A stretch of 64,000 nucleotides of DNA from Lingula anatina (Eukaryota; Animalia; Brachiopoda). Positions 1 through 64,000 of this stretch are shown here, piece after piece. The notes beneath the pieces are model-generated. The model ran no database searches and was not told the origin of the DNA. It saw nothing but the letters and a program-made list of their open reading frames with translations. The position numbers were made by a program, and so were the translations under genes. Where the stretch lies: positions 29,388,001 through 29,452,000 of the forward strand of contig CM120642.1 of the NCBI GenBank assembly GCA_051362555.1, written 5' to 3'. The first letter of the stretch is position 1. Each line of letters begins with the position of its first letter.

Positions 1-1416
1 TCGATAATAACAATTAAGGGTCTTAAAAAATAAATACCAGTTGGCTTTTTTTCGTGAGATTTTTCGATCTTTTCTCAACAAAACTACGCTGTTATATCAC
101 ATGGTCAGACCACAATTGATTTATAAGTTTTTCTTGCTACTTGAACACTGTCCAACAGAGTGACTAATTATAGAAAGAAGGAAAAAAAGCCAATGATTAA
201 GCCCCTCCAAAGCGGACACCAGGTTAAGCATACCTTGACCTTTTGGATGACTTAATTTGTGTACTGCCGATTAGGGCTCTGATCAAATTAAAATGCACCA
301 TTTTTGCGATCATTCGCTATCCCTGTTCTGGATCCCCGACACTGAGATCAACTCTTGACTTTCATGGTAATGGGAGTTATACCGATTCCTGGCTGCAATG
401 TCTAAGACGAGGACGCGACGTGGATATCGTCAGCGAATTACATCCCCAAATCTGGATGATCAGTTTTGGAGTCGACCTCGTAGTCACGCGTTATGAAAAG
501 GCCTGCCCCATCAATTAACTCGATCACGACCCTGCTTAAGAACTTTTCCGCAGAAAAAAACTCAAATCTCTTGCTTAAATACTTACGAGACCGACGCTGT
601 ACTAAGCTTTTTAACTTTTGAGCGATATACATGTAGGCTTATTTAAGATATTGTCAAAATGTCGTCTCTAAGTTTGTGCGACATGTGAACTGTTTTCACT
701 TATATATCTTATAATAATAATCAATTACATATACCTAAATATATCTATTTATCTACACATAAACATATTTAATATAGTAATATCATAAATAATGGACACA
801 TAGTTATGCATATTTTCATATATGATATAAATAAAATAATTCTATTTATAATAAGTCAGAAAGTAAAACACGAACAGTGTGACTTGACTTTCAACCTCAC
901 GTTGCATGAATAAATAAAACAGTATTACACTCACACTTTATCACATCTTTTTTTGAGATTTGATTTACAGAAATTCTTGGCACAAATAAACTCCCCGAGG
1001 ATTGCTAACAGGAGAATCCTGTCAATAGCAATAATACTGTGTTTTCACAAAGGCTGACCTGAACGTTCTCCCTTGGCACGTAGTCTTCATGGTACAGCGT
1101 GCAGATATTCAGGTTTCTAATGGAATATAGTTTTTTCCTCTCTCTCTTCACTCCTCTTGAAACTGAGAAACCCCAAGCGTTACTACAGGTTGTCATGGAG
1201 ACGAGACTCGTGCGTTTACGTTACTTGGAGGTGGGGATTGATAATCACTTCAAAAGTTCTCGAACGTTCTGGGCTGAAAATCTGTAGTACGCCGAGAGTA
1301 GAGTTTCTCTTGTTTCTTTGTAATTTCTTAGTGACAGAAGCAGGTCTATTTTCTGTGAAAACCATTTGCGTAATTTGACGTAAGATTTCGCTGGATTTCC
1401 CACGGTTTTGCTGCGG

Positions 1417-1521
1417 TCACTCCGCTTGTTTTAACTCCTGAGCCCAAACATGTTGAGGCCAACCCGTTCTGCCCTTCCCTTTCTTCGTGTCTCCTCCGCT
1501 CAACGTGTTATTAAGTTCCGC
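1417..1521 (-). CDS. Hand: Hand exon 2 (C-terminal Hand motif)
   Basis: Acceptor ttttactag| then AELNNTLSGGDTKKGKGRTGWPQHVWAQELKQAE*. KGRTGWPQHVWA.EL is the conserved Hand C-terminal motif. It joins exon 1 in phase 0 (208 aa total; intron 1522-9997). Absent from the ORF track. Confidence 0.95.
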   Translation of the reverse strand, partial: AELNNTLSGGDTKKGKGRTGWPQHVWAQELKQAE

Positions 1522-4480
1522 CTAGTAAAAAAGAGAGAACGATTAGTTTGACCTCAATATTACATATTATTATATGTGAATTAAGTGTTTTTTAATTGCA
1601 AATTAAAAAATCCACAATGGTAACGGGCGATTGAACGCCACTGAAAAGGTAAACAAGGGCTTTATGCATGGACAACGCAAAATAATAATAACAACATCAC
1701 AATAATTTATCGTGTTAATTCAAAGTTCATTATAAATTTGAGTATTTTCCTGAAATATTTTTTATTAATGTACGAACAACCGTTTTCTGCGACCTGAATC
1801 AAGCTTCTCGTTCAAAATGTAATATTCCTGCCACGAAACCTCAATTCTGGAAGTGCCGATCGAGTGGCCCTAATGTATTTATACCAGAGATACATCTTAA
1901 GATAAAGCAATACTTTCGAGTCTACTAGCACTTAAACAAGTCTCCATTAGGCTCGCCGTTCTCTCAATCAAACCCGACATTTAAAGGCAAAGTGAATTTA
2001 GAGCACAAGCCAAAGAAGTTTTTTCTTTCATATTAAACTCTCACTTTTAAACAACCCGTAAGTGAATCAGTGACGATATTGAGATGCAAAATGTTATATC
2101 TCGAATCGAGAAAGCCACTTTAACTTAAGCAGGGTAGGATTGACTGAAGATCTTGATTTTGTCTCCGTCTAACGAAGATGATCCGCGTGTTTAACTTTCT
2201 ATAGACTGACAAAGATGATTGAAAAGCCATAAAGGTTTCAAAATTTCACAACAATCTTGAAAAATATCAGTTGGTAATGGACTATTATTCGCATATAAGT
2301 GGAGTAAATGTCGATATAATTACGAAGAATGTAAATGAAAATATTATCGTAGCCTAAGTAATTTAATAATCTTCCCGCACATGTTTACGACATAATTAAA
2401 AAACATCAATATTAGATCCCATGGGAGCTATTTCATCCATCCCCTTGAAAATTGTGTCTCGCTCTTTAGCATAGGCCTGTTATTAGCTCTGATAATAGAA
2501 ATGGGAATTAAACTAATTACTCTGAATTTGTACCTACAAATTGATATTAAATTGCTTTAGCTGGTTTGCCGTAGGACAGTGTTGAAATGATTAGCGGGCT
2601 TCATTCTCATCCGTGGTGTAATCAACCGCACAATTATCTACATTTGGTAGAAATAAGAATGATAATTGACTGTAGTGCAATGCTAATATGCCGGACAGCA
2701 AATCGCCTACTCTAAACATTACCAAAACTTTCTTCTTCAAATTCGCATTTTTTTGTGTGTATGTGTGTGAAAAAAACTTATATAATTTTTTCTTGATTTG
2801 GTTCCTCAATCTGTACTAATTACCTCAAAAAGTAGAAGAACTTGTTTGTGGCAAACAGAAAATAAATGCTTATATAAATAAATTAATAAATCTTTCAGAA
2901 TTTAGCATTTTATCATATTCTTGTCAGTGTCAGATATGACGGCAAGACAGCCTCACCACCAGCACTTATTGTGTTTAAAAATGTACATTTGACAAGACAT
3001 TCTTGAGTCTATCCGGGTTGTGTTTAGAAAAAGAAACAGATGGGAACGAAACCATTTCTTAAGACGGCATGATTTCAGTATCACAATATTTGACACTTAA
3101 GAAGTAAAGAACTGATAACGCGTGCGTTTCATGACTACAGAGTGAGAGAGAGAAAGAGAATGCACCCAGAATGTTAAACGCAAACAAGATAACTTACGTA
3201 CTAAACTCGAGGGGCGGAGGTAAACAGACGCCCCGAAATGAACATCCGTATCGTTAAAAACCCAACAAACCCACGTAATAAACTGTGGCAGTCATCGACA
3301 AATTGACACCAGTTTATAACAAAATAACACAAGCATATCCAGGAATGATTACATGAACTAAAGTTTCCCGCGCGCAGAAAAGAGCTGTCAACGCCGTGAT
3401 CTTCTTAAAAGAGATCACCATCTGCCGGGTTCAATTTTCGTACCTTTTTGAAAAAATGTTCAAAGTCGTTCAGTATCCATGTTTAAAGGACAATGTTCAT
3501 GTAAAAATCCATTTCTCGAATTTTGAAGATACAGCACTCAATCTATACACTAGAGGTATGTTTTAATCGATCCCCGCCATTTAAAAATTATAAAAACAAT
3601 CTATTAGTAGAAAAAAAAGCGTTTTAGTAAACCTCACCTCAATATGCAAAAATGAAGCAACAGATCTGGGTCACGTGGTACTGTGACGACAATCACGATA
3701 AAGGTCTATGAGACTCTGAGCTGCAGAGAGTATGTTGCATACAGACGGAGAAGTTAAGGAAAGTTGTGTAGAACGGAGTTGAGGAATTTTCGTTATGCCT
3801 CGGTGTGTTGCCGTGGGATTCAGCAAAATTGCAGCTCTCGTTGACAATCTTTCTTTGTCTGTGACGGTCTTCCGTGACTTACTTACTAACTTCGGTGACA
3901 ATAGTTGCGATGCTCTAGATCATGGTCACCTCAGGTGGTTTAGATCATATCAAGAGCTGGTAGTCTTTCAGATTAACTGTCATCAGTTGGCAAACTTACT
4001 GATTGCTGATGCATTTTAAATGCATTGTAGTTGACCAAAAGCTCGTTTACAACAAACCTGTTAATTATGCACCGCTGCAATTCCCAAGCCAGGTAATAAC
4101 AGGTATGAAACTCGTCTTGGTGGGCTTTCATATTTTTCAATATATCTCATTTATTTCATGGGGTTATTTTATTGGTATTTGTAAATGACGTTAAATATCA
4201 ATACTTAAACAATTAAGTTCAAACACGGTCGCGAACATTAATAAAAGAAATTGCTCTCAGGGTATCTTGAAGCTTCCGTGGAAGAAAACGTGTTGAGGAA
4301 AAACAGGAAAAAGAGCGTTATATTAAAGAAAAAATGGGAACTGCTATAATAAAATGGTTCGTTATCCTAATTCGTTTATGCTTTGAGGATTTGTTTCTGA
4401 AGATTATTTCATCTGAAATATTAAATAATTTAAAAGATTGATCATTTTATAACTTGAAACGCAAATTCTGCGTCAGTACG

Positions 4481-4517
<37 letters not shown>

Positions 4518-7500
4518 AAATTTGTAAGCTTATAACACCGTGCTATTATAAAGATCTACTCAAGAAAAAAATTTGCTTGGGTAAAATTGAGTACGGAATG
4601 AACTGGAGACACTTGGCTTGTCATTAAGTTTACACGAAAATATGTCAGGTAACTTTATACTGTCTTTGAAAGAGTAAAGATTGAAAGATAATTTTAGACA
4701 AACTTTGACGGGGGAAATACCTACAAAGAGTAATGGGCTATTTCGCCAACATCTTGTTGAAAATTTTACACTGCAATTCTATTCAAATAAGCTAAGGAAC
4801 TAATTGCCAAATTAATACTCTCATCACATAACAGGGGGGTAACCAGACCTGCAAAAATTGTACGCACATATTTAAAAAGATTACAAGCACATACAGCAAA
4901 ATGTAGACTTACGCAAAACATTAAGGACAGCGTACCGTAATCACAGCAAATGTACCTCATATAGTAGCTTAATTTCCATTAATAATAAAATCATCATTTA
5001 AGTCAAAAATATTCTTGCGATTTAATAACTATTTTAATTTACCCAGAACGGTATATTTATTTTAAAGGCGGTTAACTGAAATATAGTTTTATGATTTGTT
5101 TGTGAAAATTGCCCATGTCACCCTGTTAGTTTGGAGGTCTAAGCTGGATCAAGTCCGTGTTAAAATTCCTATGAAGTTGTGCAGGAAAAATTCTTCCTTT
5201 CTTTCTCTAGCTCCTCGATAAACCTGGTGTTCAGATTTTATCTAGTACCCCCAGGTCTACGGGAGCTGCGCTTTGTAACTAACGCACAGGTAGATTTTTA
5301 CCTGAGATAACTGGAGTAAAGCTTAGATAGAAAGTGCGTTCGATACAAGCAAGACAAATTGAATGCCATTTAACCCTCTAATTAAGAGGTAAAGGAAGTT
5401 CCAGTTAGATGGATGATTAAGATAGGACTTGTCAAGGTAACGGGCATTGTTTACCTCAGTTTAATAAAAGTATGCAAGACGGAGTGTCAGCGGTTTAATA
5501 AAATAAATTGAATTTCACAAATAACATGGACCTCATATGCAATAATCAACATTTCCCTTAACTCATTCAAATGCAGTGTTTTATACAACTTGGGATAACC
5601 ATAATGAAATGCTTGTTAAAGAAATGACTAGACGGGAAATGGTTTTACACAGCTTCACGAGGATTTAGACCCCTCGGGTAAGAGATTTGAATGAGTATAA
5701 ACTTTTATCAGAAGCCAGATAGAGAAGTCGTCTTACAGGTAGACAATGCAGCTCAGTTTGACAGCTAAGCACGCTCTGTTCTCCAGTGGCTCGATTGTCG
5801 TCATTGGACCACGTGACCACGTAGCTCATTAACTCCCAGGCCGAGCAAATAGGACGTTTTTTAAAGCCAAAAATTTACAAAATGAGCTTTTAATTTGTGT
5901 ATTTGGATTAAGATATCGTTAGTTGGGCATGTTTTCTGAAGAATATGTTCCGTTCAGGCCATTCTGACGGCATGAAGCAAACCCTTTAAGCAACTATACA
6001 GTGGTCAATTATACTTTAAAATAATGCACATCTGCGGAAAACATTATTGGAAGTCTTGTCATGATTTTTAAAAACTGTCTGATACCGCAAACATCTGCTG
6101 TTGCGTCAGAGCAATAAACAAACAGACCACTAGACCCCTGGTTGCATCTGTTCGTCTGAAGACGCCAGCCAAACCTTTCCTCTCCTCTAACCTCTCTGGC
6201 TACAGAGAAACCCCATTAAAACATTAACCGCGCATTCATTATCATGAACTAGACAATTAATACCATTTAACAGAGGATTTTGCCTCCTAATGAAAATTGA
6301 ACGGGAAAACTTTGACATCGAGCTTATCAGTCAAGTCGAGCTGTCAAGGAAGAACAATAGCGATAAGGAATCTTGGATTCATACAGTTTCTTTATCAATT
6401 ACGAATTACATTAAAAAAGGCAAATAAGAGCCAAGCACTGAGGTTGATTGGGAAATATTTGCTTCAATTTCTCCCTACCAATCTCGCCTTAGGGGTGAAA
6501 TAAGTGGTGCGTTTTTGAAAATCCAATTAACAAACAGCAGATGCAGAAGATACAAGCAAATGGCATTTAAAATGATGATTTAATAAAAAAAAAAAACATC
6601 CCAAGTTTAAAAATGTTTAGCACCGTTGTTTTCTGTTTTGTTGAAGCATTTTGTAATTAAAGTCAATTACTTACATTGAAGATTGTTACAATGTCACCAA
6701 TACTTTATTTCGATTAAAGTATGAATTAGACTGTTTTCAGAAAATGCCTACTTAGTTTTTCTCCTGAAGTTATAAATTCTACATTCGTATGTTCATTTAA
6801 ACAATACATTATAAAAATAAAGATTATCAAACTCATTTTGAAAATCGAATAAATCTCTGCATTTTAACCCATTTCTGTTTTTGAAGTTGATTCAGAACTT
6901 TGCTATTTTAATTCAATTTCAGAAGAAAATGCGGAAGATTCACATATTCGCCAGTTTTTATGATAGTCCGTTGAGTGACCGGCAGCGCTAGGCGGAGTCA
7001 CTCTAATGAGCTTCCCCTTTTTTCAATGCCTCTGCTTATTAGGTTTCTATATCATAAAGCTCGGGGCGGCCCCTAGTTGGGGTTTTCAAGTCGGACTGCG
7101 AGATAATAACGTGAGCTTACCTGCCACTGTGTTATCAAAATGCAGAGATAACAGATTGTGTGCGGGAGTTTTTCAATGGACATTATTCCGCTTAATTTGC
7201 AATCTCACAACATCGAGGATTGCCATATTATCTCATGTGTTAATTTGTAATCGCGGAAGATTCTTCCGATTGCAATTTTCTGCATAGTTAGCGATTGTTC
7301 ACATTTCAGTGGACAGGTGTCAAAAATGTTAGTTTTGTATTCTATTGTTGGTGGTCACTATGAACAGATAAGAAGACCGGGGAAATTACTTAATTGATAT
7401 ATGTGAAAATTGCTGATTACACAGTACTGTTCTGTGAGATTTCAAATATAGCCTAGGCCTATAGATATCTCGCATACAACAGTTAACTATTTTCATTTTT

Positions 7501-9997
7501 TTAATTTCCCTTTTATAAAAATGTACTGCAAAAGGTAAATATTATTTTGAACATTAAAAAAATCTAGAAATTATTTCAGGGAAATATTTCCCTGGAATCA
7601 TGAAGTCAGATAAAAAACTGTAGGTTTTTGTAAGTTAATATCTATGTTTCGATACGATGTTTTTAAAAAAATAATTTCCAAGGTCGTACCGCAGGGGGAT
7701 TTAATCTCTTCTTAGAGGTATTTCAATCCACTTTCGCACGCGTCGCCGTAAAAAAACGCCATTATGGTTGAAACCAAATGCAAGTTTAAACTACTGTTAT
7801 TGTTTGCCTTGTCACTGGTCATTTATTTTCTATCGATGACAAATTGTGCATGGTGCGTGCTTTGGGCACGCTATGTATGATAGCTGGTCAGTAAGTTCAG
7901 TGACCAGTCCACTCTGTGACCATCTACACAACAATCGGCCAAACGGTAAATGGATTTGGGACATTGCTGTACGGTTTCGGTTCACAATCACAAAATAACA
8001 CAACGCTTTGCCCAAATGCATAAAAATCTTTTTTGTGATTCTTTGCAATTTGATTTTCATAAGTTTGTGTCTTGCGTAATTTATGTATTACAGTATGCAC
8101 TTTATCCCATCGACTGTCTTTTTTTTCTGAATTTACAGCAATACTTATTTTTACAAATAATAAGTCAAAACCTAGGAAGGTATTTCTTCGGGTCATTTCG
8201 TTTCAGTACTAAAACTGTCATTTTTGTTATCAATAAATTAACCTATTAGGAAATACATGTACATTATACCCAAACACATTTAATATCATGTCTACTCATA
8301 TATCATAGATGTATACTAGGGTTTATGAACGGCAAAGGTTGGACTTAAGTCTCGATCTGTAACCGAGTGTGCTCTAACCTAATATGAAACGCACCTCGAT
8401 GTACTTGAGAGCATGCGATGGCGACAGGAACGCCGAGGAACGCGCTGATTGACAAGAAGACGCACTTGTTTGGTACATGTAGAATACCTTCACCCCGCTG
8501 AACGATAGCCTGCGAGGGTCTCCGGTCTACCCGCCGGGCGACCTGCGTCACTGTCACACGAAGGACGTTAAGTGTCTTCTCTTACTCTCCAGCAGTCGTC
8601 AGCGAGGACTGATTGGGATTTCGCTCAGCTGACACTTAGCCACTTTTCGAATTCCACTCTGCACAAAATATTGCGTTTTATACAACTTGAGGATTTAATT
8701 CAAATTAATTTATTTACCAGAATATCTTGCTTTGGTTAGAGTGAAAAACGGAAGATATTTTCGAGTCCTTGGTGAGTAATTCTAGTGCACGGCAGACGGT
8801 CATTTCGTGAGATTTTACGAGCTTTCACACAAGGGGCTTACTTCAGCTGTCTCTCTTTGTATCGGGATGTCTGGAGTTTAAACATGCTGCAATATTTACT
8901 AGAACAGTGTCTATATTCAGAGGCCTCTGTGCTGACAAATACATATCTTCAAGAATGGGAAATATGTACAAATAGTTGACTTGTTTTGATCCCTCTCCTG
9001 CTCCAGGTGGGTGACCAGTAGTGAGAAAATAAATTGATCGGGGAAAATTCTGCCCATCTGTTTGCACTTGGTTATAATACAGCGGCATTACCACGAGAAT
9101 TACATTACATTTTGATATTTTATCTTCGGTTATATACGCTTAATAAACTATATTACATGTGGAAAATATGGACAGATATAAAAAGTTAACTGTTTTGACA
9201 TAGTTTAATTGAAAACTTGTGTAATGAAAACCTGCAGTTCTTCTACGCTTTAAAGTTTAGATACAATATTTTCATAGAAAATCACGTTTAGTTACTTAAT
9301 CATTATAGAATTATAAAATTTGCTGTATCTTTTAGGGAACTGATAAAAGTTATTATTATTATTGCTTATCAATTTTTTATACATTTTTGCAAATATAACT
9401 AACTAATACTCGGGAGCCATAAGATTTAGAATGGAATAATCATCGAGGTGGGGAATGTCCATAGATTTGCTCAAAAGACAAAATTAATAAAAAGGCAAAT
9501 AAATAGTAATATATATTTAAATAAATCCATACAAAAGAAATTATTGATTTAAAAATATTAGTTGAAAGTGAAATTTACAGCTCGCTTCATTTTAAGCATA
9601 AGGTTTTTATTGTGATTTATTGAGTGCTTTTCGAGATTCATTTTTACAGCAATCATGTCTAAATTTCCACAAATTTGGATTAAAGAATGGCAATATACAA
9701 ATTAATGAGTCAAGATTAAAATAAAAGCCGTCTTCCTAAAAACACACGGTAATGACAAAAACTGACAGAATTTGTTTTAATTTATATTCAGGTCAAGGGT
9801 GACTAAAAAGTATGTCTTAATTTTAACCCACTTTTGGAGCAAACATGTTAACCAACTCCTTCACTCTGATAGTTTGCCTATAAATGAAAAAACAGAATGG
9901 ACTACTTATATTGGGAATTGCCATTGAAATTTACAATATATATAAAGTTATTAAGATATAATAGTGTAAATGTGAAATATTCAAGGATCATATTTAC

Positions 9998-10519
9998 CAG
10001 TTCCCTTTTCCTCCTGTCTTCTTTGCTCTCTAATTTCTTAGTAATCTCCGCCTTGAATCCACCCTCCGTTAAGTTAGGGTCATCTTTGGCCAAAATGTCC
10101 ATTAAATAGGCAATATAACTAGTGGCCAGCCTTAAAGTTTTGATTTTTGACAGTTTTGTATCTGAGGGGACGTTGGGTATACACCCCCTCAGGTCAGCAA
10201 AGGCAGTGTTAATACTCAGAGTACGGCGTCTTTCCTTCTTGTTGGCGGACACCCGTCTCTTAACTACTCGAACGCGAGTCTCTGGGTTAAACTGAGCAAA
10301 CGATTGCATGGGACCGAGTCCCTGGAATTCTGTGATTTGTCCGCAGTATTGGTCCGGCGACATGGGCTGCATCTCCCCAGCACCGTTGGTGAACATCCAG
10401 TGCTGAAAGTACGCGGGACCGGGGTCGGGTCGCTCGGGGTAGGCGGCCTGGTGGTACGGGTACATTTCCGGCATAGGGCCTGGGTGGAAATTTTGAGGAT
10501 ACCCACTTACCAAACTCAT
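9998..10519 (-). CDS. Hand: Hand (heart and neural crest derivatives expressed) bHLH transcription factor, exon 1
   Basis: [11 protein letters not shown]... contains the Hand-type b[56 protein letters not shown] followed by GGFKAEI. A phase-0 GT donor follows ...KREL (CTG|GTAAAT); 522 bp. Confidence 0.96.
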
Positions 10520-10611
10520 CTTGTGTTAATTGTGTCCAGTATCTCAGGGGCTAGCGACACCCTTGTGCTGATCTGCTAAATAATGATACATGTAGATGTC
10601 GAGGAATATCC

Positions 10612-10686
10612 ATATATTTATCTCTGACGGTGTGTGAGCAGCGCCAGGGACGTCGACCAATCAGAAGGCTGGATTTTGATTGACAG
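10612..10686 (-). promoter_or_regulatory. Putative Hand proximal promoter: TATA-like element, CCAAT box and TALE (Pbx-Meis/Prep) decamer
   Basis: Minus-strand GATAAATATA at ~10612-10622, CCAAT at 10657-10661 and TGATTGACAG at 10677-10686, all 100-170 bp upstream of the Hand ATG. Motif evidence only. Confidence 0.45.
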
Positions 10687-13600
10687 CGCAATGGATGTCA
10701 AACACATAGGTTACGTGCACGCTTGAATTGTGATAAACGTTGGCCCAACACATGCGGGAAGACTACAGAATTTTGGGAAAAAGGAAGTCAACTTCAGATA
10801 TGTTTATGGATCGTAATTGTAAAATTTACTTTAGAGACCAAAGTTTATTTCTCGCTTGAATAAATTGTTTGGTTGACTCATAATTCTAGTGTCGCCTCCG
10901 AGGCTCACGAGTTAACTATACCCGCGACTCTCTTATCGAGCGTTCAATCGTGGAGTTCAGCGCGTATTATCGCGACTGAAAGATGGACACACGCCAGTGG
11001 ATACTTGATAGCGTTACCAAGGCAACCAGAACTACCGTCTCCAAATTTGTAACCCTAGATGAAGACGTATCAGCCACAGGAAGATTTGGCTGTCAGTTGT
11101 ACCGAATACGTTGTGACACGAAGTCGACTCACTGGAAATAGGACCCCCAACGCGCAGGCTGAAATTGACACTAATTCGATTACTTCTTAATGCCCGCCCC
11201 TCCTGCCGCCTCAGACGAACCACATTAAGTGGGCCGTCGACTCATTGAATAATCATTTATTTATTTCTCCCATCAAATGTATCCTCAGATCTTACCTTTA
11301 GTCAAAGGATTCGAAACTGCAACAAACCGGGATAGGTTACTGTATGTATACACAGACATAGTTAAGTAGGAGAATTAATTACACGCGGCTCCGCTTGTCT
11401 ATACCATTACTAGCATTTCCGGGATTATGACTTTCTTAATGGCTCGCTGGTAGCGTTATCTGTCTAATGAAGACCCAATCTTCTTATTTCGGGGATCTGT
11501 TACGGTGACACCCATGCTACATTAACTATCCACCGTGTAGACTGCACGTGAAATAATAATGAATTGTACACAAGATGCAAATAGAGGCGCGTGTAAACGT
11601 AAACATGGAGGCAAGACGGTCTCTCAGAAAATTAGCTTAAATGATTATATACATCTTACAATCACGGAGGATGGGGGAGGAGAGGAGGGGAGTTTTTCGT
11701 GAAAATAAAGCCAGTTTTGTAATTGTATCGTATGGCATAAACATGCAGCATTGAAACATTTACCTTTCATTTCTCGTAAAGAACACTAAAGTTCGATTTG
11801 ACGCTGGAAAGCTCGTTTTGGCAAGCGGTCGAATGAATTACTGTACGGTCGAGACCACCTAATTAAAAAGTAAATCCTGAAGACTCGTACAGACACAGTG
11901 TTTTAATGGATGAACTATGTTTTATTGGATTTTGATATGAAAGAATAAATATCGAAAGCCGCGACCAAGGCCTGGCTAAAGGAATACCTCATACAGTGTT
12001 TTAAATCAAAGCTCGGGCAAGCTTTCGGGGTGATTACGTATGCAAGTGCCTTTTATTTTCTTTAGATAGTCGATTTATCTTTTAATGTTTGCTTACAGGT
12101 ATTTTGTATTTTATAAGATTCGACAGCTTGAGGGATGTGCGGTAAAAAAAGTCATTCTAACATTTTTTTGGTGTTGCCGACAATTTCCCCTTGTTGCTGA
12201 CCAATATCCTATTATTGCCCTGCAATACCTCAATTTATATTTAAGAACCTTTTATGACAACCAGGCCAATTTTACGGTTTCATGCTGTACCTTTATTGTC
12301 ACTTCCAGTTTGAGCGGAATTTTAGAGCAGAAGACATCTAATGTGAGAAAGTGTTAACGACACCCTTCAGACTATAATTAGAGAAATTAGGGATAAAAAA
12401 GACAGGAAAAAAACATAGTTGAATTAAGTCTTTAACTAAACACAAAATATGTTTATCGATGTGGATAATTTTTTTTAAATTCTGTATTAAAAGTATTAAA
12501 AATTTTAACAATAAAAATGAAAAGGAATAAGGGGTTTGAGATTTTAAACACGCCGCTTCACTATGTAATATTTTATACAATGAAATTCTAGATAAACTTC
12601 ACGAAAAATTCTATTGTAAAACTAAGAGCCAAGTAGAAGTTGCTACAGCTGAGTAATGTAACCTGCATCGTATATTAATCTCAACTAACACATTGCAATA
12701 CAGGCCCGTAGCCATTGACCCTAACGTGGAGGCCAACCCACCCTAACCGTTTCATTAAAACTAATAAGCTGTCTGGGTAGGTTTCAGACGAGGCAAGTAC
12801 CTTCAAGGAAGGACATTATGCAAGCCAGTGAACAGCGGTTCCATGGGGATGGGGGTGTCGTTCATTTTTTCTTGGGATAGGTCTGAGCGAGGGGGGATAT
12901 ATCCATCATTCTGCTCCGGGGAGCGTGTTGTTGGGTTGGAAGGGGACTCTCCCTGGATATAAATGTTTTTTTAATGTAAATACGCATTTTTCCTGCAGAT
13001 AAAAATAGCACACAGACACTCCCTACATTATTCTGTTTATTAATTATTCCCTTCATGCTTTCTGAATAAAAAGAGAACAAACACACCAGTGTCGTTCGAA
13101 TTCCTAAAACTCCTGCATGGAATATTAGGCAAATGTTACAGGTTGCTCATTTTCTGGCCAGCTAAAAGACCATTGGAAGAACTTGTACATACTCCTATCA
13201 CTACGGCTAAATACATGTACACTTATATATAGCGTTTTAATCCTAAGCTCAGGCGACATGCGGTCATCCGGCATCTGACAAGTGCTGACACCGACTAAAA
13301 ACAACGGAAAATTAAGGAAATTGTGCCATGTCTATACACTAAAGTAGCAAAAGTTATATTACTGAAAGGTTTTTAAAATCTAAATGGTAAAAAAAGAAAT
13401 AAATTAAGAATAATTTTGGTGGGAGGGCGACTGCACCTCTGAACCGCGGTTAAAAAAAAAGGCCAAAAGGCCATCCAACATTTTTGCTTTTAACATACAT
13501 ATTAACACAGGCGAACACACCTGTTTGGCGTGAGATTTTTAAAGCTGTAGATTCTTTTACGAGCAAGCATTTTCTGATTGTTGCAGTTGGCAGTAGTTCG

Positions 13601-14028
13601 TGTATGCAGCAAGCTTATTGTGCTACAGTGACAAATTATTTGTTGATATATTAAACTGTAGCACCATTTTATCCTTTAAAGTATAATTGAGTTTTCTCGT
13701 GTCATGAGCGATATTTGAAAATAAAGGTATACTCAAAACCTAGTTGAACAACATTGATAAAAAGTACGCATTTCCGAAATGTGTTAGCGATGCTGGAAGC
13801 ATTGTGGCGTGGCGCTTGGGTATGCCTCGTCACATAGCGTTATTTGAACGACAACGCAATCTGTTATCAGATGCATTTAATTCATAAATGGTAACGAATT
13901 CCAAACAAACGATTTCACCATTCAGCACAGTCCTGGACGAAGGAGGATTAGCTGTCAGCTATGGGGTTTGCTTTACAATCAGGAGTAAGAAAAAGATGCT
14001 GAAATAACTCTGACGACGTCATTGACTT

Positions 14029-17000
14029 TCAGGCGCGAAGAAGAAGCTCATCTGACTTAATGGACGCAGCACCTATGTTTTTAGTGTCGTCTGCCGCGCT
14101 GTCTTCATTTTCCGCAGCGACTGTGTCTTTTGTGCTTATTTCATCCTCTTCAGAGACTTTGTACTTCTCTCCTGGGTTTTTCTGCTCCTCCTGCTGCTCG
14201 TCAAGTGGCCTCACCTTTCTTTGAAAATACACACTCTATTTTAATAATCGAAAATAACAATAGTATTATTAATATTCAAATAAATATCAAGACACAGACA
14301 ATGTGAAGTAAAACGAACACCCTTAAATTAATAATAATGTCAGGTATTTTAAAAAAGTTAATTATTTGATTAATAAGAGGCAATGTTAACATGAAAAGAG
14401 CATTCATCACCATTTAGCACTTTTAACTTTACATAAAATGTCTCAAATCAAAGTAATAGTTAAAAATATTCAAGGCACTCAACTAAATACCTTTTCCTTT
14501 TGTTACGCTTCCATAGAAAAAATATAAAACAACAGCAAGGTACGAACACTAGTAACCCAAGGATTCCGAGTAGTCCTATTACCGGTGGAGTAGAATCAGT
14601 AATACTAGTGCTTCCAGAAGGAATATTTGAATAAGCTCGATTGTTAGAAATTGCTGCAACAGTCAGATATTTAAAAAATCATCAAAAATATTCAACGATT
14701 CATTAGATATATAATAAAATATTGGTAAATATATAAGAACTGTTTATTGTGTCATCCTGACAACCAACGAAATCGGTAATAAAGGGTCGGAAATATTACC
14801 GGCAAATTTACATAAAGCGCCTCTTAACAATAATTACTGTTCCCCGTTTTACTGAATATTTCTTTGGTATTGTAAAGCGCACTTACCGACAAACTGTGTG
14901 AGTGTTAACATAATTTTATTTATCTAAAACTCGATATTCTTACCCATCTCATTCTCGCATCTCGTCCCATTGAAATCTTCCAAGCACGTGCAACTGAAGT
15001 TTCCCGCCAAATTTTCACAAGTTGCGTTGTTTTGACAAGGGCTATCGCCACATTCATCAATGTCTTCAATAGGTAAATGAATTGTATGATACAGATTTAT
15101 TTGTGGAATCTCAGTTATTAAAAAATTTAAAGTAATGTAAATCAAACGGTGCTTCTTTTAGTAGTAAAGAGCACAGTGTCTCGGTGGTTATAGATCGAAC
15201 TTGAACAAATTATCAAATTAATTTCCTAGCTCACTTAAAGAGAAATTAGAGGATGTATAATCTAAGTTCTTTATAACTTTTTTGGACAATGGAAGTCAGC
15301 AGCCACCTATAGCACTCTTATTTCACTGTGCATATATCTATTAAAACTTCCTAACAATCGGACGGTTTTTACACTATGATAGACATGCCATACAGAACTT
15401 CAAACCTCGACATTGTCCAACATGTACGTACCCGTTTCGCACATGTCTCCAATGAAACCAACTGGACATGTGCAGTTGAAACCGTTCAGCAAGTTGTTGC
15501 ACGTGCCACTATTTACGCATGGGTTACTGAGGCATTCATCTACGTCTGTAATAAATATAACAGTACGTGAGTAAACCTGCCACCACATTTCAAGTTATAT
15601 TGTTTGAATTCTAAATTAAAGGAATATGTGTGCAAATGCAAAACAAAAATACACAACCCCCCTGCAAAACTTGTTTGACGGCATGTAGAACCTTTGAATG
15701 CATAAATCAATCTGACTTTAAGAATTGACAGTGTACCTGTCTCGCAGTTGACTCCTGTAAAACCAATGAGGAATACCAGCCCGCTTGGCGCCAGGTGTCG
15801 CTAGTGTGAATTCAGTCCTTCTACAGTCGCCATGTTGGATATTATATACGTTGGACTGTGGTACTGGCCTTAATAAACATGCCTCAGTATTGTTGTGTAC
15901 CTGAATGTCAAAGTCGGCAAGGTGGGCATAATTTTCTTGAGGATTCAGGGCTTCGTTTGAAGTGAAGGGTTGCCCATGTCAAAACACCTTCCATGTTAAA
16001 GGGACAGTTACAACTTGACCCAGGCACAGTAATTAGGCCCCTAAAGATAGACGAGTTGCCTCAAAAAGAATACACGTAAAAAGGTTAATTGATCTTGGCA
16101 AAACTTATGATGTTTTGGAAAGAGAGCTCCATAGCAAGAAAGTGCCCCTAGGAAGTATGATTTATCAAAGTGCATTTTCTTATGTCCGTAATTTCAGAAG
16201 AGTTGTCAGTAAAAATATATAAGTGCCGGTAGCCTACTACCTGCATAAGGTTGTGTTATTAAGTAATATCCTTTTTTATTGGTGTATTGAGCATGACCGG
16301 TAATGTAAATTAAATAATTATTTTTATTTAAAATCATTATTCAGTACCTCGTAAGAATCATAAAACTAGGTATAATTAGATAATTTATTTGTTCATGTAT
16401 AGATGCAATTTCTCAGCCAATGGAATAATTAATGCATGTTTGGAAATCTTTTTGTAACAGTTTAAGAAATAAAATTTAAAGAAAGAAAACATTTTATAAA
16501 TGAACAGTTTTTGTTCTTTTTTTTTTTACAAAATAGCACTTCTCAATTGTTTTACTCGAGTAGAAACACCATATTATTTCATCGCTCTGAAAATTCATTA
16601 AAAAGCAGCAAAACCAAATATTTAAACAAAATAATAATTCAGTCCATAGTAAAAACCATGAAACCATGTAATACTTAGATAATTTATTTGTGCTATAACT
16701 TTCCTGAATATATAGCTGCAATTTTTCAGCCAATGGATTACTGTAGGTATGGAAAACTTTTTGTAACGGTTTAAGAAATAAAAATTAAAGAAAGCAAACA
16801 TTTTACAAATTAACACAGTTTTTTGTTCCTTTTTACAAAATAGTACTTATGAATTATTTTACTTGAATAGAACTACCACATTATGTCATCACTTTGAAAA
16901 TTCTTTAAAAAGCAGAAAAACCAAATTATTTGCTGTAAATACAACTAGCAATTTATTTCATCCCACTGAAATACTTTACAAAATTGCATCATAGTTTTTT

Positions 17001-20000
17001 TTTCATTACAGTTAAATATTATTAAAAACAGCATAAACACATAAGTACTTTTTGTAAAGAATATAGCACCACCAAATTATTTCATTTTAGTTAAAACATT
17101 TTTTAAAATTGCACTTCAAAATTATGATTGCAGCTAAAACCATCTCATACAGGGGTACTTTCTATAAACTAGTTGACACATACTTCCTATAGTGTTTTTC
17201 ATTAAAAAAAGTTATCCTGGGCAAAATACATGTAGAAAAATATCCAGCGTCAGAATGAATCAATCCCACAAACAGTTCTTTGAATGTAAACACAACAAAA
17301 TAGCAGAATGGGCGATTTGTAATGAACATCTGGCCTTCTAACTTAGTATAGTATTCGCGGGCTTTCTTTAGGCCCAGATTCGTGCACGAGATACACATTC
17401 CAAAAAGGGGAAATCGGGTCCGGGTCCAACTGTCATGTGTCTGCAATGGTTTTGGACACAACAATGATTCATACAGTTTGTTTATATACTTCTTCTCTGT
17501 AGCTGCAATTATCTCTCCAAACCTGGAAGCAGTGATCTGCCATTGTCTCTCCTTGTGTCAGATTGCGCTCTTTCCTTGTTATAACTTGCTATGCTCAGTG
17601 TCCTTCGCTGTTTGTTCCTCAACCTGAAATATTCATATCCCATTAAAGCATGGTAGATGGTTACAGCATTAAATAGTTAACATACAGTATTATATTTCTA
17701 TGATGTCACACATCACCTAGTTAGATAATTCTTTCTCATATTTGGGCCTGATTCTTAATATTAGACCTCTGTTTTCACTTACATCATTCCCTCTATCCAT
17801 GCATTATTGTTTTCATGGCACTTGGCAATAGTTGTTGTCCATCACAGCCGCCTGTAAGTCAGCTTTAGGGCAGGCATAACTGGTGGCTACATCATTCTTT
17901 GCCGCTGATGTGAAGTGACGGGTAAGATTCCTGAAGTAATCATTTTATCCTGCTCTTGAAGTTGGCTGTCCTGGGGGTCCTGAAATCGACAGTTTCAGGC
18001 TTTGCCCCCAATATATGGACCTTCTTTGGGTAACCTTATAAAGAAAATAAATAAGTACATGTACTAAGTATAAAAAATCTTCGTCTTTCGTGCTACTAAA
18101 ACAAAATATGAGCGTAGGCCTACTCGTACCTACAGTAGTCTACATGTACATAACATGTCAGATTTGACACACACACCTCGACTAATGTTCGATTTTTTTT
18201 CAAGGAAAATAGTTAGCATTCGTGTTTTTCAAGCACTAAATGAAAAGAAAACACATACCTTTCAGTCAATTCACAATTTCATCCAGATGTTATGGCACCA
18301 CATTCAAGTAAATTGCGTTTGAGTTGGTTCACTGTCAGCGACGCATGCACACGCTCCATGTTAAACTTTGGTGTAAAGCCGTGAGCGAGATTCTGCGAGA
18401 TTTAAGAAGGACTGCTTTCACCCCCACGCCATCTAGCGGCAGACCCTTAAAGCGGGTATTCCCCATTGGACAAGAGCAATAGTAGTATCCGGCTCGGTCC
18501 ATACACGTGCCCGCGTTCTCACAGGGATTGCTGGCACATTCATTGATGTCTGGAATGCGATTTGCAAAAGTTCACACATTGAAGTAAAAAGAATACGTGT
18601 GTAAATGCAAAACACACCGCCTGTAAAACTTGTTTGCTGGATTCTTTTAAGACGAAAATCAATTTGGTTCTGAAAGAAGTCATCGTACCTGTCTCACAGA
18701 TGTCTCCTATAAAACCAGTTGGACACGAACAGTTGTAGTGTCCGGGTTTGTCCATACACGTTCCCCCGTTTTCACAGGGATTGCTGGTACATTCATTGAT
18801 GTCTGGAATGTGATGCGCAAGGTTTTTCACAGATGGCAATTTGAGTAATAGATGTACCCATATTACACAATGATATTTGAAGTTAACTTCCTGTAAAAAT
18901 CTGCTTGATCAAAAGCACAACCTTTCAAGACGTACATGCATATATTTTTAAATCGGCAGTGTACCTATTTCGCAGTTGGTTCCATTAAAACCGGTTGGGC
19001 ACGAGCAATTGTAGTACCCAATTTTGTCCTCACAAGTTCCCCCATTCTGGCAGGGATTACTGTTACACTCGTTGATATCTGAAATGAAATCCACTAGCTA
19101 TCGTAACGGCAATCTTTCCATACGTTACCGTAAATAAAATATTTTTGAGAAATTTTTGTGAAATTTAATATCGGTAAAAAAAATCATGAACGCCGTATGT
19201 GGACATTTCAAAGTTCTTTTTCATAATGCATTGCTATGAAGATCTGAAATTGTACATTTTCTGTGTAATTTTCACAGCACAAAAACAAATCTTTCCGATT
19301 TTTCAGCCTCCGCGGAATGACGTCGGAACAGTGCAAGCTGGCCTTTACAACGCGCGACTGAATGACGTTTTTCCGCGCAGAGTACCCCTTTCTCTTTTAC
19401 ACCGCCTTTCAACAGGCGTAATCTCGTTCGTCTTTCTTCGCGACTGAACAACGTTTTTCCGCAGGGGTCTTGCCTTGGTATTATGTGACGGTCGTTATTG
19501 GATTGTGACTGATATTTAAGAACATGAGATTTCAATGGAACTAAAAGATTTATATTGTTAATTCCTTTCAAAATTCCATTTTATTATCTTAGGTGCGCTA
19601 CATATATATACTGTCGAAAGTCGTGATCATCCCGATCATAAGAATATCTCTCCTGAGGAAGCTTCCCCCGAGGGCTTATCATATTTTGTTATTCATCATT
19701 TCATTTCTCTTTGCTGATTTATCCCTAAAAGTTGTATTTGATCTATCAAATCCAGTCCAATTCACAGTCGTCTCAAAAACCATTTTAAATTAATACAGAT
19801 TGCTTAGAAGCGATATCAAAGTCTATATTTAAAGCATGATCATTATTTCCATAAGATTGCAATGAATTATAATGAATAAGACTTGGTCAAAGGCCATGCT
19901 GTTTGATTATTAAAAGTTTGGCCGCGGCCTTGGATATGCAACTCTGGTTGCAGCAACATAACTGACTACCATTTAACTTGTCGCTTGTACTATGGAAATT

Positions 20001-23000
20001 GTTAATCACACTTGCGTTTACAATCTGGATTTTATAGGATACGTTTTGTGTGTGTCTCCGGAGTAAGAATCATTTCACTGAAATCATGATACACAGTCAG
20101 TGCATTTTTAATTTTTTATTTTTTCAATTAATAAGGTGTATTAATAAAGATTCCTTAGTCGATCGCGATTTAGACTGCGGCAGTTTAAATAGATCTTAAG
20201 TTTATTACACCGATGGACGTAGTGCTTATGCATTGAATCAGCGTGTGTAGTGGTGCAACCAATATTTAATTAATAAGGGAGTTGGAAGAACCAGCGGGTG
20301 ACCGTTAAACGTTCTAATATTTAATCAACACTGAGCGGAGAACAAACAAAAAAGTAATAAAGATGTTTCACTCTATGCGCTGGTGGCCGGGAAATTTCAA
20401 CAAAGCCCGACTAACAACAATGTACGTCACGGTCACCTTCATTATTTCATCTAGCTAAAAGACGAAAACAAAAATACTTTAATACCAATGTTGACTGGAG
20501 ATGCATTAGAATTTTTTTTGATGAATAAGTATTGCCCCACAACTGATCGTAGTACATCCCACGATAAGATTTCGCTCGATAGACCATGTCTAGAACCATA
20601 AGTAAACCATTAGTTCTAAACTAGCTGTCATAAAAAACCTTGCTTGAAAAACTGAATAACTTTAAGACCATTGTTATTTTGCAAGGTTAAGCAGCGATAA
20701 ATGTGTTGATATATAGCAAACATTATCAGTATGATGTGCCGTAACACGTATATAACAGGAGTACTTTTCTATTGATGATGATATCTTGCTCATAGTGGGT
20801 GACGAAGATCTAGAGAAGGGGGTGGTTAAACCACGTACAGTGAAGAATCACTGCACATTAAACGGTTTCTGCTAATGAAAATGTATCATATCGCAATATA
20901 CTGATTTCTTCAAAGAAATTCATTTTCACATGAAAATAAGTAAATCGCCGCAAGTCAAAAACGGCTATTTTGTTTATAAGTTCTGGGCTTTGACAGAGAA
21001 GGACAGGCCTGCTTTAGATGACAGCCGGATTCGGTTGTATTTGTATGGGGATTGCTACCAGTAAGTAACACAGTTTTCACATGAAGTACCATTGAAACAC
21101 GATGGTCAAGAGATGACTCATAAGCTGAGGTCAGTATAACAAGCAGCATGGTGGCCAATAAGCTATTTAATCTATCATGTAGCCTCTCTCCAACCGCGGT
21201 GATGAAGGCTTAAACCAAATGTTTTGGTTTCTCACTTCTTTGTTTAAGCACATTTCCCCCCCCCCCTCTTTTTTCAGGACTCTACAGCTGATGAAGGTCA
21301 CTTGTTGACCGAAAAGCGCTTTCTGCAACCAGTCCAACCCCCCTTTTTTTTCATTTCCCCACCCGCACTGTGTGTATCTCGTACAGTCGGCCCTTCAGGT
21401 CAAATAAATACAGAGGCGAGAGACCTCTCTCACATCATACTGAAGTGAAACAACAGCCGATAATATTGAATACGGCAATAAATAGTTATCTAACATAATT
21501 CGAATCAGAATTATAAGACGGACACGTTCTATCACCGTTTTCATCTCTTCACAAACACGTGATTACGCATCTTAGGGACTTCAATCTAAACTCTAACGTC
21601 CCAAAAACAATCTCAAAGCTTTTAACCAGGGGCGCTGTCAAAACACACGTCCCCAGGGGCCCAGTCCTGGATCGTGTTATTTTGATAAGAGTTAGTTTAA
21701 CTAAGACATGAGCCGACCACCCCTAAACAACGAATATTAAATCGCAACTGCAAAGGGGAGGATGTGGTGTGGTGTGAAGATAGCCACAGAGACAGAGTAC
21801 AAAGTATATGTACAGGAAAAACGAGAGGATGAAGACAGTAAGTGGTTTTATTCCTTTTGTTATTTTCATAATATTCATTTATTTTTATTTTTAATAATTG
21901 ATTATCAATGTGTTGATAAATTACCAAGTCTTTGATTTTATTACATTCTCCATGTCTGTTGTAATGGTAGGCTACATGCATTCTTGTAATTCTCAATCCT
22001 GATACTTTCTCTGAATTTTTTTAGTCAGACATGCTGTTCCCTTTACCCAGTTATGTTTAATACGTTATTACACATTATATTTTGATATCATTTCGTTATA
22101 TCTTCACAGAAACCGCACTGGAAAAAGGAAAGGGCGATGGCAGCACTGAACAAGGGGAAGTCGTTGAAAGGGGCAATGGCAGAAATATCTGACGCGGGGG
22201 TGTGCCAGGCTAAAGAAGTGCTCAAATTGATGTGTGGAAAATAAATTACACGCAAGGGCGATTTGATGTGTGGAAAATAATTTACACGCAAGGACGATTA
22301 GAGTCCAAAGTTGTAGATTAGATAATATAACAGTATTCAACATGAAAAATATTAATATATCTCCTTTACGGTGATTGATTTTTACTTACTGTTTTTATAT
22401 ATATTGTTATTACAACGAGATCAGTACTTCTTATATTTGAACATATATTTGTATATTTATTTTGCTGTGATCCCAAGTAAACTGATATGTTTAAATTCAG
22501 GCCCAGTCTTGAAAGTCCCCTCCTCTTGGGGAGGGGAATGACCACAGTACGCGGGAAGCTAAATCATCAATACACAAATTACAGTGTATTATTATCTCAC
22601 TGATAGTAGGCTTTTTAAAAATATCCTGAAAATCACGTATCACCGGGTATAATGTCTTCGTTTCACGAAGGGCTGAGAATAAACAATTGCATTCACAAGT
22701 CGCGTGAATGGGGTGCTTCACGAATCACGCTAAATAAGATGAACGTTTCACACACCTCAAGAAATAAATAGCTGTATTTTCTACAGATTTATTCTGAAAG
22801 TAAATTTTTCTGTTAGAATTTGAGCAGCATTTATTTGATTTTGATTAAATGCTTTAAGTTAGTCGGATATTTCAGGTACATAATGTGTTGCGTTTCTCTT
22901 ATTATTAATTTTCCCGTATTTTTAATGTTATTTTATTTCTTTAGCCTACGCATTTTGTAGGGGTTTTGGTGACAATATTACATCTTTCCTTGGAAGCTAG

Positions 23001-26000
23001 GCTTCATCGCCTTACTCAATGTGAACAAAAATACCTAATGAGTGTAATTTTTAAAACGGAGTCGGGCAATTAGGGCACACATAATTGGCATGTTATTTAA
23101 CGAGCGGCCACTCTCTGCAAATACATTAAGTCGATGGATAAGTAGTAGTCGTTTCCGTTTTCATCATATGTTTACCAGATGTCGATAAATAATGGAAAAA
23201 GCCTGACTATTTATGAATCTGTAACTCTCTATAATTGTACTTTTGCTTAGATTTTGTTCTGGAAAGTCGTTTTTAAATGTGGTTCGTATTTATTTGCGTA
23301 ATTATTTTACTAGGTAAATTTAAAATTATTTTTAATGGTATTCGCTATTGTTTAGGGTGTGCGTATAATGAGTGTACAAAATAGTAGATTAGTATAAGAT
23401 TACTTTCCACTTGTGAAATATAGTAGCTATGTTGCGCTTTATAAACATAATTCCCACTGCATTGTAATGGTTATTGTTGTTTTTTTGCAATAAATTATTA
23501 TAAATGAAAACTCACAAGCCTTCCTCTCATTAAATGAAATGCTGCATTAATTTGAAACATTATCGGTGCTATAAGTAATTGAAATAACTATAAACGTCCA
23601 TATTTGATTAGATAAGGGAAGTAGAGACTTACCTAAAATTGCCTTTATTTGATCGTAAAAGGGTTATAATGACGTACCTCATATCGCATTTACTTCATCG
23701 GAAAAGGGTTATAAAGACGTGTCAAAAATGGCCTATATTTGATCGGAAAGGAGAAGTAAAAAGGTTGTTTTTAGTCGCCTATACTTGATCGGAAAGACGT
23801 AGTAAAAGTGCAACTACAATTTTAAGCTTAGGCATAAAAGGGTAGTAAACCCGTAGACCCTGACCTTTCCGGTAGAGCTTTACACCGTTGAAAAGGCTTG
23901 TAAAGAGAATATTCAGATCCATTTCCTGAAGAGTAAAAGAGCTGAAAATTGACTTTTTGTGCTGTGTTTATCAATAACTTGTGCTTTATTCTGCAAACCC
24001 TTCGTCATCTAAATATGTTAGCAATTAAATTGGTTACTTGTCTAACTGTGTCTGTCCTACCTGTCTAACCAGTCTACGTTGAACTTAAAATCCTGTCTGA
24101 GTTATGCTTATGTATGCTTAAGTTAACCTTGGCCGCAGTCACAATTGATTAAAAGACACTTCTCTTAAAAATGGGACAATTGGTGCGCCTACCAAGAAAC
24201 ATATAATGTTTTTATCATTTGCGGAATATCCATATTTCCACGCAATGTTACTATTCATCACATTACTAATAGTCTAAAGCTACGGCTATGAGGAGAATTC
24301 CCGATTGGAACTAGCCACTGAACTTGTATTCACTTGAAAACCACACTACAATTAAGCTTACCTGTTTCACAGTGGGTTCCATTAAAACCGATTGGGCACA
24401 AGCAATCGTAGTATCCAGTTTTGTCCACACACGTTCCCCGATTCTGGCAGGGGTTGCTGATACACTCTTTGATGTCTGTAATGAAAAGCAACAAATGGTA
24501 CAATTGGTGCGCCTACCAAGTAACATATTATGTATTAACCAACTGCAGGTTATCCATATTTCTTCGCACTGTTGCTATTCTTCACATTAATGATGGTTTA
24601 AAGCCACGGCCATCAGAGGAGGATTCCCGGTTGCAAGTAGCCACTGAACTTGTATTCACTCTACAACATACTACATTCAGCTTACCTGTTTCACAGTGGG
24701 TTCCATTAAAACCGATTGGGCACAAGCAATCGTAGTATTCAGTTTTGTCCACACACGTTCCCCCATTCTGACAGGGGTTGCTGATGCACTCGTTGATATC
24801 TGTAATGAAAAGCAACAAAATTAGCAATTAAATGACCTACACGGTAACCACAAAAGCTACATTAGAGAAACTTCTGTAAAAAATCACAAAGGCATCATTT
24901 CAAAGTTACTTTCTAAATTGCATTACTCTGAAGCTGTGAAATTGTACACCTTTATATTATTTACCCAGTAAATGTACAAACCTCTTTTGACATCTGAAGA
25001 TGCTGGCAATTATTGGTAACATGCATGATGATGTGTTTTTTCCTGTCTAACTACATGTAGTCTATGTTGAATTTAAAATCGTGTCTGAGCGCAGTTTTGG
25101 TGACGTTTACCTGTTTCACAATTGTCTCCTGTAAATCCAGTTGGACACGAACAATTGTAGTGCCCGGCTGTGTTTATACACGTTCCACCATTCTGACATG
25201 GGCTGATTAAACATTCGTTAACGTCTGGAATGTGGTTAGGTTTGTATATTTGAACAGGACTGAGTGAAGTTTTATTCAATTTACTTTTTTTAATTTCTCA
25301 AAATATGTCATACCAAAAGGCACAGCAGCAACAGTAGTTAACAGAAATTAATTCTTAGATAATTGGTGCGAGTACTGAGTTACATTTTAGGTATTTACCT
25401 TTTGCAGATGGTTTGTTTTAACACTGAATTAAAACTGAGGATGACTAACACATAAAGAAACTTATAGTGAATGCAGGAAAACGATATTTCAAGTACATTA
25501 TGTCACTATTCATCAAAACCGGAAAGGGACGTTGCGAATTCGGTCATTAGAAGAAAATTCCCGATTGGAACTAGCCACCGAACTTGTATTCGCTTGACAA
25601 CCACACTACAATTAAGCTTACCTGTTTCACAGTGGGTTCCATTAAAACCGATTGGACACAAGCAATCGTAGTATCCCGTTTTGTCCACACACGTTCCCCC
25701 ATTCTGGCAGGGACTGCTGATACACTCGTTGATGTCTGAAATAAAGCAATCAAATTAGAATTTTTAATGACTTACACCGTGACCACAATAACTACATTTC
25801 AGACATTATGATTAGCTACATTAAAATGTCTGTTTAAATCATTATAACGTCGTAAATAGACATTTCAAAGTTACTATTAAAACTGCATTACGACGAAGCT
25901 GTGAAATTCTACATCTTTAGGAAAGTTACCCTTAGTCTGAGCGCAGTTTTGCTTACGTTTACCTGTTTCACAGTTGTCTCCTGTAAATCCAGTTGGACAA

Positions 26001-29000
26001 GAACAATTGTAGTACCCGACTGTGTTTATACACGTTCCACCGTTCTGACATGGGTTGGTTAAACACTCGTTAACGTCTGGAATGTGGTAAATTTTGTATA
26101 TGTGAACAGGAAAGAGCCAGTGTTAAGAAATTTTCAATTTCCTATTTCTCTTTCAAAATATGTCAACCCAACAAGGACAGCAGCCACAATTAATTAAAAG
26201 ACACTTCGCTTCCTAACTAATTTACAAAAAAAGACATTATTGTTGCGCCTACAAAGTGACGTAGTCACTCGTATTAGGTACTAAATCGTATTAGGTAACT
26301 AATACAATCGTATTAGGTACTAAACTTTTGCAGATTGTGCGTTCATATAGGGTCTATGTACATGTACTCAGTAGTAAGTGTATCTACATTTCCAGGTAAT
26401 GTTACTATTCATATAGTTGAAATGGTTTAAAGCTGCAGCCATCAGAGGAAAATTCCCGATTGCATCTGGCCTTCGGAGTTGTATTCATGATCACTTGGGA
26501 GCCAGACTGGATTTAAGATTACCTGTTTCACAGTGTGTTCCGTTAAAACTGGTCGGGCACGAGCAATCGTAGTATCCAGTTTTGTCCACACACGTTCCCC
26601 CATTCTGGCAGGGATTGCTGATACACTCGTTGATATCTGACATAAAAGGAATCGAATAAGCAATCAAAGGACTTGTTGTGGGTTTTGGAGAATATGCCTG
26701 TCAATGCACGCGAAGTAACTATACATGTAGGTATCTTGAATTTTCACAACAATTTAAGTATTCCCTGAGGAAAAAACTATTTTATCACGAATCATTGTTC
26801 GGACAGTTCTTGCACTTGGATTGGATATGTGTCGTCATTTTTTTTAAATATTGTAATTCTAAAATGTAATTCCAGACATTGCAACCGCCATAGTTTCAGT
26901 CGGAAATATCAACCTCAGATACTTCTAATTGAGCATTTTTTCCTTTTAAAATTGGGGAAAATCATTAGCTTTGCAGAATATTTTGAGATAACAGTATGAA
27001 TTTGGGACATGTCCAAAGTCGTACAGTTCAGATACTGTTCCTTGGGGGGAAAAGCAATTTTCTCTTACAAACGAATCATTGCTCAATCCGTCTCTGCACA
27101 TGGATTCGATGTTTTTGTTTTATAAATTAAATTATATAGTTCTAGAACGCCATGCATATTTCAGAATGATTTAGCGACATTGATGCTCTGATTTGCGGGC
27201 GGGTGTTTATAGTTTTAAGGCCTGATTTGTGAAAGGTAAGTAGCTCGGCAAGACATATCTACATAAAAAGGCGAATGCTGGGAAAAATTAGTTCTTCCAA
27301 GAAGCCTGTATTTTTGTATCGAATAGGTCTTATTTCACATATTTTTTTTCTGAAAAAAATTTAAAAATAGTAGTTTAAACGGCCCGATGGGTCTTCAAGG
27401 ACATACAAATTGTGAACAGGTTGAGTTTTGATTTGTTGCTTCATCTACATCTGTATGTTAAGCAGTACCTGTTTCACATCTTGTACCAGTAGTTCCAACA
27501 GCACAGGTGCACTCAAACCTATTGTAAAAGTTATTACACGCTCCCCCATTCTGACACGGGTTGCTTACACATTCATCATTATCTGAAAGAAATACAATAT
27601 TTTCTAATAAAACGTCCAACTTCAGACGCAAAGAAAAGAGCTTAACACGCAGAAAAATAAATATAATAATTTACTAAAAGATTAAATACAATTTTATCTT
27701 CATCAATATGTCAAAAGTGTTAATGTGTGGGGTAACTATCTCTTTGTAAAACTGGATCAATATAAAAGTAATTAATTTATGTTAATTAAAAATCATTCTG
27801 ACTCACGATTTCGCTGTTTCCATATAGAATGTGCAATTGCGAAATTCAAGGCAATACATTTTGATTGAAAACAATTCTCTGAGTTTTCCTTTTATGTTAA
27901 CGTACCATTTGCCCTTAATGAAATGCATTTTGATGGACTGGGTCGTCTGGCCGAGTCGACTGCTTCACAGCACAAAATGCTCTCGCCAGTCTGGTCGCTA
28001 GATGGCGTCCACGTCACGTTAAGGTACTTGACCGCTGCTCTACCGAGGTCGTCTGGTTCCATAGAGCTTTTTAGCAAGCCAGCAGGAGAGACCAGATTGA
28101 TACTGGTTATGCTGAAAATAACTAATGCTTTGAAAACGCGCCAAATAAAACTTATATCGAAGATGAATAATAAACATAAAATTGCTCAGAGAAGTGTAAT
28201 TGATACTTACTTCAATAGCAAACAGCAATCACATACAAATTATAACATAGAATATTTTCCTGGATCTTTATTTCTTTGACGGTTTTGAATAGGGTTTCTA
28301 AAAAAAATTATGTTTTGCTAAATTAAGAATAAGCCTTGTAAAAAATAAAGGTCTAACGCACGTTGCTTATCTTCCCGGATAAAAGATCACAAACTAATAA
28401 AAGTATATATTTACCTGTATGTAGCATAAAGTATATCAGCGTATTACACTTTCGTTTGAAGGATAAAGAAATATTTTATACTACATGGGGATAAAACCTC
28501 AGAACTTAAGTGCTTACGGGGCAGAAACATGTTTGGTCTCGGCATACACTTTTCCATTGAAAGTCCCGTTCTGAGCGATGGAAACAGTTTCATTGGAGTC
28601 AACACCGCACTGCAGAATTGACGGAACATCAGAACAGTCACCAAGGTCAGGAGTCGTGATAAGAAACTAGAAAATTATAGTTTAAAACAGCAGAGTTTTA
28701 TTATCAAAATAGCACATCTAAAATTGACCTAATTAACACCGCTACTGGTATGATAGCTCACAGACAAAAATGTCTCCTTGTTATAGCTTATCAAAACAAT
28801 GCCTATAAAGAGTTCTTTGTGACTGATTTCCGAGCAAAGTGAATCTAAAAACATTTTTAAAAAATGTATTTGGGCCAACATGAAAAGTTTGGCAGATAAA
28901 AATGCCGAACAATTGAAGTGGTACCTGTAAGGGAATGGAACTCAGTTTGTCCCTAGGTGTTTTGTTGACGCCTCCCTGAACTATTGTCGTCTGAGGAAAG

Positions 29001-32000
29001 TCCTCAACAGTCAACGCCACAGCATACCAACCTCCGTCTCTGTAACTGTTCGACGTGGACACCATGGGGATTGTGAGGGTACATGTCTCCTGGAAGACGA
29101 AAGGAATAAACATTAGCAAACGATCACAATCAAAGAATAAATCTTTGCCCGGTGTCGTTGAACGCAGTTCTCTAAGTGGAACATGGGGATCGTACAGAAG
29201 CATGGCTCTTGAAAATCAAGATTAGTTTGTCGCACTTAAGTTCACAAACAGGTTTCTTCAATCATAAAGAAAGGTATGCAACAAGCTGTTAAGAATGTAC
29301 CCTTGTGATTGCTGAATTACAATGACGCAATTGACACGTATCCTAAGCACATTCACGACACATGTAATACGGTAATGAAAGTTGACGTCATTGGGTGACT
29401 CAGGATACCCCAACCTCGACGGTCTAAAAACAGGCTAAAAGCAATCTGATATTGCTACCGGTTTTACTGAGCCCAGTTGTGGACATGAAGTTTACTTTGT
29501 GACAGTATTCTGTATCACATTATTACCAACATTTTGCAATTGAACAATTATAACACGATAGGCGTACCTGATCTAATCTGGCGTTCGGTAGCAAACGGCA
29601 AACGCTGGCACACTCGTCGGTACCCGTCGCCCAGCGGCAGCGGACCGCGTCCCCGTCTGGATCTTGCACAGGAATCTGGAGCTGGAATTTGCAGCCGAAC
29701 ATGGCCCTGAAAGTCGGGCACAATTATATATTCAATAATAGAGTGAAAGTAGCAAGTAGCCCGTGTCCATGCAAGTAAACACACATACGACAATAAATAA
29801 ATCTATTTCCTGTAAGACGCGCTTGATTATAGAATTATTGCAATTTCCTGCAAGATCTCCGACTCCCAAATTTACAATTTTGCAAAATGCTAAAATATTG
29901 GTGTTGTTTTTGCTCTGAGCGTTCCGAACTTTGATTCAGAATATTTAGTTGCAAGGGCTTGCAGAAAAAATCGTCCTGTTTTAACTTATTAACTATTTAA
30001 CATGCGAAATATATAAAAAAAACCTACAAACTGAGTTTACAGGTTGTACCTCTAAAGTCAGGTAGCTAAGTAATAAATGATATAATGTGCGTTAGACTGA
30101 GCGCAGAGCTATCAAACTTGGCGCCATTATTTTTGGTCTTGCTGTCCACTTACCTATAAATGGCTTTACTTGCAGTTACAGGACTGTTGTTTGGATAACC
30201 ACTGTCACTTCTGTTGCCGAAGTTGAGTACGGTTTGTAGTCGCCAACTCCCGCCAGAACCATAGTCTAAACTGCGCCAATTGCCACCAGTGAATCTATAT
30301 GAATGGCAAAGAGACCAAATAACTACGGCTTCAATACAAAACTCGACTGAAGGTTATAACGTCAGTTATGGTACCGGCACTTCAAGCTGATATATTCTAA
30401 CAAACTACATTTTACACGGGAAAAATTGGCTTATTTTGTATAAACTTCCAGAATTCTTCTAAATATTGCTGGAATGTTTTACTGATTACATCATCATTTA
30501 ACTTCTCCTATATGGAAAAACATTAAAGCAAATGTTAAATAAATCAATTTATTTTTAATAGTGAAATATATAGATAGATAGATAGATATTTGGAGAGAAC
30601 ACTTTTGAGCTGTAAATGATTTCAAACTGCTATTGTTTTAAATAGTCCATGATGCTTTTTTAATGAATTGTTGTAATCTGACATATGTCTTATTTTTCAT
30701 TTTGTTTATAACGTTTTATTATTAATGAACTGTTTCTTTGCTGCAATTAAACAAAACCTTACGTATGAAACAAACCGTAGATTATTTCATGAATGAAATC
30801 AACCGCCTCTTATTAGATGCAACAACCAAAAGAGCTTTTAACGACAACAAAAGTCCTGTTGCTCAAAAGTAATCCAATAAACTTTAAGAAGTATAGGACA
30901 TTTTAAATGGCCCATATGTAGCAACTATTACATGATACTCAGAAGACTTCCTGCAAGAAAATCATACTTTTAAGCGGAAGACTTTCTGCGAAAAAATTAT
31001 ACCTATAAATCCCGTCATCTTTTCGAGCTCATTTCTGGCAATGTCTTAATTATGCTATACTGTATCGTATCGTACGTATTATATTATATTATATTATATT
31101 ATATTATATTATATTATATTATATTATATTATATTATATTATATTATACTTGCACGTGCCACTGATACAAAATCATATCTCTTACATATCATTAAATAAC
31201 CTGGACGTGATGTTAATCTCGTGGTACCTGCAAATTACCTACCCCACCACGTACTCTCCCTGATCAGGAAATATGTAGGAGAAACTATTAGCCCCTTGCT
31301 CCCAGTTTTCATCTACACTAATGTCAGTGACAACGTATTGATGGGCGGCTAAATTCTCAGTGGTTGCACAGCCAGTCAAACATTTCCAGTCGCCATTGCT
31401 AGAGTTCCCCAATGTACCAATGTTTGTTTCATTGCACCCAGTACCACAAGGACCAGTACCCAGCCTCCAGGCAGACTGCCACTGAAAGTTAACCTGGACA
31501 CAAAATGTGGAAGAGCTGGTTTGAATTATAGAACCAAGAATATGTTTTACGGGATTTTGGTGCGAAAAGTATCTTAATGTAGCATACGGTTGGTTTTTCA
31601 CTTACAAATGTCTTAAAAATAAAAACATGAGGAAATAGAATTGAACTACGATAAGTATAATAATAAGACCAAGAAATATGAACAGAAAAGCAAAATAATC
31701 AAAAAGATGTAAAATTGATGGGAGTCAGTTTCTTTCTATGCAGTTTGGATAACATTCGTCTAATGGATTTCTTCGTTACATTAAGTCCATTCAGTGCGAA
31801 TATACATAGGGGTGACAAAAGTATTGCACCGTTTTGCTTAAAGGTAAACAACAGCTGTGTTTTAAGGTTATCAATTAGTATTTAATTGAAATCTGGTAAG
31901 TTGATTGGTTAGAACATGTACTACTGACTTACAGACCATTGCTTTGCCCTTACATAACACATGTTATTATGTCAGTATTTAAAAATATTTTGCTAGATAG

Positions 32001-33223
32001 CCACTTGATCCCAATATGGCTATCAATCTTCTGGACATAGACTGATAACGGTGATCTTCTGGGGGCTACCTTGGACAGGTCCTTTAGAAATTTTGGATTA
32101 GAGAGTTTCTGGTAAAAGGGCAATCCGTTGCCACTTGACTTCAGATCTCATTGCACAGGCTTTCAATGAGGTGTGCGTCTGGTGATTGGGCAAGCCAGTC
32201 CACCCTCTCGATGTCATACTGGTAAAGCCACTCTTGTACAGCCCTGACCTTATGGGGTGTGACGTTATCACCTTGGAGAGTGAATTGATGATTCTTATCC
32301 CAAAATATGGTTAAAGTGCTGGTCCAAAATGCCTAAGTAAAGGTAATGGTTCAGGCTTTCATACCATGCGTCAATCCCTGTTCACCTATTCAGTAGAAAC
32401 CAATGCACCCCTAAACCATTATTGAAGTGAACTGTCTGGCAGATAAGCAGTGGATGATGTTCCCCATACACTTACTTGTCCACTCACTTTTGATAAAAGT
32501 GAATATGGTCTCATCAGAAAATGAAAATGGCGTTAGTTCTTACCTTCCCTGCATGCAATGGTTCATGTCATTTTTCTTTGTTAAACTACCAAGGCGCTAA
32601 ACGGTTTTCTCCTGGCAACCCCACTGTGAATTCCTGCAGCATGAAGCTTTATTTGAACAGTTATTTTGCTAAGCCCAACCTGTAAATTACGCTGCCACTC
32701 CAAACGTACATGTAATTCGGTGCACGGCTCAAATCTCCTACGCCATGACAGCATAAGAAGACACCTGTTGTCTCTGGAACTAATCTTCTTCGGGTGACCA
32801 CTTCGTGGTGACTTATGCGCATCACTAGTGACGTCTATCCTTCTAGCAAACCCTATATACCGTCTGACCAGACACACAATATTTATTTGGGGGACAATAA
32901 TACCCCTCTTAGAAAAATTCAGTTATTGATATCAAAAGCCGGTAAACTACCCCCTACACACATACACACACACGTGTACGATTAAGTCTCATTCTTGCCA
33001 TAAAGTTTTGTTGTTTTTTTATTGTTTGGGTCGAAATTGAATATTTTATTGATGTAAAGAATTCAAGTGTCTTACCTTGTTGTATTCAGTAAGGGACGGC
33101 TTCCAACTTATTGTTGATCCACAAAAGTGGCTTCCTTAAAATATTATGTTTAACAGTAAATTCTTCCGTAAATGAAAATTGAGGCTAATATGTCATCAGA
33201 AATATTTATTTTGTGACGGATTC

Positions 33224-33265
<42 letters not shown>

Positions 33266-33361
33266 TGATGATGATGATAACAGCCTTGGAATATACCTAC
33301 CCTGTACATATTCTAACAGGAAAGCACAAATAACTGCCAATCCCAATTCTTCGAAACACAT
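14029..33361 (-). CDS. Paralogue A: Sib/integrin-beta-like N-terminal module + 12 EGF repeats (one transposon-disrupted) + TM + acidic tail (~927 aa if the broken exon is skipped)
   Basis: Head exons: 33301-33361 (signal [21 protein letters not shown]), 33076-33134 ([11 protein letters not shown]), 31243-31493, 30154-30294, 29568-29706 ([12 protein letters not shown]), 28925-29089 ([11 protein letters not shown]), 28518-28666, 27906-28111. EGF exons of 114 bp, phase 1-1: 27469-27582, 26523-26636, 25963-26076, 25622-25735, 25111-25224, 24686-24799, 24362-24475, 18965-19078, 18689-18802, split exon 18467-18549+15737-15767, 15432-15545; 120-bp EGF exon 14944-15063. TM exon 14491-14653 ([25 protein letters not shown]); tail 14029-14218. 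All GT-AG with consistent phases. Confidence 0.85.
15768..18464. mobile_element. Non-autonomous ISL2EU-like (PHIS group) DNA transposon inserted in an EGF exon
   Basis: Imperfect TIRs GAGGAATACCAGCCCGCTT / AAGCGGGTATTCCCC with AT duplicated on both sides (15766-7, 18465-6). Removing the element restores an exact 114-bp EGF exon. A THAP-domain remnant lies near the left end. Confidence 0.8.
15879..15975 (+). pseudogene. THAP zinc-finger N-terminus remnant of a transposase
   Basis: ATG 15879: [31 protein letters not shown]. Matches the THAP pattern CCVPxC...HxFP...W, with the conserved Trp changed to TGA. Confidence 0.7.
21284..21327 (+). ncRNA. Minimal hammerhead ribozyme (Penelope-type)
   Basis: ACAG-CTGATGA-A-GGTCA-CTTGT-TGACC-GAAA-AGCGCT-TT-CTG: intact core, 5-bp stem II, palindromic stem III and short stem I. 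Confidence 0.6.
23600..23810. repeat. Degenerate ~45-bp tandem repeat
   Basis: TTGATCGGAAA / TTGATCGTAAAAGGG / TTCATCGGAAAAGGG recur at about 23649, 23694, 23739 and 23785. Confidence 0.55.
31078..31148. repeat. (ATATT)n microsatellite
   Basis: Direct reading. Confidence 0.95.
31805..32880 (-). mobile_element. Decayed Tc1/mariner DNA transposon in intron 2 of paralogue A
   Basis: TA + TIR-like CATAGGGGTGACAAAAGTATTGCACC at 31803-31830. Minus-strand transposase remnants [10 protein letters not shown]...[38 protein letters not shown], broken by stops and frameshifts. Other end not seen. Confidence 0.85.
33228..33280. repeat. (AAT)n(GAT)n microsatellite
   Basis: Direct reading. Confidence 0.9.
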
Positions 33362-34914
33362 CCCAGGACGGTCCGCTTGACTATAACCAAGTCACATTTA
33401 ACAACATAAACTATATGCCTTGCGTTTAGTATACTGTAGAAAACGCTTCGTCACTTGAAAAAATAAGCCTCGAAATGAAAAAGTAAACGCAGTCGCAACT
33501 CAAGCGCGCGCTTAAAGGGATAACAACTCTTCGTATGAGATTCATATTTTACAATAAATACATTGTAAACTACTCATAGAAAAATTCAAAATTCTATTAT
33601 ATTACCAAATCGGCGGTTATCGCAATTATTCTGGAATTTGTGTTTGCTTCGAACCACGGGATCTCCATAGACGATTACCTGAGATAATTACAATAAAAAA
33701 GGAACTAACTTAAAATGTCGGACAGGATTCATTTACCACTGTTGGTATGGGAAAATTTTCGTTTACCTCAGGAAAAAAATTTGGCCAAAATGAACATTCG
33801 GATTTTAAATAAGCCTTGGTTAAATCACCTGTATTGCTTGTACTGTTAAGGCTGACTTGAGTGTGCGAGTGTAACGTATTGATTTCTGTTTAGGTTACCC
33901 CTCAGTTCATTTTAAGGCTACATATTCTTGTCAAGTAACCAAATATATTTCTTTAATTTCCTTAGTTTATTCTTCGTGATATTCAACTTTGTGAGAGTCA
34001 AAAGATACCTTTGTTATCGCGTTAGAGGGATTTCTGTTTACCTTGCAGCCTATATAAACTTACACAACGTTAACTTATCCCCAGACTAGCTGATTATATA
34101 TTATTTCACAAAACATCTCCTGCCTCTTTATGGTTTAGGAATATTTTATTCGTCAGTATACAAGCACTTAACCAGATAATCGGATTAAGTAGAAAGCGTT
34201 CCAGATAGTGATGAATTCTTTACGTACCAAATTTCCCACGTACTGGTAACTTGAATCAACTCAATCTACAAAGTACCTACAGTTAAATATTCTTAGACAA
34301 TGACAAACATATGAAAGCTTATATGAAGAGGATAATAAGAAAGTACAATTAAATCGATCATTGTATTTTTCAGTCTCACGTATTCCCACATATGAGGTTT
34401 TTTGTATTGTTCAAGTAATGAAACAGAGTGTGGCCTTCTCTTTGACTGGTTACATATGATTTTTTCAGTTTGCTTATATGTTAAGCAAACAAATCGCTTG
34501 TACATGTATAACATCATCATAACCGCACGGGGACAGTAAGGGTGTTACGTTATATCTCGTTATTAATCCTGGCTTGTGCCCTGAATTATATTTATTACGT
34601 TAATATACATGTCGGCCCCCCCAAATTGTATATTTGTACGTTTCCGTGGTAAAAGATGAAAAAAATCAAAACTAGCATCGGCTAAACGTTAGGATATTAA
34701 GCTGAGGTTTTTTCACTAGGAACTGACCCCAAGGAGCTAATCGTAGGACTCGGTCATACGGTATGTCCAGCTCAATATTATTACGTTCCAATACATGCAT
34801 CTACATGTAGGCCCTACGTATATATCTGCTCAGTTAACTCCCGGGTATAGTACAGGTGCTGGTTTCCGAGTTAAAGAAAAGCTCTCGTTGCTCAGTAAAT
34901 TTTTTCTCCTTGTG

Positions 34915-35393
34915 CCCATTCGATTCAGTTCTCATGTATATTATGACCACTCCGTCACATGCTTGAAAAACTATGCTTACAGTCAGTTACTTTGGGCCTA
35001 TAGGTGATCGAGTCCTAGCTAGGTTTTAGCTCATTCACTTGATGTTCGTGGCACGAATACATAAAGAGCCTTACAAAAGAAAAGCTGAGTGGATGTCGTT
35101 ATTAGTTTATTTTCATATCTTTATAAAGGGTGTTTTTAGTACAATGCCACACCGTTGATTTATCATCGTAATTGTGTATCGGTTTGTTCAGCTTTTATAA
35201 GGTTTTGGCCTTTTGAATTTTTTTCTTTTGTGTATTGCTTACATGTGACTTTCGTTCAAAGCTAGACCATAAAGCATTTGTCACCATGCAGTCACCCATG
35301 AATAGATACTGGGGGGGGGGGGGGGGGATCTGCGGTCCTGGCCACTAAACCACCTAACGGTCAGTGCATAACTACATCTACTCACACCAGTCT
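34915..35393. repeat. ~480-bp segment duplicated in intron 2 of paralogue B (41442-41923 + 42097-42105)
   Basis: Colinear similarity, e.g. TTCGATTCAGTTCTCATG, GTCGTTATTAGTTTATTTTCATATCT, TGTGACTTTCGTTCAAAGCTAGA and GGTCCTGGCCACTA in both places. Confidence 0.85.
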
Positions 35394-36189
35394 AGGGTCT
35401 TTCATGTAAATAATCATGGCGGGAATTTGGGGTTGCTAGTCATAATAGCATATAACAAAGCATGAAATCTTATAAGAGATTGAGTCACTCGAAACTTCTG
35501 ATAAAAAAACCTGCGGAAAATTTTCACGTGGAGAATGCTAGTGATGCTTTTGTTAAGTATAAAAATTCCAAAGTTAAACATTTCATGTATCATTTTATAT
35601 TTTCTGGCAAATATTCACCTGTGTAGTCTATTGAAAATGATCATAAGTTTAAAAGTTTCATTTTCTACACAAAATGAAAAAGCAGAAACAAAGCATTCGG
35701 TCACACCATGACCTTTCTCAGTGTCTGTTATTGTAAGTCTGAACAGTCCGGTACTCACCAACGCATCAGTAATTTTTATCAGTCCAAACACATGCGCTTT
35801 GCTTATTGAATTGTTTTTTATATTTTATTGGTGTCAAACACTTCAAATATCAGTATTTGTAATTGTGATGTTCTTATAAATCAAAACAATCTCTTGATTA
35901 TAGCATCATACTGAATTAAAATTACATTGTGTGTAATTGTGTTACGACGTCTTTACTTGATGCGCCAATTAAACTCAATTTATGAAACTTATATTTAAAA
36001 GATCAATACAGTGATTGTGATAAAGCCTCATATGGCAAAATAAAAAACGTTTGAATACAACTACAGTACAAACATAAAAGTCCACGATAACTCTCATCCA
36101 CATTCTTCAACGTATATATGTGTATTGAATTCTACACGGTTTACTTTAAAATCAGGAGTCAAATATAACTCTGACGACGTCATTGACTT

Positions 36190-39100
36190 TCAGGCGCGAA
36201 GAAGAAGCTCATCTGACTTAATGGAAGCAGCACCCATGTTTTTAGTATCGTCTGCTGCGCTGTCTTCATTTTCCGCAGCGACCGTGTTCTTTGTGCTTGT
36301 TTCATCCTCTTCAGAGACTTTGTACTTCTCTCCTGGGTTTTTCTGCTCCTCCTGCTGCTCGTCAAGTGGCCTTACCTTTCTATGAATATACCCATTCAGT
36401 TTTAATAATAGTAAATTACAATAGTACTATTCAAATAAATATCAAGAGACGGATATCCTTTAAATAAAAAAATAATAATGTCAGGTATTTTGAAAGGATT
36501 AATTATTTGGTTAAACAAGAGACAAGCTACATATGAAAAGAGCTACATGTATTTACCACTTTCAACTTCATATAAAACTGTATTAAATCAAAGTAATAGT
36601 CAAAATATGTAATGCACTGAAATAAATACCTTTTATTATTGTTACGCTTCCACAGAAAAAATATGAAACAGGGTATGAACACTAGCAACCCAAGGAGTCC
36701 GAGAAGTCCTAGCAGATCAGCAGTACTACCGCTTCCAGAACGATGGCTATTTGAATTGCCTAGATTATTGGAATTGACTGGAACCATAGAATATTAAAAT
36801 TTATTTTCATATTGCCTTAATATGAAGCTGAGACATTTAATCAATAACTCTTGCTTTACTCTGCTGTACCTTCGACATCAAAAGATGTTGTCAATTTATT
36901 GGGTTACATGGGTACGTGTCTACCTGTCTAACAAGTCTAGGCTGAGTGCAGTTGTACTTATGTATGTTTAAGTATAACTAACGTGCCTGTTTCACAGTTG
37001 GATCCCGTAAATCCAAGCAATAACAGTTAACAGAAGTTAATTCTTAAATAAAAGGTGCTAGTACCAAGTTACATATTAGGTATTGATAATGAGAACTAAA
37101 AATCAAGGATCTGTCAAGTGTATTATGTCACTAATCATTGCAGTTATATCAAAACGGTATAAAGCTACGCTGCGCATTCGGCCTTTACAAGAGAATTCCC
37201 GACTGTACTGTAACTAGCCATTGAACATGTACACACTTGACAACCAGACTAGATTTAAGTTTACCTATATCACATTTGGTTCCATTAAAACCGGTTGGGC
37301 ACAAGCAATCGTAGTGTCCAGTTTTATCTACACACGTTCCCCCATTCTGGCAGGGATTGCTGATACACTCATTGATGTCTGTAATGAAATCAAATTTGCA
37401 GTGAAGATAATTAATTAATATGCCTTGAATTACATTCATATTTTAAAAAACATTCTGTTAATGAAATGGTATGATAATGAGCCACATCACAGTTTATGGG
37501 AAAGGCTGCATTTTTGCTTTTTGAATGAATCGTTTGCCCAGAAAACATAAATACATGTAGAAAATCCTCTGGCTTTAATTTCCTGTGGCAGTGACATACA
37601 TGTATAAATAATGAACTGGTCTACTATGTTAGATTCGTGTATATCTAATGATACCTGTTTCACATCTTTTACCGGTAGTTCCAACAGCACAAGTGCACTC
37701 AAACCTATTGTACAAGTTATTACATGCTCCCCCATTCTGACACGGGTTGCTTATACATTCATCATCATCTGGAAAAAACACACAATTTAAATTTTCTAAT
37801 AACACGTGCGCGTTCAACTTAATATACAAAAAAAGAAGAAGAGAACTAAACAAGCAGATAAATTTTTGTAATAACTTACTTAAAGTTAAAAGACAATTTT
37901 ATCTAAACCAATATATCAAAAATTTCAATGTGTCGGGTTAACCATCGCATGAGTCAATATAAGAGTCATTTATTTTTGTTACTGTAAAGTCATTGTGACT
38001 CAGAATTTCACTGTTTCTACTATATGGAATGTGCAATTTGTGAAATTCAAAACAATGAACTATGATCGAAAAATACACTGAGTTTACATCTTATGTTAAT
38101 GTACCATTTGCCCTAAACGAGATCCAATTTAAAATTCACAATTTCACAAATTGTTTCACAAAATGACACATAAACCCTAGTTTTACGAAAAAGAAAAAAC
38201 TGCACTAAGTTTCTCCACATCAGTATTAACCATTTGCCCTGAATGTGACGCATTTTGATGAACTGGGTCGTCTGGCCGAGTCGACTGCCTCACAGCACAA
38301 TATGCTCTCGCCAGTCTGGTCGATAGATGGCGTCCACGTCACGTTAAGGTACTTGACCGCCGCTCTACCGAGGTCGTCTGATGCCAAAGGGCTTTTTAGC
38401 AAGCCAGCAGGAGAGACCAGATTGATACTGGTTATACTGAGAATAACAAAGACATCAAATAAATGAATGAATTAAGCCAAATAAACTGATATCGAAGGTT
38501 TTAACCTTATTAAAATAATTAACATAAAATTGCTCAGAGAGGCGTAACAGATATTTCAAAACTACCAAACATCGCATGCAATCGCATGCAAATTATAATA
38601 TAGAACAGCTTTATGGAACTTATTTTTTTACGATTTTGGATAAGGTTTACAGGAAAATTAATGTTTTGCTATTTAAAAAATAAAGCTTGTAAAAAAATGA
38701 CCTACAACACGTTGTTTGCCGTTAAATTTTACGGACCTCGGATTCCCGGATATAGTATCACAAGTTAATAATAGTATATATTTACCTCTATAAAGCATAA
38801 AGTATATCAGCGTATTACACTTTCCTTTGTAAGATAAATAAATATTTAATACTACATGGGAATAAATCCTCATGACATAACGTATTTGCTTACGGGGTAG
38901 AACTTATCTTGGCCTTCGCATACACTTTCCCATTGAAAGTCTCGTTCTGGGCAATAGAAACAGTTTTATCGGAGTCAACACCGCACTGCAGAATTGACGG
39001 GGCATCGGAACAGTTGCCAAGATCAGGGGTCGTGATAAGAAACTAGAAAAATATTCATAAAAAGCAGCAGAGTTCGATTATAAGAATTATGCATCTAAAA

Positions 39101-42100
39101 TTGACCCATAACACCACTACATAAGTGTCTCTTTCTCATAGCTTATAAAATCAATGCCTACAAAGAGTTCTGTGTGACTGACTTTTGAGCAAAGCGATTC
39201 CCCAAACCTTTTTTATTTATTATCTGGGCCATCATGAAACGTCTGGCAGATAAAAATGCCTTAAATTTAAGTGGTACCTGTAAGGGAATGGAACTCAGTT
39301 TGTCGATAGATGTTTTGTTGACGCCTCCCTGTTCAATTGTCGTCTTCGGAAAGTCCTCGACAGTCAACGCCACAGCATACCAACCTCCGTCTCTGTACCC
39401 CTTCTCCGTGGACACCATGGGAATTGTGAGGGTGCATGTCTCCTGAAAGACGAAAGGAATAAACATAAGCAAACGAACATATACAAAAATATCTATGTCC
39501 GGTGTCGTTGAAATCAGTTCACTAAGTGAATCATGGAGTTTCTAAAGAAGTGTATAACTTGATAATCAAGGTTAGTTTGTCGCACATAAAGTTCCCAAAC
39601 AGGTATCTTCAATCATCAAGTTGGGTAAACGACAAGCTATCAAGAATGTACCCGTGCGATTGCTAAATAACAATTAGGAAATTGCCACGTATCCTAAGCA
39701 CATTCATTGATTCATAACCGACACTTGTAATTCGGTGACGAACAGTTACGTCACTTGTCGGTCCAGCTGAAATCGTGATGGTTTAATAACCCCTTTGGGT
39801 GACATCAGATATTCTGTTACCGGTGTAAGTGAGTGCTGTTGTGAACACGGCTTAAAATTGTGACACTATTCCGTATTACATGATTTATTGTGCAATTATA
39901 ACAGGGGTACCTCATCTAAAGTGGCGTTCGGTAACAAATGACAAACACTGGCGCACTCGTCTGTGCCATTCGCCCAGCGACAGCGGACCGCGTCTCCGTC
40001 TGGATCTTGCACAGGGATCTGGAGCTGGAATTTGCAGCCGAACATGGCCCTGAAAGTGGTGAAATGATATACAAGCGTAGGAATATATTTTGACGCTACA
40101 AATGTTTTTTTTTTAATATAAGTAATGAATCAGGCGACTTTGAATTTCAATTACATGCCTTCTTTTCTAACGTATAGAAACTTTAGAATTTATCCCAAGG
40201 ATTGCTTTAGAGCTGTAAACAGTTCCACAGTTCAAATATTGACATCGAAAAGAATAAAATATATTGACTGTTTTCGCTCTTTCATATAACCTCTTTTCAC
40301 TTGTCGCAAGAGGCACTCAATTTCATGTAATAATTAACTTATGTAAATAACAACACCTTTAAATAAACCACTCATCTCAACAGCATAAAGATCTCAAAGA
40401 TCGCCGATATATTGAATGACTTTTTGCTTCCAGTGACCAAGCTTTTCTGCTTACCTATAAATGCCTTTACTTGCAGTTACAGGACTGTTGTTTGGATGAC
40501 CGGTGTCACTTCTGTTACCAAGGCTGAGTACGGTTTGTAGTCGCCAACTCCCGCCAGAACCATAGTCTAAACTGCGCCATGCGCCACCAGTGAACCTGAA
40601 GAAAATACAAAAATAATAAGTAAATAAAAAAATACACCTTTAATACAAAACTCAGTTGAAGGTTTCAATAAAATGTAGCTTACGGCACAGTACTTCAAGT
40701 TGAGAAATTTTCTGATAATTGTATATAAACTAAATAAATAGGGCCATAAATTTATGATTTTATTTAATTTTATCATAGCAGTACAGGGAATTTTTGAGAT
40801 TTTGAAATATCAATTCACATATTATTGAAAAGAAAAAGCTTTTTTTTTCTATTGGACTATTAATTGTTACTCAGACTTACAAAGAAAATATTATAATACT
40901 CTAACCAACAACAAGCTGATCGGAATACCCCTGTTACATGCTTTCTCCTCCCCTAATCTGTCTATTTAGAATTTTCTCTGGACATACTACTTACCCCACA
41001 ACGTACTCTCCCTGGTCAGGAAATGTGTAGGAGAAACTATTAGCCCCTTGCTCCCAGTATTCATATACGTTAACGTCAGTGACAACGTATTGATGGGCGG
41101 CTAAATTCTGAGTGAATCCACAGCCGGACAAACAGCTCCACTGGCCATTGCTGGAGCTCCCCAGGGTACCAATTTTTCTTTCACTACACCCTCTGCCACA
41201 GGGACCACGCCCCAGCGTCCAGGCAGACTGCCATTGAAAGTTAACCTGGACATGTAATGAAGAAGACAGGGTTGAAATTTAAAAATTAAACAGGATGTAA
41301 TGCGGGGATTTAGTGAGAAATATTACAGTGCAACAAATTATTAGAATATAAACAAACAAAACAGTCGAAGTAGCTAATTAATGGAAAAAATGGCGACACA
41401 GTACTTTGGATAACACTTATTTTTTCTCTGTATTACAGTGAGCCCTTTCGATTCAGTTCTCATGTGTACTGTATTACGACCCCTCCATCACATGCTTATA
41501 AAACAAATTATGCTGAGTCAGTGACTTTGGGCCTATAGAAGGTCGAGTTTCTTATATTTAAGTCCATTTACTTGATGTTCGTGACACACATCCATAAAAA
41601 GCTTTATAAAAGAAAAGGTGAGTGATTGTCGTTATTAGTTTATTTTCATATCTATATAAAGGGTGTTTTTAGTAAAATGCTACATCATTGCTTTGTCATC
41701 GTATTTGTGTTTCGATTTGTTCAGCTTTTATAAGGTTTTGATCTTCATTTGGATTTTTCTCAGTAGTGTACTGATTAAATGTGACTTTCGTTCAAAGCTA
41801 GAACACAAATCAATCGTCACCAGACACCCATGAATATGGAAGGGGGGTTGATTTGCCTGACATTTATAAGAGGGTCCTGGCCACTATACCACCTATCGGT
41901 CAGTGAGTAACTACATCTACTCACAGGCCCGTAGCCAGCAATTTCAAAAGGGGGGTTCTTTTTCTGAAAAAGTGGACCTTTTTCTATAAAAACTTCATGT
42001 ACCTAGATCGAATTTTACCCAGAGTGGACCTTTTCCCAGCAAAAAGGGCGGTTCTATCGACCCCCCCCCCCCCCCCCCGGCTACGGGCCTGACTCACATC

Positions 42101-42347
42101 AGTCTGATAAGGCCTAGGGCCTATACGTCCAGTTTGACCGTAAATTAACGATATGAAAGTTTTTCGGCTTGTTTGATAATTTTCATATTTACTATAAGAA
42201 CCTTTTTATACCATACTGTTTTCACTCATTTCATGTACTTGTAACTTTTAAAACAACAATGAACACTGCATTTTAAATATTTATATATGTTCATTTCAAC
42301 TGTTGGACATATTTTATATAACTTTATTTTAACACTTTTTGTATATT

Positions 42348-42407
<60 letters not shown>

Positions 42408-43597
42408 CAAGGCGTACAGCATCAATTGTTGTAATTATTATTATTATTATTATAAGCATTGGTATCATTATTTCTTAATTTAATTAACGTGTAATCTAAT
42501 TGTAGCTGATGTGGCGATTTGTTGTTGTAAAATTTAGTTTCAGATGCATTTAAGTTTTATCATGTTGATTCTTTTGAGCATAACCCCTTCGGTTACTGTT
42601 TGATGTGATAGGAAACACCGTCAATATTGAGGACGAGAGGATAAAATCAATATTTACACATCTTTACGATAACCTCTGGCAATCGTAGTCTCCGTTTTGA
42701 CTGTTTCGTACTGGTGCTGTACTATGAAACAATCCACTTTGTAGAGCAACCACCATGTGCATATAGTTTTCTGTGTAATATGAAAATCCCCTTTCAAGTC
42801 AAAATAAAACGGACGACAAGAATGGAAATATATAAAATCTGATACATACCGTTTTATAATAGAATCACGGTGCAGAAAGCAATCTTAACGAAAAACTCTT
42901 TTGGGATTATTATTGATTTGAGATAAAAGTTGAAGAACAATTTCAATGTTAATAATTCACGTCCACCTTTTGGGAAGTGTCTTACCTTGCTGTAATTAGT
43001 AAGGGACGGCTTCCAACTTATTGTTGATCCACAAAAGTGATTTCCTTAAAATGTATATATTAAAAAGTTAGTTTTTTCGTAAATAAAGTACTATTCAATG
43101 TTAATTTACCACATCTATAAATTGCTCTTATTTTGGATTTTAATCCTGGATTATTGGATTACACGAATTTTTGTACAGAGCTACTTCACAGAACATTCTT
43201 TTATTCAATTTAGATTAAATGCATTATACCATATTCCGCCTTTAGCGACTTCCTGGATAAAGAATGTTCAGAAGTTAGTTTTTACGTAAATTAAGTTCAT
43301 GTATTTGATGTTAGTTAACCGTACCATCAACAAAATATAGTCTATTACGGATTTATATACAAATTTATATTTGCACATGCATTTATATACGAATCTATAA
43401 TAATAATAATAATAATATAAATAAAAGCAGTAGTAGCAGCACTAGTAGTTATAGTGAATCCATAATAGAAATGCCAGTCAAGTTGGCTTAAGTTTTCACC
43501 CATCTATCAAAAAGTAGTAAAATACTCCATACCTACCCCATACAGATTTCAACACGAACACACAGATAACAGCCAATCCCAATTCTTTGTACCTCAT
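36190..43597 (-). CDS. Paralogue B: Sib/integrin-beta-like module + 2 EGF + TM + acidic tail (~578 aa)
   Basis: Exons 43537-43597 ([21 protein letters not shown]), 42986-43044 ([11 protein letters not shown]), 40995-41245, 40455-40595, 39911-40049, 39278-39442, 38894-39042, 38231-38436, EGF 37655-37768 and 37265-37378, TM 36630-36777, tail 36190-36379. Head exon lengths are identical to paralogue A and the frame is open throughout. Confidence 0.87.
36987..37015 (-). pseudogene. 3' remnant of a deleted EGF exon in paralogue B
   Basis: Encodes GFTGSNCET and is followed by GC instead of GT. It is fused directly to intron sequence matching the intron of A near 25325-25360. Confidence 0.65.
41924..42091. 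mobile_element. MITE with 13-bp TIRs CAGGCCCGTAGCC / GGCTACGGGCCTG
   Basis: Perfect TIRs; ACTCA is duplicated on both flanks. The empty site (single ACTCA, 35380-35384) is present in a duplicated copy of the flanking sequence. Confidence 0.85.
42350..42404. repeat. (TA)n microsatellite
   Basis: Direct reading. Confidence 0.95.
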
Positions 43598-44169
43598 CGT
43601 GGGATGGTCTGCTTGAATAAAACCACTCACCTTTAAGTTACAAAGAATACATTTTACGGTTATCACAAATGTAAAAAACGTATAAGCATGAGTAAAACAC
43701 GCCGATGTGTCGAAATTCAAAATGTACGTAGTCAAATACGCGAGCTTAGAGCATTATTTAGAAATGATATAACCATGCTTGAATTACATGTGACCTTCAC
43801 ACACGTGGTTGCTTTTTTTCTCAATACTTTACACCCAGGCTCATTAAATCCACACAACGGTCACATATCCCTAGACTACCAGTAGTTGAGTATGTTATAT
43901 AGAACAAACCGATTCTCACCTCTTTCTGGTTGAGAAAAAAATAGTCAGAATACCTTATAATCGCGTAAAAAAGAAAATGTACCACACGTTCCAGATAGCG
44001 ATAAATTTGTAACTGACAAATTCCCTACATGCCGATAACTTGAATAAACTCAAACTGAAGTTCTGTGGTAAGTTATCTGCCATTTCAGTGTACATCTTCT
44101 GAGATATTCGGGTCAAGGCATAAGGCTACTGATTTGAAAGCGAAGAATTTGGGAAAAACCGTAAAGTTT

Positions 44170-44995
44170 GATTTCAGACTTTATTCCATGTCGTTTTATT
44201 AATCTTCATTGTATCTTTCAGCTTTTTAGGCAGATTCTGGAATGTACAATCACACATGTTCTCACTGAATGAGAGTTTTAACATCATCAAAGAATTGAAA
44301 CAGAAAGTGGTCTCTTCTTGAACTGGGTGCATATATTTTTCCAACTTGTTTATCTATAACAAAATTATTTGTATTACATCAGCATAACCACACGCAGATA
44401 GTAGGCATGTCACGTTATACATGTATTTCGATATAAATCCTGACTTGTGCCTTGAGTCAGGACTGACAGGTCGGACCCCAAAATCACAGTTTATTACTCA
44501 AGAACAGATCGTTCATTCTACATGTATTTTGTCAATTTGCTTTTTACTAGATAAAATTTATCTTGAGACTTTCCAATCTCAAGATAAAGGGGTAAAATAC
44601 TGTGGGCATCTATAATGCTGCTTGATAGGTATATCGTCCCTTTCCAATCTGAAGTTAAAAAGGTAAGAAAATGATGTAAAATTATTTTAAAATTCATCTG
44701 AGGTAACATTTGCTCATTATACTTATAAACATATACATGTATTATCTCATTGTTTCATTATCAAAATCACGGTTTCTTCCAAGCTCAAAATCTGGATTAA
44801 AGTTAATTGGAATCGACAACGAAAATATTTAAGCTTTTTTTCAACATTTTGTCTAAGTGTATGAGTTAACGACTGCAGGAAAAATATATATTGTAATTGG
44901 CAGATAACGTACTTTGGGTTTGACTAGTGGTAGAACGCGGATGAAATAAAATATCAAAATAGTCACTGTTTAGCATATTTTTTCGTTGAATCAAA
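44170..44995. repeat. Duplicated block matching 48760-48930 + 52510-53180 (and partly 34190-34580)
   Basis: Shared words ATGAGAGTTTTAACATCAT, TTCTTGAACTGGGTG, CAATCTCA.GATAAAG and TTGGGTTTGACT..TGGTAGAACGCGG (the last is the start of paralogue C's final exon). Confidence 0.75.
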
Positions 44996-46505
44996 ATAGC
45001 ATCAACGTGCCCATTTCATTTAAGGCTGGTCGTACAAATATTTCAGTTAACTGCCAAGTAAAATGGAAACATGTTAGATAATATATGTAATAATATTGAA
45101 GGTGTCGGACATAAGCACGTTACTCATAAACTAAATTTCATTTGATTCTCCTTTCCTGCCTATGGCTGTGAGTTGGTAACAACCTGGGAATATTAACCCC
45201 TGAAGTGATCAAATTTGAAAATGCACAAAAAAAAAAAAAAAAAAGAGAGAGAGAGCAAATTACTCGATATTGTCATTTTAGTCATTTTTAGTCATTTTAG
45301 TGCACAGTAACTTTTGCCAATAATCTAACTTAAACTCAACCGGAATTTTTATGGACGTCTGCTCTTTTGTAAAGAAGGCTCGTTGTGTTGAATAAAAGCG
45401 CACGAGGGCGTGACATTTCGGTAAGTTGTTTGTTGTTTGTCAGGCATAAACCCAACCATGTACACAGTATACTCTTCTGGGTCCGAAAAGGTTTAGCAGG
45501 TATTATTTTCTGTATGTGTCCCGTTATAATACTCCAATCGTTAACAGTCTGATCGGAACATGGGCAAAAACATTTATTATCCCAATGCATTAACTTGCAT
45601 ACATCTTACACCACCACATCCTCTCCATGGTCAGGTATTGTGCAGAAGAAATTATTAGCTCAGGTGGCTCCCAGTTTTCTTCTTATAATATCAGTACCGT
45701 ACATCAACCTGCCACAAGCGGCCAAACAGCCTCTGGAAGGTAGAGATAGATCCCTAGGCTGGCTTCATTACAACCCAGGCCCCAGCACCTAGGCGGACAC
45801 GAAACGAGAAAATCTGTTCGGAATTTAATAGAGTTGGTATACAAGACGTGGTGAATAATATTTCAATGTAATAAAGGTACAGTTCTTTGCTATTTCACTT
45901 TACTCCATAGGTAGGTTTAAGATATGTAAAAGGATAAATAAGATTTAATAAAAAGAAAAAACAATTAACAATATGTAAATGAATCAATAAATAAATGATG
46001 GATAGAAAATGTATGAACCAAATAAATGAATAAAGAAAAAGCAGATGCATCATATTTGCAAAAATAAATAACATACACGAATATGTGTGTATATACATGT
46101 ACATGTACTTGTACCTTGATTTCGGCCCGGTCATCTGGGCTGCACACACGTTTAACGGTCTAGTTGTTTTTCTTTATAAATCTATTCAGTGTAAATCTAT
46201 ACTGTGACAGTGTCTACCCAACCATCATGTATTCTTTACAACTTGACCCTCTTTTTTTAACAAATAACTAGGCCATTAAACATTCTTTTCCTATAGTAAC
46301 CGCTCATAAAGTACAATATTACAAAGTTGGACGTCTCAGAGAATTATGTATGCACAGGTCTCTTCATATTGAGAAGTAGACACCGGCATGAGGCGTATGA
46401 ATTCCCATGCTGCTTTAAAAGTCATAGTGCACAGTGTATGTGTTTTGTCGGCGACCTCAAATAGCCATGTTTTAAAATATTTTTGCTTCAACCCTAAAGA
46501 AAAAA

Positions 46506-48040
46506 ATGGCCGACAAGGGAACAAACAACAGCGGTGAGAGTGACTACGAGACGAAGTTTCACCCGGAGACGTACATGAAACAATACTACAATGGTATTGA
46601 GGGAAGTTCTGAACCTGGACTTCTGCCGTTCAGATTGAATACTCTGCATAAGATATTCAACTCAGGTAAAAACGGTGCATATTGCACCGTGCTGCAAAGT
46701 TTAAGAGGTCGGCTTCTCAATTTTTACATGCATGGTTGTTGCAAACTATGTGGAAATAATTTTGGAAAGTAAATCCATGAGTCACTTAATTGTTGTTGAT
46801 TTATTTCAAAACAACATAATTGCAAAGCATATCTGGGCCCCGTAACTCGAAAGCATCGCGCATTGCGACCGAGCGGAAGCGCCTCGATTCCATAGCTCGC
46901 CCATACTCGTCCCATATAACACATTGTAGCCTCTATATGATATCGCTATTCGCAATACGCGATGCTTTCGAGTTAAGGAGCCCTGATATTTCATAATCCA
47001 GCTAGTTCACACAATTCTTTGAAAATGGAAAAGAAGTGGATTTTCACATACGATAATTATTATTGTATACGCTCCCGTTCAGGTAAAATCAGAGGAAGAC
47101 GTCTGCTAGATATTGGCACTGGGCCGTGTATTCACAGTGTCATCAGTGCCTCAAAATGGTTTGACGAGATCACACTCACGGACTTTGCCGAAACTAACCG
47201 AAGAGAGCTTACGAAATGGTGGAAGAAGGAAGAGGGGGCCTGGGACTGGGAAGTGTTCTTTAGATACGTGGCGAATATGGAAGGAAACGAGTATGCATAA
47301 TTTTTGTTTTCTCTTTTCTATTCCACTGTGGTTTTGCCTCCCGATCACTGTTTGTGTTCTTTATAGAATATATAAGTATTTAAAATATTTATCAATGAAA
47401 ATGAAGTAAAAATGACATCTTATTACCTAGTACAAGATTTTCCTAGTGCAGATAAATATAAGCATATTTTCTGTATTAATTATATTGTGCGGATAAGCCA
47501 TACTAATTGAAACGTGATATGTGGCTGTAAATTATTTATGTTACATACGTGGACGTGTGACTCTCAGCCACTGCGTTAAATTAATACTTTCTTTGTAGAC
47601 AAAAATGGAAACATGACCAAGACAACATCCGAGAGAAAATACAGGGTGTATATTTCTGCGACGTGGCACAATCCAACCCCCTTCTTCACAAATGTGACCC
47701 ATTCGACGCAATCACAAGCTGCTTGTGTTTGGAGGCCGCCTGCCCCACTGAAGAGGCTTACGAACAAGCTATAAAAAATGTAGCCTCTCTCCTTAAAGCC
47801 GGTGGCTTTCTAGTTATGGTTGGCGTTTTGGGTGAAAGCTATTACGCTGTCGGCGAGTATAAATTCTTCGCTCTACCTTTGAGTCAAAAGCTTGTAATGA
47901 GATCCTTGGAGAAATCTGGATTTGAAGACATCACGTGGTATCAGTTTGATTCCCAAAGGAAAGAAGACGTCAATTTTATACGTACGGTCTCAAACTACAG
48001 GGGTACTTTTGTTGTGACGGCGATAAAACTTCCTCCATGA
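46506..48040 (+). CDS. NNMT/PNMT/INMT-family SAM-dependent small-molecule N-methyltransferase (269 aa, 3 exons)
   Basis: Exons 46506-46665, 47083-47290 and 47599-48040 splice in frame. Motifs FHPETYMKQYY, LLDIGTGPCI, LTDFAETNR, WDW, CDV, CLCLEAAC, LLKAGGFLV, SYYAVG. The three-exon layout is like the vertebrate family. AATAAA at 48441-48446. Confidence 0.93.
46833..46985. mobile_element. Hairpin MITE in intron 1 of the methyltransferase
   Basis: Long imperfect TIRs CTGGGCCCCGTAACTCGAAAGCATCGCGCATTGCGA / TCGCAATACGCGATGCTTTCGAGTTAAGGAGCCCTG, flanked by ATAT on both sides. Confidence 0.8.
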
Positions 48041-48929
48041 CGTGACGGAGACGATGGGACACCTAAAATCAGCCCAAAAGGCTTTAGTAATTAAACCGAG
48101 GACTCAAAATATTCTGAGACATCTCTTAATTATCTGATCACCTAATATATTATCTCATAAAAAAAAAAAAAAAAAAAAAATCCTCAGGTCGACACTGGAC
48201 AGGACTTCGCGATGTAAGAATACTTTCATACCATATTACTTTCAATGGCCAGTGACTCGTGGTAAACATGCAGCTTTTAAAATAACAATGAGCTCCGCAT
48301 TTTAAATCTTTTCATAAAAAGGATTTTAGTTCTTAAAGTACACTAGATTTTAACTTGCTTCATTTAAACACATTTTAACATATATTATTTTTATATATAC
48401 ATTTAACATACACACATTTTGTATACATTGTAAAATGTACAATAAATGTTTTTAACTCTTATAATTTCACTTTATTACTTTTTTATTCATCTTCAGTCCA
48501 GTTCAGTCGATCTGTTCCCTCATTGTTTTGTCACATAGATCTCTTTTGTTAATCGTGTCTAAAACGAAAAATGCCACGCGTTTCATACATTTATACACGT
48601 ATTTTCGTGACTGACAAAAATTCTTAAATGCTGTTAACTTGGAAACAAAAACACGGCCGTGATTTACATGTATCTACCATTACATTTTTGTGACAGCAGT
48701 AAGTGGCTTTATTAATTGTTTAATTTCAAGAAAAGAATTTGAAAACACCATTTAGATTATTTTCACTTTATTGCATGTCATGTTATTAATTTTCCTTGTA
48801 TCTTTCGGTTATGATTACTTTGAGTCTTCAACAAACAATATCACATCTTTTCACGAAATGAGAGTTTTAACATCATTTAAGAAATGAAAAAGAGCGTGGT
48901 CTTTTCTTGAACTGGGTGATTTTTACAAG

Positions 48930-51900
48930 TTATTGTACCACCAGCGTTAGCGCTGGCGGTACACATGGTTTCGGTCCCGTCCGGATCGTTCCGCCGGCTC
49001 CGCCGGCTCCGTTGGCTCCGCCGGCTCCGCCGGCTCCGCCGGCTCCGCCGGACGGCTACCGTTACCGCTTCTCCTCCTAGACGGTAAGGGCCCCCGTACC
49101 CATCTCATGGATTTAGGTCACCTATAATCTCAACTTGTTCCACGTAAAATTTGGGCTTTGTCGGTATTGGGGTCTGGGTGTGGCACTCATTGCAATGCAC
49201 CCTTGTCTAAAAATGGCAAAATTAAATGCTAATTATCTACCCTACGGAAGGAGTTATGGGAAAAATTTCTATAGACGGCTTTCCAAAAGTCATATGTGTA
49301 GATTTCAAATATACCCTTGAATTTGACCTTTGACCTCTACTTCAAGGTCAAATGGGCCAAAATTTTCAAAAAAATGAAATTTTTTACGAAAAAAATTTTT
49401 TTTGCCCTGTTATTCAGACACCACACAGACATAACCAATAATATTATTGGAAAGTGTTACCCTTCAGGTCATCTTTCATCTCCATGAATTTGGGGTCAAT
49501 CGGTGCATTTTCACCGGAGTAGCGGCCATAAGATACCGAAACTGAAAACTGTCTCTAATTCAGGAACCGTTAATGCTAGAGACCCATTCTTTTTTGCATT
49601 TTGTAGAGCATGTAAAGCCCAACACTGGAAGTGGTCTCCGTTTTTTTGTATTCCATACGGTTTTCGAGTTACGCTGTATCAAAAAGTACATATTGGTGGT
49701 AAAAGCAAAATGTGCAGTACGGTAATGGATAATAAATTTTGAACTCTGGAAAAATAAAACATAAGGCTTGGCAAAGCAGACAACTTGTGTTCAAAAATGA
49801 CATTATTTCATCAAATTTGAACTTCTGAAACTTCAGAGCACCTCCTATTTCAAGAATTTTGACCAAAATGACATTTTCTTTATTTTAATTAATTTTTTCT
49901 GTACGAAATTTAAGGCACATTATGGTAACTCCAAAATTATAACATCTAGTCCCTTATATCTCCAAAACTGGCAGAGATAGGTCCATAGTTACTATTGAAG
50001 TTGAATAGGAAGTCATATACTGGCAATCTTACTATGACCTTGAAATTGACCTTTGACCTACTTTTCACCATGAACTGAACTTTGCAAATTTTTCTTCCCT
50101 TTTATCTCCAAAACTGGCAGAGATAGGTCCATAGTTACTATTGAACTTGAATAGGAAGTCATATACTGGCAATCTAAATGTGACCTTAAAATTGACCTTT
50201 GACCTACTTTACACTATGAACTGAATTTTGCAAATTTTGCTTTCCTTTTATCTCCAAAACTGGCAGAGATAGGTCCGTAGTTACTATTGAACTTGAATAG
50301 GAAGGCATATACTGGCAATCTATATGTGACATTAAAATTGACCTTTGACCTACTTTTCACCATGAACTGAATTTTGCAAATTTTGCTTTCCTTTTATCTC
50401 CAAAACTGGCTGAGATAGGTCCGTAGTTACTATTGAACTTGAATAGGAAGTCATATACTGGCAATCTAAATGTGACCTTAAAATTGACCTTTGACCTACT
50501 TTTCACCATAAACTGAACTTTGCAAATTTTTCTTCCCTTTTATCTCCAAAACTGGCAGAGATAGGTCCGTAGTTACTATTGAAGTTGAATAGGAAGTCAT
50601 ATACTGGCAATCTAAATGTGACCTTAAAATTGACCTTTGACCTACTTTACACCATGAACTGAATTTTGCAAATTTTGCTTTCCTTTTATCTCCAAAATTG
50701 GCTGAGATAGGTCCGTAGTTACTATTGAACTTGAATAGGAAGTCATATACTGGCAATCTAAATGTGACCTTAAAATTGACCTTTGACCTACTTTTCACCA
50801 TAAACTGAACTTTGCAAATTTTGCTTCCCTTTTATCTCCAAAACTGGCAGAGATAGGTCCGTAGTTACTATTGAACTTGAATAGGAAGTCATATACTGGC
50901 AATCTAAATGTGACCTTGAAATTGACCTTTGACCTACTTTTCACCATGAACTGAACTTTGCAAACTTTTCTTCCCTTTTATCTCCAAAACTGGCAGAGAT
51001 AGGTCCATAGTTACTATTGAACTTGAAAAGGAAGTCATATATTGGCAATCTAAATGTGACCTTAAAATTGACCTTTGACCTACTTTACACGATGAACTGA
51101 ATTTTGCAAATTTTTCTTCCCTTTTATCTCCAAAACTGGCAGAGATAGGTCCGTAGTTACTATTGAACTTGAATAGGAAGTCATATACTGGCAATCTAAA
51201 TGTGACCTTAAAATTGACCTTTGACCTACTTTTCACCATAAACTGAACTTTGCAAATTTTGCTTCCCTTTTATCTCCAAAACTGGCAGAGATAGGTCCAT
51301 AGTTACTATTGAACTTGAATAGGAAGTCATATACTGGCAATCTAAATGTGACCTTGAAATTGACCTTTGACCTACTTTTCACCATGAACTGAACTTTGCA
51401 AACTTTTCTTCCCTTTTATCTCCAAAACTGGCTGAGATAGGTCCGTAGTTACTATTGAACTTGAATAGGAAGTCATATACTGGCATTATAAATGTGACAT
51501 TAAAATTGACCTTTGTCCTACTTTTCACCATAAACTGAACTTTGCAAATTTTGCTTCCCTTTTATCTCCAAAACTGGCAAAGATAGGTCCATAGTTACTA
51601 TTGAACTTGAATAGAAAGTCATATACTGGCAATCTAAATGTGACCTTGAAATTGACCTTTGACCTACTTTTCACCATGAACTGAATTTTGCAAATTTTGC
51701 TTCCCTTTTATCTCCAAAACTGGCTGAGATAGGTCCATAGTTACTATTGAAGTTGAATAGGAAGTCCTATACTGGTAATCTAAGTGTGACCTTGAAATTG
51801 ACCTTTGACCTACTTTTTATCATGAACTGAACTCTGCTAATTTCTTTCTCTTTTAACTTCAAACTTGACAGAGATAGGTCCATAGTTACTCTTGAACTTG

Positions 51901-52512
51901 AATAGGAAGTCATATACTGGCAATCTAAATGTGACCTTTAAATTGACCTTTGACCTACTTTTCACCATGAACTGAACTTTGCAAATTTTGCTTCCGTTTT
52001 ATCTCCAAAACTGGCAGAGATAGGTCCATAGTTACTATTGAACTTGAATAGGAAGTCATATACTGGCAATCTAAATGTGACCTTAAAATTGACCTTTGAC
52101 CTACTTTTCACCATGAACTGAACTTTGCAAATTTTGCTTCCCTTTTATCTCCAAAACTGGCAGAGATAGGTCCATAGTTACTATTGAACTTGAATAGGAA
52201 GTCATATACTGGCAATATAAATGTGACCTTAAAATTGACCTTTGACCTACTTTTCACCATGACAATTGGCAATTTTCTGTGACCTTGAAATTGACCCTTG
52301 ACCTACCTTACGAAGAACTTAAATTTGATTGTACCATATTTATTTTTTGCAATAGTTTAAAAATTCTTGTTGATTGCATTTTTACAGGTTGTTAAGCACA
52401 AAACTGGTGGCTGTGTCCCTTATTTTGTGTATGTGGGGGTCGATACGAATGCGTTTGCTCCAGCTGGTGGTACAATATTTGGAGGCGGTATCGCCTCTCT
52501 GATCCTCTAGTT
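48930..52512 (+). mobile_element. Helentron/HINE (DINE-1/pearl-like) non-autonomous rolling-circle element
   Basis: 5' subTIR TATTGTACCACCAGC with a nearby inverted copy, then a (CCGCCGGCT)n microsatellite and GACCTTTGACCT motifs. 3' subTIR GCTGGTGGTACAATA at 52463-52477, then hairpin GGAGGCG-GTA-TCGCCTCT and a CTAGTT end. Confidence 0.8.
49950..52262. repeat. 146-bp tandem repeat, ~16 copies, inside the Helentron-like element
   Basis: Unit TATCTCCAAAACTGGCAGAGATAGGTCCATAGTTACTATTGAACTTGAATAGGAAGTCATATACTGGCAATCTAAATGTGACCTT... recurs at 49957, 50103, 50249 ... 52146. Confidence 0.95.
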
Positions 52513-53032
52513 CATATGTAATGTTATTGTAACAATTAAAAAACTTAAGTCTTAGATCATCATAATCATACACAGACAGCAGAGTGCTACAATGTATGTC
52601 ATATCTCGTTCAAAAAGCGTGGCTTGTGCGACAAAATACGTTTGAGAGTTCCGGTCCCAAAAGCTATACATTGTAGTTCATCAATGCGATGAGGCAGAAA
52701 AAATTTGTCATTTCCCTTTTACGAGATACAACTTAATGTATATACCGACTTTTCAATCTCATGATAAAGAGGGAAATACTGTTGTACATGTACAGGGATT
52801 TTTGAAATTTGTCTCTTTGAGATTACATTTGCACAGTATCTAACGTAATATCAAATTAATGTTTTTACACATCTTGTTTAAAGGTGGTAGGAATCAAAAA
52901 CGGAAAAATTTGCACGTTCTTTCCCTTTCATGTTTGAACATGAGTAACAAGTTCACAATTGTAAGAATCAAATATTGTAATTGTCGCATAACAGCTTCAT
53001 AAAGTTATTTTGCCACTTGATCTAGTTCCTTA

Positions 53033-54907
53033 TCACCAGGAATACAGGTTATTATGTGCACGATATTTGAGCGCTTCTTCGGCTTTATTTGGCTTGGGTT
53101 TGGGTTTGACTGGTAGAACGCGGCTAAAATAAGATATCAAATTAGTTATATTAAATCACAATTTTCTTGCAATGAATCAAAAGTTAAATATATTTTTTTC
53201 TACATGTACTCGGGCAGATCTTAAAGTAACAGTTCAGTAAAAGGTAAATTGTAAACAAAAAATAATTATTACCATGAACATTTTTACCTCTTCTTAGATC
53301 TGTTATAACTACTGTACATACAGTATTATGATAATAATAAAAACAACACAAGCAGCAGGAAAACACGTCATACTCACTTCTTTTTCTTTTGTTTCTTTCT
53401 TAGGACATATATAAGCGGCGGCACTGGGCACAGACCTAGTAGACCAAGTAATCCCAGCATTCCAAAGGGAAAACTTCGGGAAACGTACTGGTAAACTATT
53501 GTAAACGGTCTCTCCCGCACTCCTGTAGAGATTGAATCTACCGTTGTGACAGGAGTTCTCACGGTGTTGTTGGAGCTAGTAAATGCGGTAGAGGTACTCA
53601 ATATTGTACGGACACTACTCGGCGTTGTCTTTGCACGTGTCGTCGCTCCTGTCGTTGTGCGACTCGATGTCCTCTTTGTGGCTGTTGTTGTAAGCGTTGT
53701 TTTTGCTTTTGTTGGCGATGTTGTGGCTGGCGTAATTGTTGTTGTAGTTATTCTGGTTAAAGTTGTTGATAGCAATGGTGAAGTTGGCTTAGTAGTAGTA
53801 ACCGTTGTTGCTTTGGCTAGAGTTGTTGATGGCGTTGTTGAAGTTGCAGTAGCTGTTGCTGTTTTGGTTATAGTTGTTGATGGTGATGTTGTCATTGTTG
53901 TTGAAACTGTTGTGGTAGTTGGTACTGTCGTAGAGGTAAATATTGCTAAAATCACAAAAGTAAATTTAAAATCACTGAATGCTGTAAAATATATCAAAAC
54001 CATCCACAGACTTATCATTAAAAGAAGGTTTAACTTTCAAAATAGAAGTTATTACTAATTCATTCTTGAAAGAAACAAAATGGAAATAGACCTAACAGAG
54101 AAGATGCTAAGAACTGGTTAATTTGTTTTACCCGTCTGACAGTTGGTTCCTTTGTATCCCGGAGGACAGGCACAGATGTACTTGTTATAAAGATTGTTAC
54201 AACTGCCGCCGTTTTTACACGGACTGCTAGAACATTCATCAGCGTCTACAAGCAAAGTTTCCAGATAATAATGAATACATTTTATTCAAAAGTTTTTCGT
54301 TACAATTTGGTAATCCACAAACAAAAGAGAAAAACACTACTCTTTGCGTAAGAAAAAAATAAAGGCATTCACGATATTTAAATATGTATAATAATAATAA
54401 GGATAATTTGTAAGACTATTTGTTTACAATATCTAAGCATTTCCTTACCGTTGGCTTGCAGCTTTATACACACTGACTCACTGGGGCGTCTGAAACACAT
54501 GGTCCCTACCATTATTACATGTATTTTTCCGTTCACCCAAACAAAACTTTATTTCATTTATTCAGCCAGAGGAACAAGGTATGATAATGAGGAATTTTCA
54601 AATTGAACTACATCTGTAAATGACAAGTTTTCTAAAATGGAAAACGCTGTCTGGTGCTTGCTTTGTAATAATATTCTTTAACATGTGCTTTGTTTCAAAC
54701 AGATGTCCGCTATCGTATGAAATAACATCACCTACTGAGAAATATCAACAGCTTCACAACAGAGAATATTCACACTCGTCTGCGAGCTTTGTGGCGTCCA
54801 TGTTATGTTCATGTATTTTACTCCTGGTCGTCCATTATCATCTGCTGCAAGTGTGCCTTTAACCATTCCTGCCGGAGCAACCAGGTTGACAGCCGTTACT
54901 CTAAACA

Positions 54908-54986
<79 letters not shown>

Positions 54987-55014
54987 AATAATAATAATAA
55001 TACTACTACTACTA

Positions 55015-55049
<35 letters not shown>

Positions 55050-57892
55050 AAAATAAACGTCTAGTAACACTCAATGAACAAAATTAAGATATTTGAGTCA
55101 GAATTTGTCAAGTTCCTAGATTAACGAATAGTTTTAACTATTAAAATGTAAATTGTAAAATAAAGACTATTGCGCCAAAGAAGACATGCATAGTCAAAAC
55201 ATTAGGCTTCCTATTTACGTAAGTGTTAAATAAGAACAAGAGGGTATTACGTCTTTTAAAATTTAAGCAACACTTCGACAATTTACTATCATTAGTAGGG
55301 AGTTTATCGCAAGGTATTTGACAACAGACAATCAAACATCAAATGAAGTTACAATGTATCCCATCGAGACGTGCAGTTGTAATGATCCCAACTTACGGAG
55401 AGATTGTGTCCCCCGCCTTGACGTAGACCTTCCCGTAGAAGGTCCCACCAGGTGGAATGGCCACCGTGGTATTTGTCGGGGCACCACACTGCAGGACCTC
55501 TGGCGGTGACGTACTGTTACCAAAATCAGGTGTGGTAAGGAGGAACTAGAAGAAGTAGAATTTGGATTCACATTATTTTTTTTGGTTACATTTCTCAGCA
55601 CCTACTGCACATGGTTTATGGGAATAATTAGATCGGTGTCTGTCGCGTGGTTGGGGTTTGGGGGAACGAATATTATTGAACCATCCACGTCGCGTCGTCC
55701 TTAATGCCCGTTGTGGTCGGTCATTCTGGGTAAACCCACTTATACATAATTAATTAAGCTTGACTTATTTTCACACTAACAGCCAAGAATATGCAAAGTA
55801 GGCCTTCTTAAGGACAATAGTCGATATCAGTCATACCGTAATGGGATCATTTTACCTGCAACGGTATTGAACTCAGCGCGTCTTGGGTAGTTTTCACCAC
55901 GCCACCTTGTGTGATATTCTGAAGGGGAAAATCTTCAATGGTGAGGGCCACAGCGTACCAGCCGTTGACGACATAGCCATTGTTATTGGAGATCTTGGGA
56001 ATCTCCAGTGTACAGGTGGTCTAGAAGGAAAATTGGGCACAAAAATATATAAGTATAAATAATGAAATAAATATAACAAAATATTTCAACTGGCCCAATA
56101 TTGAGTGTCAACCCAGTGGTAATCTATGGATCTCTTGTACAAATGTGCGTGCAACTGAAATAAAAATTAATGATTGGAATACAAAGGATATGGCGACTTA
56201 TTTAATAAAATACATACGGTATGAACAAAAGTATCCACATTAATTCTGAGATACTGAACTGCTAAGCAAAAGAATTGACCACGTTCCACATACCGGTAGT
56301 TTGTCATGTAATTGTTGAAAAATGAAAGGTAAACTAAAATGCTTGGCAAAGGAAAATGTCAAAACGGGTATGTTTAACTAAATCGTTACTTAACCTCATC
56401 CAAAGTGGCGTTTGGCAGTATATTGCAGACGCTGGCACACTCGTCTGTTCCTTTGGCCCACCGACACCTCGCCCGGTCACCATCCGGATCAGTGGCAAGA
56501 AGCCTCAGGCGGAATTTGCTTCCGAAATCGGCCCTTAGTTAAAACAATTGGCAAGAATATATAATATTGTGTAGATTATAGGCAAATATGAGATTGCCAT
56601 AAGATGAAATAATTTCAGATTTTTAACATTTCACTTTTATTAAAACCATTACAGATGTTCATAATGAGCTTCAATCCGTACTCTCTTTGAGGCTCGTTTA
56701 TACTTTTTGTAGATCCGTAATCCTCGAACGTACGCCGTTTATAATAGTTGAAACACCGGCGTTGGAAGTGCCTTATTTAGCAGGTTGGGTGTAGGAATGT
56801 TATCCTTGGTGCTCTGAGGCTAAGAGGGAACATGTGTCCCCAGCTAGGGTACAGTCAACATACCACAGCTGAGTTTCGATCATCAATGGATATACTAATA
56901 TTTGATATTTTTCTTTCTTTTTTGCACAGGCTGTTTCAAATTGTGAGCCAAATTGAAATCTCGGATGAGATATGCATAAATGGCATACAAAACCCTGAAA
57001 GTTACGAGAAAACGGTTGTACCAACCTGTATATGCCTTTGCTGACAATAACAGGACTACTGTTGGGTAATTTTGTGTCACTTCTGTTACCCAAATTGACG
57101 ACTGTTTGCAACCTCCACTTGTTACCTGTGCCGTAACTCAGTGTACGCCATGAACTACCCGTAAATCTGGAATAGGCAAGACCTAGGAGACGTTAAGAGT
57201 CTTTATCAAAAAGTTAATGAATCATTAACTAAGTCATGTTATTAAGTGTTGTCTTTATGTTGGCATATTTTCAATATTTTCCATTTTGGATTTGCTTTTA
57301 AAGTCCCTCGAGGAAAGGCATGCTAATATGTCAGTTTTCAATGCCCTCCGAAATTCAGGGTGAATTCTGGCCTGGAAGGTAATTACTTTTTAAAGATCCC
57401 ACCACTCACCCAACAACATATTTTCCCTGGTCCTTAAAGGTGTACAAAAACCTATTTTCTCCTTGCTCCCAATCTTCTTTCTGATTAACCTCCGTCAGGA
57501 TGTAATTGTGAGGTGCAACCGTAGTTGGACTGCTACCACACCCATCTAGACACTGCCAACTCCCGCTGGGTACCGTGCCATTACGACCTATGTTGGCGGC
57601 GCTGCAAGACGAGCCACACGGTCCTCTGCCAAATGTCCATGTTGATTGCCACTGGAAGTCTACCTGTTACGTAATTACATTTATAAATTACCGTTTTCTT
57701 CAACAAAGAGAAAGGGTTTTTCAGTAAGTTACGAGATCCTTATTCTACTAGAGAAAATCAGAGACACGTTAGTACGTTTTTCGTTTTTATTTTCATTTAT
57801 TTTTCATTTGGAATATTCTAATCAGCTACTTCTACCGCTCGTATACATTATTTTCTGTCATTGAAAAATTAAATAAATAAATAATTAGACTA

Positions 57893-57941
<49 letters not shown>

Positions 57942-58304
57942 TCACCGTGGTGATGTCTGTGGGGGAGGTTTTCCAACTAATGGTGGATCCACAGAAGTGG
58001 GCCCCTAGGTTTGATTTAAAACGTTTTTTTTTTTTTGTCAGCAAAGGTGAATAATTTGGTTAAAATAAATCATGATCAAAAGCAAAGAAATGAAACTACA
58101 TGTACATCATCAAAATCTGCATTAAGTATGAAGTAAAATATTTTAGCATTATCACTGAAGAGGTGAACTAATCGTTAGTGCTATTCACATAATGAAAACT
58201 TCACATCCTGCCGGTGGCAACTCACCTTGCGTTAAATCGACTAGGATGAGGATGATAAAGGTCTTAATCACAAGAGAAGAGGTTGCGTCCCAGCGCATCT
58301 GCAT
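53033..58304 (-). CDS. Paralogue C: Sib/integrin-beta-like module + 1 EGF + Thr-rich mucin stalk + TM + short basic tail (~654 aa)
   Basis: Exons 58226-58304 (signal), 57946-58004 ([11 protein letters not shown]), 57410-57663, 57026-57166, 56395-56533, 55856-56020, 55397-55545, 54736-54900, 54449-54489, EGF 54132-54245, mucin+TM 53378-53945 ([25 protein letters not shown]), tail 53033-53123 ([29 protein letters not shown]). Confidence 0.85.
54908..55048. repeat. Compound self-complementary (AAT)n/(ATT)n microsatellite
   Basis: Alternating AAT, ATT, AAT, ACT and ATT tracts directly beside the splice acceptor at 54901-54902. Confidence 0.95.
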
Positions 58305-59846
58305 TTCGTGACGGTTGTTATTGACCTATATCAATACAAACCGACATGATTTACCGTGTGATTTTTTTTTGCAACTTGGGTCTTTGTGTGACTATACGTA
58401 AACAGTTTTCCTCCAGAACATGACAGTCAGAATTTCTGTTCCTGATTAAGTTTGAGAACAGAATGTCGCTGTGAATACTTAATTTTGTCAAACTATGAAT
58501 AAACAACTACAAAACGTTAAAGAAAGCGTCCATAAATTGGCATCAATTTATTGAAAAAAAAAACTATCCTTACCTTGCAGTTACCTCAAGGAAATGAAGG
58601 AAACAAATTTATCTTCCTTTCCATGGCTTTGTAAAACTAAAATAAATGGCGATGAAGGTCTCAACAAGACAGTTTCGCCGTCAAAATGCTTTTGACATTA
58701 ATTATATGTCCGCAAAACTAATCAATCTCCTCTATTCGTGGGAACAAATATCGTGGACGAATGGGCGTTGAAAGAGACTTCAAGATAAAGGAATCTGACC
58801 ATTACGTGAAAGTATTTGCGAAGACGATCACAAGTTGGTGACAGAGGCTTAAATCGGCCGATAATGCTCACTGTTAGCCTATCACGTTGCGTTTTGACAG
58901 CGGATTTAAGACGCTCGCATACCTTTGACTAGGAATTTTTAGGTGGAAATACAGAATTCAATATAAAAGCAGAAATGCAGTTGCACCATCACTTTTATTT
59001 TGATGTGTTATTCCTAACAAAGTGTTTGTTCATATGGAGTTGGACAATTGAATTGAAAAGGATAATATTTGAAAATGAAAAAAAAAAAAAAAACACACAC
59101 ACACACACACTAAAATACATGACAGTGATATAAAATTAACTTCTTTCGCTCCTGTCTGTAATTACGTGCACGTGCGTGTGTGTGTGTGTGTGTGTGTTTG
59201 CGCTTATTATAATATAAGGGTTGTTCGAAAAGCTTTATACCCCAAGTGCACTTCAAACGTGTAATGAAGTCGATGTATACCATGCTAAGCAGTATGTGTT
59301 TACAGTAATGTGTACCCTGTCAGGCTGTTATCACAAGCACCAGTTACAGTAAACTTTAGGATTAAGTGATACAAATGATTTGACATTAAGCGGTTATTTA
59401 TCTCCGGTAGCTAAGATATAAGGCGCGATTGCCGTCATTTGAAACGTGCACGACGACTTAATGCCTAACTTTGTCAGCAGAATATTTCCAGTATAAATAA
59501 TAAGTTTTCGCGTTGAAGTCAATATGCAAATATCATAAAAACACAAAATTTACCAGATTACATAACATTTACCGTCTTCATATCAAATTAAATCCAAAAC
59601 TTATTTCATATCTGGGAATTAAATGTACACCGAACTTATTGTAAATGTTTTAAACATTATAACAAATAGACATTGTTTTGAAAATTAAAGTTGTACCATG
59701 ACTAAATGAAAATGTCATATCGCTGGAACTGCGACAGAATTTAGTCAGAGCTCCAGTATTCCTACAGCCATATTGTTCTTGCTAGTTTGGCATGTTCCAA
59801 ATGTGACCGTTATTACCCACACTCTCAGCATCCATCCACATATATT

Positions 59847-62800
59847 TCAATCATTGAGAGCTAGCTCAACTTCTTCCCTGCCTGTCTCTTGTGCGGAATT
59901 TTGATGTGCCTTATATGAATTGAACGGTGCAGGTTTCCGACGTCTGAAAAAAGTATATATCGTATAACGGATCTAAACTTCTTCGTGGAGTATGTCTATC
60001 AGTTTAATATAGTGGCACTGCCATGTAAACCTATTCTTAGGATTATCAAAATGGGCACATACATTCTTTTTTTTTCATTCCGTATACATTTTAATACTCC
60101 ACTTCCAGTAAGCAGCTTTCCAGAGGGCATGAATATCGCTAAATCATAAGACCAATGGTAATTAACGAATAACAAATTCAATTGAAGTGAATTTGCTTTT
60201 TATCACAAGACAAAGATTTCCAAAACGTACCCGCGTTTCCCACTCACAATGCACCAAATACAAGCTGGAACAAGTAAAAGTAACAGTAAGCTCAGCCAGC
60301 TTAGTTCCTTATCTGATGAGAGCGTGGGTTTGCCGGTCTCGTTGTACACTGAAAACGAACGTTATAAACAAATCATTCTACATGTAGGACGCGTATTGAA
60401 ATATACATGCACTGTTATAATAAGTAAAATAATAATTATAGTGCATTCTTTCGTTGTGCTGAAACGACCCTGAACCACAATTCTTGAATTATTCACATGC
60501 TTTGGCACTAGAAATGAAACAATTTGTACAATGTTCAATAGTTAGGTTTATGGCCATTTATCAATGACATTTCGCGCGCTAACTTTTAAGTATTGTTTGC
60601 TAGTTTCTTAATCTAAAAAATTGAGTATCTATCCAGCTTACATATATCAGAATTTTTTGTCTGTGTTCTGTGATACGTGGAATTCTTGTCTGCCGATGGT
60701 CTGATGTCTGTAATATTCTTCACACACGGTGATGTACCACACCATTCTAATTGTTAGAAAACATAACCACTTATTATTGTCATAGGGGGAAATTTGTAAA
60801 GATATGTAAAAAAAAAGGGTGAGCAAAATGGCTGGTCGCATCTCTGCGTTCACCATAAGTTTTGCCCTAGTATTTTTACTGTACTGCAAACCATTTAAAG
60901 TGTAGAAAGAAGTCACATGTCAAATCACCTAAATATTAGACTGAGGGCACCTATAGGCAAATTAATAAAAAAAAGTTTTACTGAAGGAAGAATACTCTAG
61001 CATACATCGAATCATACATTTCGTAATCCATTTTGTATTCGTGGACGGATTAATTGAAGGTACAGGACAGGACCAAGATTTACTCTCGGAAGGTAGTTTT
61101 GAAAGCTATCGTGAAGGCGACCAGAGATGGCATACCTATCTCGCAGTTGACGCCGGTAAAGCCCACCAAACACGTGCAGGTATACCCGAGGTACATATTG
61201 CTGCACTTACCACCATTCCAACATGGGTTGCTGGAACATTCGTCAATATCTGAAAACAAGGTTGAACTTTATTTATCTATTCCTCTTTAAGCCGCAGTAA
61301 ATTTTAAAAATAAGCAGACGCACTGGTAGTCAGCACCTCGAAAATATGAAAAGGAGTTGTATTGAAAGCCTATCTGTTGAAGAAGGTAAAAATACATGAA
61401 TCAAAACGTTGAGATTTAGAACATTGGCATAACGTATTCTGAAGGACAGATTTTAAGGTACTCGTTGCTAGGGAACTAGGGGCATCTGTAAAACTCTTAC
61501 CATTTGCTCGCAACTTGATGCATTCATATTGACTGGGCATCCTATAAAAGGAACTTTCTGACATTGAACCAAGTTTAAACATTATTTAAACCCAAGTTCA
61601 ACTTTTTAGTGACATGATCATATCATTATTTAATACTACAATATCATTACTGAGAATCCGTAGAAAATCCGTTAACGGTATTTTTTTAGTCAAATATAAA
61701 TAAACATCCTAGTGACCATACTTAGTACATACGTTCTCTCGTCTACGGCCTCACAACACAGTACGCTCTCTCCGACTTGGCCGGACCTGGCGTCCATTCT
61801 ATATCGACGTACTTGGAACCCGGTATCCCAGTGCTGTCGTCCCGAAGAACGCTTTTCCTCGTTCCGGCAGGAGACACGACGTGTATGGCATTTATTCTGA
61901 AACAACTCATTTATAAATATGCACGTTTACATTCAAGTTTTTTTAGACAGACTTTTTGGTATGCGACTTTACAGGTCGTCTGATTTGTGAGCTAAGTGTG
62001 GTACTTCTGATCTTTCACCAACTGCTATTTAACCAAATGGACACGGTGCTCTAGAAACGTTGGAAAACGCAAAGAATACAACTGTCGTCTATTGTGATCT
62101 AATTTAAATCAGATAGCCCGGAGTAAAAGTGTCGAGATCGGTCTACTCAACTCTCGTGTGCAAGCGCCTTTTGATACTGCTGAAATGTACATTTTTTTTT
62201 CCACTGACCGACTTAAAATACTTGTTGATCTAACAGGCCAAAACACTACGTCTATTCGTTTATCTGGCCAATAGTAGGCGCTTCTCAACCTTCGAACATT
62301 GACTGATTCGGTGAAAATTAATAAGCTATCGAACTACCCTTTGTTTTCTTCATCCGAAAATTTAATACACAATACTATCTACAGTTGTACACTGAACATA
62401 TTCAATACCAGCTGCTATCAATGAATATTGGTGTATGTATTCTTACGGTGCTGCTGCCTGTCCTGGTATGGCATGTACACGACCTCTGAAGGTGCCCCCT
62501 GGCGGTATAGGCACAGTGGCGCCGTCTGTAGTTTGTCCACACTGGGTTATCCTGGGTGGGGTGGCACCGTATGCAATGGGCGGTGTTTGGATTAGAAACT
62601 GAAATAAAAAAGGTTATGTGAAATATGTCAACACTGTACATGTACGTTTAAATTGCATAAATTGTGATACACATGTAGAACCCTTTCTGATGATGGTCTA
62701 ATTTTTCATCAAAAATATAAGGAAAACTGAAAATTCCAATTTCAACTACTGGACAATCTAACGTATTTAAATAATGTAACGTATCTAACGTGGACAATCT

Positions 62801-64000
62801 AATTAAGATTCTCAGGATTATGTGCAAGGTGCATTGAAAACGCATCAACCACTTCCGTCCCCGTACCTGTAGGGGAACAGCGCTAAGTGGGTCGTTAACT
62901 GTTTTGATCGTCCCACCTTGGGTGATGTTACGCCGAGGAAAATCTTCCACGGTTAAGGCAACCGCGTACCAGCCAAACTCGTAGTATCTCAGACGACGAA
63001 TGACCTGTGGTATAGTTAGGATACAGCGCTCCTATGGAAAATAGACGTTTTTTATTTGCAGTTTGCACATAAAAGATTTCTTATAAAAAGATTACTAAAA
63101 GATAGAATCAAAATTAAAAAGATTTAAAAGTATATAAATGTAATGGAAGGCGTCCTTAAAAGGTGAAATATTCGGCCAAAAACAATGTGATAAGCCTGAA
63201 GAAACTTAAAAGCACCTCGTCCAGTCTAGCGTTAGGAAGAAGACGACAAACGCTGGCACATTCATCTGCTCCCTCGGCCCATCTGCATCTCACGTGATCG
63301 CCATCTGGGTCTGCTACTCCCAGTTTCAGGACAAATCTGCCCCCGTAATTAGCTCTGAAAAAATGGTTGGTTTCTTGATTAATAATATAGATAAACAGGA
63401 ATGGAAACAATAAAACTCCACTACGACCAAAAGCCATACACTTGTGCTTGATACAAGCATTCCATTGTTTAACCGTCTACGTCACATAATAATGCCCACA
63501 TCATCCTATTGCCTAAAAGGGGTTGATTTAGGACCTGAAATCTCGCAATAATTTAACCCCCTTACCTATATATACCTTTGCTTGCAATAACCGGGCTGTT
63601 GTTTGGGCGCCGTGTGTCACTGCGGGTGCCCAAGATAACCTCAGTCTGTATCCGCCAGATGTCATTACCTCCACCATATGATAAACTCCGCCAGTTACCG
63701 CCTGTGAAACTGTGACATTGTGTTAGAGAAGATATGTGCTGTTATGCTGATCGTCTTATCTAATACAATATGTTTAGTTTTGTCATGCTATTGACAATTT
63801 GAGACCCAGAATGTAAAAGGTGATACGATGTAATCCTTTATCACGTTTATAACGTTCAACATAGTACATGCAGAAAAACCCATATACATACCCTATAATG
63901 TAATTTCCCTGAGCAGGAAAAGTATAGCTAAAACTATTGGCCCCTTGTTCCCATCCCTCACTTTCACTGACATCCGTTACAATATACGAGTCTGGCACTA
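59847..64000 (-). CDS. Paralogue D (5' part outside window): Sib/integrin-beta-like module + 1 EGF + short stalk + TM + tail; apparent 1-bp frameshift
   Basis: Exons 63892-64000 (partial), 63566-63709, 63216-63354, 62867-63031, 62447-62598, 61733-61896 (164 bp vs 165 in C), 61501-61541, EGF 61136-61249, TM 60231-60348 ([22 protein letters not shown]), tail 59847-59943 ([31 protein letters not shown]). Confidence 0.78.

What the first reader, a model, noticed from the sequence alone, without database searches (positions are those of the whole stretch)
14029..64000. Tandem array of Sib/integrin-beta-like receptors with one shared head and four different stalks and tails
Seen: four same-strand paralogues share a colinear N-terminal module (nearly identical exon lengths, ~59/251/141/139/165/149/206 bp, and the same phases). 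It is followed by 12 EGFs (A), 2 EGFs (B), 1 EGF plus a ~150-aa Thr-rich mucin (C), or 1 EGF plus ~15 aa (D), then a TM and one of three tail types. Knowledge: the HFxGxTISW, PNNSPV, DPDGDxxRCRWA, YAVALxxEDF and PLQF motifs resemble Dictyostelium Sib adhesion/phagocytosis receptors and poorly characterised invertebrate 'integrin beta-like' proteins. Inference: a modular recognition or adhesion receptor family that presents the same head at different heights above the membrane and couples it to different intracellular outputs.
Basis: partly seen in the sequence, partly recalled or inferred. Interest (0 to 1): 0.85.

Follow-up and report, generated by a model that had tools for sequence, protein, structure and literature searches.

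The report
Lamp-shell receptors with amoeba-adhesin heads
Four neighbouring genes of a lamp-shell-like animal encode single-pass membrane proteins whose shared outer part is a distant relative of the front end of an amoeba adhesion protein, set on stalks of different length; they likely act as surface adhesion or recognition receptors, are not integrins, and belong to a large animal family that seems not to have been studied.

Summary
The array is real. Four minus-strand paralogues (A-D) share a ~370-aa head, followed by EGF or mucin stalks, one TM and three tail types.

- A has 11 intact EGF exons; a twelfth is split by a 2.7-kb insertion with inverted ends.
- B keeps a relic EGF half-exon.
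- The 206-nt exon is 165+41 in C and 164+41 in D.
- D has a 1-nt frameshift and is cut by the window edge.

RNA reads splice at the modelled A/B boundaries, including head to EGF. C and D were barely covered.

The closest relative is a Lingula anatina protein (82%). The head is predicted as three beta-sandwiches. It is homologous, through bacterial and animal intermediates, to Sib domains 1-3 (Pfam PF24907, PF24908, PF24910). The VWA domain and NPxY motifs that define Sib are absent.

The head is a large mobile module: 491 clusters at E<=1e-30, from sponge to lamprey and in bacteria, on ZP, SRCR, mucin and 7TM proteins. 'One head, many stalks' is therefore family-wide. Specific to this cluster: a conserved Arg has become Cys and a conserved Cys is lost. 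The ligand is untested. The scan had not reported this family before.

The parts
33301..33361 (-). Gene A signal-peptide exon
27906..33134 (-). Gene A head exons: 33134-33076, 31493-31243, 30294-30154, 29706-29568, 29089-28925, 28666-28518, 28111-27906
   Evidence: RNA joints 30294|31243, 28666|28925, 28111|28518
14944..27582 (-). Gene A EGF stalk: 11 intact phase 1-1 exons (ten of 114 nt, one of 120 nt); 10 of 11 fit the calcium-binding consensus
   Evidence: RNA joint 26636|27469
15768..18464 (.). 2697-nt insertion with imperfect inverted ends and a 2-nt flanking duplication, splitting gene A EGF exon 10 (5' part from 18549)
14029..14653 (-). Gene A TM exon 14653-14491 and tail exon 14218-14029; acidic tail ending in a DXXLL motif two residues from the C-terminus
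38231..43597 (-). Gene B signal exon 43597-43537 and head exons 43044-42986, 41245-40995, 40595-40455, 40049-39911, 39442-39278, 39042-38894, 38436-38231
37265..37768 (-). Gene B two EGF exons (37768-37655, 37378-37265); EGF1 is 94% identical to A EGF1
   Evidence: head-to-EGF joint 37768|27906
36987..37019 (-). Relic 3' half of a third EGF exon in gene B, without acceptor or GT donor
   Evidence: 90% over 30 nt to the end of A EGF3
36190..36777 (-). Gene B TM exon 36777-36630 and tail exon 36379-36190 (tail exon 95% identical to A)
   Evidence: RNA joint with net 250-nt skip
54449..58304 (-). Gene C signal exon (58304 or 58298 to 58226) and head exons 58004-57946, 57663-57410, 57166-57026, 56533-56395, 56020-55856, 55545-55397, 54900-54736, 54489-54449
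53033..54245 (-). Gene C single EGF exon 54245-54132, Thr-rich mucin plus TM exon 53945-53378, tail exon from 53123 (has NxxY, no NPxY)
61501..64000 (-). Gene D head exons, cut by the window edge: to 63892, 63709-63566, 63354-63216, 63031-62867, 62598-62447, 61896-61733 (1 nt short, frameshift near 61779), 61541-61501
59847..61249 (-). Gene D single EGF exon 61249-61136, TM exon 60348-60231, tail exon 59943-59847

Best explanation
These are four brachiopod-lineage duplicates of a single-pass membrane protein that likely works as an adhesion or recognition receptor: a predicted three-domain head likely binds a partner outside the cell, and the EGF or mucin segment likely acts only as a spacer.

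Shown: gene anatomy; a signal exon in A-C and one TM in all four; splicing of A/B-type transcripts; purifying selection on the A/B head; a lineage-specific clade ((A,B),(C,D)); distant homology of the head to Sib domains 1-3.

Inferred: the outermost domain D1 (Fn3/Ig-like) carries the binding site. D2 (cadherin-like, with near-invariant Asp residues) is a calcium-stiffened linker. Stalk length changes quickly because EGF exons are phase 1-1 units that can be duplicated, deleted or skipped without breaking the frame, and each subclade ended up with one tall and one short form. The A/B tail likely routes the receptor through endosome or Golgi sorting (C-terminal DXXLL, acidic cluster) instead of gripping actin through talin. 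The most likely ligand class is a surface or mucus/matrix polymer, because in relatives the same head caps ZP, VWD, SRCR and mucin proteins.
For: Models. RNA joints at the exact modelled boundaries in 2-3 of 4 runs, and a stranded run fitting minus-strand RNA. A/B head dN/dS 0.36, with D2 at 0.20 and D1 and D3 at about 0.44. Tree with the window genes plus P0001 as one clade (100/100), A/B/P0001 99/98 and C/D 100/93.

AlphaFold2 of the Lineus homologue's head gave pLDDT 93 and pTM 0.90. D2 matches cadherin repeats (Z 9.0, rmsd 2.8, 100 aligned) and D3 matches bacterial adhesin Ig/Siglec-like domains (Z 9.7, rmsd 2.0, 87 aligned). D1 matches Fn3-type sandwiches (best Z 7.7, rmsd 3.3, 88 aligned). 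The three Asp of the DxDxD motif are 97-100% conserved and the following Asp is 100% conserved among fetched homologues.

The head lies N-terminal to ZP (12 of 63 scanned), SRCR, CUB, VWD, NIDO, TSP1, sushi, C-type lectin, mucin and 7TM modules. SibA is an adhesion and particle-binding receptor (passages of PMC9197732, PMC5758549). DXXLL is a GGA sorting signal (passages of PMC1891007).
Against: No ligand, localisation or tissue data. The folds are generic beta-sandwiches, and a Z under 8 for D1 shows only a common arrangement. Structures were predicted for Lineus and Mercenaria homologues, not for the window's proteins. The window's own exons and P0001 do not hit the Sib Pfam models directly. 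No EGF-to-TM joint was among the 15 joints shown (15 more hidden). Many reads were under 95% alike, so A, B and unseen paralogues cannot be told apart. C and D had depth under 2 and no listed joints in 4 of 4 runs. The DXXLL end is missing from the Lingula anatina relative P0001, and A and B tails are recent copies, so it is a single observation. 94 of 164 homologues show no TM after residue 300 (many are fragments), so the head also works without a membrane anchor.
Confidence: 0.55

Rival explanations
1. Birth-and-death turnover without specialisation. One or two copies (A, B) do the job, stalk differences are by-products of exon slippage, and D (perhaps C) is decaying.
For: D frameshift; insertion in A EGF10 and relic exon in B; A EGF2/4/6/7/8 are 86-95% identical to each other, which indicates recent internal duplication; P0001 has 10 EGFs in a different pattern; C and D were barely covered by RNA.
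Against: Synonymous sites are saturated between subclades (pS about 0.8) while nonsynonymous difference is 0.25-0.29, so C and D were conserved for a long time. All other D exons and splice sites are intact. Tall and short forms arose in both subclades by different means.
Confidence: 0.2
2. Cell-to-cell adhesion in the cadherin or Ig-CAM manner: heads on facing cells bind each other, and tall/short pairs set the membrane gap.
For: Cadherin-like D2 with conserved Asp residues; an odd number of Cys in D1 of A-C could allow covalent dimers.
Against: The same head caps ZP, VWD and 7TM proteins and bacterial secreted proteins, which fits binding to a foreign ligand better. The tails show no resemblance to catenin-binding tails that I could recognise (from recall; not searched).
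Confidence: 0.12
3. A juxtacrine signalling ligand or a shed matrix protein, like Notch ligands or fibropellins, in which the glycosylated EGF array is the working part.
For: 10 of 11 A EGFs carry the O-fucose consensus and 8 of 11 the O-glucose consensus; sources name relatives jagged-like or fibropellin-like.
Against: No DSL domain was found in the Pfam scan of P0001. EGF number ranges from 1 to 11 while the head is constant. The source names reflect EGF similarity only.
Confidence: 0.08
4. True functional Sib/integrin-beta equivalents that bind talin and drive phagocytosis.
For: Head homology to Sib domains 1-3; C tail has an NxxY; 2 of 66 homologues with 1-2 TMs have NPxY and 1 has NPxF.
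Against: No NPxY in any of the four tails, no VWA, no GxxxG. The proximal NPxY is essential for talin binding by SibA (passage of PMC9197732).
Confidence: 0.05

Closest known systems
Dictyostelium Sib proteins SibA-E (Pfam SIBA-E_N PF24907, Ig_SIBA-E_2nd PF24908, Ig_SIBA-E_3rd PF24910)
   Same: Type I membrane protein whose first three extracellular domains are homologous to this head, by transitive profile matches.
   Different: Sib has a VWA domain, a glycine-rich GxxxG TM and two NPxY motifs that bind talin (passages of PMC9197732, PMC12686525, bioRxiv 2020.04.29.069435). These genes have EGF or mucin stalks and none of those motifs. No Sib protein itself appeared in my hit lists.
Invertebrate proteins auto-named 'integrin beta-like protein A/C/D', 'fibropellin-like' or 'jagged-like' (P0002 scallop, P0003 Lineus, P0007 oyster, P0172 mussel, P0001 Lingula anatina)
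   Same: Same head+EGF(+mucin)+TM architecture; the window genes fall in this 20-row clade (100/99); stalks of 1-11 EGFs.
   Different: Window genes have Cys where 158 of 173 homologues have Arg and none has Cys, lack a Cys that is 91% conserved, and have an extra Cys nearby. None of these relatives has been characterised in the papers I found.
Bacterial secreted proteins with a SIBA-E_N head (P0224 and P0226 with a type IX secretion tail; P0225, P0228)
   Same: Match the head profile over 99% of its length at E 1e-11 to 1e-17; same His-x-Arg-Gly start.
   Different: 22-26% identity to the alignment's first sequence; lack the D1 cysteines; followed by PKD, HYR or cadherin-like repeats; no TM-tail design.
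Variable-stalk receptor families such as selectins, CD45 isoforms, CD97/EMR EGF-TM7 and DMBT1/uromodulin ZP proteins (recalled analogy, not tested)
   Same: A binding module at the tip of an exon-modular spacer.
   Different: Unrelated head domain; analogy only.

Membership tests
Sib (SibA-E) | N-terminal SIBA-E domains 1-3, by homology through relatives | tested here: met
   PF24907 in 9 of 20 alignment members, best E 1.4e-7; above the curated cutoff in P0021, P0074, P0083, P0118, P0189; P0225 carries domains 1, 2, 3 in order and matches the head profile at 8.6e-16 over 99%; Atlas structure rows named SIBA-E_N.
Sib (SibA-E) | Direct match of the window's own head to the Sib Pfam models | tested here: inconclusive
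   No SIBA hit for P0001 at E<=1 or for 5 single window exons at E<=0.1. Only single exons of the window were scanned, not spliced heads.
Sib (SibA-E) | Extracellular VWA domain | tested here: not met
   No VWA in the Pfam scan of P0001; in models A-D the head runs straight into EGF, then spacer and TM.
Sib (SibA-E) | Two cytoplasmic NPxY motifs | tested here: not met
   0 NPxY in 4 of 4 tails and in P0001; one NxxY in C.
Sib (SibA-E) | Glycine-rich TM with GxxxG | tested here: not met
   No GxxxG in 4 of 4; A-C have Gly every third residue at the TM start, D has none.
Sib (SibA-E) | Talin binding; adhesion or phagocytosis phenotype | not testable with these tools
   Needs a pull-down and expression in cells.
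Integrin beta subunits | PSI, beta-I (MIDAS) domain, integrin-type EGF stalk, NPxY tail | tested here: not met
   No integrin family in the Pfam scan of P0001; EGFs are ordinary six-Cys calcium-binding type; no NPxY.
Cadherin superfamily | Tandem extracellular cadherin repeats | tested here: inconclusive
   One domain (D2) resembles cadherin repeats at Z 8-9 with 9-16% identity; no Pfam cadherin hit for P0001; only one such domain.
Notch DSL ligands | DSL domain before the EGF array | tested here: not met
   No DSL hit; the head precedes the EGFs directly.

The most novel reading that the evidence does not exclude
The Sib head is an ancient, overlooked recognition module shared by Bacteroidota secreted proteins, the amoeba phagocytic receptor and animals from sponges to lampreys and bony fish. 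Animals have mounted it on EGF stalks, mucins, ZP filaments and adhesion GPCRs, and it, not the VWA domain, may be what Sib uses to bind surfaces. In this brachiopod lineage the near-invariant Arg has been replaced by Cys and the D1 disulfides rewired, leaving an odd Cys and probably a new specificity or a covalent dimer. Tall and short versions then evolved twice, once with EGFs and once with a mucin.
Probability: 0.25. Interest if true: 0.72.

Novelty: new variant of a known kind. Interest (0 to 1): 0.42.

Why it matters
The cluster itself is an ordinary kind of tandem receptor array. What it exposes is a large, mis-named protein module with no solved structure in my searches and no functional paper that I could find. 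It links an amoeba adhesion receptor to hundreds of animal surface and mucus proteins. One preprint states that Sib proteins were not seen outside dictyostelids (passage, bioRxiv 2020.04.29.069435); that holds for the whole architecture but not for this head. The compact Lingula forms (B, D: head plus 1-2 EGFs plus TM) and the natural tall/short pairs make the head's ligand, and the value of stalk length, directly testable. Database labels such as 'integrin beta-like' on these proteins should not be read as integrin function.

Tried and rejected
- No whole genome is held, so copies beyond 64000, D's 5' end and synteny were not examined.
- Sequence search of the PDB with the head profile: 2 hits, both E>=0.2, rejected.
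- Foldseek of the whole head gave only generic Ig chains with TM about 0.2. Foldseek of D1 gave no match at E<=0.001; VIA best Z was 7.7. This does not show a new fold.
- NCBIfam: nothing better than E 0.096.
- The scan of prokaryotic genomes with the alignment could not run because no stretch was conserved enough. Bacterial evidence rests.
- No RNA holder was listed in the index. Eight of nine same-label raw runs were laid, each read to 6-30%.
- A first candidate signal exon for C at 58624 was rejected (in-frame stop) in favour of the exon ending at 58226.
- My first comparison of the B relic exon was out of register and was redone.
- dN/dS between subclades is saturated and unusable. No sign of positive selection between A and B.
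- Only 63 of the 140 new representative hits were Pfam-scanned.
- Literature searches found no study of the animal family; only two DEG table rows named 'Integrin beta-like protein A' turned up. The original Sib paper was not obtained. Supplements were not read and could hold Lingula expression data for these genes.
- Earlier scan findings: nothing by sequence or place and one unrelated note.
Full report
OBSERVATION. The window is intron-rich animal DNA; no whole genome is held. Six-frame translation and motif scans place four colinear copies of a head cassette and 16 EGF starts on the minus strand only, with none in 30 shuffles. Splice-site modelling gave A (33361-14029, 927 aa), B (43597-36190, 578 aa), C (about 58304-53033, about 650 aa) and D (cut at 64000, ending at 59847). 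C and D split the last head exon into 165+41 and 164+41 and differ by 3 nt in one or two other exons.

DAMAGE AND REMNANTS. A has 11 intact EGF exons. The tenth of twelve is broken by a 2697-nt insertion with inverted ends and a 2-nt flanking duplication; its longest open frame is 131 codons and has no Pfam hit. B retains a relic EGF half-exon, so its short stalk is at least partly the result of loss. D's 164-nt exon is one base short and shifts the frame; read with X at the break, the rest is open to the stop. Heads are 83% identical for A/B and 56-61% for the other pairs.

EXPRESSION. No indexed RNA holder was listed; nine same-label raw runs were offered. On 24001-44000 (four runs, 6-26% of each read) joints fell on the modelled boundaries: head exons 30294|31243 (7 reads, 2 runs), 28666|28925 (5 reads) and 28111|28518 (10 reads); EGF1-EGF2 26636|27469 (6 reads); and last head exon to first EGF, 27906|37768 (13 reads, 2 runs), the two sides landing on different paralogues because the reads are diverged. 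The TM-to-tail joint (16 reads, 2 runs) has a net skip of 250 nt, the modelled intron length, and its intervening letters match gene A. In run X6, depth over the exon bins of 24001-31337 and 36007-41342 came only from first mates on the plus strand, as expected for a minus-strand RNA. No EGF-to-TM joint is among the 15 shown (15 hidden). On 44001-64000 (four other runs) C and D had depth under 2 and no listed joints (15 shown, 125 hidden, dominated by a repeat).

RELATIVES. One head exon found one protein among 20 candidates: P0001 from Lingula anatina, 845 aa. Its head is 82% identical to A, with 10 EGFs and a related TM and tail. The window is therefore from a lingulid brachiopod or a close relative (inference). 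The head found 24 proteins among 2545 candidates and, as a profile, 86 among 6533 longer candidates. The full profile search gave 3820 clusters at E<=1e-3, 1859 at 1e-10 and 491 at 1e-30, of which only the best 150 are visible. Named hits include a sponge, corals and Nematostella, rotifers, molluscs, a nemertean, echinoderms, amphioxus, a tunicate, lampreys and a teleost.

ARCHITECTURES. The head is nearly always N-terminal and is followed by EGF, ZP (12 of 63 scanned), SRCR, CUB, VWD, NIDO, TSP1, sushi, C-type lectin, mucin or GAIN-7TM modules. Among 30 EGF-stalk proteins measured, including the four window models (31 tried, 1 without a full head), EGF number runs from 1 to 11. Mussel P0172 has head + 1 EGF + Thr mucin + TM like C, though it lies in another branch. 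A 42-row tree puts A-D and P0001 in one clade (100/100), split into A/B/P0001 (99/98) and C/D (100/93), which agrees with the extra intron; that clade sits within a 20-row lophotrochozoan group (100/99) (hand-picked rows, midpoint root).

THE HEAD. AlphaFold2 of the Lineus homologue gave a confident all-beta model (pLDDT 93, pTM 0.90). Residues 137-256 align with cadherin repeats (Z 9.0, rmsd 2.8, 100 aligned) and 260-370 with Ig-like adhesin domains (Z 9.7, rmsd 2.0, 87 aligned), all at low identity and essentially tied with many other folds. D1 folded alone from a Mercenaria homologue (pLDDT 87.5) resembles Fn3/Ig sandwiches, best Z 7.7. PF24907 SIBA-E_N matched 9 of 20 alignment members and PF24910 matched 2. 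Four of five bacterial proteins that match the head profile end to end pass the PF24907 cutoff, two pass PF24908, and P0225 shows all three Sib domains in order. The Atlas structure search of D1 returned SIBA-E_N rows and Bacteroidota type IX secretion cargo. The window's single exons and P0001 do not hit these models directly, so the link is transitive. D2 is the most conserved domain within the cluster (65-91%) and has near-invariant Asp residues, which I read as calcium sites (inference).

A LINEAGE-SPECIFIC CHANGE. At profile column 4, 158 of 173 aligned homologues have Arg and none has Cys, but A, B and C all have Cys. At column 74, 91% of 215 have Cys, while A-D and P0001 have Val or Leu. 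A-C and P0001 also have an extra Cys just before the conserved Cys at column 37. D1 of A-C thus has five Cys. Which pairs form is not shown. In D2 a Cys pair is kept in A and B and jointly lost in C and D.

NOT SIB, NOT INTEGRIN. Sib is described as having a VWA domain, a glycine-rich TM and two NPxY motifs that bind talin (passages of PMC9197732; PMC12686525; PMC5758549; bioRxiv 2020.04.29.069435). None of A-D has VWA, NPxY or GxxxG. A and B share an acidic tail (95% identical DNA) ending in DXXLL plus two residues, the form of signal that GGA adaptors bind (passages of PMC1891007); P0001 lacks it. C has a basic, proline-rich tail with one NxxY. D has a short tail with no motif that I recognised.

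MECHANISM. The most likely reading (0.55) is a surface adhesion or recognition receptor with the binding site in the head and a passive, exon-modular spacer. With recalled dimensions (about 3 nm per EGF, about 0.25 nm per mucin residue), A and C would stand some 30-40 nm tall and B and D under 10 nm, so each subclade has one tall and one short member. With two cases this could be chance. A's EGFs show recent internal duplication (86-95% identity among EGF2/4/6/7/8), and the insertion and relic show loss in progress, so neutral turnover is the main rival (0.2). Homophilic adhesion (0.12), EGF-driven signalling (0.08) and talin-coupled Sib function (0.05) are weaker. [quoted passage not shown] I did not verify that either gene carries this head.

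NOVELTY. The domains are in Pfam and the architecture recurs in molluscs, so this is a new variant of a known kind. Eight paper searches (listings only, apart from the passages cited) found no study of the animal family, and the main text of the Lingula genome paper has no mention of integrin (passages of PMC4595640). Subscription papers and supplements were not seen. Interest 0.42: the local array is ordinary, while the wide, unstudied head module and its altered form here are worth a follow-up.

Noticed in passing
window 9905-10525 (-): bHLH gene exon (Pfam HLH, E 4e-18); it looks like Hand to me (name recalled). It lies about 3.5 kb downstream of gene A.
   Followed up: partly
window 46476-48037 (+): NNMT/PNMT/TEMT-family methyltransferase gene between B and C on the opposite strand; spliced GT-AG joints 46661>47079 and 47290>47599 in 2 of 4 runs.
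   Followed up: yes
window 48930-52512: Repeat element holding a 146-bp unit in 15.8 copies (49950-52262), covered by RNA reads hundreds deep with loose ends at both borders; a short motif recurs near both ends in the same orientation. Probably a dispersed, transcribed repeat.
   Followed up: partly
window 31950-32920 (-): Decayed Tc1/mariner-like transposase remnant in the first head intron of gene A (weak Pfam HTH_Tnp_Tc3_2 hit, E 0.002, below cutoff).
   Followed up: partly
window 15768-18464: Non-autonomous-looking element with imperfect inverted ends, an internal ~300-bp duplication (16330-16623 / 16628-16931) and a 2-nt flanking duplication; family not assigned.
   Followed up: partly
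window 24169-24819: 324-bp tandem duplication carrying A EGF6 and EGF7: a recent stalk extension by one exon-intron unit.
   Followed up: yes
proteins P0022-P0024, P0107 (Mytilus): The same head fused to HRM-GAIN-7TM, an adhesion GPCR architecture; P0022 is sister to the head-EGF-TM protein P0016 (100/100), and their records list the same longest-contig length.
   Followed up: partly
proteins P0090 (lamprey) and P0045 (teleost): The head also occurs in vertebrates: on a VWD-C8-TIL-ZP protein named IgGFc-binding protein-like in lampreys, and in several copies in a fish protein.
   Followed up: partly
family-wide: The conserved His lies about one residue after a likely signal-peptide cleavage site (median position 22; Ser or Thr before it in 82 of 99), from bacteria to animals. 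A role for the free N-terminus is possible but untested.
   Followed up: no
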